Shown: positions 1-64,000 of the stretch, one piece after another | How the letters are laid out: each line of letters opens with the position of its first letter | Position numbering within the stretch: the stretch's first letter is position 1 | Source: an uncultured virus (IMG/VR IMGVR_UViG_3300020045_011964) | Taxonomy: Duplodnaviria; Heunggongvirae; Uroviricota; Caudoviricetes | Length of the DNA stretch: 64,000 nucleotides | Reading direction: 5' to 3' (one strand) | IMG/VR virus record: IMGVR_UViG_3300020045_011964 | Notes under the pieces: generated by a model | The model's input: the letters and a program-made list of their open reading frames with translations, nothing else | The model's database searches: none | Told to the model about the DNA's origin: nothing | Made by a program: the position numbers and the translations under genes

Positions 1-453
1 TTTAATTAAATAAATATACATATCCCTTAGTTATGGTTATTCCTTACGTATAAGATAATTCATAAGTAATGAATTGTCAATACTTTTTATCCAAAATTTT
101 TTCCCATTTTTTTGGAACTTTTTCTCATATTTTTTACTCCTTTTTATTGCTGTTTTTGTCCATATCCCTGTGCGTTTTGGTTTCTGTTTGTAAAGAAAGT
201 TTTCTAAGACTTTTGTTTGTAGGTTGGGGAAATCTTTCTTTGTAATGAATTGCGGGAAAGTTTTGATAAGATTTCTTTCTATAACTGCTGGGTCTTTCAC
301 CATCATCCACAGCCTCCGCTAAACCCCTCGACTCTAACAATCCTTTTATGGGCATACGGGGGGTGCAAACCGCCGGCGACGGAGCGGAATATCTCACTCA
401 AAAACTACAACAGCCTGATAATAATAGCTTATGATAATGATGCTTATAGTAAG

Positions 454-729
454 CTATGTAGACAGATCATAAGTTAGCTCTTTGACCTCCTCGACGTGCC
501 CTTGTTCGGTCGGCTGGTGATAAGTGGGTGATGGCGACAACGTGCCGGGCTGGACGGCCGGCGATGGCTTGCTAGTTCGCGTAATTGGCAAAGGCGAACT
601 CTGAGTAAGTGCAGCACGAACAATCTTTCTAATCGTTTGGGAGATGTTTTCTTCTCCGGTTTGTCGCATATAATCCTGAATCTGGTTGAATAATTCATCA
701 TTTACAACAAATTGAATCTTTTTAGACAT
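454..729 (-). CDS. Ribbon-helix-helix (CopG/Arc-like) DNA-binding protein
   Basis: N-terminus KKIQFVVNDELFNQIQDYMRQTGEENISQTIRKIVRAAL fits the beta-alpha-alpha RHH pattern; low-complexity tail. Confidence 0.65.
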   Translation of the reverse strand: MSKKIQFVVNDELFNQIQDYMRQTGEENISQTIRKIVRAALTQSSPLPITRTSKPSPAVQPGTLSPSPTYHQPTEQGHVEEVKELTYDLST

Positions 730-809
730 ACTCTTTTATACTCCTTTAGATTCTAATAGAATCTTGTGGAGTAGAGTATAACAGAATCTAATGGAATACA
801 AGAGAATCT

Positions 810-1025
810 TTAAGACAACAATTTTGGCTCTTTATTTCTCAAAATACTCAATTCCGTTTCCAATTCCTGGCGGATTTCCGGGCGGATTTTCTCTTTATAA
901 ATCTCTAAAAACTGTTGAAGCATCTCAAAATAAGTGGAATTCGTCTTGCGGGCTGCGTGTTCGATGCCGGTTTTAATGTGCGAAAGCTGATCGTGTAGAG
1001 GGGTGTTGTGTTCTGCCTTGAACAC
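810..1025 (-). CDS. Helical ORF, probably the -1 frame C-terminal part of the upstream gene
   Basis: Its frame is open upstream to the A-AAA-AAG heptamer at 1118-1124; no convincing own RBS. Confidence 0.5.
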   Translation of the reverse strand: MFKAEHNTPLHDQLSHIKTGIEHAARKTNSTYFEMLQQFLEIYKEKIRPEIRQELETELSILRNKEPKLLS

Positions 1026-1051
1026 GCCGAAGATTCTAAAATACGTCTCAA

Positions 1052-1549
1052 TTAGTTCTTTTTGAGCTTTCCTTTCTTCCCGGTAAGTTTTTCGCGGGTC
1101 CTCTTGTTTGAGTGTGACTTTTTTGTTTGATAGCCTGCCTTCATAAGTTTGCGGAGAAGGTCATCAAGCATATCAACTTTTTGTTTTGGTCGGCCAAGCT
1201 CGTCCAGGTCGTTGTAATCCTGGTAGACAACCTGGAGTTCCCACGATTTCGGGTGCATTGAGAGTTCGCTATTGACCGTGAGGACGTTCCGGGCGGCCGC
1301 TATTGCCTCATTCCCTTTGCGGACAAGGCCTTGATAGACTTCGTTCGCATCATCAAAGTTTCTGATTTTAGATTGTAAATTGATAGAATTAGATTCTAAT
1401 TTCAGACAATTTTGAACGTGGTTACGCAAAGTAACGCGGTTTAGATCGAAATTGCGGGCTATTTCGTGCTGAGAAGATAATAATAATTGGGCGTTAATTT
1501 CCTTTGAATTTGGGGCGCGACAGATTGAACAATAACCGAGTTCGGGCAT
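1052..1549 (-). CDS. Putative terminase small subunit-like HTH protein
   Basis: CSIC...EIN..L...IARNFDLNRVTLRNH..NC zinc/HTH N-terminus typical of terS-like phage proteins; start at ATG 1549 (MPELG). Confidence 0.45.
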   Translation of the reverse strand: MPELGYCSICRAPNSKEINAQLLLSSQHEIARNFDLNRVTLRNHVQNCLKLESNSINLQSKIRNFDDANEVYQGLVRKGNEAIAAARNVLTVNSELSMHPKSWELQVVYQDYNDLDELGRPKQKVDMLDDLLRKLMKAGYQTKKSHSNKRTREKLTGKKGKLKKN

Positions 1550-1612
1550 AATAACTATAAATAGCATAAAATCAGAATAGTAACAACATTGTTTTTTTTA
1601 AGGCAATAAAAT

Positions 1613-1647
1613 AAAAAGCAGAGGAAGTTTTAGGCTTCTCTGCTTTT
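1613..1647. terminator. Intrinsic terminator (probably bidirectional) ending the early operon
   Basis: AAAAGCAGAG-GAAG...CTTC-TCTGCTTTT hairpin with A/T tracts on both sides. Confidence 0.7.
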
Positions 1648-1668
1648 GTGAATAGTTTTATTTTAGGA

Positions 1669-1905
1669 TTAATTGGCTAGATAGGCAGGTTCACAGTGTT
1701 TATGTCTGCCGGATAATGATCCATCGTTATTAAAATAAAAAGCGTGTTCATTAATCCATTGCGCATCACTAACATATATTTTACAGGTTGGGTTTAAGCG
1801 TTGGCTACGTTCCTTGTTTTCAAAAGTGTTTCGATATATGTAAGCATTTAGAACGTGTCGTTTTTGTTCTGGGGTTAAGTTTTCCCCTTTAATTAATTTT
1901 GGCAT
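1669..1905 (-). CDS. Hypothetical early protein
   Basis: 78-aa ORF with AAGGAG RBS. Confidence 0.7.
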   Translation of the reverse strand: MPKLIKGENLTPEQKRHVLNAYIYRNTFENKERSQRLNPTCKIYVSDAQWINEHAFYFNNDGSLSGRHKHCEPAYLAN

Positions 1906-1928
1906 TTCGTTAATCTCCTTTATTTTTG

Positions 1929-2222
1929 TTAGCAGTCATAAATGTTACCGCCTTTGCAGTTGCACCAATCTTCACATTTGCAATATCTGATACAACAATT
2001 ATCTTCACAAGTGCAATCGTTATGACGTTTTGTTGGTTTTGTTGGTTGGCAAAGTTTTTCCTCATCTACCCAAAACTTGACGGGTTCGGGACCGAAGGAT
2101 TCAAGACAAACTCTAAATTTGCCTACGTTAAATTTATCCTCAGTCCGGGCGAGTTGTTTATAAGTTCCAAGCCGCCCGGATTTGCTGATGTAGCCGACAA
2201 TTTTATATTCCTTACGTTGCAT
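1929..2222 (-). CDS. Cys-rich hypothetical protein
   Basis: C-terminal CxC..CC..CxC..CxC cluster; overlaps upstream stop. Confidence 0.6.
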   Translation of the reverse strand: MQRKEYKIVGYISKSGRLGTYKQLARTEDKFNVGKFRVCLESFGPEPVKFWVDEEKLCQPTKPTKRHNDCTCEDNCCIRYCKCEDWCNCKGGNIYDC

Positions 2223-3024
2223 TGTGTTTTTGCGCTCTGTGCTCGCGGAGCGTGGTCAGTAGCGTTGTTTTGATGGCTTTTGATAAAAAAGGCGCGTTTC
2301 GGTCGGCGCGTTTAATTTGAGTGAGTTTTAACGCTTTTTTGTCTGCGTTGATTTTTCTCGCTTTTAACCAGGCTTTTATTCCGGCTTCGCACGCGCCTGT
2401 TGCGCGGACGGTTTCGCGGGTGATAGTGAGATTTTTAACAAGTTTTGAGGCGAGACGATAGGCGCGGGCTTCCTGGGGAGAAACGGGTTTTTCGTCGTTT
2501 TGCCGTGCTATGTCAAGTTTGCGTTTATTTTCGCGGAGGCACTCGAAAATGGTTTGCCCGTGTTCGTAGTATGTTTCGAGTTTGGTGTTGAGCATTTTGA
2601 CAGCTAAACCGGTTGGTTTGAAGTCAATAATTTTCGTTTTGTCCTTGCCTTTACCAAAGACCGGGGCATAGCGTTGAAATACATCGGCTTTATCGGTTGG
2701 AACCGCGAACAGATCGCCGTAAAGAAGGCCCTCAAATTTAGCATTTTTGGGAATAAGTTTCAGCGGGATTGTTGCGACTTCGCGGGCGCGGTAGTTTTCG
2801 ATAATAATTGTTTGCCGTCTGTCCCGTTGTGCGATGCGGACACCTGCATTTTTCCATCGCGCGGGGTGTCCGTAGGATTTTGCATAGCACCATTCAATCT
2901 CAAATTGTCCTCCCGTTCCAAAGCTCACATCACCACGTTTTGAGATATAAAGTGCCGCAACGTGAGTGTGAAAGGATTCCGCAATTTTCATTATTAAATT
3001 GTTTAATTTTTGTTTGTTTGTCAT
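2212..3024 (-). CDS. Hypothetical early protein
   Basis: Long ORF; AAGGAG RBS before ATG at 3024. Confidence 0.75.
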   Translation of the reverse strand: MTNKQKLNNLIMKIAESFHTHVAALYISKRGDVSFGTGGQFEIEWCYAKSYGHPARWKNAGVRIAQRDRRQTIIIENYRAREVATIPLKLIPKNAKFEGLLYGDLFAVPTDKADVFQRYAPVFGKGKDKTKIIDFKPTGLAVKMLNTKLETYYEHGQTIFECLRENKRKLDIARQNDEKPVSPQEARAYRLASKLVKNLTITRETVRATGACEAGIKAWLKARKINADKKALKLTQIKRADRNAPFLSKAIKTTLLTTLREHRAQKHNAT

Positions 3025-3146
3025 TTTTTTAATCTCCTTTTTATCTGTATTGATATTTCGTTTTGGCGTTTCCGGCACGTTAGCTGAGCTGTTTTTCCGT
3101 TTCAAATTATCAATACAGATAGAATAAACCTATTTAATAGTAATTA

Positions 3147-4156
3147 TCAAGAGTTTATTTTAATTATTTTTATGTTGTCCTTTTGTGCCAGATCGTAATA
3201 TTTGAGATATTTGACAATTTCCACTTCCCCGAGAGGCATGTATTTTGCGTTGGGGTGTTCGGTTAAATATCGTTTGCGCCAGGCTTGCCATTTTCTTTGG
3301 ATTTTCCGGGCAATGCGTTGATTGATGCGGGGGTTGTGATGGACTCCGGCCCAAACTAAATTTAGGTTTGCGTCTAGCGCGAAAATTTGAAATTGTTTCA
3401 TAGTTTTATCTCCTTTTATTTAATTAAATAATTCGGCTTGTTCAGGCAAAAATAAATCGGGCTGAATCTTCCGGGCGTGTTTAATTTGTTGTTTAGTTTT
3501 GCATTTGGCGCATAAACCGTTTTTCATCTCAGCCGGTTTGTAGTATTGGTCACAGTGGGCGCAAACCTGAGTTTGCCATTGCTGATTGAAATTAGTTTTT
3601 TCGTTTTCCATTGTTTTAATCTCCTTTACCCTTTGCAATTTTAAGAAATTCTAATGCATCGTTATTTTTTTGAATTTTTTCAAGCAGTAATTTGTTTTCT
3701 TCCTCAAGTTTTGTCCGGGCATCCTCGATGCTGGTTTGAGGAATAAATTTTTGCCTGCCTAAAATGCGGTTCAGTTCTCCGATGGTTCGATAAGCCTGAA
3801 ATGCTTTTGCGACGTTGAATGTCATTGTTTTAATCTCCTTTAATTTGATAACTGCCCTTTGTTCGTTCTATGGTTTGTAATCGGTTTTAGTTCAACTCGA
3901 TTAGAATATATTCGCCGGATTTAATTTTTGCTTCGGTTTGTTTCGTTTCTTCACATAAAAAAGCGTTACGATGTTTGGAAGTTGTCCAAGAATAATTCCA
4001 ATAAGTTTTATCCAGATAAATTTTATTATCTTTTCTGGATTTAAACACAATAATTGAAGAGTAACTTTGAAAATAAACCCCGTCATCAGTAATAATTTTA
4101 AATTGGTTTCGGACTCCGTTAAATTCTTCGACTTGAATTTTTAATTTGTTTGACAT
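3147..4156 (-). other. Cluster of four small early hypothetical genes (3147-3401, 3420-3611, 3616-3825, 3887-4156)
   Basis: Each ORF is preceded by an AAGGAGAT(T/A)AAAAC-type RBS leader. Confidence 0.7.
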
Positions 4157-4204
4157 AATTTGTTTTAATCTCCTTTAATTTGATAACTACCCTTTATTCG
4201 TTCT
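3826..4204 (-). repeat. 44-bp direct repeat (3826-3869 and 4161-4204, 42/44 identical) containing the RBS leader
   Basis: TGTTTTAATCTCCTTTAATTTGATAACT(G/A)CCCTTT(G/A)TTCGTTCT; shorter copies near 3610 and 5281. Confidence 0.9.
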
Positions 4205-4212
4205 TGATTAGT

Positions 4213-4986
4213 TTATTGGTAACTTTCAGCGATCTTTTTTGCCCAATAACGGGCGGCCTCGCTGATGTGTCGTTGCCAGGCTCCGGCGTTAGGCGACCAT
4301 CTAAAACCATTCCGCTTTAACTGACTTCTGATTTCTTCACTTGGTTTGCCTGGAAAGAAAATTTGTGTTCTGTTTTCGTCGGCGTTTTCAACAATTTTAA
4401 TTCCGTTAATTTCCTGTTCGGTAGTTTCCAAAGATTCTTTCTTTTGTTCATCCTGTAAACGCTGTTTCAACCGGCGAATATTCGCCGAGTTGTTTGTTAG
4501 TTGATAATCGGCAAAACCAATGCGCCCGCAAAAGTCCGGCCTGAATAGCTGATTAACCGCTTTTTCTGAAAATCCGAGGTCAAGCAAGCCTTCGACATCG
4601 TTTTTTCTGACAAGTTTATTTGCTTCGCGCATTAAAACTTGCATCTTTTCCAGCCTTTCGATTTTTTCAGCCAGTTTTTCTATTGCATTCGGATCATCTG
4701 AAAAGATGGCTTTATTTTTGGCGGCAGATTCGGCGCGTCTGGCGTAATAATCGGCTTTTTTATCAAGTTCAATACTTTTTCGCATAGCGTTGTGCATTTT
4801 CTCTTGAGTTTTCCGGGCGCGTTTTTCGCTGTGATGACCAACCAAGATCGGTTGACCGCCCCAAAATGCCTGTGATAAATTATCGGATGTTTTTTGCGCG
4901 GCTTCTGATTCTCGACGGGCTTTTTCTGATAATTCCTCAAATCTTTGAGTGCGTTGTTGTTTTCTTTCGTTAAAATCTGATTTCAT
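4213..4986 (-). CDS. DUF3560-domain protein
   Basis: Signature GQPILVGHHSEKRAR ... IFSDDPNAIEKL ... QIFFPGKP..IR.QLK.NGFRWSP..GAWQR. Confidence 0.8.
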   Translation of the reverse strand: MKSDFNERKQQRTQRFEELSEKARRESEAAQKTSDNLSQAFWGGQPILVGHHSEKRARKTQEKMHNAMRKSIELDKKADYYARRAESAAKNKAIFSDDPNAIEKLAEKIERLEKMQVLMREANKLVRKNDVEGLLDLGFSEKAVNQLFRPDFCGRIGFADYQLTNNSANIRRLKQRLQDEQKKESLETTEQEINGIKIVENADENRTQIFFPGKPSEEIRSQLKRNGFRWSPNAGAWQRHISEAARYWAKKIAESYQ

Positions 4987-5018
4987 TGTTTGATCTCCTA
5001 TTGTTATTTTGTTGTTAA

Positions 5019-5282
5019 TTAATTAATAAACTTAAAAGTCGTGACAACTTTTTTTGTTTTACTTGGGCTATGGTTAATGTCTTTGACGACACAAAAACCA
5101 TTATACGTCCAACCTTTTATTTGGATTACTTTAGAGTTTCGGTCTTTAAACCATTTAGCGGCAGCAACAAACCTTTCGTAATGGGCTAAATCAACTTCTT
5201 TTTCTTCCGTTTGAACAGATACAAAAACTGTTTTAGTTCCCGGCTTTAATTCTAAATTTTCTTGTTTTTGAATAATTCGCAT
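5019..5282 (-). CDS. Hypothetical protein
   Basis: RBS leader copy before ATG 5282. Confidence 0.65.
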   Translation of the reverse strand: MRIIQKQENLELKPGTKTVFVSVQTEEKEVDLAHYERFVAAAKWFKDRNSKVIQIKGWTYNGFCVVKDINHSPSKTKKVVTTFKFIN

Positions 5283-5644
5283 TGTTTTAATCTCCTTTAA
5301 TTTGTGGCTTAAATGTGCCACTTCCTATATTACGCCTAATCCTTTTAATTTGTCACGCATTATTTATAAAAAAAAATAACGAGTAGTTAAGTCCGTTATT
5401 TTAATGTTATTCCTACTGCCGCAAATCCCATAATCCTATTTGCTTAAAAATAGAATACAAATCATCTTTTGTCGCCATTCCTTCTCTGATATGTTTGCTA
5501 AAATGTTGGTGTATTGCTCTTTTATCTCTTGCTAAAATCATTTTACAGATGGGACACTCAAACGACTGATGTGCTAAATGCACCCCTTTCAGTGGCAAAT
5601 TATTGCTATAAAATCTCACGTTTTTTTTCTCCTTTCTAAATAAT

Positions 5645-6019
5645 TCAGATCGCCCGGTCAATATTGAGTTGGTAGGTTGACCGACCATTAATGTATTTTT
5701 GCGTTTCCGGGAGTTGCATAAACTCTTTCCATTCCAAATATTTATCATCCTTTTTTAGCTTGCGGTAATCCCGCCTGAGCATTGCATAAGCTGAGATTGT
5801 TTCTAATGATTGTTTTTTGCGGCCGGAAAAGTTTTGTCCTTTTTTCTGAATGCCGCGCATTGTTTTGATATAATTTTCAAACCATTGGCCGTGATCGAGA
5901 ATTTTATTAAAGGTTTCGGCGGCGATTCTATAAATATTTGCGCCATTTTCGGGTTTGATTTTCCGCAGATCGTCGAGAGCTTCCAGAAAATCATCGTGAT
6001 TGATTTTTTGTTTTTTCAA
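5645..6019 (-). CDS. Hypothetical protein
   Basis: 124-aa ORF; TTG start overlapping upstream stop, GGAGG RBS. Confidence 0.6.
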   Translation of the reverse strand: MKKQKINHDDFLEALDDLRKIKPENGANIYRIAAETFNKILDHGQWFENYIKTMRGIQKKGQNFSGRKKQSLETISAYAMLRRDYRKLKKDDKYLEWKEFMQLPETQKYINGRSTYQLNIDRAI

Positions 6020-6453
6020 ATTGCCTCCTGTAATTTGCCATAATTTTTAGAGCTGAGGAAATAAGCCCGGAAAAATTTCCCGGTGGATTGATCCGCGTCG
6101 TTGAAGGTTTTCTCGAATTCCCGAAAATCTTCGGGTTTAATGTCGTTATACCAGTAAGTTTGACCGGATTTGAACTCAATGATCATCGTTTTGGTTGTCG
6201 AATTATATCCGGCTGATTGAATATTGGTAGAAATGGTTGGTGTTCTTTGAATTTTTGCGTCATTGAATTGAACGCAGCGGCAATCGGTTACGGTGCAGGT
6301 CAATTGTTGGGCGTGATCACCGGAAGGATGACCGCAAAAACATTTTTTTTGTTTTTTCCGGTCACAATTCCGGCAGGTGATTAAGTTATCTGTTTCGTTT
6401 GGAGCGGTATCGCGTCCGCAGTCGCCGCAGGTAAAAGTTTTAATTGTATCCAT
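6016..6453 (-). CDS. Zinc-finger + KTSC-domain protein
   Basis: N-terminal CxxC pairs; C-terminal STNIQSAGYN...LIIEFKSGQTYWY...F...STGKFF-type KTSC pattern. Confidence 0.75.
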   Translation of the reverse strand: MDTIKTFTCGDCGRDTAPNETDNLITCRNCDRKKQKKCFCGHPSGDHAQQLTCTVTDCRCVQFNDAKIQRTPTISTNIQSAGYNSTTKTMIIEFKSGQTYWYNDIKPEDFREFEKTFNDADQSTGKFFRAYFLSSKNYGKLQEAI

Positions 6454-6469
6454 TTATTTGTCTCCTTTA

Positions 6470-8330
6470 TTATTCGCTTAATCGAACGTCAATTTCTTCC
6501 TCTGAAAGTCTTAAAATTTTGTGATAGTAAAAAAGTTGAAGATTAATAGTGAAAGAAGTCCAACTATTTCTAATTGCATATTTCAGGCAATACCAGGCAG
6601 TTTGCCAATTTGAATTCTGAAAAAAACCGGTTAATAAATTGTGAGTTGCGAAAAGAGCTAAAGGCCTTCTTGCGTTTATTGGCGTTTTCCCTCTTTTCAT
6701 AAAGAAAATCAAATGGTCTAGCCTTTCCAACCGGCGTTGAGCCATAATTTCTTCCGAAATCGTTTCTTTCATTTTAGTTTTCTCCTTTTTATTGAATCGC
6801 TAAACCTATCTGACGCATAACCCGTGCGCCCTCCGGTGTCAATTCTTTGGTAAGTGCGACATTGTTCATTTGCCATTGGAATTTGCCGGAATCGGACAGT
6901 GTGGCTAAATGATTAAAAAATCTTGCCTGTTCCTCACTGAATGAATACCAAAATTCTACGGCTAATTGCTCCGGTGTTGGGGTAACTTCTATTTGTGTAA
7001 ACATTGGCTCTCCTTTTTGATTTTAAGAATTTTCAGTTTTCCGAGTTCGGCGTAATGGTCTATCGCTTCTTTCGGGAAATGATAGGTTATCGCGTCTTTG
7101 TCGGTTGCTTCGGCCTGAACATCGCCATTTGTGACAGCGACAACTTTGAAAACCTTTCTTTTGTAACTTTCGATGGTAAAATTTGTTCCCGGTTCCATTG
7201 TAATCTCCTTTTTGATGTTTGGGTTGTCTCTTAATCGCCTCGTTTTGCCCGTTCTTTGCTCATTTAAGCGTTTTTTAGGTGTTCGGACAGGGTAAGAGTC
7301 GTTTTAATGGTTGCGGTAATGAAACAATTGCACCTGTAAAGTCCAAAGTAACGTCGGTTTCGGTTGTTTCGGTATTAATCAATTTGCCGTGTGTTAAATC
7401 GCTCATTTCCCCTCCTTAAGTTTTTTTCTTGCAAATGCTTTAATCGCTATAAATTTTTCAAAGTCACTGCCTCTTTTGCTTGTGAAATGTCCAATTTGGC
7501 TAAGTGCGTTGGTTAATCTTGCATTTTCCGCTTTGAGCCGTTCAATCTCACAATGCAACCTATCTAGTTCCTCGTTTGAAGATAAAAAAATATCCACTTC
7601 CTCGTTTGTAAAATCATAATCCATTGTTTTCTCCTTTATAGTTCGATTTCTTCTTCTGTAAATTCGCCGTCATTGAAACTTAAACGTGTTATTGAGTCGC
7701 CACCTTCCCAAATTAATACTGCTTCCAAAATGCCTGTGCTTTGTTTAAGCGCGGGAACTAAAATCCAACTCATAAACGTTCCCGAACCTTCACCCGTAAT
7801 ATCAATATCTGAAACTTTCAAAATTGCGGTTTCTTCTGTTTCACCTTTTACAATCCCCTCCAAAACAAATTCAAAATCTTGGAGTCGTGCGACTTCCACA
7901 TCATTTCCCTCTATCGTAAATTCAAATGTAGGATGCCAATCTTTCCGGTCGTAAATATAAAACGCCTTCATTGGTATAACTAAATTTTCTAGTCTTTTTG
8001 TTTTCCAATCGCTTATGTTATAACTCATTTGTTTTATCTCCTTGTTGCTACTTTTCCATTTCGCCTTATCAAAGGAACTTGTGATAAATCATCTAATTTC
8101 CAAACCTGAACGCCTTGTTTTGCGTCATCCAGAATCTCTATAAACGTGTTCGCGTCAAGTTCGATGTCAGACCGTTTGCAGTTGTTGATGTATCGGTCTA
8201 AACCCTCAAGCGCAAGTGCTAAGTTTCTACCCGAAAGTTTTTCGATTTTGCCTTTAGCAACAGTCCAATGATGCGCCGATGAACTGCGACGGAGCGGGTA
8301 AATAATATTTAAGATTTCATTTTTAGTCAT
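6470..8330 (-). other. Cluster of small hypothetical genes (6470-6772, 6789-7004, 6989-7198, 7403-7624, 7636-8028, 8034-8330)
   Basis: Tightly packed co-oriented ORFs with GGAG RBSs. Confidence 0.7.
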
Positions 8331-8935
8331 AAGTTTAAATTTACTTTTCCAAAATCCCCATCAACCACATTGTTCAAAATATCCAGTGGATTTATCTCAC
8401 CGCTTGTGTTGATAAAATCTTTGCGGGCTTGCTCGTAGTCTCCCGGACGGCAAAATCCGCACGGTAATAAAATGTCCTCGTTAAAATTAAAGGGATTAAC
8501 AACTTTCATCATTCCTGTTTTTGGGTCGTGGTCGTATTGCGGACAACGATAGACGTGTAGTTCTTTGTTTCGCCTTTGTTGCTCGCGTTCGGTGACTAAT
8601 TCCTGATAAGCATTTTTAAGGCTAACCGCATTGATTGGAAACTCGGATTTATGGTTTGTAATTGCCCGCATCAGCGCATCAAATAAAAACTCTCGCGGAA
8701 TAATCGGATGTAAATGTTCCGCCCAAATCTTAGCTCGTTCCGCTAAGTCCGTCTCCGATAAAGGCGGTTGGTTTGATAACAATATCGTTTTCTTGATAAC
8801 TGTCGCTATCTCCGCTAGATAGCGCATCAAGTCGGTCTGCTTCTGCAATGAGTCCTTCGATAAATCCGTTTGTGTTTCTGATTCGCTCGGCGTTCCGGGT
8901 GCCGGCATCCGTAAAAGTTTTTTGATGTTGTCCAT
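8327..8935 (-). CDS. Putative helicase-loader-like partner of the initiator
   Basis: Directly follows and overlaps the initiator; GGAG RBS before ATG 8935; W..L...A...H...FP pattern. Confidence 0.45.
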   Translation of the reverse strand: MDNIKKLLRMPAPGTPSESETQTDLSKDSLQKQTDLMRYLAEIATVIKKTILLSNQPPLSETDLAERAKIWAEHLHPIIPREFLFDALMRAITNHKSEFPINAVSLKNAYQELVTEREQQRRNKELHVYRCPQYDHDPKTGMMKVVNPFNFNEDILLPCGFCRPGDYEQARKDFINTSGEINPLDILNNVVDGDFGKVNLNL

Positions 8936-9644
8936 TAGTGTCTCCGTTTTGTTTTTCAAAATCTTCGTTAAAAATTAATCCTTGCCATTTTCGGTCAATT
9001 GCTTTAATCAACCGTTTGTTTAGGTCAAAATCTTTTATCTTGTCCAAATCATTTTTCAAATCGTCATAACCGTGCTGTGTCAAAGGTTTTTTTAATTTGA
9101 ACCTCATTTCAAGAAAAGCTGTCCATAAATCGGGTTGAACATCTGAGCGGGGAATTGGAAAATGAGTGTGGTTTTTTGGAACTACGTTAGTAGTTCTTTT
9201 TTTCTTATTTGAAGATGAAGATGAAGATGAAGATGAAGGGGTTGAATTTTGGTTAACCTCTTTTTCAGTTTTGCTTGAATTTTGGTTAACCAAAATCGGA
9301 TTCCCCCCCTTTTTACCCGCTTCTGTGCGTATTTTACGCAGTTCTTCGTCTCTTAACATCCTCCGATTGACCAAAGTCCCATCACTTAACCGGGTGGCAA
9401 CTCCATAATCTAAAATCGTTGTAAGTGTCTTGGTTAAATTTTGCTTATCCAAACCGAGCAACCGCGCAAGTGCATCATCCGGCATTGGCTTGCCGTTCAA
9501 AAGCAGTTTGCCCCGTTGCTCCGATTCGTGCATAAGGCAGAGAATTTCAAACCAAACACCACGTTCAAAATAAGATAATGATTGCACGCCGTTATCGCTT
9601 CGCCAATCGGACGGATAAAATTGAAACGCGGGTAATTTTGACAT
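8730..9644 (-). CDS. Phage replication initiator (YdaU/DUF1376-like N-terminus)
   Basis: KLPAFQFYPSDW.SD..VQSLS..ERGVW..IL..M; AGKKGG followed by a Ser-rich linker; C-terminal W..F..MR..KKPLT...W.G domain. Confidence 0.75.
   Translation of the reverse strand: MSKLPAFQFYPSDWRSDNGVQSLSYFERGVWFEILCLMHESEQRGKLLLNGKPMPDDALARLLGLDKQNLTKTLTTILDYGVATRLSDGTLVNRRMLRDEELRKIRTEAGKKGGNPILVNQNSSKTEKEVNQNSTPSSSSSSSSSNKKKRTTNVVPKNHTHFPIPRSDVQPDLWTAFLEMRFKLKKPLTQHGYDDLKNDLDKIKDFDLNKRLIKAIDRKWQGLIFNEDFEKQNGDTNGQHQKTFTDAGTRNAERIRNTNGFIEGLIAEADRLDALSSGDSDSYQENDIVIKPTAFIGDGLSGTS
9242..9296. repeat. Iteron-like repeats / candidate replication origin inside the initiator gene
   Basis: 17-bp direct repeat TTGAATTTTGGTTAACC at 9242 and 9275; 18-bp palindrome ATTTTGGTTAACCAAAAT at 9279-9296. 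Confidence 0.55.
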
Positions 9645-9663
9645 TATATTTATCCTCAAAAAC

Positions 9664-9809
9664 AAAAAAGCCACGTTATTTTATTTCAATCTGGCAAGAT
9701 GAAAACAGATAACGTGGCTCGCAAACCTATGCGGTTTTGCAACTGAATCTTTTATTTAACTGTTCTCATCTTGCCATAATTATTTTACTACACCTGCCGT
9801 AAATTGCAA
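9664..9809 (-). promoter_or_regulatory. Promoter plus attenuator-like leader of the initiator
   Basis: TTGCAA-16-TAAAAT; 16-nt arm 9760-9775 complementary to 9693-9708; terminator stem 9669-9679/9709-9719 followed by a U-tract. Confidence 0.65.
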
Positions 9810-9821
9810 GTTATTTTTACA

Positions 9822-10856
9822 TCAGAACGGCACTGTGTCGTCCGAACCATTTCCGCCCGAAAATTCCGGCGGCATCTCACCGTCAATATTTTCATTAAGA
9901 AAACTAATAATCTCCGATGCGTCTTGTTTGGATAATCCGTCAAAGCTCGTAATCTGTCCGTCTGTTTGCGAAACACACAGATCGTATTCAAGATTGCCGG
10001 TCTTGTTGGCTAATTTGAATAACAACTGCATCTGAGCATCTGTGCAGAAATCATCGTTTTGACCGGAATGAGTTGGTGTATCTACTGCACCATTAACCAC
10101 TTCCGTCGTTACCGTCTGACTGAAATACCAATCCAGATAGACTTGCAACTCTTTATCAAGCTCGATTGCCTGAAAGTTTGTAATTTCGGAAATATTGGTT
10201 ACTGCCTGAAAGACCGGACGTAAAAATTTAATTGATCCGTTGACATCGGCGATGGTGTCCACCCATTTGACGGCAATTTTGTTGACATTGTTATTATTAG
10301 CAAAATTAATCCAGCCAATAGAATTGAGAAACGCTGGTGAATACGATTCAATCGGCACATCCACCGGATTTAGCTTTTCGGTTTTGGCTTTAACCTTTGC
10401 CTCGACGACAGCTTCATCATAGTTGGCTTTAATAGCGTTTTCAGAGAGTCCTGAGAGTCCTGCGCCTCTGAATTTGATGTTGCCTATCTTGAGGTTTTTA
10501 TCCTCATCATAAAAGGCGATATAAACTGATTTAGTGAAATTGAAATTTTTTGATTGGGTTTTGATATGCTCATATAACCCTGACGCTTTTACACCGGCCT
10601 TTGATCGGATAGTCAAAGTTTCGGTTTTGAGGTTACGAATCTCATTTGCATAATAGGATTCCTGTAAATCGTTGTCGTATCCCGTGATCGTGTTCAATTG
10701 ATCCAGGACCAAAAAAGTAAATGGTTGATCAACCGGATGGGTTTGTTTGGTTTCTTTTTCATACCACGAAAAATAACCTTTGCTTGCTTCGCCTTCCCAT
10801 TTGAACCATCGTTCACAAGGGTTCTTTATTTGTGTGTTGGGTTGTGATCTTGACAT
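9822..10856 (-). CDS. ssDNA-binding/annealing-type protein
   Basis: Position before the initiator; acidic C-terminus ending DDTVPF like SSB tails. Confidence 0.5.
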   Translation of the reverse strand: MSRSQPNTQIKNPCERWFKWEGEASKGYFSWYEKETKQTHPVDQPFTFLVLDQLNTITGYDNDLQESYYANEIRNLKTETLTIRSKAGVKASGLYEHIKTQSKNFNFTKSVYIAFYDEDKNLKIGNIKFRGAGLSGLSENAIKANYDEAVVEAKVKAKTEKLNPVDVPIESYSPAFLNSIGWINFANNNNVNKIAVKWVDTIADVNGSIKFLRPVFQAVTNISEITNFQAIELDKELQVYLDWYFSQTVTTEVVNGAVDTPTHSGQNDDFCTDAQMQLLFKLANKTGNLEYDLCVSQTDGQITSFDGLSKQDASEIISFLNENIDGEMPPEFSGGNGSDDTVPF

Positions 10857-10863
10857 TTTGTTT

Positions 10864-11167
10864 ATCTCCTACATTCTGAATTCCGTCAGACGCGGCTATG
10901 ATGTCTTTTCTAAAAACATCGTGCATTGTTGGTTGTTTCCTTTTTCATCCCTCGGAATCAGGATGTGAAGGATAGATTCGGGACTGTTGCAGTCCTCATA
11001 ATTGTAAAGCAAATGCGCGTCCAGAACCGGACAGCTCTCGCTTCCGCAATTAAACCTGTCAATAAAATTAACGCACCGGTGGCAGTATTGGTTTTCGTAT
11101 TCGTCGCCTTCACTGCCGTTTGCAAAATACCCCATATAAATCTCCTACATTCTGAATTCCGTCAGAC
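10864..11167. repeat. Perfect 28-bp direct repeat flanking gene 10896-11135
   Basis: ATCTCCTACATTCTGAATTCCGTCAGAC at 10864-10891 and 11140-11167. Confidence 0.9.
10896..11135 (-). CDS. Cys-containing hypothetical protein
   Basis: F.NGSEG..Y...C.RC...CP pattern; RBS supplied by the repeat. Confidence 0.7.
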   Translation of the reverse strand: MGYFANGSEGDEYENQYCHRCVNFIDRFNCGSESCPVLDAHLLYNYEDCNSPESILHILIPRDEKGNNQQCTMFLEKTS

Positions 11168-11174
11168 CGGAAAG

Positions 11175-11537
11175 TTACCCCGCTTTAAGCAAATTCAATC
11201 TGCTTTGGATATTCATTTGCCGGGTTTTTAGAATTTCCAGATAATCACGATTGGTCTGAATGTTTTGTTTGCCAAGCTCTCTGGCAAGCCTTAGTTCGGC
11301 GTGTCTGCGCCGGTAAATACAGGTTCGCATAGCCTCTGTCCGCTTTAAGGTCGGATCGTTCCGTTCCTCGGTGTAAAGGTCAAATAAGACCTTGTTTTTG
11401 GCTTCTTCATATTCCGCTGCCGCCCGGATGGCCTTATCGGACTGCTCCGGCATCTCTTTAGAAAGAGTGTCGAGCGCAATATCAATATTTGTCAGTTCGT
11501 TGTATAACTCATCAATACTATCTGTTTCAAATGACAT
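11175..11537 (-). CDS. Coiled-coil protein
   Basis: All-helical, GGAGG RBS. Confidence 0.6.
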   Translation of the reverse strand: MSFETDSIDELYNELTNIDIALDTLSKEMPEQSDKAIRAAAEYEEAKNKVLFDLYTEERNDPTLKRTEAMRTCIYRRRHAELRLARELGKQNIQTNRDYLEILKTRQMNIQSRLNLLKAG

Positions 11538-11626
11538 TCATTTTTCCTCCGTTTGAATTAATCAAAATTTATGGTTTTGATACAAAACCGCTTCGATTTC
11601 ATTAACTAAAAATTCGATTAAGATTT

Positions 11627-12061
11627 TCATTTCCCGTCCTGTGCCTCCGCTAATTTGATATAGGGTTCTAAATTGTCGAGGTAATTGTCGTTGTCTAGTT
11701 CGGGCAACTTAAAACGAGGTTTTTTAATTTGAGCAAATCCTATTTCTTTTGCCATTTGATTGTAATTATAGATGTCGCCACATCTTAAATAATCAAGTGC
11801 GTTTTCGAATTTGTAAAAAAATTCAAACCGTGTTTTAAGCGCGGAACTCCTCATATACCTAGAACCAATAGTGTCAGGACCAAAAACAATGCCTGAAATT
11901 TTACAAATTGTATTGGTCGTCGCGCCTCCGTAGCAAACACCATAAAAATCCACCCCAAAAGTTGTAAAATCAACCTTGACCGAAGGATTCTTTAAGCCCT
12001 CGACCATTGACATAATGATTTCTTTCGCGGTCATTGATTTGACCTTTTCTTCAAAATTCAT
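11627..12061 (-). CDS. Hypothetical protein
   Basis: 144-aa ORF with AAGGAG RBS. Confidence 0.7.
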   Translation of the reverse strand: MNFEEKVKSMTAKEIIMSMVEGLKNPSVKVDFTTFGVDFYGVCYGGATTNTICKISGIVFGPDTIGSRYMRSSALKTRFEFFYKFENALDYLRCGDIYNYNQMAKEIGFAQIKKPRFKLPELDNDNYLDNLEPYIKLAEAQDGK

Positions 12062-12441
12062 CTGCTTATCTCCTTGAAAGTTTATTAATTAGTTTCAAGC
12101 TACCTCTAAAAATAGCATTGCAAATTGTTTGAATAGGGTTATTGAATAGCCACATATTAAAGAATCTCCATTTTTACAGGCTTGATTGAGTCAACCCGTC
12201 TGCTCAATTCCATTTCATTCAAAATGAAAATTTCCGCTTCAAGTTGTCCGGCTACCTCATCCCGGCTTATTTGAATGTTTTCATATCGGCGCAAATCATC
12301 GTTCAAGACATCAAGACGAAACTGCAATGCCTCGACCTTGCACTTTTGGTCGTGATAAGACGATTTTTTTACGGTTGAAATTCTCAACTGCTTTAATCAA
12401 TTTATTTGCTTCTGTGTTTAGTTCGTAGTTCATATTTTCTC

Positions 12442-13071
12442 CTAAACTTTTTTCAATAAAGTTAATCTGGCACATCGCGCCTTTCCGTCTGAGTTGTAGG
12501 GAACAACCACATCAGCCAAATCAATCCACGCAATCCGGCAAAGCCATAAATCGGCACTTTGATAATTATTTTCGCACCATTGTTTTGTGCCGAAATTTAC
12601 CCCGCACCCACATTCTTGCGTTTTCGTTGGATTGACGTTTTCAGTCAAAACTGAACCTTCTTCAATCACCCAAGCAGTATTTAACGCATAGGTTGTTTGT
12701 CCTGCGCTAATGCGTTTATAAACTAAAATTCCAAGCTCGTCTTTGTCGAATTGTTCTAAAAATTCGGCAGAAGTTTGAACACCTTTCGCACCGCTCAAGT
12801 TTGCACCTCTCAAGTTTGCACCTCTCAAGGTTGCATCGCTCAAGTCTGCACCTCTCAAGTTTGCACCTCTCAAGTCTGCATCGCTCAAGTTTGCACCTCT
12901 CAAGTCTGCATCGCTCAAGTCTGCATCGCTCAAGTCTGCACGTCTCAAGGTTGCATCGCTCAAGGTTGCATCGCTCAAGTTTGATTTATTTTCTAAAACA
13001 AGTTGCCGAAGCGTTTTATTTTCATCTTCGACTATAACTTCCTCAGTGATTTTGTTTGATATTTGACTCAT
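12442..13071 (-). CDS. Pentapeptide-repeat protein
   Basis: About 13 A(D/N/T)L(S/R)(D/G) repeats encoded by a 15-nt tandem repeat at about 12791-12981. Confidence 0.9.
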
Positions 13072-13091
13072 TTTTTTTCTCCTAAAATCTC

Positions 13092-13260
13092 AATAGAAAG
13101 GCTTTATAAGTTTGCTATAAATAAAAGCCTCTCTGTTCAGATTTGAGTTAAAAGGGCGGTTATTCATTTCTAACCAAGCCCGCCCTTTCTATACTCCCAA
13201 GGTAAATAACTCGCTTGAAATCTGCGGATTTGCACCGCTTTATCGCTGACCGAATTTCAA
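13092..13260 (-). ncRNA. Cluster of hairpins including a minimal acceptor+T-arm-like element (13215-13260)
   Basis: Stems 13092-13137 and 13151-13188; TGAAATT...GCGG-TGCAAAT-CCGC-AGATTTCA. Confidence 0.4.
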
Positions 13261-13292
13261 ACCCCTGACTTTTCTAGCAGGTCGGCTCTGCT

Positions 13293-13759
13293 TCAACGGC
13301 TGACCGTTAAACTTTTCCAAAATTTTTCCATTGCTTTTTTTGCTTCGTTTAGTGTTTCAAATTCGTGCCTTTGACCTTGAAAAATACTTGAATAATATTT
13401 GCCTTTACTTTGATAAGGCTGTCTGTATTCTGTTGAGATTACAAAGATTGCACCTTTAGTTCTGACCGCTTCTTTACTGTTATATCCAACAACAAGTTTA
13501 TTTTCTTTTTTCCAAATCATTTGTTTCCTCCTTATTAGTAACTATAATTATGCGGAATTAAAGATGTAATATCTTTAGTCCAATCCGGTTTTTTCCACTC
13601 ATCCTGCGTAAAGCAAAAATGAGTTAATTTCTTTTCTTCTTTTGTTAAACACTTCTCACAAAAATAAATATCAATTTTTGTGTAAGTAGTGGAATTTCTC
13701 CCGCTATTTTCTGCGTATTTTATAGTTTCCTGATGCACAAATTTATGTTCACAGTCCAT
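13293..13759 (-). other. Two small hypothetical genes (13293-13520, 13535-13759)
   Basis: ORFs with RBS; the second has a C.H...C.KC zinc motif. Confidence 0.65.
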
Positions 13760-13786
13760 TTTTAAACCTACCTTTTTTCAAAACTC

Positions 13787-13970
13787 AATAGGACAAAGGC
13801 AAGAATTTCACTTGCGAAAAGGTTTCCGTCAATGCTTCTGTTTTTTATCTTTTCCTTTTCAGACTGCCGAACTGACTTTACTTAGAATCTAATTCTTTCA
13901 AGGATTTGCGTGTCCGGCTCTTAGGACGACTCAACTCTACCCATCTGCGTAATCGCCACTTTGCCCTATT
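13787..13970 (-). ncRNA. Structured RNA unit 1: tRNA-like shell with long insert
   Basis: Closing stem AATAGGGCAAAG/CTTTGTCCTATT (G-U on minus strand); T-arm GCAAG-TGAAATT-CTTGC directly before the 3' stem. Confidence 0.65.
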
Positions 13971-13986
13971 CAATTTTCAAAAACTC

Positions 13987-14132
13987 AATTGAGTGGTCTG
14001 TTAAGGCTCTCGCAATGTCATCCGGGTAATTGGTTATTCAGCCGGGTATCATCCTCATTCAGCATTGGCACACCCAATAAAACCTTTGCTCTTAGGCGTT
14101 AAACTTCCGCCACAAAACTTGACCACTCAATT
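13987..14132 (-). ncRNA. Structured RNA unit 2
   Basis: Perfect 12-bp closing stem AATTGAGTGGTC/GACCACTCAATT between identical 16-nt linkers. Confidence 0.6.
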
Positions 14133-14148
14133 CAATTTTCAAAAACTC

Positions 14149-14331
14149 AATTGGGCAAAAGACACTTTATGGATAGTCAACCACTTCTGGTTTGCCCGGA
14201 TAATGGGGTTTATCAACCTTGCTGTCCGAATTGTGTGTTATCCAACAACGAATCTGTTTCTGACTAAAAAACCTCGTCCGCCAATGAAAACAACCACCTG
14301 TGTCCAGAGACATCCCTACATTTGCCCAATT
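14149..14331 (-). ncRNA. Structured RNA unit 3 (long imperfect rod, 183 nt)
   Basis: Perfect 11-bp closing stem AATTGGGCAAA/TTTGCCCAATT plus nested helices GGACAC/GTGTCT and CGGA/TCCG. Confidence 0.6.
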
Positions 14332-14524
14332 CAATTTTCAAAAATCCTTTTAAGCGGGAGGCTGAATCTACTTCGATTCGCTAACCCCCCGTTGTTTCTA
14401 GCTCTAGTTCCTGTAATTATTGAGTTATTCAGTTGTCAAAGACCTTATAACTACAAAATTACAGTTGAACAAAAATAACCCTTTCGGGTATTGGGTATGT
14501 TGCAACCCAATCTCTTTTCAAAAA

Positions 14525-15457
14525 TCATCCGTGAACTCGAACTCTTTTATATTCCTCTGCCGTCAAATCCCACGCTTTTGCCTGACAAGCCAAAGCAGAT
14601 TTGCTTTGACGAGCAAATTCAGGTTCAACAAACTCAACAAAAGTTCGTCCTGTCGGACATTTCATTTTTAAGAAATAAATCTCTTTTTCTTGCGTGAAAT
14701 CGTTCAATTCGTGGTTCTTGAGTAAATAAAGTTCGTCACCCATAAAAGATTTGTCTAACAATTTAGCGGGTAATTGCAGAAGGGAATTAGAACAATATTT
14801 CAAGGCAACCGCTTGCGCATCGGCGTTTTCAATCTGCATAATTTCAGCAAATGAAGCGGTTTGGTTGGTAACTTTTTGCCAGATGGTTTTATCCAGGCTA
14901 ATACCGTCCAGAAAATAACATTCCAGACCGTCTTTCCACGCAATAGCGGGTTTTGTTTCTGAATGAAATCTTTGCTGCTCATCCTGATAAACAATCGCGT
15001 TTGGGCAAATATAAAGGATGCCGTCCTTTTCAGCCCAATAGCCTGCACCTGCTTCTTTTAACTGCAAAAACAATTCCTGAGATTCTAAGAATAATTTATC
15101 GTGTTGGTTGATTTTGTCTGGATTCGCTTGAGCAAATTCAAAACAAAAGATAAATTCTTGCCCATCGCAGTCAGTAGCCGAACTAGCCGACCTAGCCGAA
15201 CTAGCCGACCAAGCCGACCAAGCCGACCAAGCCGACCTAGCCGAACTAGCCGACCAAACCGACCAAGCCGACTCTAAAAAATCTTTATTAGTAATATCAA
15301 TACACCAAATAATGTTTGGAACTGGTAAATTGAATAATTGATAAGATTTATTTACTAATTCCGTTATCTTATCTTTGTCAAAAACATACTCTTTGCGCTC
15401 GGCAACCCTGCACATTCTATCTAAAAGTTGTTGTGTTTTTTCTGAATATTCCGGCAT
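14525..15457 (-). CDS. DUF6745-like protein with SAW/SAR repeats
   Basis: 9-nt tandem repeat at about 15176-15272; RFHSETKPAIAWKDG...YFLDGI...IMQIEN motif; C-terminal L.M.CPTGR.F...V. Confidence 0.7.
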   Translation of the reverse strand: MPEYSEKTQQLLDRMCRVAERKEYVFDKDKITELVNKSYQLFNLPVPNIIWCIDITNKDFLESAWSVWSASSARSAWSAWSAWSASSARSASSATDCDGQEFIFCFEFAQANPDKINQHDKLFLESQELFLQLKEAGAGYWAEKDGILYICPNAIVYQDEQQRFHSETKPAIAWKDGLECYFLDGISLDKTIWQKVTNQTASFAEIMQIENADAQAVALKYCSNSLLQLPAKLLDKSFMGDELYLLKNHELNDFTQEKEIYFLKMKCPTGRTFVEFVEPEFARQSKSALACQAKAWDLTAEEYKRVRVHG

Positions 15458-15459
15458 TG

Positions 15460-16020
15460 TTAATCCCTCACTTGCTCCTTTAATAAATTTTCTGACCATT
15501 TATGAGGGCAAATTTTTTCTTTGCCTCCATAGAAAGACCGGGCAAGATTGCAGTTATAGCAAAGCACCTGAAACATTTCAGGAAAATCGTTTTTTACAAT
15601 CCAATCAACTATGTTGTCCTTAAACGTTTTTCGATGCTCTGACCCGTCACTTGCTTTATGGTCTAAAGTTAAAAAATAGAAATTTGATTCGCCACAACAA
15701 ATACATTTGTTTCCATAATGCTGTAAAACCTCCCTTCTTTTTTGTTCCTTTTTGATTTTTAATTTTTCAGTATATTTTTCTTTGTGTTTTGCTCTTGACT
15801 TGGCGCTTTGCTCCCTCACTCTTTCGGGATATTTCATTCTGTAGTTTTGATTAGACCGTCTGTGGTGCTTTTTATCCTCTACAGTGTGGTTTGCCCTCCA
15901 GCGTGCGTTCATTTTGTTGTGACAACTTTTGCAATGGGAATGTAAGCCGTCTTTAGTTCGATTATTTTTGTAATAATCAGAAAAAGGTTTATCTTCTACA
16001 CAAACAGTACATTTCTTCAT
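15460..16020 (-). CDS. HNH endonuclease (sense-oriented, free-standing)
   Basis: N-terminal KKC..C...KP...Y...DGL...CK.C; C-terminal C.CCGE...LTLDH...QVLCYNCN. Confidence 0.85.
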   Translation of the reverse strand: MKKCTVCVEDKPFSDYYKNNRTKDGLHSHCKSCHNKMNARWRANHTVEDKKHHRRSNQNYRMKYPERVREQSAKSRAKHKEKYTEKLKIKKEQKRREVLQHYGNKCICCGESNFYFLTLDHKASDGSEHRKTFKDNIVDWIVKNDFPEMFQVLCYNCNLARSFYGGKEKICPHKWSENLLKEQVRD

Positions 16021-16026
16021 AGTCAG

Positions 16027-16368
16027 TCAGTCCCGAACTCGCTCCAAAACTTTTTCAAAAGGGTTATATTGTTTCTTAATGCGGATTTCGTAATCACCCT
16101 CGAACAAATCCTTCGTTTCGTGCTTATCAAAAGTTTTCAAATGTTCAAGTTTTGAAGGTTTGTTGACTCTTAAAAACATTGTCGCGTTTAAGCCTTCAAA
16201 CGCCTGCACCTGTCCGATGGCAACGTGGTGGTGCGATGACTCGGACTCTGCCAAAATAAACTTATTGCCTTTATAGATTTCTTTGGCATCGCAAGGAATT
16301 GCATCTGTCGGCAAAAGCAAAAGTTCTCCGTGTCTGATAGCTCGTTTTTCAAATTCTTTTTTTGTCAT
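16027..16368 (-). CDS. Conserved His-rich partner of DUF6745-like proteins
   Basis: RHGELLL...LAE.E.SHHH...L.H...H...G.YEI..K.QY.P...RVRD. Confidence 0.7.
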   Translation of the reverse strand: MTKKEFEKRAIRHGELLLLPTDAIPCDAKEIYKGNKFILAESESSHHHVAIGQVQAFEGLNATMFLRVNKPSKLEHLKTFDKHETKDLFEGDYEIRIKKQYNPFEKVLERVRD

Positions 16369-16399
16369 AATTTACTCCTTTTTTTTATTTCAAAAACTC

Positions 16400-16497
16400 A
16401 ATATTTGAATCTGGCTTAGTAGCGGAAATTAGCGGATCGTTTGGCTTGTCATCATTGTTCGTAACTTTCAAAAGGCGTGACACCGGATTCAAATATT
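16400..16497 (-). ncRNA. Structured RNA unit 5
   Basis: 15-bp closing stem with one mismatch (AATATTTGAATCCGG/CCAGATTCAAATATT), flanked by boxA-like linkers. Confidence 0.55.
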
Positions 16498-16519
16498 CAA
16501 TTTTCAAAAATCTCATAAA

Positions 16520-16667
16520 GCTGAGAATCGGACTTGAACCGACTTGCCCTTGCCGACTACTTAAAAAATGTTCACCATTTATCATTCGTCATCATAAAAA
16601 GTTAGCTAAACTTTTTACTCGAAAAGTTTTAGTTTTGACTCAAGGTGCTTAACCCACTGCTCTCAGC
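16520..16667 (-). ncRNA. Structured RNA unit 6: tRNA-like shell with long insert
   Basis: 7-bp acceptor GCTGAGA/TCTCAGC; canonical T-arm GTCGG-TTCAAGT-CCGAT; CCTTG/CAAGG helix enclosing about 90 nt; no anticodon loop, no encoded CCA. Confidence 0.7.
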
Positions 16668-16758
16668 AATTTTCAAAATGCGGGAAGGAGAACAATCGAA
16701 TAAAACCTTCCCGCATCAGTCGTGGCTTCCGCTCCCAATGCCACGAAAAAAAAACTTA

Positions 16759-17409
16759 CTACATTTTTGCTAAAATCTCTCTATTGATTTTGAATTGGTC
16801 AAGCAATTGACCGATAACAATAAGAGCGTCTCCCGCGTCCATGTTTTCTGTAAAATGCCCAATATAGCTATCTTCTTTTCTTGAAAAATATATACAGAAG
16901 AACACATCGTTTTCTTGCTTTGCTGTTTCAAAAATGGTTTTAATTAAAGGTTTGATTGTTTCTAGTTTTGCCATATCAGTCCTTATTTCTGAGCGGTTTG
17001 GTTATAAAACGTGTAAAATTTGAACACCGTATTTCCTAAAATAAAGTATCCAAATTCTAAAAATGCTAAAATTTCTTGAGTTTCCCTTTCTGTCAATTCC
17101 AAAGTTTTTGTTGCTAACATTACACGCTTCAAAGTTATTTTTTTTGCGCGGGTATCTTTGTAGTCTGACATTAAAATTTTTAAGGCTTCAACTTTTGTCA
17201 TATCAGTAAATAGGTTCGTAATAGTTTGCTAAAAATTCCATTGTGATTGAATTGTCGTTTTCAATCCGTTCAATCTCGTCCGCGTCAAACTCGCATCCTT
17301 CTGAGCAAGTCGCCTCTATAAGGTTGTAAAACTCCCCATCGTCTGCTGTGTCGTGTTCAAATTTGAGGGTGATTTCACCCCCGCATTTGCAATCTGTGTA
17401 AGTAGTCAT
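16759..17409 (-). other. Three small hypothetical genes (16759-16974, 16983-17201, 17203-17409)
   Basis: Packed ORFs downstream of a TTGACA-17-TACCTT promoter-like site near 17442-17470. Confidence 0.65.
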
Positions 17410-17497
17410 ATTTTCCTCTCCAAAATTTAGTAACCAAAAATAAGGTAACTAATTTAATTACTATTGTCAAGAAAAATTATTCAATTTGAAAAAAAAA

Positions 17498-17704
17498 TTA
17501 GGCAGAGTCTTGCTTCAAAAAATATTCCATCGGTTGCCCGTATAAATTGCATATCGCCGGAAAAAATCTCAGTGTTGGGCGTTGATGTCCTTTTTCATAG
17601 GCATACAAGACCTGCTTTGGCATCCCGACCTTTTTAGCTACATCGCTTTGTTTTAATCCTAATTCAAGTCGGTAATTTCTTAGTTTTTCAAAATCAATAT
17701 TCAT
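17498..17704 (-). CDS. XRE/Cro-family HTH regulator, probably leaderless
   Basis: LR.YR.ELGLKQSDVAKKVG....L..YEKG..RP; TTTACA-17-CAAAAT ends 6 nt before ATG 17704. Confidence 0.85.
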   Translation of the reverse strand: MNIDFEKLRNYRLELGLKQSDVAKKVGMPKQVLYAYEKGHQRPTLRFFPAICNLYGQPMEYFLKQDSA

Positions 17705-17751
17705 AAATAAATTTTGACATAATGCGGGAATCTTGTAAATCATTTAGTTAC

Positions 17752-18217
17752 TTATTCGATCAGGTCGCGGTAGGCTTTTTCGAGTCGTTCTGTGGTCGGA
17801 GGTATTGTTTGAAATACACGAGCCGATAGCGTCAACACCTCGTCATCCTCAGTAAAATCGAAATTGACGGCGTTGATTTCTTCTTTTGTAAATTCTTCTC
17901 TGCTTATTTCAATCTCGCTGTTTTGTTTGTAAACCCTAAACAATAACATTTGTAAGTAATTGCATTGAAAACGATATTTCTCTAAAAGTCTTGTCATTTC
18001 CGACAATGTATCTTTAATGTCTGTAATTTTGCTCATTGTAGGTTTCCTCCCTTGCACATTCAACCTGATAATTAAAAAGAAATGATTGCATTATTTTTAT
18101 ATGTTGCTGAAAAGATGTTTTATTATCCATTTGAGATAAAGTCAATAATACTTTCACATCATCTTCTAGTTGATAACACAACGCTTCTTCTTTGTTTTTA
18201 GGACTATATCTGCTCAT
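17752..18217 (-). other. Two hypothetical genes (17752-18036, 18014-18217)
   Basis: Overlapping ORFs with GGAGG/AGGAAG RBS. Confidence 0.55.
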
Positions 18218-18395
18218 TGTTCCTTCCTCACCTTTTTAATAATTCTTTTGCACTCGACCTCATCCCAAAATAGGCTTGATTTGAGCCTGAGAAGCACTAC
18301 ACGCCGTTTTTCAAGGTCAAGACGATGGAAGCATCGTCTCAGGCTTGAATTGTGGATACAGGCTATTATTTGATTATCGCTCATTTCGATTTTTT

Positions 18396-18447
18396 ATCTT
18401 ACTAAATTAAAGTTACACTTGCAAGTGTATTTATAAATTTGTATAAT
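18396..18447. promoter_or_regulatory. Divergent sigma70-type promoters sharing one palindromic -35
   Basis: Palindrome TACACTTGCAAGTGTA at 18414-18429; TTGCAA-17-TATAAT on + and TTGCAA-17-TAAGAT on -. Confidence 0.75.
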
Positions 18448-18454
18448 CCTTTTG

Positions 18455-18625
18455 ATGGAGAAAGTTACTAAACAAATTAATATTCTGGTCTGGCAGTGTT
18501 ATTGCGTCAGATGTGATACGGTCTGGATTTCCCGAACCGAGAATAAACCAGACCAATGCGCGAAATGCACTCGCCGGAATTGGGAAACAAAAGCACGAAA
18601 ATATAAAAGGAAAAATGGAAGATAA
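18455..18625 (+). CDS. Small zinc-ribbon protein (56 aa, leaderless; not in ORF track)
   Basis: MEKV...C.RC..VW..R...P..C.KC..RNW followed by a basic tail; ATG 7 nt after TATAAT. Confidence 0.75.
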   Translation: MEKVTKQINILVWQCYCVRCDTVWISRTENKPDQCAKCTRRNWETKARKYKRKNGR

Positions 18626-18630
18626 CAAAT

Positions 18631-18664
18631 AAAAAATCCCGCCATTGCTGACGAGATTCTTTTC
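18631..18664. terminator. Intrinsic terminator between convergent genes
   Basis: Minus strand AATCTCGTCA-GCAA-TGGCGGGATT-TTTT (G-U pairs); T-tract also on the + side. Confidence 0.7.
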
Positions 18665-18685
18665 GCGCTTAAGACAGGTTTTGCG

Positions 18686-18889
18686 CTATTTGAGAAATCT
18701 TTCTTTGAATTTGTGAAAGTCCTCTTTTGTCCGGCTTAGTTCGGCTTCTAACCTCGCTATTTCTTTGGCTTGATACTGAATATCCTTCCTATTCTCGGTA
18801 GAAGCAATTCTCATCCCAATAAACACCGAAAGACCGCTTCCAAAAATGGACACAATCACGGCTATGATTTGGATGGGGAAATCAGTCAT
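18686..18889 (-). CDS. Holin/haemolysin-like small membrane protein
   Basis: One N-terminal TM helix plus a coiled coil. Confidence 0.5.
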   Translation of the reverse strand: MTDFPIQIIAVIVSIFGSGLSVFIGMRIASTENRKDIQYQAKEIARLEAELSRTKEDFHKFKERFLK

Positions 18890-19115
18890 TATGTTTCCAG
18901 AATTGGTCAGAACACGCTATTAAAATAAAACCCGTTCCCGTCAAAATAAAAGCGGAAACGGTCGGAAGTGCCATCGGGGTCGCTTTTGGGACCCACGATG
19001 CAAACGGGATGCCGAACGCAAAAAGCAGATCAGATAATCCTAACCAACCGATTGCTGAAACGGCGATCCCTATAAGTGCTATTAAATAGCGTTTTATAAA
19101 TTTATTGTTCCTCAT
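18882..19115 (-). CDS. Two-TM protein resembling the membrane N-terminus of sensor kinases
   Basis: GW......IP..SW.P..TPMA.PT..AFIL.G motif. Confidence 0.5.
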   Translation of the reverse strand: MRNNKFIKRYLIALIGIAVSAIGWLGLSDLLFAFGIPFASWVPKATPMALPTVSAFILTGTGFILIACSDQFWKHND

Positions 19116-19514
19116 TCTTTGAAATATTTTTGAATAACTTTAACAACAAATTGGGTTAGTGATAGTGACGGCAATTCAATAATAAACGCATCGGGCGCGG
19201 TTATAATTTCCAATCCTGCCACAGGTTGCGGTTCGGTTCGGTTGCCTTCGCCCTCGCCTTCGTGTTCTTCTTCGACGTATGTTCCGTCTGGAAGGATAAT
19301 GATTTTGTGGCTCATTTTTTTACACTCCTTTGATAAATCGGATAATCCATTTAAAAGTTGCAATTGGTTTTAGTGGGTTGAAAAACATCCAACCACCGTG
19401 ACCGAAACGATAAGTAAATGGAGTCCAAAACCAACCGAAATCGTAATTATTTGTTGTTCTGAAATATTTTGTTTGCATTTTACCTCCTTCGGTTGTCAGA
19501 CAACCATTAAGTAT

Positions 19515-19892
19515 TTATCTGTTTTCTAAACTTTCTTCAACCATTTGGTTTTGAATTTTCAGGTAATGTTCGGCAATCGGCACATAAGGCTTTTGAATTT
19601 TCTCAACCAAAAATTCTTCTTTACAACTGCCTGCTTTAGCACATTTTATCAATATTTGATTGTGATTTCGTTGTTCAACCAAATTTGTTTCCATAATCGT
19701 TGCGCTCTGCAATAACCCCGAAATCAAAATACTGTAATTCGTTTCCGCCCGGTGCAATGCGTTTTGTTCGGCTCGTGCCAATTGATTTTCAATATTACTT
19801 TGCCTCATCATTTGAAATCCAAACGCTAAAATTGAAAGCAAAAAATACGCCATAAACTGATGTTTGACGCAAAACTGATAGAAATTTTTCAT
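19515..19892 (-). CDS. Membrane-anchored coiled-coil protein
   Basis: N-terminal hydrophobic helix. Confidence 0.6.
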   Translation of the reverse strand: MKNFYQFCVKHQFMAYFLLSILAFGFQMMRQSNIENQLARAEQNALHRAETNYSILISGLLQSATIMETNLVEQRNHNQILIKCAKAGSCKEEFLVEKIQKPYVPIAEHYLKIQNQMVEESLENR

Positions 19893-19919
19893 TGTGGAAG
19901 TTCCTCATTTCTAACATAA

Positions 19920-20210
19920 TTATCTAACCAATTTCGGTCTTTTTCTCTGCGCGATAAAAAGAATAATGGTCGGGAATGAGACGGCTATAATTTCCGGGAC
20001 AATAGAGCTTTGCCCGTAATTTATAATTGACACCGCAACACCAAACATCACAATCAGCACCGCGAAAATTCTGTTGTTCTTAATAAAATTCCAGAACCAG
20101 ATAAACGCAATAAAAATTCCGATGATTGCAAAAATCATTACCGACCAATTCCAATGAAACGGAAGGCTCGTTGTTAAAACCACCAATAAAAAAAACCTAA
20201 TATCTGACAT
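19920..20210 (-). CDS. Small multi-pass membrane protein (holin candidate)
   Basis: 3-4 hydrophobic segments, basic C-terminus. Confidence 0.55.
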   Translation of the reverse strand: MSDIRFFLLVVLTTSLPFHWNWSVMIFAIIGIFIAFIWFWNFIKNNRIFAVLIVMFGVAVSIINYGQSSIVPEIIAVSFPTIILFIAQRKRPKLVR

Positions 20211-20211
20211 C

Positions 20212-20778
20212 TCATTTCACCTGTATTTCTTTTAGAACTCCAATATACCCCTCAAGCTGCCCGTCAACCACAATGGGTTGCGCGTTGGCTGATATTTTAA
20301 CTTCCGTATCGTCCGAATGAACAAATGAATATCTCATAATAAAACCTCTTTTTTGTTGAACTGCCTGATCCCACGCCCGAAACACCCGCTCTTTATCTTC
20401 CTCTTTAAGATTTGTTACCCAACCATCGCCCAAAATGTCTTGCTTATCGAGTCCGATTAGTCTTGCTAACTCGTCTGACGCAAAAACGCATTTACCGTTA
20501 TGGTCGCTCCGCCAAAACGCATCTCCCTGAGCATTAAAAATCGTATCTAAAACTCTTGTCAGCGTTGCGATTTTTTTCTCTAAATGCCGGAACGCCGCCC
20601 GGATTCGCTCGTCCTCGATGTCGTCAATCGTCGGGATTTTAGTCGTCTCAAGTTCCGCTTTTGCTTTCCGGCGTTTTATCCACTCTGTTATCAAAAGAGT
20701 AGCCAATCCGATTATGCCGGTGGCTACTGTGCCTATGACGGCTGACCAATTTTCGTTCTGTGAGGCTTCAAAGACCAT
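20212..20778 (-). CDS. Membrane-anchored stand-alone PAS/PAC-domain protein
   Basis: N-terminal TM; FW.SD.NGKC.FA...ARLIG...DILG.GW..L..ED.ERV..AW...F..RY.F...D...I.A.A.PI...G...GYIG is a clear PAS fold pattern. Confidence 0.85.
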   Translation of the reverse strand: MVFEASQNENWSAVIGTVATGIIGLATLLITEWIKRRKAKAELETTKIPTIDDIEDERIRAAFRHLEKKIATLTRVLDTIFNAQGDAFWRSDHNGKCVFASDELARLIGLDKQDILGDGWVTNLKEEDKERVFRAWDQAVQQKRGFIMRYSFVHSDDTEVKISANAQPIVVDGQLEGYIGVLKEIQVK

Positions 20779-20800
20779 CGTTTCATTTTTTTATCTAAGG

Positions 20801-21052
20801 CTATTTATTTGATGCCGCATTTGTTTTTGTAAATAACAGATTCCACGCACGAATAGCAGTTCGTCTTGTGCCGTATTCCTCTGTTTGTAAATTAGCAAAA
20901 GGACATTCTTGTTTTGAATTTAAGCATCCTACCCTATACCAATCAAGATTTTGTGTTTTTGTTTCCCGATAAATCTGGTCAATATAAACTTCCGACCCGC
21001 AATAGGGGCAAAAGTCTGACAATATTTGTGGTTCTACAAGATTTTTAATCAT
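20801..21052 (-). CDS. Lar-like (restriction alleviation family) zinc-ribbon protein
   Basis: CPYCG...Y.V.C...C...T...AIRAWN. Confidence 0.65.
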   Translation of the reverse strand: MIKNLVEPQILSDFCPYCGSEVYIDQIYRETKTQNLDWYRVGCLNSKQECPFANLQTEEYGTRRTAIRAWNLLFTKTNAASNK

Positions 21053-21261
21053 AAATTATTATCCTGTATAGGTTTAATTAGTAAATCTAAAAAGTTTTTT
21101 GCCCCTTGATTTGCAATTTCGTGCATATCTTTTGCACTAATATATTTTTTCTTTTTCTTTGCACGATACGCTTCGTCTTTAATTGCCATCGCAATATTGG
21201 CTTGATAAGCGTAATAAAGTTCGGGGTCTGTGTTTAATGCGTTTTGTAATTCTTTAATCAT
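21049..21261 (-). CDS. Hypothetical phage protein
   Basis: ORF with RBS; YQANIAMA..D...IAN..A.NFL. Confidence 0.65.
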   Translation of the reverse strand: MIKELQNALNTDPELYYAYQANIAMAIKDEAYRAKKKKKYISAKDMHEIANQGAKNFLDLLIKPIQDNNL

Positions 21262-21558
21262 AATTAAACTATCCTTTTTTATTCTATCTCAAAAAATTCG
21301 TGGCAATATGGACATTCGTATTCATTATGCCAATTCCACCACGTCCAAAATGCAATCGGAATTGCACAACTTAAAAAACCTAAAATGAAAATCGCTATAA
21401 CGTAAATCATTTATTCATCGTCTAAAAAAAACGTGTTAATTGTTATGTGAACGTCCTGCGAAAAAACTTCGTAAAAATAGACCTCGTTTTGATAACCGAA
21501 CATCTGAATCGAAAACAGGTCATCTAAATCATCGTTTTGTGTTGTTTGTTCAATCATT

Positions 21559-21933
21559 TCAGTATCCAAAAGCGATAATTTCGCCGTCCACGTCCTCTCC
21601 GTCCGTGTTCATATAAACGGCTTGGGTGGGAAATATCGTTTCAAATTCAACGTATCCGGCGCGTTCCTCTGCTACACAAACAATTGTTTCGTCCGGCAAA
21701 TCTTTAATTAATTCTTTTAATCGTTTGACGTTCATTTTTTAACACATAACCTTCATCTGAGAGAAATCTAAAAATTCCCCTTCAACACGTTTCCCATTAG
21801 AAGCAATAAAATCTTTATTTTCAACAGTAATAAAGTCAATTTCAACATCGTCACCCGTATTTTCATACCAACTGCAAATTGGCATTTCGTCAGGATAGCT
21901 TTCAATAAATTCTTTTAGTTGTTTGACGTTCAT
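21559..21933 (-). other. Tandem paralogous small genes (21559-21735 and 21739-21933)
   Basis: N-termini MNVKRLKELIKDLPDE and MNVKQLKEFIESYPDE. Confidence 0.65.
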
Positions 21934-21935
21934 AC

Positions 21936-22268
21936 TTAAAACCTAATCGTTAAAATTCCCCAAAGAAACCTTATTTGTCTGCCGGTTTTCTTTTCCAAAA
22001 TCCGAATAAGTTTATCCTGTTCGGCAATCGTTTCTTCACGTTTTTTAATCAACTGAGCATTGACCAAATCAAGTTGTTTTCTGCTTTCAATTTCGGCATT
22101 TTTCGCGGCAATCAAATCGTCTTTGGCTTTGTCAATGTCTAAAAGTTTATTTATGATTTTCGCGGCTTCCGATAATTTATTATTGCAGTCCTCAAGCGTT
22201 GCACATTGTTGGGCATTAACCGAAAGCGCGAAGAAAGCGATAAAAATTGTTGTGATTAAAAGTTTCAT
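21936..22268 (-). CDS. Exported coiled-coil protein, spanin-like outer component
   Basis: Signal peptide, coiled coil, ATGA overlap with the i-spanin-like gene. Confidence 0.5.
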   Translation of the reverse strand: MKLLITTIFIAFFALSVNAQQCATLEDCNNKLSEAAKIINKLLDIDKAKDDLIAAKNAEIESRKQLDLVNAQLIKKREETIAEQDKLIRILEKKTGRQIRFLWGILTIRF

Positions 22269-22642
22269 TGGCACGCCTCCGGGTAAATCTCACAAAATCT
22301 TTTCCGCGCATTTTCGTAGTTTCCGTCAAGTCCATTCAGGTTTCCTTTGCTCGCGTTCTTTAGATTCTGCTCGGCGTTTGCGCTCTGATTCTGCAATTTA
22401 TTGACGTTTTCTTTGATTGTATTCGCTTGGTTGCTCAAAAAATTCCCTTCAATTTTGTCTATCGTAATTTGCTCTTTGAGGTCGTTGATTTTCCGTTCCT
22501 CGCGGTTTGATTGGCAACTACGGATGCCGCCGAACACAATCAAACCTAAAAGAATTAGACCAACTGCGATTGGCACGATTGGAAACATTACGCAAAATCC
22601 GTAAATGTTAGCAATCCAAAGTTTTATTCGTTCAATTGTCAT
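22265..22642 (-). CDS. i-spanin-like protein
   Basis: N-terminal TM helix plus periplasmic coiled coil with terminal Cys pair. Confidence 0.55.
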   Translation of the reverse strand: MTIERIKLWIANIYGFCVMFPIVPIAVGLILLGLIVFGGIRSCQSNREERKINDLKEQITIDKIEGNFLSNQANTIKENVNKLQNQSANAEQNLKNASKGNLNGLDGNYENARKRFCEIYPEACQ

Positions 22643-22869
22643 TTCAAATCCAATAGTTTAATTAACCGCTCTTTTTTCTTACCCAAGCAATTATCACAAA
22701 AGGTAAATGTAATATTTCCGACTGATTCGCCACAATTCAAACATTTATTTCGCATACAAGCGCAATTTCCTGTTATTTCTTTGCAGTTAGGGCATACATT
22801 CAATTCTTGATGATACTCTTTGTTTCTTAACCGAAAATTTTCTTTCGGGTTTGTGCAACTTCCTTTCAT
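22639..22869 (-). CDS. Cys-rich hypothetical protein
   Basis: Multiple CxxC; ATG 22869 overlaps the stop of the HicB-like gene. Confidence 0.6.
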   Translation of the reverse strand: MKGSCTNPKENFRLRNKEYHQELNVCPNCKEITGNCACMRNKCLNCGESVGNITFTFCDNCLGKKKERLIKLLDLK

Positions 22870-23012
22870 TTCAATGACTCCAAAGCAACCAAACACTCTT
22901 TCAAAGCAATAACCGGCGAATCTCCAAACGCCGACACGCCCGGCATCCCTTCAACCTGACAGATAAAAGCGTTGTCCTCGTCTGACCAAAATATCTTAAA
23001 AGTTGGGTTCAT
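22866..23012 (-). CDS. Orphan HicB-like antitoxin N-terminal domain (48 aa; not in ORF track)
   Basis: MNPTFKIFWSDEDNAFICQVEGMPGVSAFGDSPVIALKE matches the HicB partial RNase-H-fold pattern. Confidence 0.75.
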   Translation of the reverse strand: MNPTFKIFWSDEDNAFICQVEGMPGVSAFGDSPVIALKECLVALESLK

Positions 23013-23044
23013 TTTTTTAAAAGTTCCTTCAAGTATTCCAAATC

Positions 23045-23443
23045 TTATTCGCCAATATTTTGCTGACCAAAAATTACATCGTCATCAAACGCTCTTGGTA
23101 TCTGAACGCCATTTTGTAACGCGTCCGAAAATTCATTAAACAAATTTGCCCAAGAGTCAAACCTAATAGTTAATTGAACATCAAAAACATTGGCAATTTT
23201 TCGTAAAGTGCCGATAGATGGAAACCGGGTTGGTGTCATTCGCTCTAATTTAGAAATATTTGATTGTGGAATGCCAGAATAAATTTCAAGGTCTTTCTGT
23301 GTCCATCCTTTTCTAATTCTCATTGATTTTATTTGCTTTGACAGCGTAAAAGCAATCCACGCGCCATTGAACGAATGACGAAATTCTTTATCACTCATTA
23401 ACTCAATAAAGTTATTCATTTTAAGTTCTAAGTTCATATTCAA
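23045..23443 (-). CDS. XRE-family HTH protein
   Basis: QIKSMR..KGWTQKDL...SG..QS.ISKLE...PSI.TL.KIA..FDV.L.IRF. Confidence 0.85.
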   Translation of the reverse strand: MNMNLELKMNNFIELMSDKEFRHSFNGAWIAFTLSKQIKSMRIRKGWTQKDLEIYSGIPQSNISKLERMTPTRFPSIGTLRKIANVFDVQLTIRFDSWANLFNEFSDALQNGVQIPRAFDDDVIFGQQNIGE

Positions 23444-23453
23444 TCAATTGTCA

Positions 23454-23657
23454 TTACGTTAAATAATTCGTTTCCTTGTCTTTCTTTTCAATCACGGGAA
23501 TATCATACCACGCACATTCCGCTTTTATATTTTTAATCGTTTTCAAAACTCCCGCCCGTTGCGTGTATGCCTCGCCGGTAGCAATGATTTTGTTATTTTT
23601 AGCTACGAGGCGAAATCGCCAGTCACCGTTCACATCACGAAAGACGATAAATTTCAT
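23454..23657 (-). CDS. YegP/DUF1508-family protein
   Basis: F.VFRD..G.WRFRL.A.N.KIIA.GE.Y. Confidence 0.85.
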   Translation of the reverse strand: MKFIVFRDVNGDWRFRLVAKNNKIIATGEAYTQRAGVLKTIKNIKAECAWYDIPVIEKKDKETNYLT

Positions 23658-24322
23658 ACGCTTGCAAATAAAACCTCTTGTCTTGGCTGAATAATTTCAG
23701 GCTCAAATAGTTTAGGCTGTTTGATGTGGTCTACAAACCTTTTCTCTTGAGCCTCGAAATAGTCTTTATCAAGTTCACATCCAACGAAATCAAATCCTAA
23801 ATCGTGACACGCTATTCTTGAACTTCCCGAACCTAAATGACTATCAAAAATCGTGTCACCGGGCTTTGCATAGTTTTGGAGTAACCATTTGTAAAGTGCT
23901 ATTGGCTTTTGGGTTGGGTGAATTTTCCCACTCGCATTATTAATCAATTCAAACTTTTTGCAAGATGATTTGAAAGAAGTCCACGCCATTTCAAATTGTG
24001 CGAAAGTTATTTCAGATGAATATTTTTTATCCCACAAAATCCAACAACTAGAATCTTTTGCAAAACGGCTGATAAAGTAGTTCGCACCCCATATAATCTG
24101 GTTATCCGACACTTTAAACAACTCTTGAAAATATTCTTCAGTCGGCGGCTCACTATCCCATTTGACCCGTTTGTGTCCAGAAGGCGCATCATTTATGCGC
24201 CTTCCCATCGAATGATTAATATTAATCCCATAAGGCGGGTCAACTATCGCCAAACTAAAAGATTTATCCGGCAAGCCCTTCATATACTCCAAGCAATCTA
24301 TGTTGTAAGTTTCTGATTTCAC
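23654..24322 (-). CDS. DNA N6-adenine/N4-cytosine methyltransferase (beta class)
   Basis: DPPYG, HPTQKP..L, D.HLGSGS, G.ELD..Y motifs. Confidence 0.92.
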   Translation of the reverse strand: MKSETYNIDCLEYMKGLPDKSFSLAIVDPPYGININHSMGRRINDAPSGHKRVKWDSEPPTEEYFQELFKVSDNQIIWGANYFISRFAKDSSCWILWDKKYSSEITFAQFEMAWTSFKSSCKKFELINNASGKIHPTQKPIALYKWLLQNYAKPGDTIFDSHLGSGSSRIACHDLGFDFVGCELDKDYFEAQEKRFVDHIKQPKLFEPEIIQPRQEVLFASV

Positions 24323-25431
24323 TTCGGTTTTACCTCAATATTGTGCCGTGTCGGGTCGGTATTAATCCACATCGTTATCCACATTGTTATTTGCTTCCAG
24401 AGTTTTTTAAGCATCATTCCGACAATGATTAAACCAATTAAAAGCAATAAATAACCTAGATTGTCCTTTACCAACCCAAAAATAAATGTGCCGATTTCCG
24501 CCGCCGAAATAAAACCCTGACTGATAGCGTCCGTTATCGCTTTAATAACAACTGCCATAAACGTCGGAACAGTTATGCCGTAAAGAGTCATTTTAACGCT
24601 GTCGGATGTTGAGTTTTCTTTGGGTGGTGCATCCTGGATTTTATCTTCGGGAACAAATACGGGTGCCGGAGTTTCGCCGGTTGAAACATTTGTGATATTT
24701 TCGGCAATCTGTGTTGGTTGGTCAGTTGTTGGCGGAGTCTGCGGCGAGTTAGTTTGCACCGTGTTGCCCGTTGTAATAGTTTGAACGGGTGCGAGTCCGC
24801 CGATGGTTTGTGAATCTATGACGGCTGAAACGTTTTCGGGTGTGGTTTCAAACTGATTGCAATCAATATTTTCAAATTTGAATTTATCAAAAGCATTTTT
24901 CATTTTCACGTCATAATTATTGATTTTGTAATTCTTGCCGTTGTAGCCTCGTGCAAATCCCGCCCAATCGCCGCGCCGTAACTCGTCGTCAAGATTGTTA
25001 TGTTCGACAAATCCGCAAAAGGCTTCTAGTTGTTCGCCCTCACTGATTTTCATAGCATCAACAAAATCATTGATTGACCAAAATCCGCAAATAGCATAAT
25101 TGAAACCCATTATTTGAAATTTGCCCCAACTGCAAGAAAGCATTGCCGCTTTTGCGTTTAGTGAAAATGCTTCATTAAATCGGTGATATTCGTTTTCGTT
25201 GCCGAAATATCCGCCGGGATTTTTATTGGAAATTTGCGGGTGTGAGTTGTCATAAATGCCGTTTGTGAATCGGCGGAAATGGTGACGTTCAAATAGTATG
25301 ACAACTCTACCGTCTGAAAGAAAACCTGAGCCTCTGCTTTCCACTTGGGCGACGGCACGAATTTTTGCGACTTCACAATTAAGTCTTTTGGATGCACTAC
25401 ACCAATCAGCCAAAGTCAGTTTTTTGCTCAC
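24319..25431 (-). CDS. Endolysin: N-acetylmuramidase (DUF3380-type) with Pro/Thr linker and C-terminal membrane segments
   Basis: AV..VES.G.GF..GR..ILFERH.F, SCSWG.FQIMGFNY, W..FAR.YNG..Y..N.YD; GTG start with GGAGG RBS. Confidence 0.9.
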   Translation of the reverse strand: MSKKLTLADWCSASKRLNCEVAKIRAVAQVESRGSGFLSDGRVVILFERHHFRRFTNGIYDNSHPQISNKNPGGYFGNENEYHRFNEAFSLNAKAAMLSCSWGKFQIMGFNYAICGFWSINDFVDAMKISEGEQLEAFCGFVEHNNLDDELRRGDWAGFARGYNGKNYKINNYDVKMKNAFDKFKFENIDCNQFETTPENVSAVIDSQTIGGLAPVQTITTGNTVQTNSPQTPPTTDQPTQIAENITNVSTGETPAPVFVPEDKIQDAPPKENSTSDSVKMTLYGITVPTFMAVVIKAITDAISQGFISAAEIGTFIFGLVKDNLGYLLLLIGLIIVGMMLKKLWKQITMWITMWINTDPTRHNIEVKPK

Positions 25432-25469
25432 GCGAACACCTCCGATACATAGGGTTTATTTGGTAATTG

Positions 25470-25556
25470 TGTTAAAATAGAAAATGGCTCACAAGAAAGA
25501 TTGCAACTTTCAGGTAAGCCTAACCACAAACTTTTTATATTAGAGATAAAAAATCT
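25470..25556 (+). promoter_or_regulatory. HNH cassette promoter/leader (copy 1)
   Basis: TGtTAAAAT extended -10, then AAAATGGCT-hairpin-AGCCTAACCA. Confidence 0.6.
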
Positions 25557-26093
25557 ATGGCTATTCTTAATCGTATTCTTCCCCCAATCACGGAGCAACA
25601 AATCAAACGATTTTGGCAAAAAGTTGATATTGGTTTTTCTGACCAATGTTGGGAATGGCAAGGCAGTTTCTTCCATTCTTCGGGCTATGGGCAGTTTGCC
25701 TACCAAAATAATAAAGTTAAACGAAACGCTTTGGCTCACAGAATTGCTTATTTTATTCACTACAAAACCGACCCTGACCAACTCCTTGTTTGTCACACTT
25801 GCGATATTCGAAAATGCATAAACCCAAATCATTTGTTTTTGGGAACCCATTTGGACAATAATCGTGACCGCGATGAAAAAGGTCATACCTACAAAGGCAA
25901 AAACCACCATCTCGCCTTGTTTATCAATCAAGGCGAGAAAAACGGCAGAGCAAAGTTGACCAAAGAAGATGTTATTGAACTGCGACGACTCAGAGAAAAC
26001 GGCGAAAAATGGTTGAGACTTGCAAAAAGATTCAACATCAACCGAAGAACGGTAAAAAATATTGTCAAGCGCGTTCTTTGGAAACATATTTAG
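25557..26093 (+). CDS. HNH homing endonuclease (antisense to operon)
   Basis: RFW.KV...CWEWQG...GYG...AHRIAY...VCH.CD...C.NP.HL.LGT..DN; C-terminal HTH. Confidence 0.92.
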   Translation: MAILNRILPPITEQQIKRFWQKVDIGFSDQCWEWQGSFFHSSGYGQFAYQNNKVKRNALAHRIAYFIHYKTDPDQLLVCHTCDIRKCINPNHLFLGTHLDNNRDRDEKGHTYKGKNHHLALFINQGEKNGRAKLTKEDVIELRRLRENGEKWLRLAKRFNINRRTVKNIVKRVLWKHI

Positions 26094-26216
26094 ACCGCTC
26101 GGCAAAAACCCGCTGCCTGCCGATTCTACAAGCGCAACTGCTTTGATATTTGCCACGCCGCAATTCAACCTGCGAGCGGTTTTGCAGTAGTCCTCATTTG
26201 AAAGTATTTTTCCCAT
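26094..26216 (-). pseudogene. Stub of the original endolysin N-terminus (41 codons)
   Basis: MGKILSNEDYCKTARRLNCGVANIKAVALVESAGSGFLPSG aligns to MSKKLTLADWCSASKRLNCEVAKIRAVAQVESRGSGFLSDG; similarity ends exactly at the HNH stop. Confidence 0.85.
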
Positions 26217-26226
26217 AAATTTTATA

Positions 26227-26623
26227 TTGAACTGCCCCGCCCTATACATCGAGACTCGCAAACTAAACTTCACCAAAGCAGAGCAGTTCAAACTAAATTG
26301 GCGGCTGAAACTGAAAATTAGTTGAAAGTGATTCTGGCAGGAGAAAACTAGAACCTTAATTTATCAAAGGTTTTTCCAATCGCGTCGAGCCGCCAAACTG
26401 TTTATTGCAGTCTGCCCGATCCGCACCTTTAGGCTGATAGCTAACCAGGTCTTTGTCTATCATTTAACGGATTCAGGTGTGAGAACTCTCCAACCTACGG
26501 CTATGTTCTACATTTCAACCCGAACGACTGCAAATTGATTTTCAAAATATCTTGGATGCTTTTCTCAAGGTGCACACAATTAAGAGTGGTCTTCTCTCTT
26601 ACTTTCACTTGAACTCAGCACCC
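26227..26623 (-). ncRNA. Third array of stem-closed RNA units (26227-26291, 26298-26396, 26405-26533, 26554-26623)
   Basis: Closing stems of 7-17 bp, several with minus-strand G-U pairs; boxA-like GATATTTTGAAAATCAA at 26535-26551. Confidence 0.6.
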
Positions 26624-26664
26624 GTTTCCTATTATTTTCCAAAAACTCTTTTTTGGCAAGAGTT

Positions 26665-29600
26665 TTATCGCTCACTTCGTTGCCTTGTTTGCCGTCGTCT
26701 GCCCGTTCCCGGACTTATGTTAGTCCCCGGCGGCAGAATTTTTTGTAGAATTTCTCTCGCATTTGCTTTTGAAAACTCATCCGAAGTCTTACTTTTCAAA
26801 ACATTTTCAAGTTTTGTTTTATACATTGGCAGTAGTTCTTCTTTTTCTTTTTCGGTTGCCTGCCGCCAAACCTGCTCGGCAGATGACACAGGTTGTTTAA
26901 TTTCTACTTGTGCAGACAACGGTTTGAAGTTTTCCTGCAAATCTGTTGTGGACATTGCTTTGATTCCGTAATCCTCCTGCCCTTTGGTGATCACGCCTTC
27001 CTGAACAAAGGTATTGAATTTCTTCTCTAAGGCTTTCAGACCTTCTTTATCGCCTAATTCACGCAAACGATCGCTTTCTTTTTCAAAGTCGCGTTTGACT
27101 GCCGCTTTCATTTTTTCATCAGCTAATTCAGGACGGCGATACCCGCTTTTGAAAGCAAGTTTGCGGGCGGTAATCTCTGCCGCCGAAGGTTCTTTGGTTA
27201 AGAAATTTCCGTCCGTCACATTAAATCCGAAAATCTTTAAGATCGGAACTTTATTACGAATTGTCGGTGCTTCGGTTGCGTAATTTTTACGCGCCTTGAC
27301 CTTATCCTTAAAGACAGCCTCTAAAATTCGTCTTGATTCAGGCAATCTTTTATCAATCCCTTCCAAAAACGGTCTGTCATCGAGATTCAAAGGTGTTTGT
27401 TCGTAAGTATCAAACTGAGCAAACAAATCCTTAATGGTTTTAGCCTGAATAAAGTTTGTATTTGTGCCTAAAACATTGCCCATCCACCTATTAATGGCCT
27501 GAACGAATCTTTCATCTTCTCTGTCATAATTATTACCCCGTGACCACGCCCATTTACCTCCGTAGGTCAATGCTTTCAATAAATCACCTTCAAACGCGGC
27601 ACGATATGAAAATCCGGTAAAGGCTTCAAGTAATTCTGCCGCTTGTTCGTCATAATCCTTGTCAGTAAATAAATCCTTGCCGTTCCGCAGACGATTGATC
27701 TTATTGGCGATAAAGACGAACGGAGCCAACATCGGTTGTGTGCGGACATCGAAATAATAACTGCCGGTCGGATTGTTCGGAGTTTTTTCTGCCATCCCTT
27801 CCGTCATCGGAATTCTTAAATAGTTCCAATCATCTCTGTCGCCTAAAGACGCAACCATTCCGACCGCCAATGCCAGGACACCCCATCCCCAAATCTGGTT
27901 AGCAATTTGTCTGGATGTCCAATTTTCTTTGATGGCTTGTTTAATGAAATGATCTTCACCCGCTAATTTTAAGGCTTTAGCTCTTGCGCCTGTTTTGATC
28001 AGTAATCTCGCTTGCGCAATTACCGGAATCTTGGTCTTGGTCTTGTTAATGGTGTTATACATAAACCCGACAAACGGTGCCAGTTCCGATGCGGCTAAAT
28101 CAATTGCCCCGCTTCGATGGATAGTTTCTAAAACAGTTGCAAAAACGTAATCGTTGTATGATCCGCTTCTCTTATCAGGACGAAGCGCATAGGTCAGTTC
28201 CAGCACACGCTTGAGAACAAACTCCACATCTTCCTGCGTAAATTGTGAGAAATCCACTCCCTCAGTAATGTCTATCCCTTTTTGACGGGCAATATGAGCA
28301 AGTGCATTGACACCTTCAATGTCACGCATCAAAAATTCCTGCCAGCGCATTGCCTTCATACCCGGAGTGACATCGAGCCATTTAATAACTCCCGGCGAAA
28401 AATCCGATGAAAACCGTCCGTAAAAAGATTGAAAGTATTCGGGATGCTCGTCAATCAGGCGCAGCATTACTTCGTGTTTCGGCATCCCTTTGCTTACTTC
28501 ATTACCGAATTCATCAATTGTGGTTTCCGTAAATGTCGGAGTTTTCCAGACATCTTTAATAGATGCGTCACGGTTTAATCCTTCATCCTGCAAACCCTTG
28601 AATACTCTTTGCAAGGTCAAATCCATAGTGTCAATAACCTTGTTCATTCCGTAATTTTCTAATGTAGTTGAACCTAAATTGGTAAAAACGGTTTGAAACA
28701 GCGAGGTCATTCCCATCCGGCGAACCTGTGCAATGATATGAAGCAGAGAAGGCTTTCTTTCCAGAGTTGCGGCGGTTTGCTGCAACTTATCCATTGCTTT
28801 TGCCCGTGCGCGTTTTACTACTGCTAATTCCTTTTCCATTTCAAGGGTAATACCCCTCCGACGTTTTGCTTCAACTCTCAGGTTTGCAGCTACGAGTTTA
28901 TTGAGCTTGGCTGCTTTTGCCGTTACTTTCTGTAAATCTTCGACTTTTGCGTGTTGTTGATCACGGGTATCGGTTGATTTAATACCGAACCTTTCAGGAA
29001 ATAAATCTTTGATGGTTTTGCCGAGAGTGGTTGCAGTTGCGTTATTGGTTGCTAAAGCCAATGCACCGATAACCACTTCATCTTCGGAATTCGGCACAGT
29101 TTCTTCGGCAACTTCGATATACTTAGCTACAAAAGCGTTTTTAGCATTGGCAAGTTTATCCGAGACATCGGCTGTTTGTTCGGTTTCGGGTAAGGCTTGT
29201 TGGTTTGGATTGGGAACAATCGCAAACAAATCAGGTTTTCGTTCCTTATTCTTAAAGAAAAGATTCTTGAGTTCCTTGAGATTGTTGATTATTTTCTGTC
29301 CGGTTGAAACATCTTTAGCATTTTCATCGGCAAGTTTTTGTTTAACCTCTGCCATTTTTTTAGAGGTTTCCGCTACTTCTTTTGCCTGTGCTTTGATTTC
29401 GGCAATTTCTTCAAGTGTTAATGGCGTTCCGATTCCGTTCTGTGAGCGTTTCTTTTCAATGTATTCCACAGCAGTAGCGGGATCGAATAAACCCCATTCG
29501 GCAAGCTGACGAATAAATTGTCCGGCATCCGTTCCCTGTTCGGAAATGGCTTCAATAACCTGTTTTTTCCGTTTGTTGTAAATTTCGGCAAGTGCTTTGT

Positions 29601-32600
29601 CACCGCTTGCAAGCGCATCTTCCGCTTTGAGGGCTAAGAGTTGGGCAACTTCCATCTGGAAAGTTCCGTGTTTGCGTAGAGAGACGGGATCATTTACTCC
29701 TATCGGCACAATTGCCTGATTGATTGCGTCCGTCAGTCCTAGTTGGTCAATCCTATCCTGTGCTTCACGCTTGTTGCCTTCAACGGATTTGACTTCGTAG
29801 TAACCTTTTGCACCGAGTTCTTCTTCCTCAATCAATCCTCGCTGTTCAACGGTTTGGACGGTTTTTCGCTTTTTGATGATTGGCTCATCTCCGCTTTTTG
29901 TTTGTCGAGATACTCCATCATCTTTGCCATCTGTTCCGCCCTCGACCCCTGTAATATCTCCGGCATCTGTTTGGCTGCTTTCGCTAGTGCTTGCCGGCGG
30001 TTTCGTAAAGATTGTCTCGATTGCTTGCTTTGCATAGTCTATTTCTCCAAATCGGTTAAACGCTTCCTGACGGGCAGTATTAGCCTCAGTCGGCGATTTC
30101 CTTAATTTTATATTATCATCATAAACTTTTTGTCCGAAACTTGTAAAAAAGTTAATTAAATACTCGGCTGCCTGTTCTTGAGTTAAGCCCAATTTTGCCC
30201 AATCGCCGGCGGCGGAATAAGCGGCAATTTCTTCCCTGATAACCGCAGCTCTCGCTTGTTCGGGATTTTTGATTTTTTTGGCTTTGAAAGATTCCAGAGA
30301 GTATTCGGGTTGTTTGTCAAAGAAAGTGTTGACCGCTTTCGTGTAGATTGGACTATTATCCAATTTAGTTTTGCCTGCCTCAGTATGGCGGTCATCCAAA
30401 TCTTTTCCAAACTGCGACAACATTGATTGCTGGTGTAAGATTTCGTGTGGTAACTGTTCATCTAAAACATAGAAGATAACCGAACCGCGTTCACCTTTTT
30501 TGATACCTTCTTTAATAGTATCGGCAAACGCCTGAATCTGTTTGGCAAGTTCGGGATTGGCAGTTTCAGCCCGGCGCGCAAGAGATTCTAACACCCGAAC
30601 ACCTTCCGGCACTTTTTGTAAATCCGTTGGAGTCAGTCCCGTAAACGCCGGATAGGGCTGTTTTTCTCTTAATTTACCCAACCCTCTTTGAATGTCCACT
30701 TGCTCAAGAGCGCGTCTGACCAATTCCATTCCGGCAAGATTTAATTGCAGCCTGTCACCGACTCTGATGATTTGGGCTTTTTCAATTACCTGCGGCAAAG
30801 GAACGGTCTGAATTTGCCTGAACTGCTTCATCCTCTGCTTTTCCGCATCAGGCGATTCTTCGGATGCCATTTCATTTCTGACAGTTTTTTTAGCGATAAC
30901 GATGTCGCCTTTAACGGTTACTTCGTCACCGAAAACTAAAGCGACTTCGGACATATAATCTTTCGCTAATCTGTTTTCCTGCCAACCCTTACTGGTTTGT
31001 TTGGGTTGATTGTCCCGCGCACCCTCATAAATCTTGAAATATGCCGTCCCACCTTCTTTTAAGGCGTTATGCGCTTGCATTATAACGAGTCGGCGGTTTC
31101 CTGGTTCCTGAATAACATTTAGAACATTATTGACGGTTGCCGTGTCGGATTGTCCGCCACGGATTTGTTCGACCGCTTTTTCGTTATGTTCTTTACTGCG
31201 GTTGAACGGGTCAAAAACAACATTGGTGACACCTTGTTTCCCTAAAAACTCGGTGGCGTTATCGAACCGACCGCCGCCGATGTCGGCATTTTTCGTACCT
31301 GATTGCCAATCGACAAAATTAAAAGTGGTCGGTAATTTACTGCTGTTGATGGACGTATCTGCCGAAGTGAATTCCTGTTCAGGGATTTCCCACAAACTGT
31401 CCGACGACCGCGTTTCATTCCGCGCCATCGCCAACAGTTCGCCTTCGGTAATAACTATCTGCCTTGCTCTCGGAGTATCTTCCGTGGCTGAAAAAGGATA
31501 CTGCTCTCTTTCTTCGTCAGAGAGTTCCCTACGAAATTCGACGTTCCGCGCTTCCGCTTCACCGGCAATTCGTTGATATTTTTCAAACGCCTCTTTAAAT
31601 TCCGGCGAGGACATATCGAAAGATTCCGCTTTTCCTTTGTCGAGAAAAAGATTGGCGCTTCCGCCGACCGGAAAACCTTCCGCAAATTGGATGATATGCT
31701 GAACTTCGTGGAGGATGACCGAAAGTTTGGATGAAGGCGACAACGATGATCTGACCTTTATCTGAATTGGTGTTCCGCCCATCGTCACACCTTTTTGCTG
31801 TAAAGTCGGCGATAATGTCACCGCAACTTTTTTAAGTTCAGGATAGGCCTTAAAAAGTTCGGGAAACTCAAGCATTTCGTCCAATGTTCCGGCAGTTTCA
31901 TAAACCGACATTTTTTTAGCTAAAGGTGTCAGTTCTGCTTTGGAATCATTGAGTTCGGTTTGCCAATCACCTTTAACATTCTTTTCCCAACCCGTTGCGA
32001 GAAATATTCTACTGTCTGAAATCCCTGCTTCATCCATCGCTTTCGCAACGGCTAAGTTTTTCAGACGTTTTTGAGAATCGGTTAAATTCTGGACACCCTG
32101 CTCACCGATGATGGCGAACATTTCCTGAATATCTGTGCCGGAATCTTTCGTTAATCCGCTTTCGGGTTCTGTATCTTCGGCGGATTCGGTTTCTTGACGG
32201 TCTGCGGTTTTAGCTTGCGCTTCATCATCCAATCCTTCCTCAGTTTCACCAAGTCTCTCCCCATCCTCATCAACGCTTTTCTCAAATTTGAATTCTTCAT
32301 CGTATCTCGGAGCCTCCACATACTTAACTTTAAATACTTTTTCTATTGCTTCGCTTTTATCCAACGGCATCTGCGCCTCTGCAAAAAGCGTTGCTTCTGT
32401 GCCTTTTATTGCTTCAGCGTAATCCTTAAACAATTGTCTGATTTCTTTTTGTGTTTCCGCTTCGGCAAACTTTTGAGCAAAAAAGAGTTCTACCGGAGTA
32501 TAAATATCTGCCGGAGCCTGTCCGGTAAAAATATCCGCCTGCGTTGCCCACAACTGAAAAGGAATTTCTTTTTCCTCACTGATTTCCAGATAGGAATTTG

Positions 32601-35600
32601 CCGCCTGCATCGCCATTTGGATTTCCGGCACTAAGACACTTTGCTGCGAAACGGAATAAATCACCGGAATCGCGTTAAGTAATGCCTCTCTTGCGTTAAA
32701 CGGCAGATTTTCAAAAACAGTAGTCAGGTCAGGATGCCCGTTAGTGAATAAAAACTCACGGAACAATCCCTGAATATCTTCAATTCCGCGCGGACTAAGT
32801 TGACCGTCATTATTTAATAAAGAATTGTAATGCTGTTCGCTTAGATGATTTTTCAGTCCGTTTAAGATATTTTGTTCATTTTCCCGAATTGCTTTATTCA
32901 GTGTCCAATCAGGTTTTATAAATTCAAAAGCATTTCGCAAAATCTTGGTTTGGTCACGATAAGGAATCTGATTGGCAGTTGCTCTCGGATCAAGACGCAG
33001 ACCAACCCCTGTTTCCATATCCGTTACTTTTTTATTGCCTAAAAGAATTGCTTCTTCGTCAGTAACTTCAATTACCCGAACCATCACAGGTTTTTTCAGT
33101 TTTTCAACCTGTTCTTTTTTGAAACCGAACTTTTCGGCATTTTCAAGTAATTGCTTGCGGTAAAGGTCATTTAATCCGTAAGATTTTTTAATTCCTTCCG
33201 AACGGTTGTTGCCTTGAATAACTTCTCCGCGTGAATTGACTGTCGGTGCGCCGAAAAAAGCGTTAGTATTCACTCCTAAGTCACCGAAACGAGGGTTTTT
33301 AGCAATATCATCAGACGCTTTCTTACGAACATCAGTTGCTACATTCGGTTGTACCAAAGGTAGAAAATGATGCAGATTCGGATTTCCTTCTAAATCGGCG
33401 GGTTGTAATGAATCTGCCTCAATCAACCCGTAATGGAAAGGAACATCGTGAGTCGGAGAAAATCTAACCGTTCCCTCATCGCCTTTGGTTTGAATAGTTG
33501 TTTTTGGTTGACGAACATATTCAACCCCATCTTTGGTAAAACGCCCTGCTTTTCTGCGTTCATCTGCCGATGACTTTTCAAGCGGAGGTTTTTCTAATTC
33601 TTTTGGTAGAGTAGATTCACTTGTTTGCTCTATCGGTTTTGTAATTGGTGAAATATCAATAATATTATCCAGAACTTTTCTTTCTTCCAGATGCCCAACA
33701 CCCTTCATCTGGCTTTTGACATCTTCCGCAACCTGACTAGCAAGCCCAAAGATTTCGTTCTCGGAAACACCGATCTGTTTGGCTAAAGACACCCTTAAGT
33801 CTGATAAGTCCTTAACTTTCGTCTGATTTGCCTTCTGCCCACCGCCAGTCATTTTTTTCTTTTCATTGGCGTAATAATCAAAGAGGTCGCGTTGTATTTT
33901 GGAAGCAAAAATAATTGTGCCGTCATTGGTTCCCGCCCGATAATTACGAACCAAACCTTTAGGTGCTGTTTCCTCAATTTTTGATACCTTACTTTCGGGT
34001 TGCGGGGCTTCATCCTTTTGCTCTATTGGAATATTATTAACCTTTCTTTCCGAATAATTATTTAACCCATCATTTATCTGACCTTTTTCGACAAGTGTTA
34101 TTTTACCGTTCTTATCAACTGTAATTTTAGCGGGTTTGGTTAATGTCCACTCGGTCGGATTGGATAGTTCTTCAATGTCGAAGAATTCCTGATAACCCCC
34201 TTCTTTTTGATTTCTTGGTGAAACCGCCGAATCGAATTGCGGAACAACCGCATAACTGCCGTCGGGCTGTTTGATGCCTCGCAGCGAACCATTGTTCATT
34301 TGCTGGAAATCAAAAGTTACCCCGTGTTTACCCATTGCCATATCGGTAGCGTTGGCGTTCCCGAAACGGATAACATCCTGATTTTTTTCATACCAATCAT
34401 TTCGCGCCTGACGGTTTCCGAAAACATTTGCCTCATTAAATTCTTTAGCAACAATGTCTTTGGTTTTACCTTCCAGAACAGGTTCGGTTTTTGGAGTTAC
34501 ATCCTTCTTCTTAGCCTGTGCCAGAGTGTTTTGAACAATCGGTTCGCCCACTTCAACGCCTTTCGGTTGACTTGGCTCTTTAGTTTCAGGCAAGTCAAAA
34601 TCAAAATCTGTCTGCCTTTGCCCCGTTGCTACCGAATCAAGCCAATTCTGCGTTTCTTCGGGTAGTTCTTCAATTTTAGGCTGAACTGTTTCGGGTAATT
34701 CCTGTTCCGGTTCGGTTATTGCGTTTTCATCAACAACGGTTGCTTTGTTTTTACGAACAAAAGATTTTGTGCCGTCATCAAATTCGACAACCAATTGATT
34801 GCCTTTAATGTCCGTGACCACACCCTGTTTGGTGACAGTTCCGCCTTTAGCCTTGATTTCAGTCTGAATAGTTGAACCGACAACGGGTTTGGTTGAAACG
34901 GGAACGGCTTGCTGTTTCTCCGCTTTTGCCTGTTCGAGAACTTTATCAACTTCGGCGATTTTTGCTTCAACTTCTTCCGGTGTCAGGGGTTTGAGTTCTG
35001 TTTGGGCTTTTTCAGGTTTAATACCAAATAAATTATTAGTAAATTCTTCGACATCGGCATCATCCTGTTCGGTTTGAGATTCCAAGGCGATTTGAAAGCC
35101 TGCCCCACCAAGTCCGCCGATAGCACCGCCCAAGAATTCCATCATATCTTCTTCGCTGAGAACAAAGACCTTTCGGGACGGATCATAAGTCAGACTTGCG
35201 ACAAAATCATTAATTTTCTTTTCGGATAGTTCCTGTGTTCCTTCTAAAAATGCGCCGGTAGCTAATGTTCCGCCCTTTTTCAAGAGATTCGCAAATGCGC
35301 CTTTAGTAACTTCAACCGCCGCTTTTTCGCCGACTTCCTGAGATGCTTTAGCAAAAATACTGCCTAAAATTTTACTGAAAAACCCCGCTTTTTCCGCTTT
35401 GCTTAAAGGCGACAAAAATCTTGCCAGAGGGATTGCATCGCTGACCGCCGCCACCCCACCGACAATAGCGGCAAGTTTCCGTTCAAAAGGCTGTGCGCCT
35501 TTTTTTAGTGCTTCGTCATACTGTTCCGCCGCACCCATTGATGAACCAAGCAAAACAGGTAAAGTCATTCCGCCCGACAATGCACCAAGTCCGATTTGAA

Positions 35601-37701
35601 CCATAACTTGTCCAATGGCTTTCGGTGCGATATTTGTCAAAATATAATCTGATTTAGTGAATTGTAAATCTTTATTTTGCGCTTTTTCTAACCGCTTACT
35701 GATAATGTCGCCAAACTGATACAAACCGCCGTCTTTTGCTTCAAATTGCTTGCCATTAACAATAACACTGTAAATGTTCTGTAAAGATAACGGCATAGTT
35801 TCGCCGACTATATCAATTGTTTTAGCAACGGACGCAAAAGCATCAGGAATGGTTGACGCAAGACTTTTAACAAATTCTGCCGGTTTAGCCATCGGACGAG
35901 TAGAATCAAAAACCGTTCCGTATTCTTTCTCAATCCGTTGCTGTTCCTGATAATACTTATCAAACGATTTATATTTAGCCAGAATCTTTTCTTTCTGTGC
36001 TTCAATGTCCGCTAAATTTGCTTGTTTTGCTTCTTCGGGAGAAACATAACCCTGCGACAAAATAAACCGGTTATACGCTTCCTCGTCTGAAATCTTATTT
36101 TCATCCTCAAATCGTTTGGCTGCGGCAAGTTCTCTTTCTTCTGCTTCTTTACGTCTGCTTTGCCGGGCTTGATATTCTTCTGCCGAAATAATGCCTTCAT
36201 TCAAAAGAGCATCATCCTGACTTTCACCGTTTTTTATTCTTGCTTCAACCGCTTCGCGTTTGGTTTTTATTTTTTCAGCGTCCGCAAAGATTTTAGCCGG
36301 AATACGGTGTGTAACCGTTCCCCCGCCTTTCGACAGTTCAATTAAATCCGTATCAGTAATACGTCCGCCTTCTTCAAAGTTAATCGGATTGTTAGCCAGA
36401 ACAATTTCAATATCCTGCGGACTGACGCCACTTTCCCGTAAGGCTTGAGCAGTTGTTTCATTTAGTCTTTGACGGACATCTTCGCCTTGCTCGATTTGCA
36501 ATCGAATCGTTTTATCTTTATATGAAGCAATTCTTTGTGCTTCTTTAACTGCGGCTTCTTCTCTGATTTCTCCGTTGGGCGAGACAATATAAACAATACC
36601 ATCCCGCTCACGGCGAACTTCGCCTTTATTCAAACCTTGTTGGTCTTTTGCAAAAGTATATTCGTTGCCCTTAGAGTCTTTAATAACCGGTGCGTTGGGA
36701 TCGGCGGCAACCGCAACAGTTCCGCTTTTTGGCAAAGACCTGTTATATTCTTCAACCTGTTTATTATACTGAGCGGCATTGGCGGCATTTTGACGATTTG
36801 CCTCTGCAATCGTCATTTTTTGAATATTGTTAAAATCGTCAATCAAACCTTGAGTGACCGGCGGATTACCCATCGCCGCCAAATAATCCTGAAAGTTTTT
36901 GGCAATTTCTTTTTGGTCAGCCACAGGCGGCGCAACTACCTGAGAAGTTATCGCCGGTGCGGGTTTTGGTTGGGCTTGATTCGCCATCCATTGCTGAAAT
37001 TCCTGTTGATTTTCAATTAATGGCGGCTGTTCCTGAACCGGAGATTTAATAGTCTGTGTTCCCGGGACTGTCGGCTGCGGAACTTGCGGTAAATTAAAGT
37101 CTTTCGGTAACGTGACACCCGCTTGTTTGTAATCTTCAAGTGTCGGATATTCGACCGGCACATCTCTGGTCATTACATTTGGCGATGAATATTCAGGAGT
37201 TTCATTTTGACCAACTAAATCCGGTGCGTTTTTTTGAACAATGTCATCTAAAAAACCAAAACTCTTGCCTGGTTTTCCCCGATAATATTTTTTATAACGT
37301 CCATCAAAATAAGCTCCCCAATGATTTAACGGTTCTCCGGTTTTATGTCCTTGTTTATAGACATCTAAAGCAACTTTGGCATTATACACAGGATCGGACT
37401 GCAAACGGTTGACATCATATTTTCTTTGTCTTTCGGGATGGATCATATTGATCTGCCAAATTCCGTAAGACTTCTCTTTGGTAGGTTTTCCGCCGTGACC
37501 GACACCGGGATTAAAGGCGTTGACCTTACCCGAACTTTCAGCCATCCCGATAGCCGACATCTTCGGAATTAAAGATTCATCCCACCCCGCTTTCCGCAAG
37601 GCATCTTCAAGATCATCCTGTGAAAGAGTTTGTTTTTTTGTTTTGGTTTGCCCTTTGGCAATTTTATCCAAAAATGAAAAATCTTTATCGTATCCGTCCA
37701 T
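26665..37701 (-). CDS. Giant polyvalent virion/ejection protein (3678 aa)
   Basis: N-terminal lytic transglycosylase (MAESSG...SYGIWQIN); ParB/ddrB-like domain (GAP.V...GEVIQGNNR); LPD23-type zincin (LHEVQH.IQ..EGF..GG...GEAEAR); SAM-MTase-like domain (DIGGGRFD...FDPFNR...NVLNVI); second HEILH. Confidence 0.85.
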   Translation of the reverse strand: MDGYDKDFSFLDKIAKGQTKTKKQTLSQDDLEDALRKAGWDESLIPKMSAIGMAESSGKVNAFNPGVGHGGKPTKEKSYGIWQINMIHPERQRKYDVNRLQSDPVYNAKVALDVYKQGHKTGEPLNHWGAYFDGRYKKYYRGKPGKSFGFLDDIVQKNAPDLVGQNETPEYSSPNVMTRDVPVEYPTLEDYKQAGVTLPKDFNLPQVPQPTVPGTQTIKSPVQEQPPLIENQQEFQQWMANQAQPKPAPAITSQVVAPPVADQKEIAKNFQDYLAAMGNPPVTQGLIDDFNNIQKMTIAEANRQNAANAAQYNKQVEEYNRSLPKSGTVAVAADPNAPVIKDSKGNEYTFAKDQQGLNKGEVRRERDGIVYIVSPNGEIREEAAVKEAQRIASYKDKTIRLQIEQGEDVRQRLNETTAQALRESGVSPQDIEIVLANNPINFEEGGRITDTDLIELSKGGGTVTHRIPAKIFADAEKIKTKREAVEARIKNGESQDDALLNEGIISAEEYQARQSRRKEAEERELAAAKRFEDENKISDEEAYNRFILSQGYVSPEEAKQANLADIEAQKEKILAKYKSFDKYYQEQQRIEKEYGTVFDSTRPMAKPAEFVKSLASTIPDAFASVAKTIDIVGETMPLSLQNIYSVIVNGKQFEAKDGGLYQFGDIISKRLEKAQNKDLQFTKSDYILTNIAPKAIGQVMVQIGLGALSGGMTLPVLLGSSMGAAEQYDEALKKGAQPFERKLAAIVGGVAAVSDAIPLARFLSPLSKAEKAGFFSKILGSIFAKASQEVGEKAAVEVTKGAFANLLKKGGTLATGAFLEGTQELSEKKINDFVASLTYDPSRKVFVLSEEDMMEFLGGAIGGLGGAGFQIALESQTEQDDADVEEFTNNLFGIKPEKAQTELKPLTPEEVEAKIAEVDKVLEQAKAEKQQAVPVSTKPVVGSTIQTEIKAKGGTVTKQGVVTDIKGNQLVVEFDDGTKSFVRKNKATVVDENAITEPEQELPETVQPKIEELPEETQNWLDSVATGQRQTDFDFDLPETKEPSQPKGVEVGEPIVQNTLAQAKKKDVTPKTEPVLEGKTKDIVAKEFNEANVFGNRQARNDWYEKNQDVIRFGNANATDMAMGKHGVTFDFQQMNNGSLRGIKQPDGSYAVVPQFDSAVSPRNQKEGGYQEFFDIEELSNPTEWTLTKPAKITVDKNGKITLVEKGQINDGLNNYSERKVNNIPIEQKDEAPQPESKVSKIEETAPKGLVRNYRAGTNDGTIIFASKIQRDLFDYYANEKKKMTGGGQKANQTKVKDLSDLRVSLAKQIGVSENEIFGLASQVAEDVKSQMKGVGHLEERKVLDNIIDISPITKPIEQTSESTLPKELEKPPLEKSSADERRKAGRFTKDGVEYVRQPKTTIQTKGDEGTVRFSPTHDVPFHYGLIEADSLQPADLEGNPNLHHFLPLVQPNVATDVRKKASDDIAKNPRFGDLGVNTNAFFGAPTVNSRGEVIQGNNRSEGIKKSYGLNDLYRKQLLENAEKFGFKKEQVEKLKKPVMVRVIEVTDEEAILLGNKKVTDMETGVGLRLDPRATANQIPYRDQTKILRNAFEFIKPDWTLNKAIRENEQNILNGLKNHLSEQHYNSLLNNDGQLSPRGIEDIQGLFREFLFTNGHPDLTTVFENLPFNAREALLNAIPVIYSVSQQSVLVPEIQMAMQAANSYLEISEEKEIPFQLWATQADIFTGQAPADIYTPVELFFAQKFAEAETQKEIRQLFKDYAEAIKGTEATLFAEAQMPLDKSEAIEKVFKVKYVEAPRYDEEFKFEKSVDEDGERLGETEEGLDDEAQAKTADRQETESAEDTEPESGLTKDSGTDIQEMFAIIGEQGVQNLTDSQKRLKNLAVAKAMDEAGISDSRIFLATGWEKNVKGDWQTELNDSKAELTPLAKKMSVYETAGTLDEMLEFPELFKAYPELKKVAVTLSPTLQQKGVTMGGTPIQIKVRSSLSPSSKLSVILHEVQHIIQFAEGFPVGGSANLFLDKGKAESFDMSSPEFKEAFEKYQRIAGEAEARNVEFRRELSDEEREQYPFSATEDTPRARQIVITEGELLAMARNETRSSDSLWEIPEQEFTSADTSINSSKLPTTFNFVDWQSGTKNADIGGGRFDNATEFLGKQGVTNVVFDPFNRSKEHNEKAVEQIRGGQSDTATVNNVLNVIQEPGNRRLVIMQAHNALKEGGTAYFKIYEGARDNQPKQTSKGWQENRLAKDYMSEVALVFGDEVTVKGDIVIAKKTVRNEMASEESPDAEKQRMKQFRQIQTVPLPQVIEKAQIIRVGDRLQLNLAGMELVRRALEQVDIQRGLGKLREKQPYPAFTGLTPTDLQKVPEGVRVLESLARRAETANPELAKQIQAFADTIKEGIKKGERGSVIFYVLDEQLPHEILHQQSMLSQFGKDLDDRHTEAGKTKLDNSPIYTKAVNTFFDKQPEYSLESFKAKKIKNPEQARAAVIREEIAAYSAAGDWAKLGLTQEQAAEYLINFFTSFGQKVYDDNIKLRKSPTEANTARQEAFNRFGEIDYAKQAIETIFTKPPASTSESSQTDAGDITGVEGGTDGKDDGVSRQTKSGDEPIIKKRKTVQTVEQRGLIEEEELGAKGYYEVKSVEGNKREAQDRIDQLGLTDAINQAIVPIGVNDPVSLRKHGTFQMEVAQLLALKAEDALASGDKALAEIYNKRKKQVIEAISEQGTDAGQFIRQLAEWGLFDPATAVEYIEKKRSQNGIGTPLTLEEIAEIKAQAKEVAETSKKMAEVKQKLADENAKDVSTGQKIINNLKELKNLFFKNKERKPDLFAIVPNPNQQALPETEQTADVSDKLANAKNAFVAKYIEVAEETVPNSEDEVVIGALALATNNATATTLGKTIKDLFPERFGIKSTDTRDQQHAKVEDLQKVTAKAAKLNKLVAANLRVEAKRRRGITLEMEKELAVVKRARAKAMDKLQQTAATLERKPSLLHIIAQVRRMGMTSLFQTVFTNLGSTTLENYGMNKVIDTMDLTLQRVFKGLQDEGLNRDASIKDVWKTPTFTETTIDEFGNEVSKGMPKHEVMLRLIDEHPEYFQSFYGRFSSDFSPGVIKWLDVTPGMKAMRWQEFLMRDIEGVNALAHIARQKGIDITEGVDFSQFTQEDVEFVLKRVLELTYALRPDKRSGSYNDYVFATVLETIHRSGAIDLAASELAPFVGFMYNTINKTKTKIPVIAQARLLIKTGARAKALKLAGEDHFIKQAIKENWTSRQIANQIWGWGVLALAVGMVASLGDRDDWNYLRIPMTEGMAEKTPNNPTGSYYFDVRTQPMLAPFVFIANKINRLRNGKDLFTDKDYDEQAAELLEAFTGFSYRAAFEGDLLKALTYGGKWAWSRGNNYDREDERFVQAINRWMGNVLGTNTNFIQAKTIKDLFAQFDTYEQTPLNLDDRPFLEGIDKRLPESRRILEAVFKDKVKARKNYATEAPTIRNKVPILKIFGFNVTDGNFLTKEPSAAEITARKLAFKSGYRRPELADEKMKAAVKRDFEKESDRLRELGDKEGLKALEKKFNTFVQEGVITKGQEDYGIKAMSTTDLQENFKPLSAQVEIKQPVSSAEQVWRQATEKEKEELLPMYKTKLENVLKSKTSDEFSKANAREILQKILPPGTNISPGTGRRRQTRQRSER

Positions 37702-37704
37702 ATT

Positions 37705-39540
37705 TTAATACCCGGCCTCTTTAAGCCATTGCTGAATTTGATCCCCTGATGCTTTCGGATATTTACGTTTGTAATAATCCTCTGCTTCTTTCCGCGAAGG
37801 ACGCGCCGAAGGACTTAATTTCGGCACTTTATTTTCATTAATCGTCTGCTGATTCTTCGGACGCTGATAATTTCTGATCCGGTTAGCCGCTTCATTGGCT
37901 TTGGCTAACGCTTCGGTTCTCGATTTCTGCAAACCCGATATATCGCTTTCCAGTTTTTCAATCTTTTTGGCTAAATCACCCGATTCGGGAGTTGTCTTAT
38001 CCATCGCATCATATTGAGCTTTGGTAGATGACAATTCATTGGCTTTATCATTGACTTGTGCCGCCAAGAGGTCGTCCATCGTCATCCATTGTTTTCTTTC
38101 CGCTTCAAATTTGCCGAGTTCATCGGTTGCTTTATTTTGCGCTTCGATGTTCTCATTTTTGATTTGATTATTGGCAATCAGCAAGCGCATCCCGCGTTCC
38201 AAATCACCGACAATCAAAGCGTTTTCAAGTTCCGCCGCCTTTTGCTGTGTCAGCACGTATTTGTTGCCTGACGGAGAGGTGTATTCTCTCGGCATTTCAC
38301 TAACCCGTTTCGGCAGGGATGTGACGGGCTGCCAATCACCGCTTCCTTTTTTCGGTCGTCCGTAAGCCAAACCGTTTTCATAGCGGAAATCCCAATCACG
38401 GTAATCACCCGCTTTAAGTTTAACACCGTATCGAGATGCTTCTTTGACTTCATCTTCATCAATAACTTCATCTTTCCACGCCCTGTCTTCAAACTCTTTA
38501 CGAGCTTTTCTGCCCATTTCATCAGCCGATGTTTGCAGGTCTATGACACCCTTACGGTTCTTTATCAACTCATCCTGACGTTTGGCTTCTTCGGTTTCCA
38601 ATGCTCTTGCCTCACCGTATCTCCGCATTATCTTGGATTTCTGACGATCCCGTGTCATTTCTGCGTTCATTCCCGGCGAAAAGACCGAACCAATTCCGCC
38701 TGACAATGCCGCACCTATCAATCCTTCCACGCCAAGAGGCATCCCCGCTTCGATATACGACATTACCGCATCTCGGACACCTGTTCCGAAACGACGGAAT
38801 TTGCCTTTACGTATTTCAGGTTTGGTATTCTCTAAATCTTCGAGTTCCTTACGAATACGGGCAGAACCCGTTAATTCAGGTTCAGTCGTTGTTTTAGATA
38901 TGGGTGTGGTCGGTGTTTGATTAGACGGAATAACCCTCGGCCGGGTTGCCGAAGTATCTAATTCACTTTGTTCTAACGGAAAATTTAAGGGTTCTTCGGC
39001 AGTCTTATTGTCCAAAGAAGTTTCCGAAGTTAAATCTTCTTTTTTTTTTTGAGGTTTGCCAACCGCGCCGACACCGGTTGCAGGAGTATCACCACCCCAC
39101 TGAGGCATTTGCTGAGGTTGCTGAAAACCTGCATCACCACCCCATTGAGGCATCTGTTGTGGTTGCTGAAAACCGCCCCCTGCGGTGCTGACCGGAAAGT
39201 ATTTCTCAATCGGTATAGCCGGAGTCAGATTTGGATTAACGGTAGATTGCGGAATATTGGGATTAGCCGCAGGCATCGGCAATCCCATTCGGTCAACGTC
39301 ACCCGAACCCGCCATTCCCGCTAACGGTGCTTCCGCCTGATGTCCGCCTTCACCGCCGCCGAACAGCTTGTTAAGACCTTTGCCTAAGAACTGCCCGCCA
39401 AGCGCACCCAACGCTTGTCCTAACGGATTGCCGCCCTGCTGACTGTCCAAAGCGGGATTCCATTGAGCAAATTCCATCTGCCCAAAATTAGGTGTGATTA
39501 CCTGACCTCTCTGGTCAAATCTGTTAAAAACGCGAGCCAT
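37705..39540 (-). CDS. Ejection/DNA-transfer (internal virion) protein
   Basis: Gly/Gln/Pro-rich N-terminus and coiled-coil C-terminus; directly upstream of the giant protein. Confidence 0.6.
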   Translation of the reverse strand: MARVFNRFDQRGQVITPNFGQMEFAQWNPALDSQQGGNPLGQALGALGGQFLGKGLNKLFGGGEGGHQAEAPLAGMAGSGDVDRMGLPMPAANPNIPQSTVNPNLTPAIPIEKYFPVSTAGGGFQQPQQMPQWGGDAGFQQPQQMPQWGGDTPATGVGAVGKPQKKKEDLTSETSLDNKTAEEPLNFPLEQSELDTSATRPRVIPSNQTPTTPISKTTTEPELTGSARIRKELEDLENTKPEIRKGKFRRFGTGVRDAVMSYIEAGMPLGVEGLIGAALSGGIGSVFSPGMNAEMTRDRQKSKIMRRYGEARALETEEAKRQDELIKNRKGVIDLQTSADEMGRKARKEFEDRAWKDEVIDEDEVKEASRYGVKLKAGDYRDWDFRYENGLAYGRPKKGSGDWQPVTSLPKRVSEMPREYTSPSGNKYVLTQQKAAELENALIVGDLERGMRLLIANNQIKNENIEAQNKATDELGKFEAERKQWMTMDDLLAAQVNDKANELSSTKAQYDAMDKTTPESGDLAKKIEKLESDISGLQKSRTEALAKANEAANRIRNYQRPKNQQTINENKVPKLSPSARPSRKEAEDYYKRKYPKASGDQIQQWLKEAGY

Positions 39541-39545
39541 ATTCT

Positions 39546-40277
39546 TTAACTCCTACTATAATTAAACTTTTCCTGAAATAATCTTAGGTTCTCTTTTGCA
39601 TCCCAATTATGTTTGGGAATTTCCGTCTGATACTTCGGGCAAAATACTTTGTCACCTTTCGGGCAGAGGCATTCCAAACAAAGTGAAATCTCTCCCGTGC
39701 CAATCTTTGGATACTCTGCCTGATAATACTTCAAACCTTCCTTGACATCTTTTCTGGTCAAATCCCATAACGGATAATAATAAATGCCGTTCCCTGTTTT
39801 TGTTGTCTTTGCGTTTGCGACTCTGCCTGTCGTGTAATGCCTGTCGGCTTTCCTGATGCCCAATAAATTCAAAGCGAACCCAATCGGCGCAACCTCACAG
39901 AACGGTGAAAAATCAACATCTTCCATTGCACAGATCTTTTCGTTGTGAACAATGTCTTTTACAAAGGGTTTTATCGAACCGTCAATCATTTTATATTCTT
40001 CAACCACTGACACTTGTTTGCCGTCACCAATCAAATATGCGTTCATTGGCGGATATGAAAAAACGGTCAAATCGAACTTCCTGATAATTCCGGCAATATG
40101 TTTTTTTTGCTCTCTATTAAACGAATGATCAAAAACGACAATGGAAAATTCTTTTTTAAGGTCAAGTAAAATATGCAATAACAGTAATGAATCACTTCCG
40201 CCACTGAGAAACAATCCGACCTTACCGTGATAGGCGGTCATCAGAATTTCCAATTCGTCTTTGATGTTAGAGAACAT
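39546..40277 (-). CDS. PP-loop (PAPS-reductase-like) adenine nucleotide alpha-hydrolase
   Basis: LFLSGGSDS..LL; LG.RK.D; YPLWD.T..DV; Cys-rich C-terminus. Confidence 0.75.
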   Translation of the reverse strand: MFSNIKDELEILMTAYHGKVGLFLSGGSDSLLLLHILLDLKKEFSIVVFDHSFNREQKKHIAGIIRKFDLTVFSYPPMNAYLIGDGKQVSVVEEYKMIDGSIKPFVKDIVHNEKICAMEDVDFSPFCEVAPIGFALNLLGIRKADRHYTTGRVANAKTTKTGNGIYYYPLWDLTRKDVKEGLKYYQAEYPKIGTGEISLCLECLCPKGDKVFCPKYQTEIPKHNWDAKENLRLFQEKFNYSRS

Positions 40278-40518
40278 ATTTTGCCAATAAAAAACCAATC
40301 GCGACTCCAAATAGAATTCCGATAAACGCAAAAACTGCCACCCAAAGGAACACTATTCTAGCCACTTCTTCTGTGATTTCCCTACCAAAACTACTCATAA
40401 TTACTCCCTTTTACCGTAACGGGTAAATACAAATTCCTCATCACCAATTTTAATTTTAACTGATTTATAGTTGTCAATATTTATAACTAAATCTTCTTTG
40501 GTTTCATTTGCCATAATT

Positions 40519-41028
40519 TTATTTAATATTACAAAGCACTAACAACTCCATCAAAAAAGCAAAACACAGAGTCATCGCTGCCCCGCTTATAACCGAACCT
40601 AGCACCGATCCCCAAAATCCGCCACCTTGTTGCGTAGTCTGATTTCCTGTGGAAGTGCTTCCCGTTTGAACAAGTTGCGGTGCTGTCATTCCCGCCGCCG
40701 CTACTTTTCTACCGAACTGCTGATTCTCCGCGTCAAAAAATCCTTCATTCATTGCCCTGCCCTTATCAGCCGCTAATTTATGTAAATTTGACCGTAAAGA
40801 CTTCTCTTTAACGTCCTGATTGGTATATGAGCCAAACGGATCGTTATAGGAATTCTTTATTTCACCCTCAAGTTGTCCATACATTCCCTGAATTGCCGGA
40901 TTGATTGACACAGGCTTATTAGCTATATCTATGACACCCTGTATCTCCGGCGTGATAGGCGATTTCTCCCATCCATAGGATGCCGTATTGGTTTGCGAAC
41001 TTTTTGTCTCTTGTTTTTTTTTCGAGAT
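40519..41028 (-). CDS. Pilot/ejection protein, apparent ATC start
   Basis: SKKKQETKSSQT N-terminus, Thr/Gln tract and GGGFWGSVLG end; AGGAGG lies 6 nt before the in-frame ATC at 41028. Confidence 0.6.
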   Translation of the reverse strand: MSKKKQETKSSQTNTASYGWEKSPITPEIQGVIDIANKPVSINPAIQGMYGQLEGEIKNSYNDPFGSYTNQDVKEKSLRSNLHKLAADKGRAMNEGFFDAENQQFGRKVAAAGMTAPQLVQTGSTSTGNQTTQQGGGFWGSVLGSVISGAAMTLCFAFLMELLVLCNIK

Positions 41029-41066
41029 AACACACCTCCTTAACCCCTTGTGCTTATGGGGGGTTG

Positions 41067-41147
41067 TGGTAAAATATAAAAACGGCTCGGACAAGTGTTA
41101 CAAGCACTCTCCAAGCCTAACCAAAATCTACTAAAGAGGAGTAAATA
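41067..41147 (+). promoter_or_regulatory. HNH cassette promoter/leader (copy 2)
   Basis: TGgTAAAAT, AAAACGGCT-hairpin-AGCCTAACCAAAATCTACTAAAGAGGAGTAAATA. Confidence 0.65.
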
Positions 41148-41771
41148 ATGGCTGAAAACTATTTTAATCGAATCCACGCTGACCGTAAATCGCTTACGCG
41201 ACTTTTCTCTAAAATCACAATCAGTTCTGAAAACTTTTTCAAAGGCGTTCCTTGTTGGGAATCCATCACATCGCTTAGCACCGCAGGATACCCCCGCATT
41301 GGATTCAAAAAACGTGTGTGGTATAAATATAAACTCGCATATGAGATATTTGTAGAAATTACACCAAAAGGTTTGGAGATTGACCATCTGTGTCGTAATC
41401 GCCTCTGCTGGAACCCTGCTCATCTTGAACCTGTTACCCACGCTGAAAATATGGCGCGAGGCGCGCACGCTTTGAAAACTCATTGCAAATACGGACACAT
41501 ATTGCGCGAAACTAATAAAACTGAAAAGTTTCAAAAGAATTACCGAAGATGCCGAGAGTGCAACAATAGACAGATCACTGAAAAATATCATAGAGAAAAT
41601 CCTAACGCCCGCAAACTCGGCAACCGTATAGCAAGAACTTGTTGTGCCAACGGACACGAATACACTCAAGAAAATACCCATATCAATAAAAAGGGGTGGC
41701 GCCAGTGTAGGCAATGCAGACAAAAATGGGCAAATAAATCTTACCGCAACAAATTGGAAAAACTTTCTTAA
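41148..41771 (+). CDS. HNH homing endonuclease with two zinc-ribbon repeats (antisense to operon)
   Basis: CWE...GY...EIDHLCRNR.C.NP.HLEPVT.AEN; KTHCKYGH...CREC and C.NGHEY...CRQC. Confidence 0.92.
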   Translation: MAENYFNRIHADRKSLTRLFSKITISSENFFKGVPCWESITSLSTAGYPRIGFKKRVWYKYKLAYEIFVEITPKGLEIDHLCRNRLCWNPAHLEPVTHAENMARGAHALKTHCKYGHILRETNKTEKFQKNYRRCRECNNRQITEKYHRENPNARKLGNRIARTCCANGHEYTQENTHINKKGWRQCRQCRQKWANKSYRNKLEKLS

Positions 41772-41773
41772 CA

Positions 41774-42286
41774 TTAATTAACTATCTCCCATTTACTGAA
41801 ACTGCCTTTAGCAATCGCCAACTGCACCCATTCAAGCATCTTGTTATGCGAGAAACCCCGATACAGTTTAAGCATTGTCGGCTTAAAACCTATCGCCGCC
41901 ATCATCTTCTTAACCGGACGGTTTTTTCTCAGAACAAACGCATAACAGATTCTCATATTTCCAAGAAACTGATAATCTCTGATCTGGGCGATGACGGGGA
42001 TAACTTCCGCTAACTGACACCCTCTTTTCAAATCACAGTGAACGTTATAAACGCCATCTGCTATGAGTTCAAAATAGGCTATCCCCGACAATTTGTCCAC
42101 CCTTTTTTCATCCCGCTCAAATATCCCGTATAAATTCGCACAGTTTTGATAGTGCTTGACAATTTCATCTTCACCTGTTGTCCAGGTAGCAGACGCATTG
42201 CGGTAAAATTTCGGCATCGCCAATTCAAACCTTGCCGCTTCTCTCAGGAGCCTTGTTTCGGTCTTTTTTAATGGTCGAAAGTGCAT
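41774..42286 (-). CDS. GNAT-fold-like protein in the internal-virion module
   Basis: Position; A.V...N.PV.KM...IGF pattern resembles the acetyltransferase C-terminal motif. Confidence 0.5.
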   Translation of the reverse strand: MHFRPLKKTETRLLREAARFELAMPKFYRNASATWTTGEDEIVKHYQNCANLYGIFERDEKRVDKLSGIAYFELIADGVYNVHCDLKRGCQLAEVIPVIAQIRDYQFLGNMRICYAFVLRKNRPVKKMMAAIGFKPTMLKLYRGFSHNKMLEWVQLAIAKGSFSKWEIVN

Positions 42287-42397
42287 CTTTCTTTTCCCTG
42301 TAAATAATTGTCTGACATCTTAAACATCTCACCAGTTTGCCGACTCTGACCGTTAAATGCGCCGTTCTCATACATTCCACTGACGGATTGATGTCGC

Positions 42398-42682
42398 TCA
42401 TAATACATCCACGTCATTAAGTAACGATTCGTCCGTTGACCTGATTGGCGAAATTGACTCAGCCGTTTCAGCCGGATTGACGATACTGCCGGATTGATAA
42501 GAGAGCATCCCCGCACTTCCCGAAGTGCTTAAACCCGCACCTGAATTTACTCCCTGTGCTTCACCGATTGACGATGTTGCCATTCCCAAACTCATTGCCC
42601 GTTGCAGGCTAAGACGTGCATTTCCGCCTTGTCGGTAACGGTTTCTGATTGCAGATGGCAATGTAAATAGCGAATCTATCAT
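42398..42682 (-). CDS. Small virion-module protein with replacement N-terminus
   Basis: GGAGG RBS; MIDSLFTLP duplicated as MQDSLLNLP at 43389. Confidence 0.65.
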   Translation of the reverse strand: MIDSLFTLPSAIRNRYRQGGNARLSLQRAMSLGMATSSIGEAQGVNSGAGLSTSGSAGMLSYQSGSIVNPAETAESISPIRSTDESLLNDVDVL

Positions 42683-42717
42683 TTGAATGTTCCTCCGATA
42701 GTGTTATAATTATCAAT

Positions 42718-43368
42718 ATGAAAAAAGCTTTTTTGATTGGACAGCGTTTTGATAGATTGTTGGTAATTCAACAACTCCCTCCAAATGTGCATAAGAAAAC
42801 TGTGTGGCTTTGTATTTGTGATTGTGGTAATAACACCAAAACTATTACTCAATCCCTCAAACGTGGAAAAACAAAATCTTGTGGTTGCTGGAAAGATGAA
42901 TGTACGGCAAAACGATTTACCAAACATAATGAATCTCGAAACAAAACTAATCATCAAAAACAATCTTCTGAATATTCTGCCTATTGTTCTGCTAAAACTC
43001 GTTGCACTAATCCAAAATCTGAACGTTATTCTAATTATGGTCAAAGAGGGATTCAATTTTGCTTTAATTCTTTTCAAGAGTTTTTGGAAGAAGTCGGACG
43101 AAAACCAACTTCTAAACATACTTTGAATCGAAAAAATAATGATGGACATTATGAAAAAGGTAATGTCGAATGGGCTGATTTGATAACTCAAATGAATAAC
43201 AAACAAAATACAATTTATGTGCTTTACAAAAATCAAAAATATAATCTTAAACAAATTTCGGAATTGACTGGTATTCGGCGCAACGTTCTTACGGCCAGAA
43301 AACGTTATGGTTGGTGCGGAACTTGTATTGTAGAATTGTCTCATAAACAATCTTGCCAACATAGGTAA
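42718..43368 (+). CDS. HNH-type homing endonuclease (antisense to operon, leaderless)
   Basis: G.RF.RL.V...WLC.CDCGN...TKSCGC...RC.NP...Y..YG.RGI...HTL.R..N.G.Y..GNV.WA; TGtTATAAT 7 nt before ATG. Confidence 0.9.
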   Translation: MKKAFLIGQRFDRLLVIQQLPPNVHKKTVWLCICDCGNNTKTITQSLKRGKTKSCGCWKDECTAKRFTKHNESRNKTNHQKQSSEYSAYCSAKTRCTNPKSERYSNYGQRGIQFCFNSFQEFLEEVGRKPTSKHTLNRKNNDGHYEKGNVEWADLITQMNNKQNTIYVLYKNQKYNLKQISELTGIRRNVLTARKRYGWCGTCIVELSHKQSCQHR

Positions 43369-43398
43369 ATTTAATAACGAATCCTGCATAATTACTCC

Positions 43399-43929
43399 TT
43401 ATTTCTTAGTTCCGTGCGTGTCTATTTCGCACACTATCTCATCAATACGGTCAGCATCCCCAACTCCCGTCCACGTTCCGCTAATCCGAAGTGAGAACAT
43501 TCCTATGTTCTTCGGCCCCCCTTTAATCCGTTTATGACGTGTAACTTCCGTTGCATCGGGAATATTAACCTCATACTCTGCGCCTGTTCCCGCGTCTATC
43601 GTATCACGGTCAATCGTATCGGCTTGCTGATAAGCGTGAATCTGCACCTTACCGTTGTCCGTGGTCTTGCCCGTCACGCGGATTGCTTGTAGCCGCTTGT
43701 CAATATTTTCAATACCCAAATCCATCATTTGGAAGGCGATGTAATAATTTATATCGTCTCTATCCCCTACGTTTGGCTCGCTTTCTGCAAAAACAAAAGT
43801 ATCAATCCGAAGCTCAGAGGTCGGCGCAACTTCCCCGTCTGCTCCGGGCGATGTTTCCAAAAGGAAAGCATCTGTGCCGTTTTCGAGCAAATAATTATCG
43901 CCTGATTCCAAAAGTAAAAAGAAAGCCAT
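43399..43929 (-). CDS. Tail protein with N-terminal LLExG repeats; may be the detached C-terminal part of the nozzle
   Basis: FFLLLESGDNYLLENGTDAFLLE, then a beta-rich domain (MDLG...KRL..IRV.G...FSLRISG). Confidence 0.5.
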   Translation of the reverse strand: MAFFLLLESGDNYLLENGTDAFLLETSPGADGEVAPTSELRIDTFVFAESEPNVGDRDDINYYIAFQMMDLGIENIDKRLQAIRVTGKTTDNGKVQIHAYQQADTIDRDTIDAGTGAEYEVNIPDATEVTRHKRIKGGPKNIGMFSLRISGTWTGVGDADRIDEIVCEIDTHGTKK

Positions 43930-43938
43930 AATTAAAAT

Positions 43939-45984
43939 TTATGTTTTGGGTTTTAATGCTCCCACCCACGCCGCCCAATCGGTTGTTAAATCTTGCGTAG
44001 CAGTTGTATTACCAACTGAACCTGCTGTATCCTTATAACCACCGCCCACCGATAATGCCCCTTTATTTCCCGTCGGGGTTAAATTAACAGTATGTAGATT
44101 TATAAAAGGTAAATCAGCATTAACATATCCCTGCACCGGACGATTTGTATAATCAGCGTGTGCGCTAATAATTAAAACAAAACATCCATCAACAGTTGTA
44201 GTAATTCCTGTCATTGTCATTCCGGTTGATCCTGTTCCGGTTGAAGATTGCGTATCATCAAAAGGACTCCCAGATTCCAAACAGTTTTTCATAATAAATT
44301 CTCGTCGCACTGTATGGTTATGCGATGAAGTTATAACCGGAAACAACCGTTTGCCCGTCGCTCTTTTCCAAAAAACAAATAAACGAGTTGGATTTGCGCC
44401 TGCATTTGTAACAGGAGAGTCCGGTGCTGCTTCCCATCCCGGAGGATTTGTAATAGTAATATCTTTATCGGCTGCTGTTTCTAATACCATTATCAAAATA
44501 TCATTTGCTTGAACATCAGAAGGCAATTGAATTTGTCTTGCACTTGTAGCTTGTTCATAACTTGATGTGCCTGCCCCTTGATAGGTTGGGGCAACAGATA
44601 TATTTTGAGGTTTTAATGCGCCAACCCAACCGCACCATTCAACTGCACTCGCTTGAGTAGCAGAAAATCCACCAAGCAGTCCGGCAGTGGTTTTAATACC
44701 GTATGCCCCACCAAACCCGCCGCCTGATTGAGTTGAAATTGTATTATCCAAAAATTCGGTAACTCCGGTTAAGTCGCCATTCGCAAAACTACTAAAAACA
44801 GCAGAGGAACTAAAATCATAAGTTGTTCCCACTAATCCAATTACAAAAGCATTATTAAGTGTAGTTGTTCCTCCAGGCGTTGTTACTGCCGCTCCTGTTC
44901 CACCCGTATCATTATCGGTAAAATCAAAAGGACTCCCTGTTTCTACACACCCTCTAATATTGAACACTATTCCTAAAAAATGTTCACCGGGATCGGGAAC
45001 TAATGGTTCAATTTCTTCGGTTTCTGCCCATCGCTTCCAAAATAGTGTTAATCTTGTATTGGTATTGATTACCGGTGTATCTGGCGCATCTTGCCAATCA
45101 GTGTCCCCGTGTGTTACCGGCCCGTCACTTGTTTCAAATACCCATAAAATTATATCCCCGGATTGTAAGCGATTATATAAAGTAAAACTATCGTCACTTC
45201 CGCCTGTAAAATCAAGTGACGGACAAAAATGAGTAATAACATTTGTTTCCCCTTTTAATGCGGCTGTCCAAGTAGCATAAGGCCCGGTAATTGCTTGTCT
45301 TTGAGGGGTAGTTAAATCATCAGTTGTTTGCAAGGCGGTTGTCGCGCCAATTGCACCAGGGTTTGCTTTATATCCAAATGCTGTGCCTAACGCCCCCCGA
45401 TTTCCTGCAAAGCTATTATAAGTTGTGTGCCAATTCCAAAAATTAAACAGATTAGTATTAACATAATCATCCAATTTAGAATTATTGGCATCTTGCCCAA
45501 GTGCTGCCGCCATCACAATAAATTGATTATCTTCATCAGTAGTGACATCACCAAAAGTAACTGTTGAAGTTCCGTTTCCGGTGCTGACTTCTGTATCTGC
45601 AAAAGGATCACCTGTTCGTAGAACTCCGCGAAACCATTGAAGCCAAACAACACAATGATCTGAATATGTCCAAGTTAAATCAGCTTCACTTAAAGTGGTC
45701 ATCCGTTTCCAAAACACATAAAGACGTAAATTATTTCCAACATTAATAACGGGCGAATTCGGTGCAGCCGTCCATCCTGCCGGACTTGTAATTGTAATAT
45801 CGGCATCAGTTGTTTCAAAAAATAATAGTAATAAATCATCTTCTTCAAAAGTAGCCAGATTATTGAGATCATCTCTTGTTAAAGTCAAAGAAGTTACGTC
45901 AAAATTCGTTGCGCTGGAAACAAAAAAAACTTTTTGTTGATCTAACTCAGCACTAACAAACATTGGCCTTCTAAATACTTGCAC
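43939..45984 (-). CDS. Virion surface / receptor-binding protein with three internal repeats
   Basis: D....FET...P.GW..AP.SPV.N...RL..FWKR motif occurs three times. Confidence 0.65.
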   Translation of the reverse strand: MQVFRRPMFVSAELDQQKVFFVSSATNFDVTSLTLTRDDLNNLATFEEDDLLLLFFETTDADITITSPAGWTAAPNSPVINVGNNLRLYVFWKRMTTLSEADLTWTYSDHCVVWLQWFRGVLRTGDPFADTEVSTGNGTSTVTFGDVTTDEDNQFIVMAAALGQDANNSKLDDYVNTNLFNFWNWHTTYNSFAGNRGALGTAFGYKANPGAIGATTALQTTDDLTTPQRQAITGPYATWTAALKGETNVITHFCPSLDFTGGSDDSFTLYNRLQSGDIILWVFETSDGPVTHGDTDWQDAPDTPVINTNTRLTLFWKRWAETEEIEPLVPDPGEHFLGIVFNIRGCVETGSPFDFTDNDTGGTGAAVTTPGGTTTLNNAFVIGLVGTTYDFSSSAVFSSFANGDLTGVTEFLDNTISTQSGGGFGGAYGIKTTAGLLGGFSATQASAVEWCGWVGALKPQNISVAPTYQGAGTSSYEQATSARQIQLPSDVQANDILIMVLETAADKDITITNPPGWEAAPDSPVTNAGANPTRLFVFWKRATGKRLFPVITSSHNHTVRREFIMKNCLESGSPFDDTQSSTGTGSTGMTMTGITTTVDGCFVLIISAHADYTNRPVQGYVNADLPFINLHTVNLTPTGNKGALSVGGGYKDTAGSVGNTTATQDLTTDWAAWVGALKPKT

Positions 45985-48236
45985 TAGACCGACCTCCTAA
46001 TAATAATTTCTACGCCCACAAGGTAGCAACTGTCGGCGATTGTATCATCTGCATCTGCGCTGTTTCTTGAAATCTTGATATTACAATGACCACCCGCTAC
46101 TGCACCTGTGGTTGTTACGGAAGCAATTTCAGCCTCTTTTAAGTCGTTGGCATTTGCCGCCGCCTGAATAACCGTGTTAGCAGTATTGTAAGTCTGGTCG
46201 TCGGTCATATTGGCATTTGAGACATCCGTAAAAGAGGTCTGCAAATTCCACTCGACAGAACCCGATGTAGCTGGCGAGTACCAAAGTATCTTAGCGGTAA
46301 TAATGCCCGTCCAGTCTGACGGCAGTTTGAAGTGAGTTTGCGCCGAAGTCGTTCCCGAATTCGGGAAGTCTAAAACCGCTTTATGAACATTACTACCCGA
46401 AACAATAGTCGGTGTCGGTGCGTTGGCGGCAGGTAAATCCCAAAAAGTAAGCGCGTCCGAACCATAGACACCGGCAGCGGGAAACCATAAAATTTCTGAC
46501 ATTGTTCCTCCACTTGGCGGAGTATAGCTTCCGCCTCTCCCGCCTGCTAAAAATACCAATTTACCGCCGACATTAGCCGCACCGCAGACAATCATATCCC
46601 TGTCGGGTTTAGTGATTTCGATAAGGGGGCCAAAGACTCCGTATCTCAGATAAAGCGGTAAAGCTAAAGACACCCACCACCCATCAGCGTTGCGTTCGGC
46701 GGCTGAATAGATAAATAAAGCAATCTCATTCTGACGGTCAAGAACGGCGTGAACATAGCCTGCCGACCAATCACGGGTAATATCTTCGACACTTGCCGCA
46801 AATGCGAACTGTTCCGAACCCTTATCGCCGGTGGCTAAACTCCGTGTCACACCTTTGGACGTAAAAGCGTATAAAAAATCATTGATTAAAACCAATCCGA
46901 AAGGTGAATGAAAGCCCGTCTCCCAAAACGGCGTAGTTGTGACAGGATAATCAGATTGTCCGGTCGGAGACGCAAACGGCAGATTTACCCTTGTCATCAA
47001 AAAAAGGCGTCCGACACCCGGCACAAATCCGATGATTTGGTCGGGCGGAGACAAAGGAACGGCAATATTGGCAGGGAAGGCATCCCGGTTTGCCCGTTTG
47101 CCCGGACTAATAAACGGACCCGGACTTGAACCGTCCTGATTGGCATTGGTCTTATCGCCGTAGCAGGAAATCAGAACCGGATCACCTGACAGAAATGATA
47201 ACCAATCGGCATCAGGCGGCGGATCGTTGTCAAAAGAAATCTCTACTCCAAGCTCGCCGTCCAGCACATCGAGATATAAAATATCGCCGACATCCAGATC
47301 AGCGATTTGCACCCGTGTAGCTAAATACCAACTGCCCTCTGCCGCCTGAGTCGGATTGATAGTTGCGTCCGAATAAAGTGAGCGATAAACAATGATGGAA
47401 TCCGCGTTGGAAGGCTTATTGGCGATTGCGCTTGTAAAATCAATCTGAAAACGCTGATTGTTGGCGGTAATTTGAATAAGTGCGCCAAGACCGTCAAATT
47501 TGACTACTTCCGAAGGGTTGCCGAAACCATAGGCAGTATCAAAGTTTGCCCACGCAAAACGGAATGAGTAGTATCCTTGACTGATGTTCTTTGTTCCGCC
47601 TGACGTGACATTGACTGTTACGCCTTCCGGTGCGAGAGAATAACCAATACTCTCAATCCGGTAGGTCGAATCCGCCGATTGAAATAAAGCAATTTGGAGT
47701 TGCCGGGTTGCGAGCAGAGATTCACCTGTCAGTTCCGCACCGTCAATTCTCAGTCGCCCTTCCCCGACCGCTAAGATATGCCCCTTATCCATCTTCCGGG
47801 CATTTCCCCAAATCATTGAACCGAGTTTGTTGTCAATTTCAAAAGCAATCGGCAGTTTGTAACCTGTTTCGCCTGATTCAGTTTCATCCGGCGCACGTTG
47901 CGAGATAAATTCAGTATTGGAGTTGATATTACCGACCACAAAGACCTGACTTCCGACCAGAATTTTCATTCCGAATCTCAGTTCATCTTTGAATAATGTT
48001 CCCGAACCCGTGATGGTAGTTGAACCCGAAGTGTAGCTCATTGTTCCGGTCATTAATTTTATAGGAATAGGCTGATTGAGATTGCGAATTCCCTTGAAAC
48101 ACTCAAAGTAGTGCGAGCCATCGCTGCCACGCAGCATCATATTTCTGCCGCGAAGGACGGTCGGCGCATCGTTGCCGGTAAACGAAGCACTCGGCACATA
48201 ATTTGCACCCCCGAATTTTACCAAATCTGCCATCAA
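45984..48236 (-). CDS. Tail nozzle/stabilisation-like protein with a fused C-terminal jelly-roll-like domain
   Basis: Large beta-rich protein upstream of ejection genes; last ~170 aa resemble the DFDATTDES domain of 49794 and 54608. Confidence 0.55.
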   Translation of the reverse strand: MMADLVKFGGANYVPSASFTGNDAPTVLRGRNMMLRGSDGSHYFECFKGIRNLNQPIPIKLMTGTMSYTSGSTTITGSGTLFKDELRFGMKILVGSQVFVVGNINSNTEFISQRAPDETESGETGYKLPIAFEIDNKLGSMIWGNARKMDKGHILAVGEGRLRIDGAELTGESLLATRQLQIALFQSADSTYRIESIGYSLAPEGVTVNVTSGGTKNISQGYYSFRFAWANFDTAYGFGNPSEVVKFDGLGALIQITANNQRFQIDFTSAIANKPSNADSIIVYRSLYSDATINPTQAAEGSWYLATRVQIADLDVGDILYLDVLDGELGVEISFDNDPPPDADWLSFLSGDPVLISCYGDKTNANQDGSSPGPFISPGKRANRDAFPANIAVPLSPPDQIIGFVPGVGRLFLMTRVNLPFASPTGQSDYPVTTTPFWETGFHSPFGLVLINDFLYAFTSKGVTRSLATGDKGSEQFAFAASVEDITRDWSAGYVHAVLDRQNEIALFIYSAAERNADGWWVSLALPLYLRYGVFGPLIEITKPDRDMIVCGAANVGGKLVFLAGGRGGSYTPPSGGTMSEILWFPAAGVYGSDALTFWDLPAANAPTPTIVSGSNVHKAVLDFPNSGTTSAQTHFKLPSDWTGIITAKILWYSPATSGSVEWNLQTSFTDVSNANMTDDQTYNTANTVIQAAANANDLKEAEIASVTTTGAVAGGHCNIKISRNSADADDTIADSCYLVGVEIIIRRSV

Positions 48237-48576
48237 TTATCCTTTAATTCACTTAGTTCATTATTCCAATTAACTATCTGTCCAACCGCAAAACATAGAC
48301 CTTCATTGATAAAAAATACAGGGTGTCCAAGATAAACTTTGAAAACGTCTGAATATGTTATATCTATCGTTTCAGTCTTGACCGTAAAAAACACTTGTTC
48401 GTTTAATTTCGGTAGTTCCATATTTTCTAAAATGGAGCGGATTGTGAACCCCCCGGCACTCAACCCGCCCGTTTAGCCATCGCCTGATGGTCAATATCTA
48501 AAATTAACTATTAATACCAACATTCCGATAACGGTTATCAGAATAATTTCAATTAAATCTTTTACTTTTCTAAGCA

Positions 48577-49794
48577 TTATTCCTGAAACTCTGCTTCCAG
48601 CATCGCACAATCAAAATACTGATCTGGAGCGGCATCTGTCGAATAACCGAACCGATGACGTAAATTATTGAATCTTGCTATATCCCACGCAAGAGAATCA
48701 GCGGGCATCACCGCATAATGTTTTCTAAAGTGGCGTGGAGTTGTTTGTCCTGCTCCGGCAACTGAGCCAATCGTATCCTCAGTGCCATTGTCATTTATTT
48801 TGCAGACAGAAGCACCAATGCTTGTGCTTTGTTGGTGAACTGCGCTTAATACTTCGACAGTTCGGGGAGCGACTGTTGGAGTCGAAACGCCGGGAGCCGG
48901 GCCGAAAATGTGCTCGACGTAATTCGCCGCCCCAATAGCCGCCTGATTTATATAATCATCTGTTCCGGGCGTGTCATCCTCATACGGCACATCATCAACA
49001 AGTAAATAAGAATCGGTGGTCGCGTCCGTGATGTTCGCCCCGGCCGCTCCAACAATAAAAGTTCCTGCCGTTCCGGTATTGTGCGTTCCGTCTGCTGTCG
49101 GAACAAAATGGTCAATCCGTCCTGCACCAATTGGATAGTCCACCGCCGTATGACTTAAAGCAAAATCATCGTAAAAAATATCGGCAGTAATGGTTTCTGC
49201 TCCAGTTCCAAACGAAAAACTGCCCGCCCCACCCGCTTGAGTTGATGTGTGTTGGCCGAGCGCGACTCCGTCAACCTGTGCATCAACAACTTTTGCTCCG
49301 GTTGTTTGATCCATTTTAAGATCAATCAAATACCAAACACCTGTTGTTACGCCTACCCCCGTCGCACCAAAAGTTACGGTTGAACCTGTCGCGCAGTATA
49401 ATTTACTGTCGGATTGCTTGAAGCCGATGCCGATTCTAACAGTAGATGAAGCCAGGCCGACGCCGGCAATATAAGTATCAGCGTCGGGAAGTGTGGCGAA
49501 ACGGATATAAAATCTGGCGACAACATTGGTCGAAGCGCTAATTAAACAGGCTATTCGTGTTGCGGCGGCGGCCGGATTGAGTCTTAACGAATAGCCTCCG
49601 GTGCGAACCGTCGAGGTTGACATACTGAAACCTGTCGTCACTGGCCAGTGTGCCAGATTCGGGGCAGGATTTACATACAGATTTGAACACTCAAAACCGC
49701 AACAAAAAACACCGGTGAAAGGATTAGGCACGAAAGGCACTCCGCCTCCTCGCTTCTTATTGAACCCGTATAATTGATTTACTCTTAGTGCCAT
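48577..49794 (-). CDS. Lectin/LamG-like receptor-binding protein
   Basis: GFE...RTG.YSLR...RFYIRF...WY.I.L...VDG...YDD pattern. Confidence 0.55.
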   Translation of the reverse strand: MALRVNQLYGFNKKRGGGVPFVPNPFTGVFCCGFECSNLYVNPAPNLAHWPVTTGFSMSTSTVRTGGYSLRLNPAAAATRIACLISASTNVVARFYIRFATLPDADTYIAGVGLASSTVRIGIGFKQSDSKLYCATGSTVTFGATGVGVTTGVWYLIDLKMDQTTGAKVVDAQVDGVALGQHTSTQAGGAGSFSFGTGAETITADIFYDDFALSHTAVDYPIGAGRIDHFVPTADGTHNTGTAGTFIVGAAGANITDATTDSYLLVDDVPYEDDTPGTDDYINQAAIGAANYVEHIFGPAPGVSTPTVAPRTVEVLSAVHQQSTSIGASVCKINDNGTEDTIGSVAGAGQTTPRHFRKHYAVMPADSLAWDIARFNNLRHRFGYSTDAAPDQYFDCAMLEAEFQE

Positions 49795-51470
49795 TATGCG
49801 TCCGTAATAGTGTTCGTGTTGTAGAACAGTTTAATGCCAATCAGTCTTGCATCTTCGGTTGCCGTATCTGCCGCATCCGAAATATCTCTAAAAAATCTGA
49901 AAAAGCAAATATCTCCCGCCGCCGGACTTCCCGCAATGGTTAGTGCCGCGCTTTCAGCCGTAATATAAACCTCACCCGCCGCAGACTGACAGGCATCGGT
50001 AACGACTATCGGTGTTCCAAATGCCGCGTCAATTGCTTCATTGTCGCCGTATGAACCCGCTTCCAACGCCCAAGCTACCCCATCAGTGTCAGTTGCGGTT
50101 GACGACCACCAAACCTGATAGGTAATTGTTCCCTCATCCCAACCCTTCGGCATTGCGATCTGAAAATGCGCGGACTCATCAGTTGTCGCGTCAAAGTCCA
50201 GAACCGAATAGTTTTGTTTGTTAGTAGCGGTTTCAAGTTGCGCCGAAGCCGCCCCATTTGTCGTTGCCGCAATCATCGAACTTGCCGGAATAAAGATGGT
50301 TTCGCGCTTTGTTCCTATCAAAGTTTTGATATTCGCCCACGTCAGTTTATTCCAGACCGCTTCCGAACCGTCATAAAAGTAGAAAATATCAGCATCGTCA
50401 GGCGAAGCGTCAGTTGTGTATTGGGCGGTGTCTTGTCTTAAGTAGCGGGCATCTGCCGTGTCCTGATTTAACCCTGTAATTTGGTTGTAGTTAATAGCGG
50501 TTGTCGCGGTTTGCAGAGAAATATCGTCAATATAAAAACCTATCGCCCCGCCAATATCAGTAATTCTTAACTGATTAACGAGCTGTCCGACCGCCAATCC
50601 AAATTGAACAATCGGAATTGCAATCAATTGATACCCTGCTATTTGTGCCGGATTGGAATTAAATCCCCAATACCCGTCATCAATAGTGATGGCATTGCCT
50701 TTGGAGACTCCGGCTAAAAACCATTGCAGTCTCAAAACCCGGTTGTTTGCCCACGTTGCCTTTGATTTAATAAAAAGAAAAAGCGAACCGTAACTGTCCA
50801 ATGCCTGAGAACTAGCCCGTTCAAGCTGCAAATAAGCGTTAGCCGCCATATTTGTGCCTTCAATGTTTTTTGTGCCTGTTCGCGGATCAGCAGTTGAATT
50901 GGCGACAATTCCAGAACCCGAAGTTGAAGATGTGTAATCCGAACCGTTATTTTCGGCATAGACCACTTCATTACTGACTCCCGCCGGTGTGGTTGCGCCT
51001 GCCGCAACCAACACAAGAGCAATTTTGATTTGAGTGCTTGGATCAATCGAAGGTTCTGACGGATCGGCAGCGGGTGTTCCCGTCACCTTATCAAGCGTAT
51101 TGGAAGTATTAAGAACAATAACGTCAAAGCGCGGATTACTGCCGTCGGCCGCAGATAACGTAACTGTTTGCTCCGCACAGGTATAGCGGACTCCGTTGAT
51201 ATAATACGTTCCCGCCGATATTCTGAATATCAGACCTGAAATCCAGACTAATTGACAACCCTCTGCCGGCCCCGATTGCGGACCTTCTTGTTCCTGAGAT
51301 GCGGCAACCGCATCGAGAACAAATGCTTCGGTCGCAAAGTTCAGTTCGGGGTCTGTGCCGCCCACTTCCAGAACATCGCCATTTATGACCATTCCGCCCG
51401 GTGCGTCAACAATAAGCTGGTCATTCTCGCATCGTGCCGAAGCATCGCTCGATTTTATTTGTCTGCCCAT
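49794..51470 (-). CDS. Tail fibre/spike protein
   Basis: AG.YYING...L..AD..NPR.D.IV; C-terminal domain closely paralogous to 54608-55261. Confidence 0.7.
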   Translation of the reverse strand: MGRQIKSSDASARCENDQLIVDAPGGMVINGDVLEVGGTDPELNFATEAFVLDAVAASQEQEGPQSGPAEGCQLVWISGLIFRISAGTYYINGVRYTCAEQTVTLSAADGSNPRFDVIVLNTSNTLDKVTGTPAADPSEPSIDPSTQIKIALVLVAAGATTPAGVSNEVVYAENNGSDYTSSTSGSGIVANSTADPRTGTKNIEGTNMAANAYLQLERASSQALDSYGSLFLFIKSKATWANNRVLRLQWFLAGVSKGNAITIDDGYWGFNSNPAQIAGYQLIAIPIVQFGLAVGQLVNQLRITDIGGAIGFYIDDISLQTATTAINYNQITGLNQDTADARYLRQDTAQYTTDASPDDADIFYFYDGSEAVWNKLTWANIKTLIGTKRETIFIPASSMIAATTNGAASAQLETATNKQNYSVLDFDATTDESAHFQIAMPKGWDEGTITYQVWWSSTATDTDGVAWALEAGSYGDNEAIDAAFGTPIVVTDACQSAAGEVYITAESAALTIAGSPAAGDICFFRFFRDISDAADTATEDARLIGIKLFYNTNTITDA

Positions 51471-51579
51471 AATATCTCCGAACCTACTCACTTATCAGCA
51501 ATTCAAGTTGACAAAGTATTTCTTCAAAGACGGAAATGTTAAAAATCTTGAAGTCTAAATCTACTTTTATTTCAATCAT

Positions 51580-52055
51580 TTATGCTTTTGCCGTTTTACT
51601 TTCCGCCTTGTTTTCAGCTTCAATTACTTCTAGTAGTTTCTTTTCTTCCTCTGCATTTGCATTGAATTTATCTTGAACCTCTTTCATTAAATTATTGTGA
51701 TTGTTTTGCGCTGTCTGCATTTCACGGATTTGCATAAACCAATCGGCGTATAATTTTGTTAATTGCTCTTTTGCTGTCATATTTAACTAATAACCTCCGG
51801 TGTTGGTAATGTTGCCTGATTCTCTTTAGCGTTTTGCGCTCGGTAGATACTTTGTATGATGTCGAATATCCTATCCACTGTAAAAACGCCTCTGTTGGTA
51901 GGGGTATCAGTTCCTCCACCTTCCAGATAAGCATTCCATTCAGCCGGATATTCCGCTACGAATCTGTTAATTAACTTAGTTGTGGTTGTAGCATCCAGGT
52001 TAGCCTGTAATGCTGTCCGAAAATCTGTTTTTAGTTGTGTCAAATTGTTTGCCAT
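51580..52055 (-). other. Two small fibre-associated genes (51580-51780, 51783-52055)
   Basis: Small helical ORFs immediately after a fibre gene; chaperone-like position. Confidence 0.55.
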
Positions 52056-52056
52056 A

Positions 52057-53139
52057 TTATATTCCTACCCATCCACTTCCATTATAAAAAACTACGCATT
52101 TTACTGACCCGCCTCCTGTTGGTGCTGTTCCTTTGGCGGCTGGGGTAGTTAATTGGTCAGTAACGTAAGCCATATCCCCTTCTACTCCTGAAGGCAGACC
52201 AGCTACTGTATAACTTTTCAACCTTGCTACACTACTGAAAACAACTCCACCTGTTCCTTTTGGTGTCAAGATAATATTGATATTAGTATCGCCACCAGTA
52301 GCTGAAATGATTGGAGCATTGCCTGTGCTATTGTTGCTAATAGTAATGTCGTTGACAGCAGAAGCTACTGAAGAAAACTTTAGAACTTCATTACCATTTT
52401 CATCGTATAAATTTCTACTTCCAGACGTGTTAAAAGTTATACCGCTTGTGGTGATATAAACTCCGTTGAAATAGCATCTTGCATTACTGGCAATAGAAAT
52501 TCCCTCAGAAAATAATGGTGCATACTTTAATACAGACCCATTTGGCCCGCTATAAATTATATGGTCAAAATTTCCTACTGCTGTTAGAAATGAAAGAGAA
52601 CCACTTTCTATAAAAGTTCTCTCAATTGTTCCTAAAGGTATAATAGAACCACTTCCTTTAGGAGTTAATATTATATCAATATCAGTGTCACCACCGGTAG
52701 CTGAAATGATAGGTGCAGAACCCGTAGCATTATTGCTGATACTTATTTCATTAACAGCAGAAGCTACTTTAACAAACTTTAATAATTCATTAGACGAAGT
52801 ATCAAGAATTGGGTTTGATTCGTCATAGCTAGAACCATCACCTAACGCCACATTCGCGCCATTAATTCTTGCTGTCAGTTCATTGGCAGTCGAGTCATAC
52901 CATAAATCCCCATTACTTGGTGTATCGGGATCGCCTGCAAATGAACCGACATTAAGCCCGGCGGCATTGGCTCCCGGATTAAATGTTTGTCGCGTATTGT
53001 CGGGAAAACTAATTGCCCCACTAATAATGGGCGTAGTCAATGTCGGGCTGGTTAAAGCAAGTGACCCACTAATATTAACCGCATTGCCTTCGCACCTGAC
53101 ATACGCATTTCCGCTCTTTATCTGCCGCCCTAATCCCAT
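52057..53139 (-). CDS. Tail fibre protein with duplicated ~55-aa module
   Basis: NE.LKF..VASAVN.I.ISNN.TG.APIISATGGDT.I.IILTPKG.G twice; C-terminal YTVAGLP..G..AYVTD...YNG..W. Confidence 0.75.
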   Translation of the reverse strand: MGLGRQIKSGNAYVRCEGNAVNISGSLALTSPTLTTPIISGAISFPDNTRQTFNPGANAAGLNVGSFAGDPDTPSNGDLWYDSTANELTARINGANVALGDGSSYDESNPILDTSSNELLKFVKVASAVNEISISNNATGSAPIISATGGDTDIDIILTPKGSGSIIPLGTIERTFIESGSLSFLTAVGNFDHIIYSGPNGSVLKYAPLFSEGISIASNARCYFNGVYITTSGITFNTSGSRNLYDENGNEVLKFSSVASAVNDITISNNSTGNAPIISATGGDTNINIILTPKGTGGVVFSSVARLKSYTVAGLPSGVEGDMAYVTDQLTTPAAKGTAPTGGGSVKCVVFYNGSGWVGI

Positions 53140-53156
53140 TTGTAACCTCCAAGCCT

Positions 53157-53786
53157 CTAACCGTTAAATCCCACTTCGCCTCTTAAAGCACTTGCTAAAA
53201 GCGCAATTATTCTGTCTCTTAAATCATCCGACATATCAATCCCCGTGTTTGCGTCCTGCGGAATTTCGGGCAAACCCGGTGCGAACAAATCAATGGTCGT
53301 TGCTCCCGCCGATGGTGATGTCGTATAAAATGTATCGTTGTGAATTGCCCAATACGTCACTAAATTTGTAAATTTCTGCCGTCTGAAATCAAGGAAGTTC
53401 GGACTTCTCGAACTGTATTTGAAATCAGGCAGATAAGCGCAATCCAGATAGTCGGTCAATACTTCCTGCGGCAGGATACCCGAAAACCACTCGTTACCTT
53501 CCGTCAAACGAATACTGAAAATCCTTCCGACATCCTGCAAACTTCCTTCCCCAATCATCTGCTCACAGGCAAGACGAACCGCCAACGGGAACAAATCTTC
53601 GGCGGTCATCTCACTGTCGGCAACAATCGAGTTTTGAACGTCAGAATTGATGCCAGAACTTAGCTGACAACTTGCGTCAATAATTTGTTGTTTCGTAAGT
53701 AGGCCTTGCTCAAGAAGAAGATAGCCATTCCCATTTTCTAAGAGAAAAAAACCTTGTCCGTTTTCAAGTTCAAAAAAATTAGACAT
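53157..53786 (-). CDS. Adaptor-like virion protein with N-terminal LExG repeats
   Basis: FFELENGQGFFLLENGNGYLLLEQG, then helix-beta-helix architecture. Confidence 0.5.
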   Translation of the reverse strand: MSNFFELENGQGFFLLENGNGYLLLEQGLLTKQQIIDASCQLSSGINSDVQNSIVADSEMTAEDLFPLAVRLACEQMIGEGSLQDVGRIFSIRLTEGNEWFSGILPQEVLTDYLDCAYLPDFKYSSRSPNFLDFRRQKFTNLVTYWAIHNDTFYTTSPSAGATTIDLFAPGLPEIPQDANTGIDMSDDLRDRIIALLASALRGEVGFNG

Positions 53787-54513
53787 CGTTCTCCTCCTCT
53801 AAAATTACACTTTTCCACGCTTTGCCTGTGTTAATAGCTGACACTCGTTTATCCGTAATTCCTATTTCAACAGCAATTCGTGGTTGTGGGATGCCGTCAC
53901 GCAACATTTGTTTTATTTTTTTTACTTGTTTATTGGTAAGTTTCGCATACGAACATTTGTCACCTACGGGCTTTCGTCCTCTTTCTATGCAATCATTAAT
54001 ATTGTCTTTCTGTGTTCCTTCTCGTAAATGTTTAGGATTAACACATATTGGATTATCGCAAGAATGAAGCAAAAACATTTGTGGCTCTATTCCTTTTACG
54101 AGCAACCAAGCAAAACGATGTGCGTAATACCGTTTGTTATTTCGTTGTATTTTCCCGTAGCCTTTTTCATTTACACAACCTTGCCACTCCCAACATCTTT
54201 CATCATCAGCAGTAAGTTTGACTTTTGACCAAAATTTTTCTTCTGATGTGCTACCTTTTCCAAATCGAGGATGAAGGTAAAGTGGATCACCATATCGTAT
54301 AAACAAACGGTAATGCTTATTACAATAACCTTTACTTATCGTTTTTAATTCACAAGTTTCTATCAAACAAATTGGGTTTGAAAATGTTACTTTTAACGCA
54401 AAGGGGTCTTTCCAAAGATAATGTCTGCGACAAAAGGTTTTTGCATAATGACGATTATTACAGTCAGAAATTGAACAAAACCGCGCAGGCTTGTTAGTAT
54501 ATTGATTAGCCAT
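53779..54513 (-). CDS. HNH homing endonuclease (sense-oriented)
   Basis: Two C...C...C..HY motifs; FWSKV...CWEWQG...GYG...AHRFAW...LHSCDNP.CVNP.HL.EGT..DN. Confidence 0.92.
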   Translation of the reverse strand: MANQYTNKPARFCSISDCNNRHYAKTFCRRHYLWKDPFALKVTFSNPICLIETCELKTISKGYCNKHYRLFIRYGDPLYLHPRFGKGSTSEEKFWSKVKLTADDERCWEWQGCVNEKGYGKIQRNNKRYYAHRFAWLLVKGIEPQMFLLHSCDNPICVNPKHLREGTQKDNINDCIERGRKPVGDKCSYAKLTNKQVKKIKQMLRDGIPQPRIAVEIGITDKRVSAINTGKAWKSVILEEENDV

Positions 54514-54600
54514 ATATTTACTCCTATTTAGTAGATTTTGGTTAGGAATAAACAGGTGCGGAAACACCTTGTTTATTCCGTTTTTGTTATACATTAAATC
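54514..54600 (-). promoter_or_regulatory. HNH cassette promoter/leader (copy 3)
   Basis: AAAACGGAATAAACA-hairpin-TGTTTATTCCTAACC...; 54515-54546 is 31/32 identical to 41116-41147. Confidence 0.7.
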
Positions 54601-54607
54601 TTGCATA

Positions 54608-55261
54608 TTAAGCGTCTGTTACCGCATCACTTGTCCAAAATATCTTAATTCCAATTAAACGGCTATCTTCTGACATATCGTCATTTCCGTCTGATACGTC
54701 TCTAAACAATCGGAAAAAGCATAAATCCCCGACTGCCGGTGAACCCGCTATCGTTACGGCTGATGACTCCGAAGTGATATACACTTCGCCCGCCGCCGAT
54801 TGAGCATCATCGGTGACAACTACCGGTGTTCCGAAAGCGGTATCAATCGCTTCGTTATCAGATAATGCTCCCGCTTCCAATGCCCAGGCTACCCCGTCTG
54901 TATCCGTCGCGGTTGAACTCCAATAAACCTGAAAGGTTATTGTGCCTTTATTCCACCTCTTGGGTAATGCCCATTGAAAATGAACGCTCTCATCGGTCGT
55001 CGCGTCAAAGTCATAGACCTTGTAGTTGACCTTATTGGTTGTGCTTTCCAATGTTCCGACCGCCGCGCCGTTGGTCGTTGCCGGAACAAAATGCGGAAAA
55101 TAGAACCACTCCTGCTGTTTTCCGACACTTTGCGTTTTAACGTAATCGGAAATCTGCGAGCCTGTCGCTTTTTTAGAAGTTCCGCTTTCATTAACCGCAA
55201 ACTCGTTAGTTCCCGCTACCGATGCTACTGCTGTCAAATCCGAGATTTTGCTGTCTGCCAA
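54608..55261 (-). CDS. Short fibre/hub protein (MADSKISDL N-terminus + DFDATTDES domain)
   Basis: TTG start with GGAAGGTG RBS; paralog of the C-terminus of 49794. Confidence 0.7.
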   Translation of the reverse strand: MADSKISDLTAVASVAGTNEFAVNESGTSKKATGSQISDYVKTQSVGKQQEWFYFPHFVPATTNGAAVGTLESTTNKVNYKVYDFDATTDESVHFQWALPKRWNKGTITFQVYWSSTATDTDGVAWALEAGALSDNEAIDTAFGTPVVVTDDAQSAAGEVYITSESSAVTIAGSPAVGDLCFFRLFRDVSDGNDDMSEDSRLIGIKIFWTSDAVTDA

Positions 55262-55327
55262 AATACACCTTCCTTTTCAACGACTTAGCGTTGATTTGTA
55301 TAAAAATATAATAACTGTCAAATAAAA

Positions 55328-56050
55328 CTAATCCGCCGCCGCGTTAGCCGAACTCTGATTGGACGGCAATGACGGAAGAGTTGTTTCCCTCATCTTCAAA
55401 CGATTGATACAGGTATCAACAAAACCGCCGTAAAAAGACGCTTCGGGAATAAACCACCCTTCCTGTGCTAAAAACTGTAAAGTTCTTGCCACCCACAAAC
55501 TTTCAACCGAAATCGGTAACGGCGATAAATCCGATGAACTGAATCTCGCCAATGCCGCCGTCCTTGAAAATACACATCCTTCCAAATAAACATTTGTCCG
55601 CGTATGATAAATCCGCCCGTTGAACATCTTGTATTTACGGATGTCGGTTGTGTAACGGCTCGCCCCGCGTCTCAAATACCTCCATATTTCCTGTATCGCG
55701 CCTTCGGTGACGGGCAAATGGTCGGTTGCATCATTAACTCCTGAGAACATTCCAATAAACTCGATATTCCCGTTTGAAACCGACGGGATTAAATCCTCGC
55801 TGGCAAGGTCGCTTGAACGTCCGTAAAGTGCCGCTCTGTAAGGATGATTGCGGTCATTGGCTATCAGTTCGGCAATTTCCGCTTCAACCGCGATAACAGC
55901 ATCAACTAACCCAGACGCCGGAACCTGCTTGCCGTCTAAATCCGTGTATCCGGTCGTGTAGCTCGCTTCCAACTCGGATTGATTGTCACCTTCGAGTTGA
56001 AGGCTTCTGACTGCGACCTGAACGGCCACCCTCTTAGGCGAAATACTCAT
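55328..56050 (-). CDS. Head-tail adaptor-like protein
   Basis: Size, position and LP......V...L C-terminal helix pattern. Confidence 0.45.
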   Translation of the reverse strand: MSISPKRVAVQVAVRSLQLEGDNQSELEASYTTGYTDLDGKQVPASGLVDAVIAVEAEIAELIANDRNHPYRAALYGRSSDLASEDLIPSVSNGNIEFIGMFSGVNDATDHLPVTEGAIQEIWRYLRRGASRYTTDIRKYKMFNGRIYHTRTNVYLEGCVFSRTAALARFSSSDLSPLPISVESLWVARTLQFLAQEGWFIPEASFYGGFVDTCINRLKMRETTLPSLPSNQSSANAAAD

Positions 56051-57626
56051 TCAAATACCTCCAAGTGTTTAATGCGAACAAACTAAAAGAGCCAAAAACA
56101 AATCCGTATGAACGGGCTGTTCCGCTAGGTGCTGTAATCGAAATCGTTATGCGCGGCGTAACCGTGTAGGTATTAACAACCGCGCCGTTTCGATAAACTT
56201 TGAAATCTATTGTATCGCCGTCGGCTAATTCGGCGGCTTTCAAAGTCAGCGCATAAAGCAATTCAGTGTAGTTGCTTGCCGTTATTTGGAGATTGTCAAC
56301 TTCTCCATCCTCTGAGATTTTACCCGCGACAAAAGAGTTTGTTCCGCCTGTCAAACGATTGGTCGTAGCGTTGCCGTCTGTTAAATTTGATGAATTAAAA
56401 CTGTCGGTTTTCGGCAAAGTATTGATTTGGAATACGATGTCTTTATCGGTAAATTCATACCATAAAGGGTCACTGTTAGATTTCTTAAATCCATTGCCGC
56501 TATGAGTGGGCGAAGTGGAGTCTGCACTAATAGCGATGGAGGTTAAAAAATCGTTAGTATATTCCAAAGCAAAACAATAATTGATGCCGCTCTCTAAGGA
56601 GATTTGATTCGCCCCACTAAAATTTATTGTGGTTTCTGTTTCAGTTGTTGTCAGAGTTGAAACATCTAAATTATCAGAGGATGCCAATGCCGTCCCTGTT
56701 GGGATTGAAGTTGTTCCAAAAGTGCCTGAATGTGCATAAATCCTGACAACCGCATTACCTGTTGGTAATCCGGTTTTTCTTAACTTAAGCACTATACTTT
56801 TTAATGTTCCATTACTACTCGCCGTAAAAGATTGACCTATTGCAATATCGGGAGTGTCATAAAAATAAATATTTGCGCTAAAATTAGAAAAAGCATAACT
56901 ATCTATGATTGCAAACGCTCCAATCTGATAGTAAGCATTAGTGTTAAAGGAAGCATACAAATGATAATCGTCCGTCGAAGCACCAGAGGTGTCACCTCCA
57001 TCCTCTTCAACCATTACCCGAAGTAATAAATTTGAATCTCCGCCTGTTAAATCCCGTGTAATGTTCGTGTTTTGCGTATCAATTGCGGTAGAACCTGCTT
57101 CTGTCCCATCCTCGTAAAACCGAAAGGCTTTTTGTTCTGCTTTGAATGGAACTGTGTAAGTTACTTCAACTTTGACGTAATCAAATGAAAATGTAACTGC
57201 GGTTGACGAATTGCCCCGAATAGCGTGAAGTTCAACAAAAAAAGTTCCGTCTAATAAATCCGCCCGCACCCAACTTCTTTCGGCTGTGATGTCATAAGTG
57301 TTGGTCGTATCGGCGGCGGGTTCGGTTGCATCGTCGTGGTTTGTGCCGTCAGTTGTAACCACACTTGACCGGATTCTTGCGGTAGCAATTGAACCTGTTG
57401 TGCTACATTTCCACTCATAAATAAGTTGAACTTTGGTAATAGTTGCATCGGTTGGAATAACTCCGTCAAAACCAAATGTTCCGTAACGTGTTCCTAACGT
57501 GGTATTTTTAGCAGCAGGTGCGGCGGTTGTATAAGTGCCATCGTCGGCATAAACATTGGTCGGATTAGTTAAACCCGCGCCCACATCAGCCGCATTAGAA
57601 CTTGGAAATTGTGTGACTACTGCCAT
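56034..57626 (-). CDS. Multi-domain receptor-binding/surface protein
   Basis: Beta-sandwich domains (I.KV.L..EW; IGQSFTA...L.SI.L.L.K.G). Confidence 0.65.
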   Translation of the reverse strand: MAVVTQFPSSNAADVGAGLTNPTNVYADDGTYTTAAPAAKNTTLGTRYGTFGFDGVIPTDATITKVQLIYEWKCSTTGSIATARIRSSVVTTDGTNHDDATEPAADTTNTYDITAERSWVRADLLDGTFFVELHAIRGNSSTAVTFSFDYVKVEVTYTVPFKAEQKAFRFYEDGTEAGSTAIDTQNTNITRDLTGGDSNLLLRVMVEEDGGDTSGASTDDYHLYASFNTNAYYQIGAFAIIDSYAFSNFSANIYFYDTPDIAIGQSFTASSNGTLKSIVLKLRKTGLPTGNAVVRIYAHSGTFGTTSIPTGTALASSDNLDVSTLTTTETETTINFSGANQISLESGINYCFALEYTNDFLTSIAISADSTSPTHSGNGFKKSNSDPLWYEFTDKDIVFQINTLPKTDSFNSSNLTDGNATTNRLTGGTNSFVAGKISEDGEVDNLQITASNYTELLYALTLKAAELADGDTIDFKVYRNGAVVNTYTVTPRITISITAPSGTARSYGFVFGSFSLFALNTWRYLNEYFA

Positions 57627-57827
57627 TTATGTTATGCTCCGTGATGACCACCACGCCTGATATTCCTTGTAATCCCAATCAGGCTTGCCAAAAGTCAAAA
57701 TAATAAAAATCAAGTGAAAATCAATATATTTTAATGCCCGGTCAATATGGATCCCTAAACTAAAAAATATCGGTTTTCCCCATTGCACCATCCAATATTT
57801 GCCGTGTTTTATTTTCCATTCTGCCAT
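57627..57827 (-). CDS. Small aromatic-rich inserted gene
   Basis: 66-aa ORF preceded by 15-bp direct repeats. Confidence 0.45.
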   Translation of the reverse strand: MAEWKIKHGKYWMVQWGKPIFFSLGIHIDRALKYIDFHLIFIILTFGKPDWDYKEYQAWWSSRSIT

Positions 57828-57880
57828 TTTAGTAGTAGGAAAAAAGTCCTGTTTTTGTATAGGAAAAAAGTCCTATACGT

Positions 57881-59287
57881 TTAAGTTTTCGTCACCTTCA
57901 AAATCAAAGTAACCCTTTGAATCGTTGTCACCGAATCCACGTTAAATCTCAAAGTATCTCCGGCTGAAATTGTTGTTGTCCATCCCGTCAATGTCGCATC
58001 CTGTGATTTGGTTGCTGTTGAAATTGTCGGCGGTGCTGCCGCCGTTATCGAGTCAGCGTCCGTCGGTGGATAATTTGCGTATGTATCTTTCCAAATATCA
58101 ATGACAATCGAACCCGATTGATCGGCCAACAAAGTAACCTGGGTAATTGTGCATCCAAACTCAATAGATAGATCGCCTTTAATGCCGGTAGTAATGGTTG
58201 AACCACCACCGTCTATAATAAAACCGATAACACTTGTTTTAGCCGTAGTGGTTAATTTAGTGTTGGAAATAGACGCGTCTTTTACATCGGCGGTAATTTC
58301 CGGCGTAGCATCCGCATAAGTGAAATCAATTGTTGCGGTATCGGTCAAAATTCCGCCAACAGCATCTTGCGCGAGTTCGTCCGTGTATTGAGTGACATCA
58401 CCCAAATATAAAAAGTTACCGTCCGAACACGCTGTATCAAATTCTGCTTTAGTGCCGGAAATCCCGACAATCGAGGTCTGATCACCGGAATTCGTTCCCG
58501 TAAGGCTCAAATCTGTTTTGACCTGTGCTATCGTCCGGTTTGCCCAACTTCCCGCCTTACGCTGCAAAAAATCATCATTTGAAGGCGATAGCCCCGCAAT
58601 CACTCCTAAATCCGCATCGTAGGCTTGCACGTCCGTTCCGATAACAAGTCCTAGTGCAGTTCGTTGCGCCGAAGCATCTGCCGCTGCAATAATGGTTCTG
58701 CCTGCCGCAGTGCAAGCCACTTCTTCTCCCGCTCCCGCTCCGCCGGTAGAGCGTCCGAATAAAATATCCGTAGCGGTTGCGGTCAACTTTCCCGCACCTA
58801 ACGAATTATCTTTAACAATTGCTGTTATTTCCGGGGTAACGTCAGTATAAGTAAAATCAATTGTAGTTGAATCTGCTAAAATTCCGCCAACGGTATCCTG
58901 CGCCATTTCATCGGTATATGCGGAAGGAATTCCGGCAACTACTGTTTCAATCTTGTCATAGACATCATTTTTAGTCGGAACTTCATCAGAACCGTTCCAC
59001 CCCACTCCGTAAGCCTCTGCCGGAACAACCACATCTCCCGTAAATGTCACGCCGTCCAAAATATCTTCTATTTTGTCTCTGACCGCGTTTTTGGTCGGAA
59101 CTTCCAGCAAACCGTTCCAAACCCCCGCGTCATAGGCTTCATCAGGCACAAGCGGAGTTTCAAGAAAAGTCTTGACTCCGCCGATACTCTGATCATCGGA
59201 AACATTAACCGCTTCCGTCAGCCATTGACTCTGCGATTGAAGCAACGGAACGGTTCTTTTTCCTCTGTAAATATGCGGTTTCGGCAT
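57881..59287 (-). CDS. Head/tail fibre protein
   Basis: DQSIGGVKTF; duplicated VP.EAY...WNG..EVPTKN.V.DKIE and YTDE.AQD.VGGIL.D..TIDFTY.D.TPEITA modules; C-terminal IDGGG..ITTG.KG domain. Confidence 0.75.
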   Translation of the reverse strand: MPKPHIYRGKRTVPLLQSQSQWLTEAVNVSDDQSIGGVKTFLETPLVPDEAYDAGVWNGLLEVPTKNAVRDKIEDILDGVTFTGDVVVPAEAYGVGWNGSDEVPTKNDVYDKIETVVAGIPSAYTDEMAQDTVGGILADSTTIDFTYTDVTPEITAIVKDNSLGAGKLTATATDILFGRSTGGAGAGEEVACTAAGRTIIAAADASAQRTALGLVIGTDVQAYDADLGVIAGLSPSNDDFLQRKAGSWANRTIAQVKTDLSLTGTNSGDQTSIVGISGTKAEFDTACSDGNFLYLGDVTQYTDELAQDAVGGILTDTATIDFTYADATPEITADVKDASISNTKLTTTAKTSVIGFIIDGGGSTITTGIKGDLSIEFGCTITQVTLLADQSGSIVIDIWKDTYANYPPTDADSITAAAPPTISTATKSQDATLTGWTTTISAGDTLRFNVDSVTTIQRVTLILKVTKT

Positions 59288-59355
59288 AAGATATTTTGGT
59301 TTGACAGGTCTGAAATAAAACAGACCTGTCAGGTTAAGGTAGTGAAAATAAAGGA

Positions 59356-59964
59356 CTAAACGACATTTCCGCCCCAAGTCCACTCAAGCCATATTGCTCC
59401 CGTGAAATAAACGTTATCGCCTGCCGCAGCGTCCGCCACATCAGCATCATCAATGATGACGTTGAGATACGCGGTAACAGCAGTCACGTTGCCGTTCAAG
59501 CCGACAGGTGCAGCCAAAACTGACGAAACATTGGAAGTGCCGACACCAACCACAAACGGGTCAAGCATTGCGGTCGAAGGCAAGATATTGACATCTGTGC
59601 TGCTAAGTGTCGCATCGGCGGTTGCGGTCGAACCTATCGAATAATCACCCGAACCCGCTCCGGCAATGTCGCCGTCAGTTCCACCCGTAGTATTAAAAGA
59701 AATCCGTGTGAAATAAGCGTTGCAAAACCCGATCTTAATACCGCCTTCGGGGAAGGTATAAAGTCCGGCTGAACCGAAAGATGCGCCGGTCGTGTTGCCG
59801 GTCGTAACAGGCATCGCCGAAAGCGCGAAAACGGTAACGTGATTAAGACCGTCACCGTATTCTGTAACAGACGCATAAGACGATGCGTTTGCGTGTAATG
59901 CACCGACATTGTTATCGGTAATGCGTGTGGCTTGATTAAGCCTGTTCGCGATATTAAGTGCCAT
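59356..59964 (-). CDS. Capsid decoration/cement-like protein
   Basis: Ala/Gly/Thr-rich beta protein with AAGGAG RBS in the head module. Confidence 0.5.
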   Translation of the reverse strand: MALNIANRLNQATRITDNNVGALHANASSYASVTEYGDGLNHVTVFALSAMPVTTGNTTGASFGSAGLYTFPEGGIKIGFCNAYFTRISFNTTGGTDGDIAGAGSGDYSIGSTATADATLSSTDVNILPSTAMLDPFVVGVGTSNVSSVLAAPVGLNGNVTAVTAYLNVIIDDADVADAAAGDNVYFTGAIWLEWTWGGNVV

Positions 59965-60057
59965 AATAATTGCTCCTTTTGGAAAAGAATCCAAGTAATT
60001 ATTGTTATTGCTCTCGAACTCCCACCATTAGGCGTTCATAGAATTTGTATAAAACTT

Positions 60058-60423
60058 TTATAAAACGCGGTAATTTCTCTTGACCGTTAAATTTTGCCCT
60101 GAATTGTTAAAAACACGGTAAAACCCTAAAAGCGTCTCTCCTGCCGCCCACGAACGGAACCATTCTGCGGTAATGGTAATTGTTTCGTGCGTGTCAAAAC
60201 TTGAACCCGGACTTGTCGAACCCGCCCGTTCAATAACCAATGTGCCGGTCGCTTCCGCCGCAAAATCAAAAGCGAAGCAAAGCTCTTTACCGCTATGACC
60301 GGCCACCCAAACCGTGTAGGCTTGGTCAGCAATAGTAGTTGTATTGGCCAGCGCATTATTAGTGCTTGATGTTGCTTTTTGAATTAATTCGCCGACACCG
60401 GCAGTAATAAATTGACTTTGCAT
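60058..60423 (-). CDS. Small beta-sandwich virion protein
   Basis: 121 aa, AAGGAG RBS. Confidence 0.55.
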   Translation of the reverse strand: MQSQFITAGVGELIQKATSSTNNALANTTTIADQAYTVWVAGHSGKELCFAFDFAAEATGTLVIERAGSTSPGSSFDTHETITITAEWFRSWAAGETLLGFYRVFNNSGQNLTVKRNYRVL

Positions 60424-60441
60424 AAAAATTTCTCCTTAAAG

Positions 60442-61182
60442 CTATTCCCACCACATTCCGACTTCCTGAATCGCCGGTGTATTTTGGGGAAATCTGATAA
60501 ACGGTTGCCAGAGTTGGATATGTGCCGCAAGCTGCGCGACCAAATCCTCGCGTATCTCACGCCGGTAAGCCATACTTTCCTGCCTTGAATAGCCTTCCCA
60601 CTCACAGGATTTAAGCGACATTATCGCGGCTCTTAATTGACGGAAATCCGCGAATTCGGGAAATGCCGGAACGTCTGACCAGGCAAAAGATGTCCAATCC
60701 AATATCCCCGAAGCATAGGTGATAACATAAGTCTTGACTTCTTCGGGAATCGGAAATATCCGCATTTTGACCGTGCTGTTGTCGCGGTAAAAAGCTACCT
60801 TCTCGCCTGAAAACGGATAGGTGTCGCCACCGTCATACGGCGCGATCCAGAACTGATATTTCTGATTGGAAAATTCCGTCAGGTAATCCGTCATCGGAAC
60901 GGACATAATGTTGCTGTTATCCAAAACCCTGTGAACTTCCAATGCTTTACCAAAGGTCGAACCTGAATTGGCAGTAACGGTGTATTCAGCCTGATCAACT
61001 ACCGAAGGAACGGAAACGGTTTCGATTGACCACGCCTGATTCATCGAATTTGCTTCATTGAGCATTTGCCGTTCGGTTTTTAAGAGATTTGAGACGATAA
61101 TATCCGGCGACGGTTTTTGTTCTTTCGGTTCTGCCAAAAGCCGTCTCACTTCTCTAAAATCCTGTTCCCTCGTAATTGACAT
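60442..61182 (-). CDS. Head-tail adaptor (tail tubular A-like)
   Basis: VR.LL.EP...; Q.EY; RIFP.P....Y.ITY; P.FPEF. Confidence 0.6.
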   Translation of the reverse strand: MSITREQDFREVRRLLAEPKEQKPSPDIIVSNLLKTERQMLNEANSMNQAWSIETVSVPSVVDQAEYTVTANSGSTFGKALEVHRVLDNSNIMSVPMTDYLTEFSNQKYQFWIAPYDGGDTYPFSGEKVAFYRDNSTVKMRIFPIPEEVKTYVITYASGILDWTSFAWSDVPAFPEFADFRQLRAAIMSLKSCEWEGYSRQESMAYRREIREDLVAQLAAHIQLWQPFIRFPQNTPAIQEVGMWWE

Positions 61183-61189
61183 AACTTAC

Positions 61190-62335
61190 CTACACTTCCG
61201 CTTTAGCCTGTGCCTGATGGAGGCCGCAGTAACCATTCGGCGACGGACTTCCTTTACACGGAGTTCCCGCTTTGGTAAAACCCTTGCATCTGTTTTCCGT
61301 TTCAAGCTCCGCGTCCAGAATGGTTTCGGGCTTGAACGGACTTTCCGCATCCACCTTCATCTTGGCTTGCTGTTCTTCCATTTGCTTGAATCTCAGGTAG
61401 CGTTCCCATTCCGTAGGGTCAATGTCCGGTGCATTTTGAACAGGCGGTGGCGGCGGTTGCGGTGCCTGAAATCCACCTTCATTTTGTCTGACAGCCGTTT
61501 GCGCCAAAATATTCAATGCTTCGGTCATTTTGTCCATTTGCTGTGCCTGCTGCTGCTGGACGTTATCGCGGCGTGAGATACCGGTTTGCTCAAAAGCGAT
61601 CTCCGCTTCCGGTCCCGCCGTCCACGCCCATCCTTTAGCCTGCGCCTGAGATAATTTTGCGTTAGCGTCATTGGCTTTCCAATTACACCAAATCAGAAAA
61701 TCATCACAGGATTTAATGGCTGCGCTGGCGACATCACGTTCAAAGTCATTGTTTGCCTGCTTATATCTTTCGGCGAAATACTTCTTGAGGTCGTAAGTCT
61801 TTTCGAGAATTACTGCCTGCCCCGAAAGAATATCCATCCAGTTCGGGAATAAAAAAACCTGTGCCTGTGCCGCTTCCTGCACATTCTGGCAGGGAAGGCG
61901 AACAATCCCGGTCGGTTGGTCATTTTTCGGCGCACAGAGACGGTCTATCTCATCAACCGGAAAAAACTGTTTGCGGTAAAGTCCATCCCATACTCTCCCG
62001 CCTTCTTCGCCTTTTCTGGTTCCGCAAACGATTTCACGCCCGTTTTCTAAGATGGAATAGGTTTTAATAAAATGTTCGCGTTGCGACGGTTTGACGTTAG
62101 TTGCCGCTTCCGACTGCATTTGCGGTCTTAATTGGGTAACTTCACAGCGACGGATAAATCCCCGATGCGGTTCAAGTGTCAAAAAGTTAGTCCGTAAAAT
62201 CCCGCCCTGATTTAGAAAAGGTTCGCGGGATTTCAGTTCCTTTGAAATCCGGTTGCCGACAAAAAAGACGAAAAACTCGCCCGCCGTAGCTTTTGTCGGT
62301 ATCTTAATCTGGTATTCAGCAATTGCCGTAGTCAT
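61190..62335 (-). CDS. Hypothetical protein with C-terminal C3H zinc knuckle
   Basis: RCKGFTKAGTPCK...NGYCGLH. Confidence 0.7.
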   Translation of the reverse strand: MTTAIAEYQIKIPTKATAGEFFVFFVGNRISKELKSREPFLNQGGILRTNFLTLEPHRGFIRRCEVTQLRPQMQSEAATNVKPSQREHFIKTYSILENGREIVCGTRKGEEGGRVWDGLYRKQFFPVDEIDRLCAPKNDQPTGIVRLPCQNVQEAAQAQVFLFPNWMDILSGQAVILEKTYDLKKYFAERYKQANNDFERDVASAAIKSCDDFLIWCNWKANDANAKLSQAQAKGWAWTAGPEAEIAFEQTGISRRDNVQQQQAQQMDKMTEALNILAQTAVRQNEGGFQAPQPPPPPVQNAPDIDPTEWERYLRFKQMEEQQAKMKVDAESPFKPETILDAELETENRCKGFTKAGTPCKGSPSPNGYCGLHQAQAKAEV

Positions 62336-62341
62336 ATAAAA

Positions 62342-63223
62342 TTATCTCCCTGTTGTGATCCCGTCACGGGATTCTTTTCTTAGTTTTTTAGCAAACTGTT
62401 CGGTTGCTCTTTCGACATTTTCTTTTGCTTCTCGGTGAATGTCCTTAACAGACGCCCCTTTAACCAACGTCTCATCCGAGACTGCCAGAAACGGATCCTC
62501 CAAAAGAATATGAGAAGCCCGTTCGGTAAATCTCCGCAAAGCCTGATCCTCATAGTTTTCGTTCTGCCGTTCTCTCAGTCTGCGTTCAATCGCTGACGGT
62601 GAATCGAACGGAGAGTTTTCAGGCTGTTTGATAAATTCCATTCCTTTACGGATTTGTCTGGCAACTTCGACAAACTTCATCGGATCGGCATAAGTGCCGT
62701 AACACGAGACACCGACTTTGGCTGACCTTTGACAGCACCCCAATGAATGATTGGCAATGGTCGCGAACCAAACATAAACATCCGTTGGCGGAATGGCCGG
62801 ACGAAAAGGAACTGTCCTTTGCCGTTCCGGGCAATAAAAGCGCGTTGACTGTTCCCAATCAAGCGCGTATTGTTCGGGTTCTAACCGTGTCAAAACAATG
62901 TAACGCGGAACAAAGACATCTTTGACAAATTTTCCGTCATTGGTAAAAACCGATTTGTATAGAACGAACGGTCGTTTTATCTTCTCTGTCGGTCTGCCGT
63001 ATAAATCCCAATCAATAAAAATCTCTTTCCAGAAAGACGTATCACCGTTCCAGACGATTTTGGCAATGGATTTATTGTCACGGGTGACTCCCAAAACAGA
63101 GTCAAGCTCCTTTTGAACCATTGCCAGATATTCTTTTGACTCAGGCGCGGAGTAATCCAACCCCTGCACCCACGAATCGGGATTGTTCAAACTGACAAAA
63201 AATTGTGGTTGAACCGCTTCCAT
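62342..63223 (-). CDS. Hypothetical protein (head module)
   Basis: 293-aa ORF in operon. Confidence 0.7.
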   Translation of the reverse strand: MEAVQPQFFVSLNNPDSWVQGLDYSAPESKEYLAMVQKELDSVLGVTRDNKSIAKIVWNGDTSFWKEIFIDWDLYGRPTEKIKRPFVLYKSVFTNDGKFVKDVFVPRYIVLTRLEPEQYALDWEQSTRFYCPERQRTVPFRPAIPPTDVYVWFATIANHSLGCCQRSAKVGVSCYGTYADPMKFVEVARQIRKGMEFIKQPENSPFDSPSAIERRLRERQNENYEDQALRRFTERASHILLEDPFLAVSDETLVKGASVKDIHREAKENVERATEQFAKKLRKESRDGITTGR

Positions 63224-63225
63224 TT

Positions 63226-63444
63226 TTATTCGTTACAGGCAATCGTGGCATTTGCCAACATTCTTACTAAAGCGATTTGCCGAATCGCTACCGTTTGGTC
63301 GGCACAAGGCGGAGTATTATCCAAAACCACTTGTGCAAAATATTTTCCCGCTTCGGAAATCTTGGCATATCTTTCCGCTTGATCGCCTTTCGGGGCGTGA
63401 TATGTGAACAAATTATCTAAATCCTGTGTGCTGTATCCAGCCAT
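63226..63444 (-). CDS. Acb2/Tad1-like helical-hairpin anti-defence sponge
   Basis: FTYHAP..DQ..RY..I....K.FA.V.....P..ADQT.AIR.....RM.ANA.IA. Confidence 0.65.
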   Translation of the reverse strand: MAGYSTQDLDNLFTYHAPKGDQAERYAKISEAGKYFAQVVLDNTPPCADQTVAIRQIALVRMLANATIACNE

Positions 63445-63595
63445 ATATTTTCTCCCTGTTTTTATTCATTTGTATCCCTGTTGCCTGCAAAGAAACGGAA
63501 AGACAAACAGGGATGTAAATTTCCTTCCGTTTCCTGAGTTGAGAGGAGTTGCAGGCTCCCGACCGCAAAACCCCTCAAATACCTATAAACCTTTA

Positions 63596-64000
63596 TCACA
63601 CAAGACTTATGCCTTCGGAAATTTGGCTTAACGACGGGGTCGTTAAATTATGGATGTATGCCGAACTGTTCGGTGCGCCACCCATTTTATTACTTCCGTC
63701 ATCACCGCGCATATCAAAAGCAAAGTTGTAGGCTTCGCCCCAATTGCGGTATTTTTCGGTTGAACCGACAAAGTTGGTTCCGACATACTGCGTTGCGCCT
63801 TCCGAAATTTCCTGCATATCCGACTGACGGTATTCAAAGTAGGAATTCCGGTCTCGCAAGTCAATGAAGTTATCTTCAAAATCCGCGTCCTGAATAAATT
63901 CCGTATCTTCGTCCTCGTAGTTGTTCGGATGTCCGTAAGTGGTATCAGCCTGTCCTTTTTCAGCGTTATAATCCCGCAAGGCATACCCGAAGGACGCAAG
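63596..64000 (-). CDS. Probable major capsid protein, 3' part (truncated by window edge)
   Basis: Frame is open to position 64000; first gene of the structural run, followed by hairpins at about 63474-63534. Confidence 0.5.
   Translation of the reverse strand, partial: LASFGYALRDYNAEKGQADTTYGHPNNYEDEDTEFIQDADFEDNFIDLRDRNSYFEYRQSDMQEISEGATQYVGTNFVGSTEKYRNWGEAYNFAFDMRGDDGSNKMGGAPNSSAYIHNLTTPSLSQISEGISLV

Follow-up and report, generated by a model that had tools for sequence, protein, structure and literature searches.

Two non-coding arrays between minus-strand genes

The window, by which we mean the whole 64,000-nucleotide stretch of phage DNA analysed here, contains two non-coding arrays in which unrelated segments of 100-185 bases follow one another, with a long predicted closing helix per segment. 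Both lie on the minus strand, which is the strand carrying all large ORFs, and an HNH/endonuclease VII-like gene sits between them. Array A (13773-14527) consists of a structured leader and three units and takes up about 755-770 nt inside an operon. Array B (16383-16681) uses the linker of array A and is absent from an earlier note on this DNA, which had described a linker-separated array at 13773-14527; that array is confirmed, and the system is larger than first described. The G+C content is 0.40-0.46 in the units as compared to about 0.28-0.35 in the flanking windows on both sides.

Read along the minus strand, array A begins with linker variant A0 (GAUGAUUUUUGAAAAG, 14512-14527), which overlaps the stop codon of a 324-aa ORF (14525-15499). 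The leader unit U0 (14349-14511) forms four predicted hairpins, one of them ACCC-GAAA-GGGU with a run of U behind it, another long, AU-rich and bearing GGUCUUUGACAAC; the previously noted GGTCTTTGACAACTGA is present at 14429-14444 and lies in the apical part of a long hairpin. No unit-specific closing helix was found in U0. Linker A1 (14332-14347) deviates by 2 mismatches from the 16-nt linker GAGTTTTTGAAAATTG and is followed by unit U1 (14149-14331, 183 nt), whose arms AAUUGGGCAAA and UUUGCCCAAUU form 11 bp. Linker A2 (14133-14148) is an exact copy, the 5' half of which is predicted to close U1 and the 3' half U2. Unit U2 (13987-14132, 146 nt; arms AAUUGAGUGGUC and GACCACUCAAUU, 12 bp) is the best structured of the units and is separated by a second exact copy, linker A3 (13971-13986), from unit U3 (13787-13970, about 183-184 nt). 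The arms of U3, AAUAGGGCAAAG and CUUUGUCCUAUU, form 12 bp including one G-U pair, or 11 bp without it, and a 5-bp hairpin with a 7-nt loop lies immediately 5' of the 3' arm. The array ends with a terminal variant (GAGUUUUGAAAAAA, 13773-13786), which like that at 14512-14527 is shorter, and behind it lie the ribosome-binding site and start codon (ATG at 13759) of a 74-aa ORF. Sequence identity around the two exact linker copies reaches 24 nt. The unit lengths given before (184, 146 and 183 nt) were recovered within 1 nt, and the linkers were found where they had been placed (identical copies at 13971 and 14133, variants at 13773, 14332 and 14514).

Array B starts with linker variant B0 (CAUUUUGAAAAUU, 16668-16681), directly after a 9-bp GC-rich hairpin (16682-16716), and its first cassette, B1 (16519-16667), is tRNA-like in nature. 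ARAGORN with relaxed settings reports it as a tRNA-Leu(CAA)-like structure with a perfect 7-bp acceptor stem, the T arm GUCGG-UUCAAGU-CCGAU and a long variable region. The anticodon loop holds a 68-nt insert, and B1 passes the detector only at 95% of the default threshold and with this insert accepted; at that level, and with inserts of 0-200 nt permitted, nothing else in the 64 kb is called. The B1-B2 linker (AGAUUUUUGAAAAUUG, 16498-16513) leads into unit B2 (16400-16497, 98 nt; arms AAUAUUUGAAUC and GAUUCAAAUAUU, 12 bp), after which a terminal variant (GAGUUUUUGAAAUAAA, 16384-16399) precedes AAGGAG and a 113-aa ORF whose ATG is at 16368. A possible degenerate member lies at 13084-13192 (minus strand), where a 100-nt segment closed by AUAGAAAGG and CCUUUCUAU precedes UGAGAUUUU and the start of a pentapeptide-repeat gene. 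It lacks the 5' half of the linker pairing described below. At least five, perhaps seven, unrelated structured segments in one genome share one repeated architectural device.

Array A is non-coding. The single long ORF that spans it (14065-14478, plus strand, 137 aa) has no relatives among 1.84 billion representatives and no Pfam match above the cut-off, so that the conserved translated ORF across the region which the earlier note had named as evidence against an RNA array was not found. The unit interiors are unrelated, as had been claimed: 15 of 15 pairwise global alignments gave |z| <= 1.1, and shared k-mers are not enriched. Motifs that at first sight are common to the units (CCUAAGAGC, AUGAUGAC, CUGAAUAAC) occur at chance level.

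No sigma-70-like minus-strand promoter was detected within either array, linker and leader included; the promoter-like sites closest to them on this strand span 13570-13541 and 15300-15271. As for minus-strand terminator-like sites, the small hairpin of U3 is the only one within the arrays.

Predicted closing helices and self-complementary junction

The terminal helices of U1, U2 and U3 start no more than 3 nt from the linker edges and comprise 11, 12 and 11 bp (the third 12 with its G-U pair), in agreement with the 11-12-bp terminal stems reported before. Among 20000 mononucleotide shuffles of each unit of array A, helices of matching length arose in 10, 1 and 4, respectively, and the closing helix of B2 was matched by none of 20000. 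In 266,823 nt of unrelated phage loci we counted 118 single-strand long-range helices of at least 11 bp with a span of 70-230, which corresponds to about 0.3 expected per 755 nt. The closing helices are thus far above chance and above the background in other phage DNA.

The linker itself appears to take part in these helices. By prediction, the 3' half of one linker (GAAAAUU) reaches across the unit to pair with the 5' half of its successor (AGUUUUU). This pairing, absent from the earlier note and here called the clamp, brings every closing helix up to 19-20 positions, among which is a G-G mismatch that does not vary. Judged from these folds, the linker is probably not a single-stranded spacer, and the conserved sequence would rather be a self-complementary junction at which helices abut, the 3' strand of one meeting the 5' strand of the next between UUUUU and GAAAA. 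When the linker halves are included, U1, U2 and B2 fold with 7 pairs in the clamp and 11-12 in the arms around a 1x1 mismatch, and U3 with 6+12 pairs; a flanking duplex of about two helical turns, as in processing stems of the rRNA type, is thus predicted around U1, U2, U3 and B2. Folding the units with and without the clamp puts its contribution at about 6-7 kcal/mol. In B1 the 7-bp clamp brackets the acceptor stem when read by hand, with 6 unpaired bases on the 3' side that form a tail between acceptor stem and clamp, and it does not form in the minimum-energy fold of this unit. Both clamp halves together occur in the two arrays only within the 64-kb window; a variant of the 5' half stands alone at 13084-13094, and isolated matches with 1 mismatch occur elsewhere.

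Across U1, U2, U3 and B2, arm positions 1-11 are paired in all four units and position 12 in three, and 9 of the 12 positions are changed on both sides between units with pairing kept. That the RNA would be read from the minus strand, as proposed earlier on the basis of G-U pairs, agrees with these pairs and with the energies: minus-strand folds of U0 and the three array A units are 7-12 kcal/mol more stable than their plus-strand counterparts, and five of six segments have the more negative z-score on this strand, the exception being B1. U0 is strongly structured (z = -4.8 to -5.1), as is U2 (z = -3.2 without and -5.0 with the clamp).

Some of these results count against reading the units as separate RNA cassettes, the interpretation that we arrive at below. 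The clamp is a run of A against a run of U and is therefore of low information and weak when taken alone, and the clamp-less interiors of U1, U3 and B1 are weakly structured (z of -1.4 to -1.5). Moreover, since the linker core is self-complementary, several pairings compete, and the whole array, when folded without constraints, favours nesting with the U1 and U3 arms swapped (-231.7 kcal/mol, as compared to -224.3 kcal/mol for the sequential fold).

Could the helices then serve the flanking genes alone? They might let nucleases in or block them and in this way determine how stable the neighbouring mRNAs are and how well they are translated, while the interiors are functionless. Phage T7 early mRNA carries RNase III sites, and each array ends with a linker variant just before the ribosome-binding site of the next gene (13759 and 16368, and in degenerate form 13071); the interiors, which are unrelated and only modestly structured, would also be expected. 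Then again, three or four tandem elements of 146-184 nt far exceed what one processing site needs, U0 and U2 are strongly structured beyond any closing helix, and one unit keeps a full tRNA-like fold. We consider a purely cis-acting role rather unlikely, if the strongest of the three competing explanations treated here.

The linker, boxA and known RNA classes

The linker had been interpreted as an rRNA-operon-type boxA that recruits NusB-S10 before each unit, which would confer antitermination over the untranslated stretch and keep the 5' arm close to the polymerase until its 3' partner has been made. The arrangement invites this comparison, as boxA adjoins the 16S and 23S stems immediately 5' and the linker motif likewise lies immediately 5' of every long-range helix; an untranslated array of about 770 nt in an operon is, in addition, the type of RNA that Nus complexes protect, and a boxA upstream of CRISPR operons is mentioned in the literature. 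The boxA-like consensus of the B. subtilis rrn operons is given as AUGAUCUUUGAAA and that of E. coli as UGCUCUUUAACA (PMC13753749), and the form GYTCTTTAANA of E. coli was also used for comparison. Against AUGAUCUUUGAAA several copies score well: A0 reaches 12/13 although it has U at the C position, A1 11/13, the B1-B2 linker 10/13, and GGUCUUUGACA in the leader 10/13 with the conserved C kept. The two identical and best-conserved linkers, however, match worst, with 8/13 when aligned by hand, although the boxA of the host may differ from this consensus; they are absent from the list of boxA matches of at least 10/13. Every linker of the TTTTTGAAAA type has U where boxA has C, and this C, at position 4, is one of the two bases changed in the C4T/T6C double mutant of E. 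coli boxA, for which function is described as abolished (PMC5725501).

Nor is the resemblance confined to the linkers. Minus-strand 13-mers reaching 10/13 number 35 in the window as compared to about 17 in shuffles, and sites in coding regions score as well as most linker variants (10-12/13), up to 11/13. Against the E. coli or gamma-proteobacterial consensus the linkers do no better than dozens of coding sites. The predicted pairing of the linker halves would, moreover, compete with a single-stranded protein site. The boxA reading is thus weak, and we regard it as the least probable of the explanations weighed here. From the earlier interpretation, a non-coding array on the minus strand made up of separately closed units stands, and the identification of the linker as boxA is not supported.

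Searches for known RNAs turned out as the earlier note had expected. Rfam gave no matches in the window at gathering score, and at E<10 the two arrays yielded noise, the best sub-threshold matches being unrelated eukaryotic snoRNA or miRNA models; the Rfam tRNA model had no match in the arrays at E<10, and nothing credible was found at E<10 in a further locus (L042). ARAGORN at default settings reported no tRNAs in the window, and with relaxed settings no convincing cloverleaf in U1, U2, U3 or B2. An intron-bearing 'tRNA-Ala' in U3 and a 'tRNA-Phe' at 13216-13326 were discarded, since they turn up only when the threshold is so low that a window yields 5-135 calls. As had been stated, then, the arrays are neither an ordinary tRNA cluster nor CRISPR. 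They share with CRISPR arrays the alternation of a conserved repeat with unique segments; here, however, the segments are 98-184 nt long with terminal inverted repeats, in place of spacers of 30-40 nt, the repeat has 16-24 nt in place of 28-37 nt, and neighbouring repeats are predicted to pair with each other. The scan of 87 ORFs brought up no Cas domain.

Relatives of the arrays were sought in phage collections. Searched in distant mode, the DNA of both arrays had no match, and the exact linker has 3 matches in IMG/VR, all within coding sequence of unrelated contigs. A scan of IMG/VR for the paired-core pattern found a terminal helix (13 bp) at one locus alone (L080) among the at least 117 loci listed, and this locus consists of one long palindrome in unrelated surroundings. 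The neighbouring proteins have no relatives in IMG/VR except for a spurious 29-residue match (L004), and the capsid-size protein has no match in phage records. For the 324-aa protein an alignment drew on 1 genome locus and 50 metagenome loci. The linker with up to 3 mismatches occurs in none of the loci that share this gene, which hold only scattered matches with 4 mismatches; tRNAs occur in 3 of the 36 loci scanned. None of 36 loci of at least 2.5 kb has a non-coding gap of 280 nt or more beside the gene, and gaps occur elsewhere in 7 loci. Because these distant relatives do without long non-coding gaps beside the gene, the arrays appear to be accessory. The searches brought up no homologous array and hence no covariation between species, which counts against the cassette reading.

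An accessory nature would also suit an origin at the DNA level, with the units as miniature mobile or recombining cassettes that bear terminal inverted repeats and were inserted or shuffled at the 16-24-bp core, and RNA structure as a by-product. Identical 24-nt repeats flank unrelated sequence, every unit combines a common imperfect outer inverted repeat with a private inner one, and the HNH/endonuclease VII-like gene lies close at hand. Tandem site-specific integration, Correia/ERIC-type palindromic elements and module shuffling mediated by PeSLs (promoter-early stem-loops) would be analogues, and in T4-type phages repeats flanking variable cassettes are described as driving shuffling (PMC2839356). 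On the other side, neither an integrase nor a transposase was found among the 87 ORFs, no unit has a second or dispersed copy in the window, there are no target-site duplications beyond the linker itself, and the conserved interiors of MITEs or palindromic repeats are missing. Where the palindromes are imperfect, they have G-U pairs, which exist on the transcribed strand only; a complete tRNA-like gene makes up one unit, and the repeat, unlike PeSLs, contains no sigma-70 promoter. We hold this origin to be unlikely, more so than a cis-acting role and less so than boxA. Perfect inverted repeats may nonetheless also arise at the DNA level, which counts against the cassette reading.

Proposed stem-clamped RNA cassettes

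The reading that we prefer, with a probability of roughly 45%, is that the units are co-transcribed stable-RNA cassettes with processing helices like those of rRNA operons. Both intergenic regions would be arrays of structured-RNA cassettes transcribed together with the surrounding minus-strand genes. According to the folds, a long-range helix of 19-20 positions would set each cassette apart, with 11-12 cassette-specific bp on the inside and, beyond the G-G mismatch, 7 outer bp that join GAAAAUU of one linker to AGUUUUU of the next. Such closing helices would let each cassette fold on its own. By analogy to rRNA operons they may also be cut by a double-strand-specific nuclease of the host (RNase III type), which would release discrete stem-closed RNAs and free the downstream mRNAs; cuts in single strands of the AU-rich junction are possible too. 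The comparison of 87 ORFs with Pfam revealed neither an RNase nor an RNA-binding gene, which counts against this reading. The RNAs may also have a role in trans, for which mimics or decoys of host RNAs are a candidate; B1, for one, imitates tRNA-Leu but has a disrupted anticodon loop.

Two side results concern the phage more generally. Searches for antisense targets of the units within the phage gave only short AU-rich matches, the best of 19/20 nt with E 0.002 in one of seven queries. An N4-like phage with a virion RNA polymerase, in which the linker would be a phage promoter, was considered and rejected, as the 3678-aa ORF is a polyvalent protein instead, with ddrB-ParB, SLT_3 and LPD23 domains above the Pfam cut-off and a sub-threshold methyltransferase match.

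A close parallel is to bacterial rRNA operons, in which several stable RNAs per transcript each lie in a long-range flanking helix with a short conserved U/A-rich motif just 5' of it, the 16S and 23S processing stems are cut by RNase III, and boxA is found in leader and spacer. Different from these, the RNAs here are small (about 100-185 nt) and match no known RNA apart from the tRNA-like unit, the conserved motif is predicted to be part of the helices, adjacent helices share one junction, and the boxA match is weak. The Correia/ERIC-type elements, which are transcribed and cut by RNase III or RNase E, likewise have 100-180 bp, inverted repeat ends and long hairpins inside mRNAs; they are, however, dispersed, with conserved interiors and target duplications, whereas here the interiors differ, the units abut and there are two loci. 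The T4 tRNA cluster resembles the arrays as a phage cluster of tRNA-type and other small RNAs, and homing-type endonuclease genes lie near it as the HNH-like gene does here. We know of no repeated self-complementary junction between the T4 RNAs, and the present arrays differ from that cluster in that they contain no canonical tRNAs and showed no sequence similarity to any of the phage records searched. RNAC and RNAD of T4 are described as RNAs of unknown function (PMC9697503). The PeSL cassettes of T4-type phages, finally, also repeat a short conserved module in the intergenic stretches that separate unrelated cassettes, in a plastic part of the genome (PMC2839356). Yet PeSLs consist of a strong sigma-70-like promoter and a local terminator stem-loop that flank small protein genes, whereas here no promoter was detected, and the cassettes are non-coding, with pairing that reaches across them from end to end.

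A more far-reaching form of the cassette reading, which we offer as a speculation and think doubtful, if slightly less so than a purely cis-acting role, is a modular system in which a universal junction takes any RNA of about 100-185 nt and provides for isolated folding and excision, delivering a set of unrelated decoys or mimics, the tRNA-Leu look-alike among them, against host defence or factors of RNA metabolism. The junction repeats could allow recombinational exchange, which would turn the system into an RNA counterpart of the gene cassettes of integrons or PeSLs.

Little is known of phage non-coding RNAs apart from tRNAs, and what we describe looks like a new way to package several small RNAs within a single transcript. 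Cleavage sites can be predicted precisely from the abutting helices and from the G-G mismatch, which is invariant. If the elements act only in cis or at the DNA level, they would represent an unusual but modest intercistronic structure. If the units are excised and stable, they would be a natural counterpart of engineered multi-RNA expression scaffolds and could supply new phage RNAs with possible effects on the host.

Two arrays of stem-closed units

Array A (13773-14527, minus strand) fills the gap between a 324-aa ORF (14525-15499, minus) and a 74-aa ORF (13535-13759, minus). Read along the minus strand, it opens with linker variant A0, which overlaps the stop codon of the 324-aa ORF, and continues with the 163-nt leader U0, linker A1, unit U1, linker A2, unit U2, linker A3 and unit U3, to end in a terminal linker variant followed by the ribosome-binding site and ATG of the 74-aa ORF. 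The linker 16-mer is present in two exact copies, around both of which identity extends over 24 nt, and in one copy with two mismatches. Private inverted repeats of 11 (U1) and 12 nt (U2 and U3) lie at the unit ends and touch the linker. Arms of such length are rare in shuffles of each unit (10, 1 and 4 of 20000 for U1, U2 and U3, respectively, the last at 11 bp), and the background in unrelated phage DNA is 118 such helices per 266,823 nt, which confirms the observation of the earlier note that a repeated linker separates units closed by 11-12 bp stems of their own.

Its readings of a minus-strand RNA and of unit interiors without common sequence were likewise supported, Rfam gave no match, as it expected, and no conserved translated ORF, which would have counted against it, was found. 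Minus-strand folds beat plus-strand folds by 7-12 kcal/mol in all four segments of array A, and with clamps included the minus-strand z-scores range from -2.6 to -5.1 in five of six segments, unit B1 of array B being the exception (-0.95). Beyond the closing helix, structure is strong in U0 (z -4.8) and U2 (-3.2), intermediate in B2 (-2.0) and weak in U1, U3 and B1 (-1.4 to -1.5). The G+C content of the units is 0.40-0.46 as compared to about 0.28-0.35 in flanking windows. The interiors are unrelated (|z| ≤ 1.1 in 15 of 15 pairwise comparisons, shared k-mers at chance level), have neither a second copy nor a convincing antisense target within the window, and matched no Rfam family. Among 1.84 billion representative proteins there is no relative of the 137-aa product of the region's longest ORF (plus strand, TTG start), and a Pfam comparison of five candidate ORFs gave no match above the cut-off.

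The same linker recurs in array B (16383-16681, minus), between a 71-aa and a 113-aa ORF, where it frames B1 (149 nt) and B2 (98 nt). B2 is closed by a 12-bp private helix that 0 of 20000 shuffles attain. In B1 the acceptor stem is a perfect 7 bp, the T arm bears a UUCAAGU loop and the D stem, of 3 bp, a GG loop; the variable region is long, and a 68-nt insert interrupts the anticodon loop. ARAGORN makes no call for it at default settings, in line with the earlier note's expectation of no full hit; with inserts allowed and at 95% of the default threshold B1 is the sole call in the 64-kb window (5, 23 and 135 calls appear at 90%, 85% and 80%). Because B1 carries a G at the position of the usual U8, its 3' tail lacks CCA, and we know of no self-splicing intron as small as its insert, we regard B1, as judged from its sequence, as tRNA-like rather than as a tRNA. 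At 90% of the threshold a weak tRNA-like call appears at 13216-13326 (minus), where a GCGG-UGCAAAU-CCGC hairpin goes with an AU-rich acceptor stem; it overlaps the end of a 75-aa ORF and is probably spurious.

Predicted pairing of the linkers

When the linker halves next to a unit are folded along with it, an outer helix, the clamp, is predicted, in which GAAAAUU, the 3' half of the upstream linker, pairs with AGUUUUU, the 5' half of the downstream linker (one G-U, four A-U, one U-G and one U-A pair). A single G-G mismatch stands between clamp and private helix. The clamp is predicted for U1, U2 and B2, and with six pairs for U3; in B1 the same seven pairs can be drawn by hand, with six unpaired bases after the acceptor stem, and are not chosen in the minimum-energy fold. 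Predicted closing helices span 19-20 positions, and adjacent ones abut at UUUUU/GAAAA with zero spacer. This predicted geometry explains why the repeat looks near-palindromic. Within the window both clamp halves occur jointly in the two arrays only; a variant of the 5' half is also found at 13084-13094 and lone one-mismatch matches elsewhere, and 13084-13192 (minus) may be a third member in degenerate form.

Private-arm positions 1-11 are paired in all four stem-closed units and position 12 in three of them, while the G-G mismatch is invariant across the four. Nine of the 12 positions are changed on both sides between units; since pairing is retained, it is complementarity itself that is kept, and this compensatory variation, which is among paralogous units of one phage and not among species, shows it to be the conserved property of the predicted arms. 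When the array is folded as a whole without constraints, a nested topology with the similar U1 and U3 arms swapped is preferred (-231.7 versus -224.3 kcal/mol for sequential closure), and two linkers can pair with each other over 10-14 positions, so that several conformers are possible, among which co-transcriptional order would decide.

The most serious rival to an RNA-level reading is an origin at the DNA level, as cassettes or palindromic elements. Unrelated DNA flanked by identical repeats would fit it, as does the fact that 50 distant loci lack the arrays beside their copy of the homologous gene; the PeSL modules known from T4-type phages behave in this manner (PMC2839356). However, the repeat departs from a perfect DNA palindrome at three points, two of which are strand-specific wobble pairs in minus-strand RNA, no recombinase was found in a Pfam scan of 87 ORFs, no dispersed copies in the window and no promoter in the repeat, and we consider this origin improbable.

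The proposal that the linker is a boxA found weak support. The rrn leader consensus is given as AUGAUCUUUGAAA for B. subtilis and UGCUCUUUAACA for E. coli (PMC13753749), and the gamma-proteobacterial boxA as GYTCTTTAANA, with a C4T/T6C double mutant used to abolish function (PMC5725501). Of the 13 positions of the B. subtilis consensus, A0 matches 12 and A1 11, and the B1/B2 linker, the terminal linker of array A and the leader GGUCUUUGACA 10 each. The two identical linkers, however, reach 8/13 by hand count and are absent among sites of at least 10, U replaces the boxA C in all TTTTTGAAAA linkers, and three coding sites score 11/13. Minus-strand 13-mers at 10/13 number 35 in the window as compared to about 17 in shuffles, and the linkers do not stand out when scored by the E. 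coli-type consensus. Moreover, the predicted pairing of both linker halves counts against a single-stranded protein site, so that the resemblance is a lead and boxA identity quite improbable.

The phage and its neighbourhood

The minus strand carries every large ORF of the window, whose proteins a protein search assigned to a contig of 73,788 bases. Judged by its genes, this is a tailed phage without cultured relative, with matches to an N-acetylmuramidase, HNH endonucleases, replication-initiator-like and primase-like proteins and, below Pfam's cut-off, an SU10-type adaptor. A search of 50,697 phage records gave no match for a capsid-size protein or for either array, and no homologue of the arrays turned up. 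Acidobacteriota (Pyrinomonadaceae) bins are among the sources of the named relatives that the muramidase and the DUF6745-like neighbour have, which gives no more than a hint of the host. The DUF6745-like family of the 324-aa protein carries, in protein alignment, a run of Ser-Ala three-residue repeats that varies (consensus SAxSAxSAWSAW), and in many of the loci with relatives (L006-L055) repeats at 9-base multiples lie inside the matched gene. Between the arrays, an HNH/endonuclease VII-like gene (15460-16020, minus) recalls the homing endonuclease genes of the T4 tRNA region. A 72-aa ORF (63226-63444, minus) matches the Acb2/Tad1 hairpin domain above Pfam's cut-off (E 7.9e-7); members of this family act as sponges, so that its product may sequester signalling nucleotides of CBASS/Thoeris-type defence. 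Besides a sub-threshold methyltransferase match, the 3678-aa ORF (26665-37701, minus) contains ddrB-ParB, LPD23 and lysozyme-like SLT_3 domains. By its domains it is a large polyvalent protein, a class thought to be delivered together with phage or plasmid DNA; its reading as an N4-type virion RNA polymerase was rejected.

The 373-nt gap after this giant ORF (26292-26664, minus) has, where the gene ends, an AU-rich hairpin with a U run. It also has a roughly 125-nt segment that follows a AUUUUGAAAAUCAA motif and is closed by UUGCAGUC / GACUGCAA, as well as more long-range pairing, and its resemblance to the arrays is only loose. On a 42.8-kb metagenome contig sharing the DUF6745-like gene (L042), two non-coding segments just upstream of that gene (3928-4148, 221 nt; 4293-4489, 197 nt) have closing helices of 20 and 16 bp and fold z-scores of -4.0 and -3.6; a shared linker and an Rfam match are both absent. 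In this phage group, stem-closed RNAs may be more widespread. An unrelated IMG/VR contig (L080, 560-760) holds one palindromic element, about 175 nt long, whose terminal inverted repeats measure 13 bp and which has internal ones as well; TTTTTGAAAAA stands on both flanks, which the search pattern had preselected, so that the inverted repeat alone is informative.

Likeness to known RNA processing

By the comparisons made, the finding falls outside boxA, tRNA, CRISPR, MITE, PeSL and all Rfam families. In its working it would be most like the processing stems of rRNA operons and the mixed tRNA/stable-RNA cluster of T4: as in the rRNA operon, several RNAs of one transcript would each sit inside a helix of about two turns, here predicted, built from their own flanks. 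Different from both, to our knowledge, are the shared self-complementary junction and the abutting helices. RNAC and RNAD of the T4 cluster are described as still without known function (PMC9697503). A keyword search of titles and abstract starts in the open-access literature found no description of such an architecture in phages, which does not prove its absence from print.

The rRNA-operon-like anatomy leads us to propose that the closing helices insulate the folding of each cassette, and that a host double-strand-specific nuclease would cut them, with the invariant mismatch as a positioning feature, to free the stem-closed RNAs and trim the downstream mRNA so that its 5' end lies immediately ahead of the ribosome-binding site. 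The AU-rich junction also resembles the single-stranded, uridine-dependent sites of RNase E. Cutting with a uridine placed two nucleotides downstream is mentioned for this enzyme (PMC5222698). Insulation, cleavage, release and RNase E-type cutting are together what we infer. A purely cis-acting role in mRNA processing would account for the terminal linkers that precede three genes, yet it fits poorly with the tandem number, the unit size and the tRNA-like unit and is rather unlikely. The structure is striking and gives predictions that can be tested precisely.

What the first reader, a model, noticed from the sequence alone, without database searches (positions are those of the whole stretch)
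25428..43389. Antisense HNH cassettes that keep the opposite strand fully translatable and supply a replacement start for the gene they invade
Seen: all three HNH genes antisense to the late operon (25557-26093, 41148-41771, 42718-43368) are completely spanned by a minus-strand ORF in exact codon register (26216-25428, 41774-41040, 43389-42679). Each spanning ORF starts at what appears to be the target's original start. Each ends on a stop that overlaps (GTGA at 25431, ATGA at 42682) or abuts the SD (TAA-GGAGG at 41040) of the restarted target gene. This requires 178, 207 and 216 HNH codons to contain no TTA, CTA or TCA despite AT-rich DNA, and requires the promoter/leader to be open as well. 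The two sense-oriented HNHs (15460, 53779) have no spanning antisense ORF, which serves as an internal control. Inference: an intron-less, intein-less way to invade essential genes. Ribosomes cross the insert (limiting Rho polarity) and re-initiate at a recoded, presumably cleavage-resistant, 5' allele carried by the element.
Basis: partly seen in the sequence, partly recalled or inferred. Interest (0 to 1): 0.9.

Follow-up and report, generated by a model that had tools for sequence, protein, structure and literature searches.

The report
Backward HNH cassettes with stop-free bridges
Three selfish DNA-cutting (HNH) genes sit backwards at the very start of phage genes, each gene restarts just behind the insert, and the inserts avoid every codon that would read as a stop on the other strand, most likely so that ribosomes can keep reading the phage's own message across them.

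Summary
Three real HNH genes on the + strand are each spanned, in codon register, by a minus-strand ORF. They hold 0 TTA/CTA/TCA in 601 codons. The other 42 genes use these codons at 4.24%, and none has zero (joint P about 3e-12). Other A-ending codons are used freely, so this is not general codon bias. A sense-oriented HNH of the same cassette family, with the same leader, in the same phage has 9 such codons in 244.

An HNH-less relative (L107) shows that inserts 2 and 3 lie exactly at or after the native start codons. Inserts 1 and 3 leave a diverged copy of the first 41 and 9 codons, and a full-length gene restarts behind each (GTGA, ATGA overlaps). Insert 2's restart codon is non-canonical (ATC).

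No intron or intein features were found. Bridge ORF 2 has 30 homologous called ORFs in other metagenomes, one on a contig whose length matches that of a related phage.

Translation, Rho polarity and cleavage resistance remain inferences. Antisense nucleases in inteins, gene-end replacement in fungal mitochondria and ambigrammatic RNA viruses are published. I found no paper on this phage form, but this scan has noted it before on other DNA.

The parts
25557..26093 (+). HNH1: HNH_3-type homing endonuclease gene with a C-terminal HTH, antisense to the operon. It has 0 TTA/CTA/TCA in 178 codons. Its TAG stop is the codon directly after the endolysin remnant.
25428..26216 (-). Bridge ORF 1 (the open frame extends up to TTG 26291). 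It runs from the remnant endolysin start through antisense HNH1 and the leader. Its stop TGA overlaps the endolysin GTG (GTGA).
26094..26216 (-). Remnant of the endolysin 5' end (codons 1-41). It is 24/41 aa (read by eye) and 65/123 nt identical to the start now in use. Mismatches by codon position are 15/13/30, as expected of two diverged functional alleles.
25431..25556 (.). Leader of cassette 1. On the + strand: an extended -10 (TGTTAAAAT, 25470-25478), a 5' hairpin GGCUC...AAGCC, and the motif AAGCCTAACC (25516-25525). On the minus strand: GGAGG 7 nt before the endolysin GTG.
24319..25431 (-). Target 1: full-length N-acetylmuramidase endolysin (PF11860, E 6e-60), restarting at GTG 25431.
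41148..41771 (+). HNH2: HNH_3-type endonuclease gene, antisense. It has 0 TTA/CTA/TCA in 207 codons. Its TAA stop abuts the ATG of the bridge.
41040..41774 (-). Bridge ORF 2. Its ATG overlaps the stop of the upstream 170-aa gene (TAATG), which is the native start of target 2 as seen in L107. It ends at TAA directly before GGAGG. It has 30 homologous called ORFs in other metagenomes.
41043..41147 (.). Leader of cassette 2, homologous to leader 1 and to the leader of the sense HNH at 54513. It holds an extended -10 (TGGTAAAAT, 41067-41075), a hairpin, and AAGCCTAACC (41113-41122). In the minus-strand fold the restart GGAGG pairs with the antisense of the HNH2 Shine-Dalgarno.
40519..41028 (-). 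Target 2 (unknown function). Homologues start MSKKKQ. Here the Met position is ATC (41028-41026), 6 nt after GGAGG; the alternative start is TTG 41094. An A9 run lies at 41014-41022.
42718..43368 (+). HNH3 (phrog_374, E 1e-48; no Pfam HNH hit), antisense, 33% GC. It has 0 TTA/CTA/TCA in 216 codons. Its last two codons (the final Arg and the TAA stop) lie inside the remnant of target 3.
42679..43389 (-). Bridge ORF 3. It starts at the native start of target 3 (same upstream context as L107), runs through antisense HNH3, and its TGA overlaps the new ATG (ATGA). A word-indexed search of 5.8 billion proteins found no homologue.
43363..43389 (-). Remnant of target 3 (MQDSLLNLP; the start now in use reads MIDSLFTLP; 18/27 nt identical).
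42683..42710 (+). Sigma-70-like promoter of HNH3 (TTGAAT-16-TATAAT, TG before the -10). It ends 7 nt before the ATG, so the mRNA may be leaderless. The same 35 nt carry GGAGG for the restart on the other strand.
42398..42682 (-). Target 3: 94-aa protein of unknown function, full length relative to the L107 homologue.
53779..54606 (-). Internal control: a sense-oriented HNH of the same cassette family. Its protein matches HNH1 at E 1e-21, and its leader is nearly identical to the HNH2 leader. The probable true start is ATG 54513. It has 9 TTA/CTA/TCA in 244 codons. It is in line with the operon (1 nt after the upstream stop, 8-nt overlap with the next start).
15460..16020 (-). Second sense-oriented nuclease gene (endonuclease VII / HNH PHROGs), with 11 TTA/CTA/TCA in 186 codons.

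Best explanation
Three free-standing HNH homing-endonuclease cassettes are inserted backwards at or just inside the 5' ends of three minus-strand genes of an uncultured phage: an endolysin and two small genes in the virion-gene region.

Each cassette is compact. It consists of the HNH ORF and a short leader with the cassette's own sigma-70-type promoter. On the other strand the leader carries a GGAGG, which is followed by a complete 5' end of the target gene. The old start, with 41, 9 or 0-1 codons, is left behind upstream.

The operon-strand frame that begins at the old start is kept free of stops through the whole antisense HNH gene and leader. This is done by synonymous avoidance of TTA, CTA and TCA. 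The frame ends on or next to the new start.

The most likely purpose is that ribosomes loaded at the old start, or coupled from the upstream gene, stay on the operon mRNA across 0.7-0.8 kb that would otherwise be untranslated antisense RNA. That would prevent premature termination or decay (polarity) and deliver ribosomes to the restart codon.

Shown: the anatomy, the HNH-less alleles, the frame- and orientation-specific codon avoidance, and the recurrence of bridge 2 in other metagenomes. Inferred: translation of the bridges, the anti-polarity or coupling benefit, and the origin by one-sided homologous repair of an endonuclease cut.
For: Codon evidence:
- 0 of 601 HNH codons are TTA/CTA/TCA, against 634 of 14,947 (4.24%) in 42 other genes, none of which has zero. 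Joint P = 2.7e-12 given the proteins.
- The effect is frame-specific: 0 stops in the register frame against 9-17 in the other minus frames.
- It is codon-specific. Other NNA codons make up 29.8% of HNH codons (genome 24.6%): AAA 57/63, GAA 29/35, CAA 26/30. By contrast TTA is 0/19, CTA 0/24 and TCA 0/24.
- It is orientation-specific within one cassette family in one genome. The sense copy shares the leader and has 9 such codons in 244.

Homologues:
- 4 of 4 sense-oriented HNH3 homologues in AT-rich cultured phages have 6-19 such codons.
- 13 of 13 IMG/VR homologues of HNH1 and HNH2 have 1-13, and none is spanned.

Anatomy:
- The leaders (89 codons) are open as well.
- The HNH-less relative L107 places bridge starts 2 and 3 at the native starts.
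- Stop/start overlaps are GTGA and ATGA.
- In case 2 the restart GGAGG is paired in the predicted fold and would be freed by a translating ribosome.
- From 64000 down to 26665 the minus strand has no stretch of 150 nt or more without an ORF of at least 40 aa.

Recurrence:
- Bridge ORF 2 has 30 homologues among 1.84 billion representatives.
- 27 of the 31 aligned rows (query included) have His opposite the HNH ATG, and 30 of 31 run 10 or more residues into the leader.
- The best hit, P0012, lies on a contig of 74,935 bp. That is the same length as the contig of the relative's homologues P0003 and P0011.
Against: - There are no expression data, and no sequencing run could be listed.
- Bridge 1 is preceded by 373 bases without an ORF of 40 aa or more, and by a terminator-like hairpin. 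It has no clear Shine-Dalgarno at ATG 26216. If polarity mattered there, the gap should matter too.
- The bridge RNAs are not more C-rich than the window. C/G is 0.86, 0.88 and 1.04 against 0.84, so nothing marks them as special Rho substrates.
- Restarts 1 and 3 have strong GGAGG sites and could initiate independently.
- The restart of case 2 has no canonical start codon after its GGAGG.
- T4 segD, an antisense endonuclease gene between late genes 23 and 24, has 9 such codons in 223, so backward endonuclease genes do not always need a bridge.
- The 30 homologues of bridge 2 are seen only because a gene caller called them. The number of related cassettes with closed antisense frames is unknown, and their DNA could not be fetched.
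Confidence: 0.6

Rival explanations
1. The frame is kept open by selection and is translated, but not to counter Rho polarity or to couple translation. In this reading ribosome cover keeps the late mRNA from pairing with the HNH mRNA (RNase III-type decay), shields it from endonucleases, or silences the HNH late in infection.
For: The codon evidence is the same as for the best explanation. The HNH genes have their own promoters facing the operon, so sense-antisense RNA pairs are expected. For ambigrammatic narnaviruses the favoured published reading is ribosome association rather than a protein product (PMC8155312, passages). The bridge RNAs show no Rho-substrate-like composition.
Against: Nothing in the sequence separates this reading from the polarity reading. 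The stop/start overlaps GTGA and ATGA and the masked GGAGG of case 2 point to delivery of ribosomes to the restart, which this reading does not need.
Confidence: 0.22
2. The spanning ORFs are genuine second genes (antisense overlapping genes) whose protein products matter, for instance small membrane proteins.
For: They are long (236-287 aa) and hydrophobic, with FILVMW at 39-43%. The source's gene caller called two of them. Bridge 2 has 30 homologues.
Against: - All three have 0 Pfam families, and bridge 3 has no homologue in 5.8 billion proteins.
- Their composition is what antisense translation of Lys/Glu/Asn-rich genes gives.
- The three are unrelated to one another apart from the shared leader.
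- The homologues of bridge 2 are conserved exactly where the HNH is: PFPTRNAF is the antisense of the CWEW motif region, and His lies opposite the ATG. This is explained by conservation of the HNH.
- The sense-oriented copy of the same cassette makes no such protein.
Confidence: 0.07
3. The open frames are passive 'shadow ORFs', a by-product of the codon usage or foreign origin of the HNH genes, with no selection on the other strand.
For: Frame -1 shadow ORFs opposite strongly biased genes are a known artefact (own knowledge; also noted by this scan).
Against: - The HNH genes are 33-41% GC and prefer A-ending codons everywhere except in the three critical ones.
- 17 of 17 homologues elsewhere carry such codons, and so does the same-family sense copy in this genome.
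- The non-coding leaders are open as well.
- The frames start and stop exactly on gene starts.
Confidence: 0.03
4. The inserts are inteins with the homing endonuclease on the antisense strand, ShiLan-like in-frame insertions, or group I introns with an antisense endonuclease gene. In each case the host gene would be restored by splicing or would tolerate the insert.
For: Inteins with antisense LAGLIDADG or VSR-like endonuclease ORFs are published (bioRxiv 10.1101/2025.01.02.630785, passages). So are in-frame insertions hiding an out-of-frame HNH (PMC11855218, abstract). This scan has noted antisense-HNH inteins.
Against: - Each bridge ends in a stop, and the target restarts in another frame with its own complete N-terminus.
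- No Hint or intein family matches at E<=0.1.
- The HNH fills 178, 207 and 216 codons of bridges of 262, 244 and 236 codons, which leaves no room for splicing domains.
- There is no intron family at the gathering threshold or at E<=10.
Confidence: 0.03

Closest known systems
Free-standing homing endonuclease genes of phages ('intronless homing'; T4 seg and mob genes, including antisense segD; review PMC2988022, passages read)
   Same: An HNH nuclease gene with its own promoter, no intron or intein, present or absent at the same site among related phages, sitting at gene boundaries.
   Different: These cassettes lie inside the 5' ends of genes, face backwards, leave a duplicated gene start, and keep the opposite strand stop-free. 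T4 segD does not do the last (9 of 223 codons). The review mentions antisense orientation only as a likely reason for low segD expression.
Mobile endonuclease ORFs (mORFs) that make 'gene hybrids' in fungal mitochondria (Glomus atp6, atp9, cox2 and nad3; Allomyces atp6; PMC3630166, passages read; it cites Paquin et al. 1994, not read)
   Same: The endonuclease ORF travels with a diverged copy of the end of the gene it invades. The gene stays whole through the new copy, and the native end is left behind as a remnant.
   Different: There the 3' end is replaced and the endonuclease ORF is on the same strand, sometimes in phase with the gene. Here the 5' end with Shine-Dalgarno and start is replaced, the nuclease is antisense, and a stop-free bridge is maintained.
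Inteins with an antisense homing-endonuclease ORF (bioRxiv 10.1101/2025.01.02.630785, passages; it cites Gorbalenya 1998 and Gogarten 2002, not read) and ShiLan 'hidden HNH' insertions (PMC11855218, abstract and section 4.3)
   Same: A homing nuclease is encoded in a different frame or strand from a host-gene frame that is kept free of stops across the insert.
   Different: There the open host frame is part of the host protein (spliced out or tolerated). Here it is a separate ORF that ends in a stop, and the host gene starts afresh. No splicing domains are present.
Ambigrammatic narnaviruses (PMC8155312, passages; PMC8316113, title and start of abstract in the listing)
   Same: The signature is identical: the forward gene avoids UUA, CUA and UCA, so the reverse-complement frame in codon register is open. 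The favoured reading is that ribosome association, not the peptide, is what matters.
   Different: Those are RNA viruses of eukaryotes with a whole-genome reverse ORF. Here the sequence is a DNA phage operon, the ambigram covers only a mobile insert, and it is tied at both ends to gene starts.
Genes split by endonuclease insertion. Two cases: Aeh1 nrdA split by mobE (Friedrich et al. 2007, seen only as a reference title in PMC2988022) and 'fractured genes' with split inteins (PMC2677866, start of abstract in the listing).
   Same: A homing endonuclease gene sits inside a protein-coding gene without an intron.
   Different: Those genes are left in two pieces that reassemble as proteins. Here the downstream ORF is complete and the upstream piece is a short remnant.

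Membership tests
Free-standing HNH homing endonuclease gene | Encodes an HNH / His-Me finger nuclease | tested here: met
   HNH1 and HNH2 match PF13392 at 29.8 and 36.8 bits (cut-off 24.8). All three match HNH PHROGs at 1e-25, 6e-46 and 1e-48. HNH3 has no Pfam HNH hit, and HNH1 and HNH3 (the two searched) have no PDB sequence match.
Free-standing HNH homing endonuclease gene | Present or absent at the same site in related genomes | tested here: met
   L107 (56% identity to target 2) has targets 3, U and 2 abutting, with no insert at sites 2 and 3. At site 1, 0 of 80 endolysin-homologue loci have an HNH nearby, but none of these is a close relative of the phage.
Free-standing HNH homing endonuclease gene | Cleaves the insert-less allele and is copied into it (homing) | not testable with these tools
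   Needs a cleavage assay and mixed infections.
Free-standing HNH homing endonuclease gene | Not embedded in an intron or intein | tested here: met
   No Rfam intron family at the gathering threshold or at E<=10. No Hint or intein Pfam family in the bridges.
Intein with antisense homing endonuclease | Host ORF continuous in frame through the insert, with N- and C-terminal splicing blocks | tested here: not met
   The bridges end in TGA, TAA and TGA. The targets restart in another frame with complete N-termini. No Pfam family matches the bridges.
Group I intron carrying an endonuclease gene | Ribozyme core, and exons that join to give the gene | tested here: not met
   No Intron_gpI match. Joining the 'exons' would duplicate codons 1-41 or 1-9.
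Ambigrammatic sequence | The forward ORF lacks TTA/CTA/TCA, so the register antisense frame is open beyond chance | tested here: met
   0 of 601 codons; joint P = 2.7e-12; specific to frame, codon and orientation.
Ambigrammatic sequence | The reverse frame is translated | not testable with these tools
   No RNA or ribosome data. No sequencing run could be listed.
mORF-type gene hybrid (gene-end replacement by a mobile endonuclease) | A diverged duplicate of the invaded gene's end flanks the endonuclease ORF, and one copy is in use | tested here: met
   Case 1: 41 codons, 65/123 nt identical, mismatches 15/13/30 by codon position. Case 3: 9 codons, 18/27 nt identical. Case 2: only the start codon and perhaps about 15 nt.
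mORF-type gene hybrid (gene-end replacement by a mobile endonuclease) | The copy in use is foreign and the remnant is native | tested here: inconclusive
   Remnants 2 and 3 sit in the native context. For the endolysin, both copies are equally good N-termini against 80 homologues. The new copy scores higher in 50, the remnant in 26, and the three closest homologues slightly favour the remnant.
Shadow ORF from codon bias | General codon bias (depletion of A-ending codons) explains the lack of antisense stops | tested here: not met
   Other NNA codons are 29.8% of HNH codons against 24.6% in the genome. Only TTA, CTA and TCA are absent.

The most novel reading that the evidence does not exclude
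These are members of a widespread, specialised lineage of homing-endonuclease cassettes adapted to live backwards inside phage operons. The cassette is ambigrammatic by design: the HNH gene plus a conserved promoter/hairpin leader on one strand, and a stop-free ribosome bridge ending in an outward Shine-Dalgarno and restart on the other. It moves together with a re-spelled 5' end of its target. If so, it is a third way, besides introns and inteins, for a selfish nuclease to sit inside a gene without killing it. The strength of the stop avoidance would then be a natural read-out of how much untranslated operon RNA costs in uncultured hosts.
Probability: 0.4. Interest if true: 0.8.

Novelty: new variant of a known kind. 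Interest (0 to 1): 0.65.

Why it matters
Homing endonucleases are thought to need an intron, an intein or an intergenic site to be tolerated. Here three of them sit inside gene starts with none of these. The sequence shows two compensating devices: a spare gene start, and an opposite strand kept translatable by synonymous codon choice.

The window is an unusually clean natural experiment. It holds three backward and one forward copy of related cassettes in one genome, and only the backward ones avoid the three critical codons.

This makes directly testable whether ribosome cover of operon mRNA (polarity, coupling or RNA protection) is a strong enough force to shape a mobile element's codons.

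It also has a practical side. Gene callers pick the bridge ORFs and miss the nucleases. In the source record two bridges were called and none of the three HNH genes. Such cassettes are therefore hidden in metagenome annotations.

Tried and rejected
- **Near-identical DNA in cultured phages:** none.
- **Whole genome of the window:** not held.
- **Sequencing runs:** none was listed, and no RNA holder was listed.
- **Scans for relatives.** These found nothing:
  - the 176-aa neighbour, HNH3 and alignment A1 in viral contigs;
  - A1 in metagenome contigs;
  - A3 in viral contigs and genome contigs;
  - P0016 in viral contigs.
  Only A3 in metagenome contigs gave a relative, L107.
- **Bridge alignments A5 and A6:** too diverse for the search for related loci. 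The DNA behind the 30 bridge homologues therefore stayed out of reach.
- **Leader motif scan of viral contigs:** 101 hits. None of the 101 had an HNH nearby, and only one showed a 17-nt leader match, so they are chance matches.
- **Bridge 3:** no homologue in a word-indexed search.
- **PDB sequence searches with HNH1 and HNH3:** none.
- **Rfam:** only sub-threshold hits. The best is RF00043 at 28 bits against a gathering score of 55, on both leaders. I do not file these as members.
- **Apparent 0.8-kb 'insertions' in Terricaulis endolysin loci:** these turned out to be tandem paralogues.
- **Which endolysin 5' copy is foreign:** undecided.
- **An idea dropped:** that the cassette supplies the first codons (both restarts read MSKK). 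Homologues of target 2 natively start MSKK.
- **Literature:** searches found no paper on a stop-free frame opposite a free-standing phage endonuclease gene. PMC10448857 and PMC12724721 contain no occurrence of 'antisense'. Subscription journals are not covered.

Full report
**What is there**

Nearly all genes of the window lie on the minus strand. Three + strand ORFs are real HNH endonuclease genes: 25557-26093, 41148-41771 and 42718-43368.
- HNH1 and HNH2 pass Pfam PF13392 (29.8 and 36.8 bits; cut-off 24.8).
- All three match HNH PHROGs at 1e-25, 6e-46 and 1e-48.
- 22 other + strand ORFs of 90 aa or more match no PHROG; two further ones, 14065-14478 and 61058-61576, matched none.

Each HNH gene is spanned in exact codon register by a minus-strand ORF: 25428-26291, 41040-41774 and 42679-43389. 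These have no Pfam family. The one exception is the first 40 residues of ORF 1, which match endolysin PHROGs.

**Is it more than chance?**

Yes, on several independent counts.
- Background: 42 non-HNH genes hold 634 TTA/CTA/TCA in 14,947 codons (4.24%). The lowest gene has 1.42% and none has zero.
- The three HNH genes have 0 in 178, 207 and 216 codons.
- Given their Leu and Ser content and the window's codon usage, P = 2.6e-4, 2.5e-4 and 4.2e-5; joint 2.7e-12. One search also corrects one background gene that read out of frame.
- The effect is frame-specific: 0 stops in the register frame against 9-17 in each other minus-strand frame.
- It is codon-specific. The HNH genes like A-ending codons: AAA 57/63, GAA 29/35, CAA 26/30, AGA 14/16. 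Other NNA codons are 29.8% of all codons against 24.6% in the genome. Yet TTA is 0/19, CTA 0/24 and TCA 0/24.
- The 89 leader codons outside the HNH genes are open too (P about 0.002).
- The longest run free of the three codons in any other gene is 164 codons.

**Controls**

- The sense-oriented HNH at 53779-54606 is the best control. Its protein is related to HNH1 (E 1e-21). Its leader is nearly identical to that of HNH2. From its probable start, ATG 54513, it carries 9 TTA/CTA/TCA in 244 codons.
- The other sense nuclease gene has 11 in 186.
- Four of four sense-oriented HNH3 homologues in AT-rich cultured phages have 6-19.
- Thirteen of thirteen IMG/VR homologues of HNH1 and HNH2 have 1-13, and none is spanned.
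- T4 segD is backward between late genes 23 and 24 and has 9 in 223. So the bridge is not a general property of backward endonuclease genes.

**Anatomy of the inserts**

*Case 1.* The bridge begins with MGKILSNEDYCKTARRLNCGVANIKAVALVESAGSGFLPSG. This is a second copy of the first 41 residues of the muramidase endolysin that restarts at GTG 25431.
- The two copies are 65/123 nt identical. 30 of the 58 mismatches are at third codon positions. They are therefore two diverged functional alleles, not a recent duplication.
- The HNH1 stop codon is the very next codon.
- The bridge's TGA overlaps the endolysin GTG, which has GGAGG 7 nt upstream.

*Case 3.* The bridge begins MQDSLLNLP, and the gene in use begins MIDSLFTLP.
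- The remnant start has the same upstream context (GTKK, stop, AAGGAG) as the homologous gene in L107.
- The bridge's TGA overlaps the new ATG.
- A TTGAAT-16-TATAAT promoter for HNH3 ends 7 nt before its ATG.

*Case 2.* The bridge's ATG overlaps the stop of the upstream gene (TAATG). In L107 the same TAATG is the start of the target-2 homologue, MSKKTQ. The insert therefore sits directly behind the start codon.
- Homologues of target 2 all start MSKK or MNKK.
- In the window that Met position is ATC, 6 nt after GGAGG and 12 nt after the bridge's TAA. A TTG at 41094 is the alternative start.
- In the predicted fold of the minus-strand RNA the restart GGAGG pairs with the antisense of the HNH2 Shine-Dalgarno. 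This would make the restart depend on a ribosome arriving through the bridge.

**One cassette family**

Leaders 1 and 2 and the leader of the sense copy are homologous. They share:
- an extended -10;
- a 5' hairpin whose inner stem differs with compensating changes;
- the motif AAGCCTAACC (2 exact matches in the window).

Both antisense leaders give weak full-length matches to RF00043 (28 bits; gathering score 55). I do not count these as membership.

**Recurrence elsewhere**

- The source's gene caller called bridges 2 and 3 and none of the three HNH genes.
- Bridge 2 has 30 homologues among 1.84 billion representatives.
- They cover 146-197 of the 205 antisense-HNH positions.
- Of the 31 aligned rows (the query P0004 included), 27 have His opposite the HNH start codon, 30 run 10 or more residues into the leader, and 20 keep the LGL-like antisense of the hairpin motif.
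- The best hit, P0012, lies on a contig of 74,935 bp. That is the same length as the contig carrying the relative's homologues of the neighbouring genes.
- These hits are visible only because the frames are open. Their DNA could not be fetched, so no rate can be given.
- Bridge 3 has no homologue.

**What it is not**

- Not an intron: no Rfam intron hit even at E<=10.
- Not an intein: no Hint domain, the HNH fills nearly the whole insert, and the bridge ends in a stop.
- Not a codon-bias shadow ORF.

**How it most likely works**

*Shown:*
- backward free-standing HNH cassettes at gene starts;
- a spare, re-spelled gene start behind each;
- selection keeping the operon-strand frame open.

*Inferred:*
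- Ribosomes starting at the old start, or coupled from the upstream gene, cross the insert and end on the new start. This avoids 0.7-0.8 kb of untranslated antisense RNA in an operon that otherwise has no untranslated stretch of 150 nt or more from 64000 to 26665.
- Whether the benefit is protection from Rho, translational coupling or RNA protection cannot be told from sequence.

*Weak points:*
- the 373-nt ORF-free stretch before bridge 1, and that bridge's missing Shine-Dalgarno;
- the unremarkable C/G content of the bridge RNAs;
- the strong independent ribosome sites at two restarts.

The duplicated starts are best explained by repair of an endonuclease cut. One side would be copied from a donor carrying the cassette upstream of its own allele, and the other side joined without homology. 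This is inference only.

**Comparison with what is known**

Published pieces exist for each component:
- antisense endonuclease ORFs inside inteins;
- hidden out-of-frame HNH insertions read through by a methylase;
- mORF gene hybrids that replace a gene's 3' end in fungal mitochondria;
- ambigrammatic narnaviruses with the same three-codon avoidance.

I found no paper that describes the phage form: a backward free-standing nuclease, 5' end replacement, and a stand-alone bridge ORF.

This scan's own earlier notes describe the same layout on other DNA several times. They are unchecked leads, not support.

I therefore class it as a new variant of known kinds. Its value here is the three-versus-one internal control and the HNH-less relative.

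Noticed in passing
window 26292-26664 (minus strand): This is the only stretch of 150 nt or more in the late region without a minus-strand ORF of at least 40 aa. An AT-rich hairpin with a T run lies right after the stop of the 3678-aa gene, followed by a sigma-70-like promoter (26659-26631). The 454-nt RNA folded (26217-26670, which includes this stretch) folds better than shuffles (z = -2.7). It may be a long structured leader of the lysis genes.
   Followed up: partly
window 26665-37701 (minus strand): A 3678-aa 'polyvalent' protein with SLT_3 lysozyme-like, ddrB-ParB and LPD23 domains. The phage is otherwise poorly matched by PHROGs and Pfam. It has a weak, below-cut-off match to the SU10 adaptor family (23.4 bits; cut-off 27), and its endolysin is closest to those of Pyrinomonadaceae/Acidobacteriota MAGs (58-61%).
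   Followed up: partly
window 41014-41030 and 40519-40575: Target 2 has ATC where all four full-length homologues (P0008-P0010, L107) have the start Met, followed by a run of nine A. Its ORF runs 17 residues (about 18 alignment columns) past the point where homologues stop.
   Followed up: partly
window 25485-25564 (+), 41083-41155 (+), 54513-54606 (-): A conserved 80-90 nt leader is shared by three HNH cassettes: a hairpin, then CCUAACCA, then a second hairpin, then AUGGCU. It gives weak full-length matches to the R1162 plasmid antisense RNA model RF00043 (28 bits). The antisense of its motifs recurs in 20 of the 31 aligned bridge ORFs (query included). It may be a regulatory 5' UTR element of this endonuclease family.
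   Followed up: partly
window 53779-54606 (minus strand): The long ORF of the sense HNH starts 31 codons upstream of the probable true start (ATG 54513). It reads the leader in frame from an ATG 1 nt after the upstream gene's stop, so the forward cassette is also bridged on the operon strand.
   Followed up: partly
P0004, P0005 (source record's gene calls): The public gene calls for this contig contain bridge ORFs 2 and 3 and none of the three HNH genes. Backward endonuclease cassettes of this kind are hidden in metagenome protein sets as 'hypothetical proteins'.
   Followed up: yes
P0011, P0012 (contig of 74,935 bp, not fetched): In the related phage the target-2 homologue as called lacks about 30 N-terminal residues (125 aa). 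A bridge-2 homologue is recorded on a contig of the same length. A related cassette may sit in the same gene at another position.
   Followed up: no
L184 445-2394, L188 2395-4351, L191 21-1106: Terricaulis MAG contigs carry two or three tandem paralogous muramidase genes. At first they looked like an insertion in the endolysin.
   Followed up: yes
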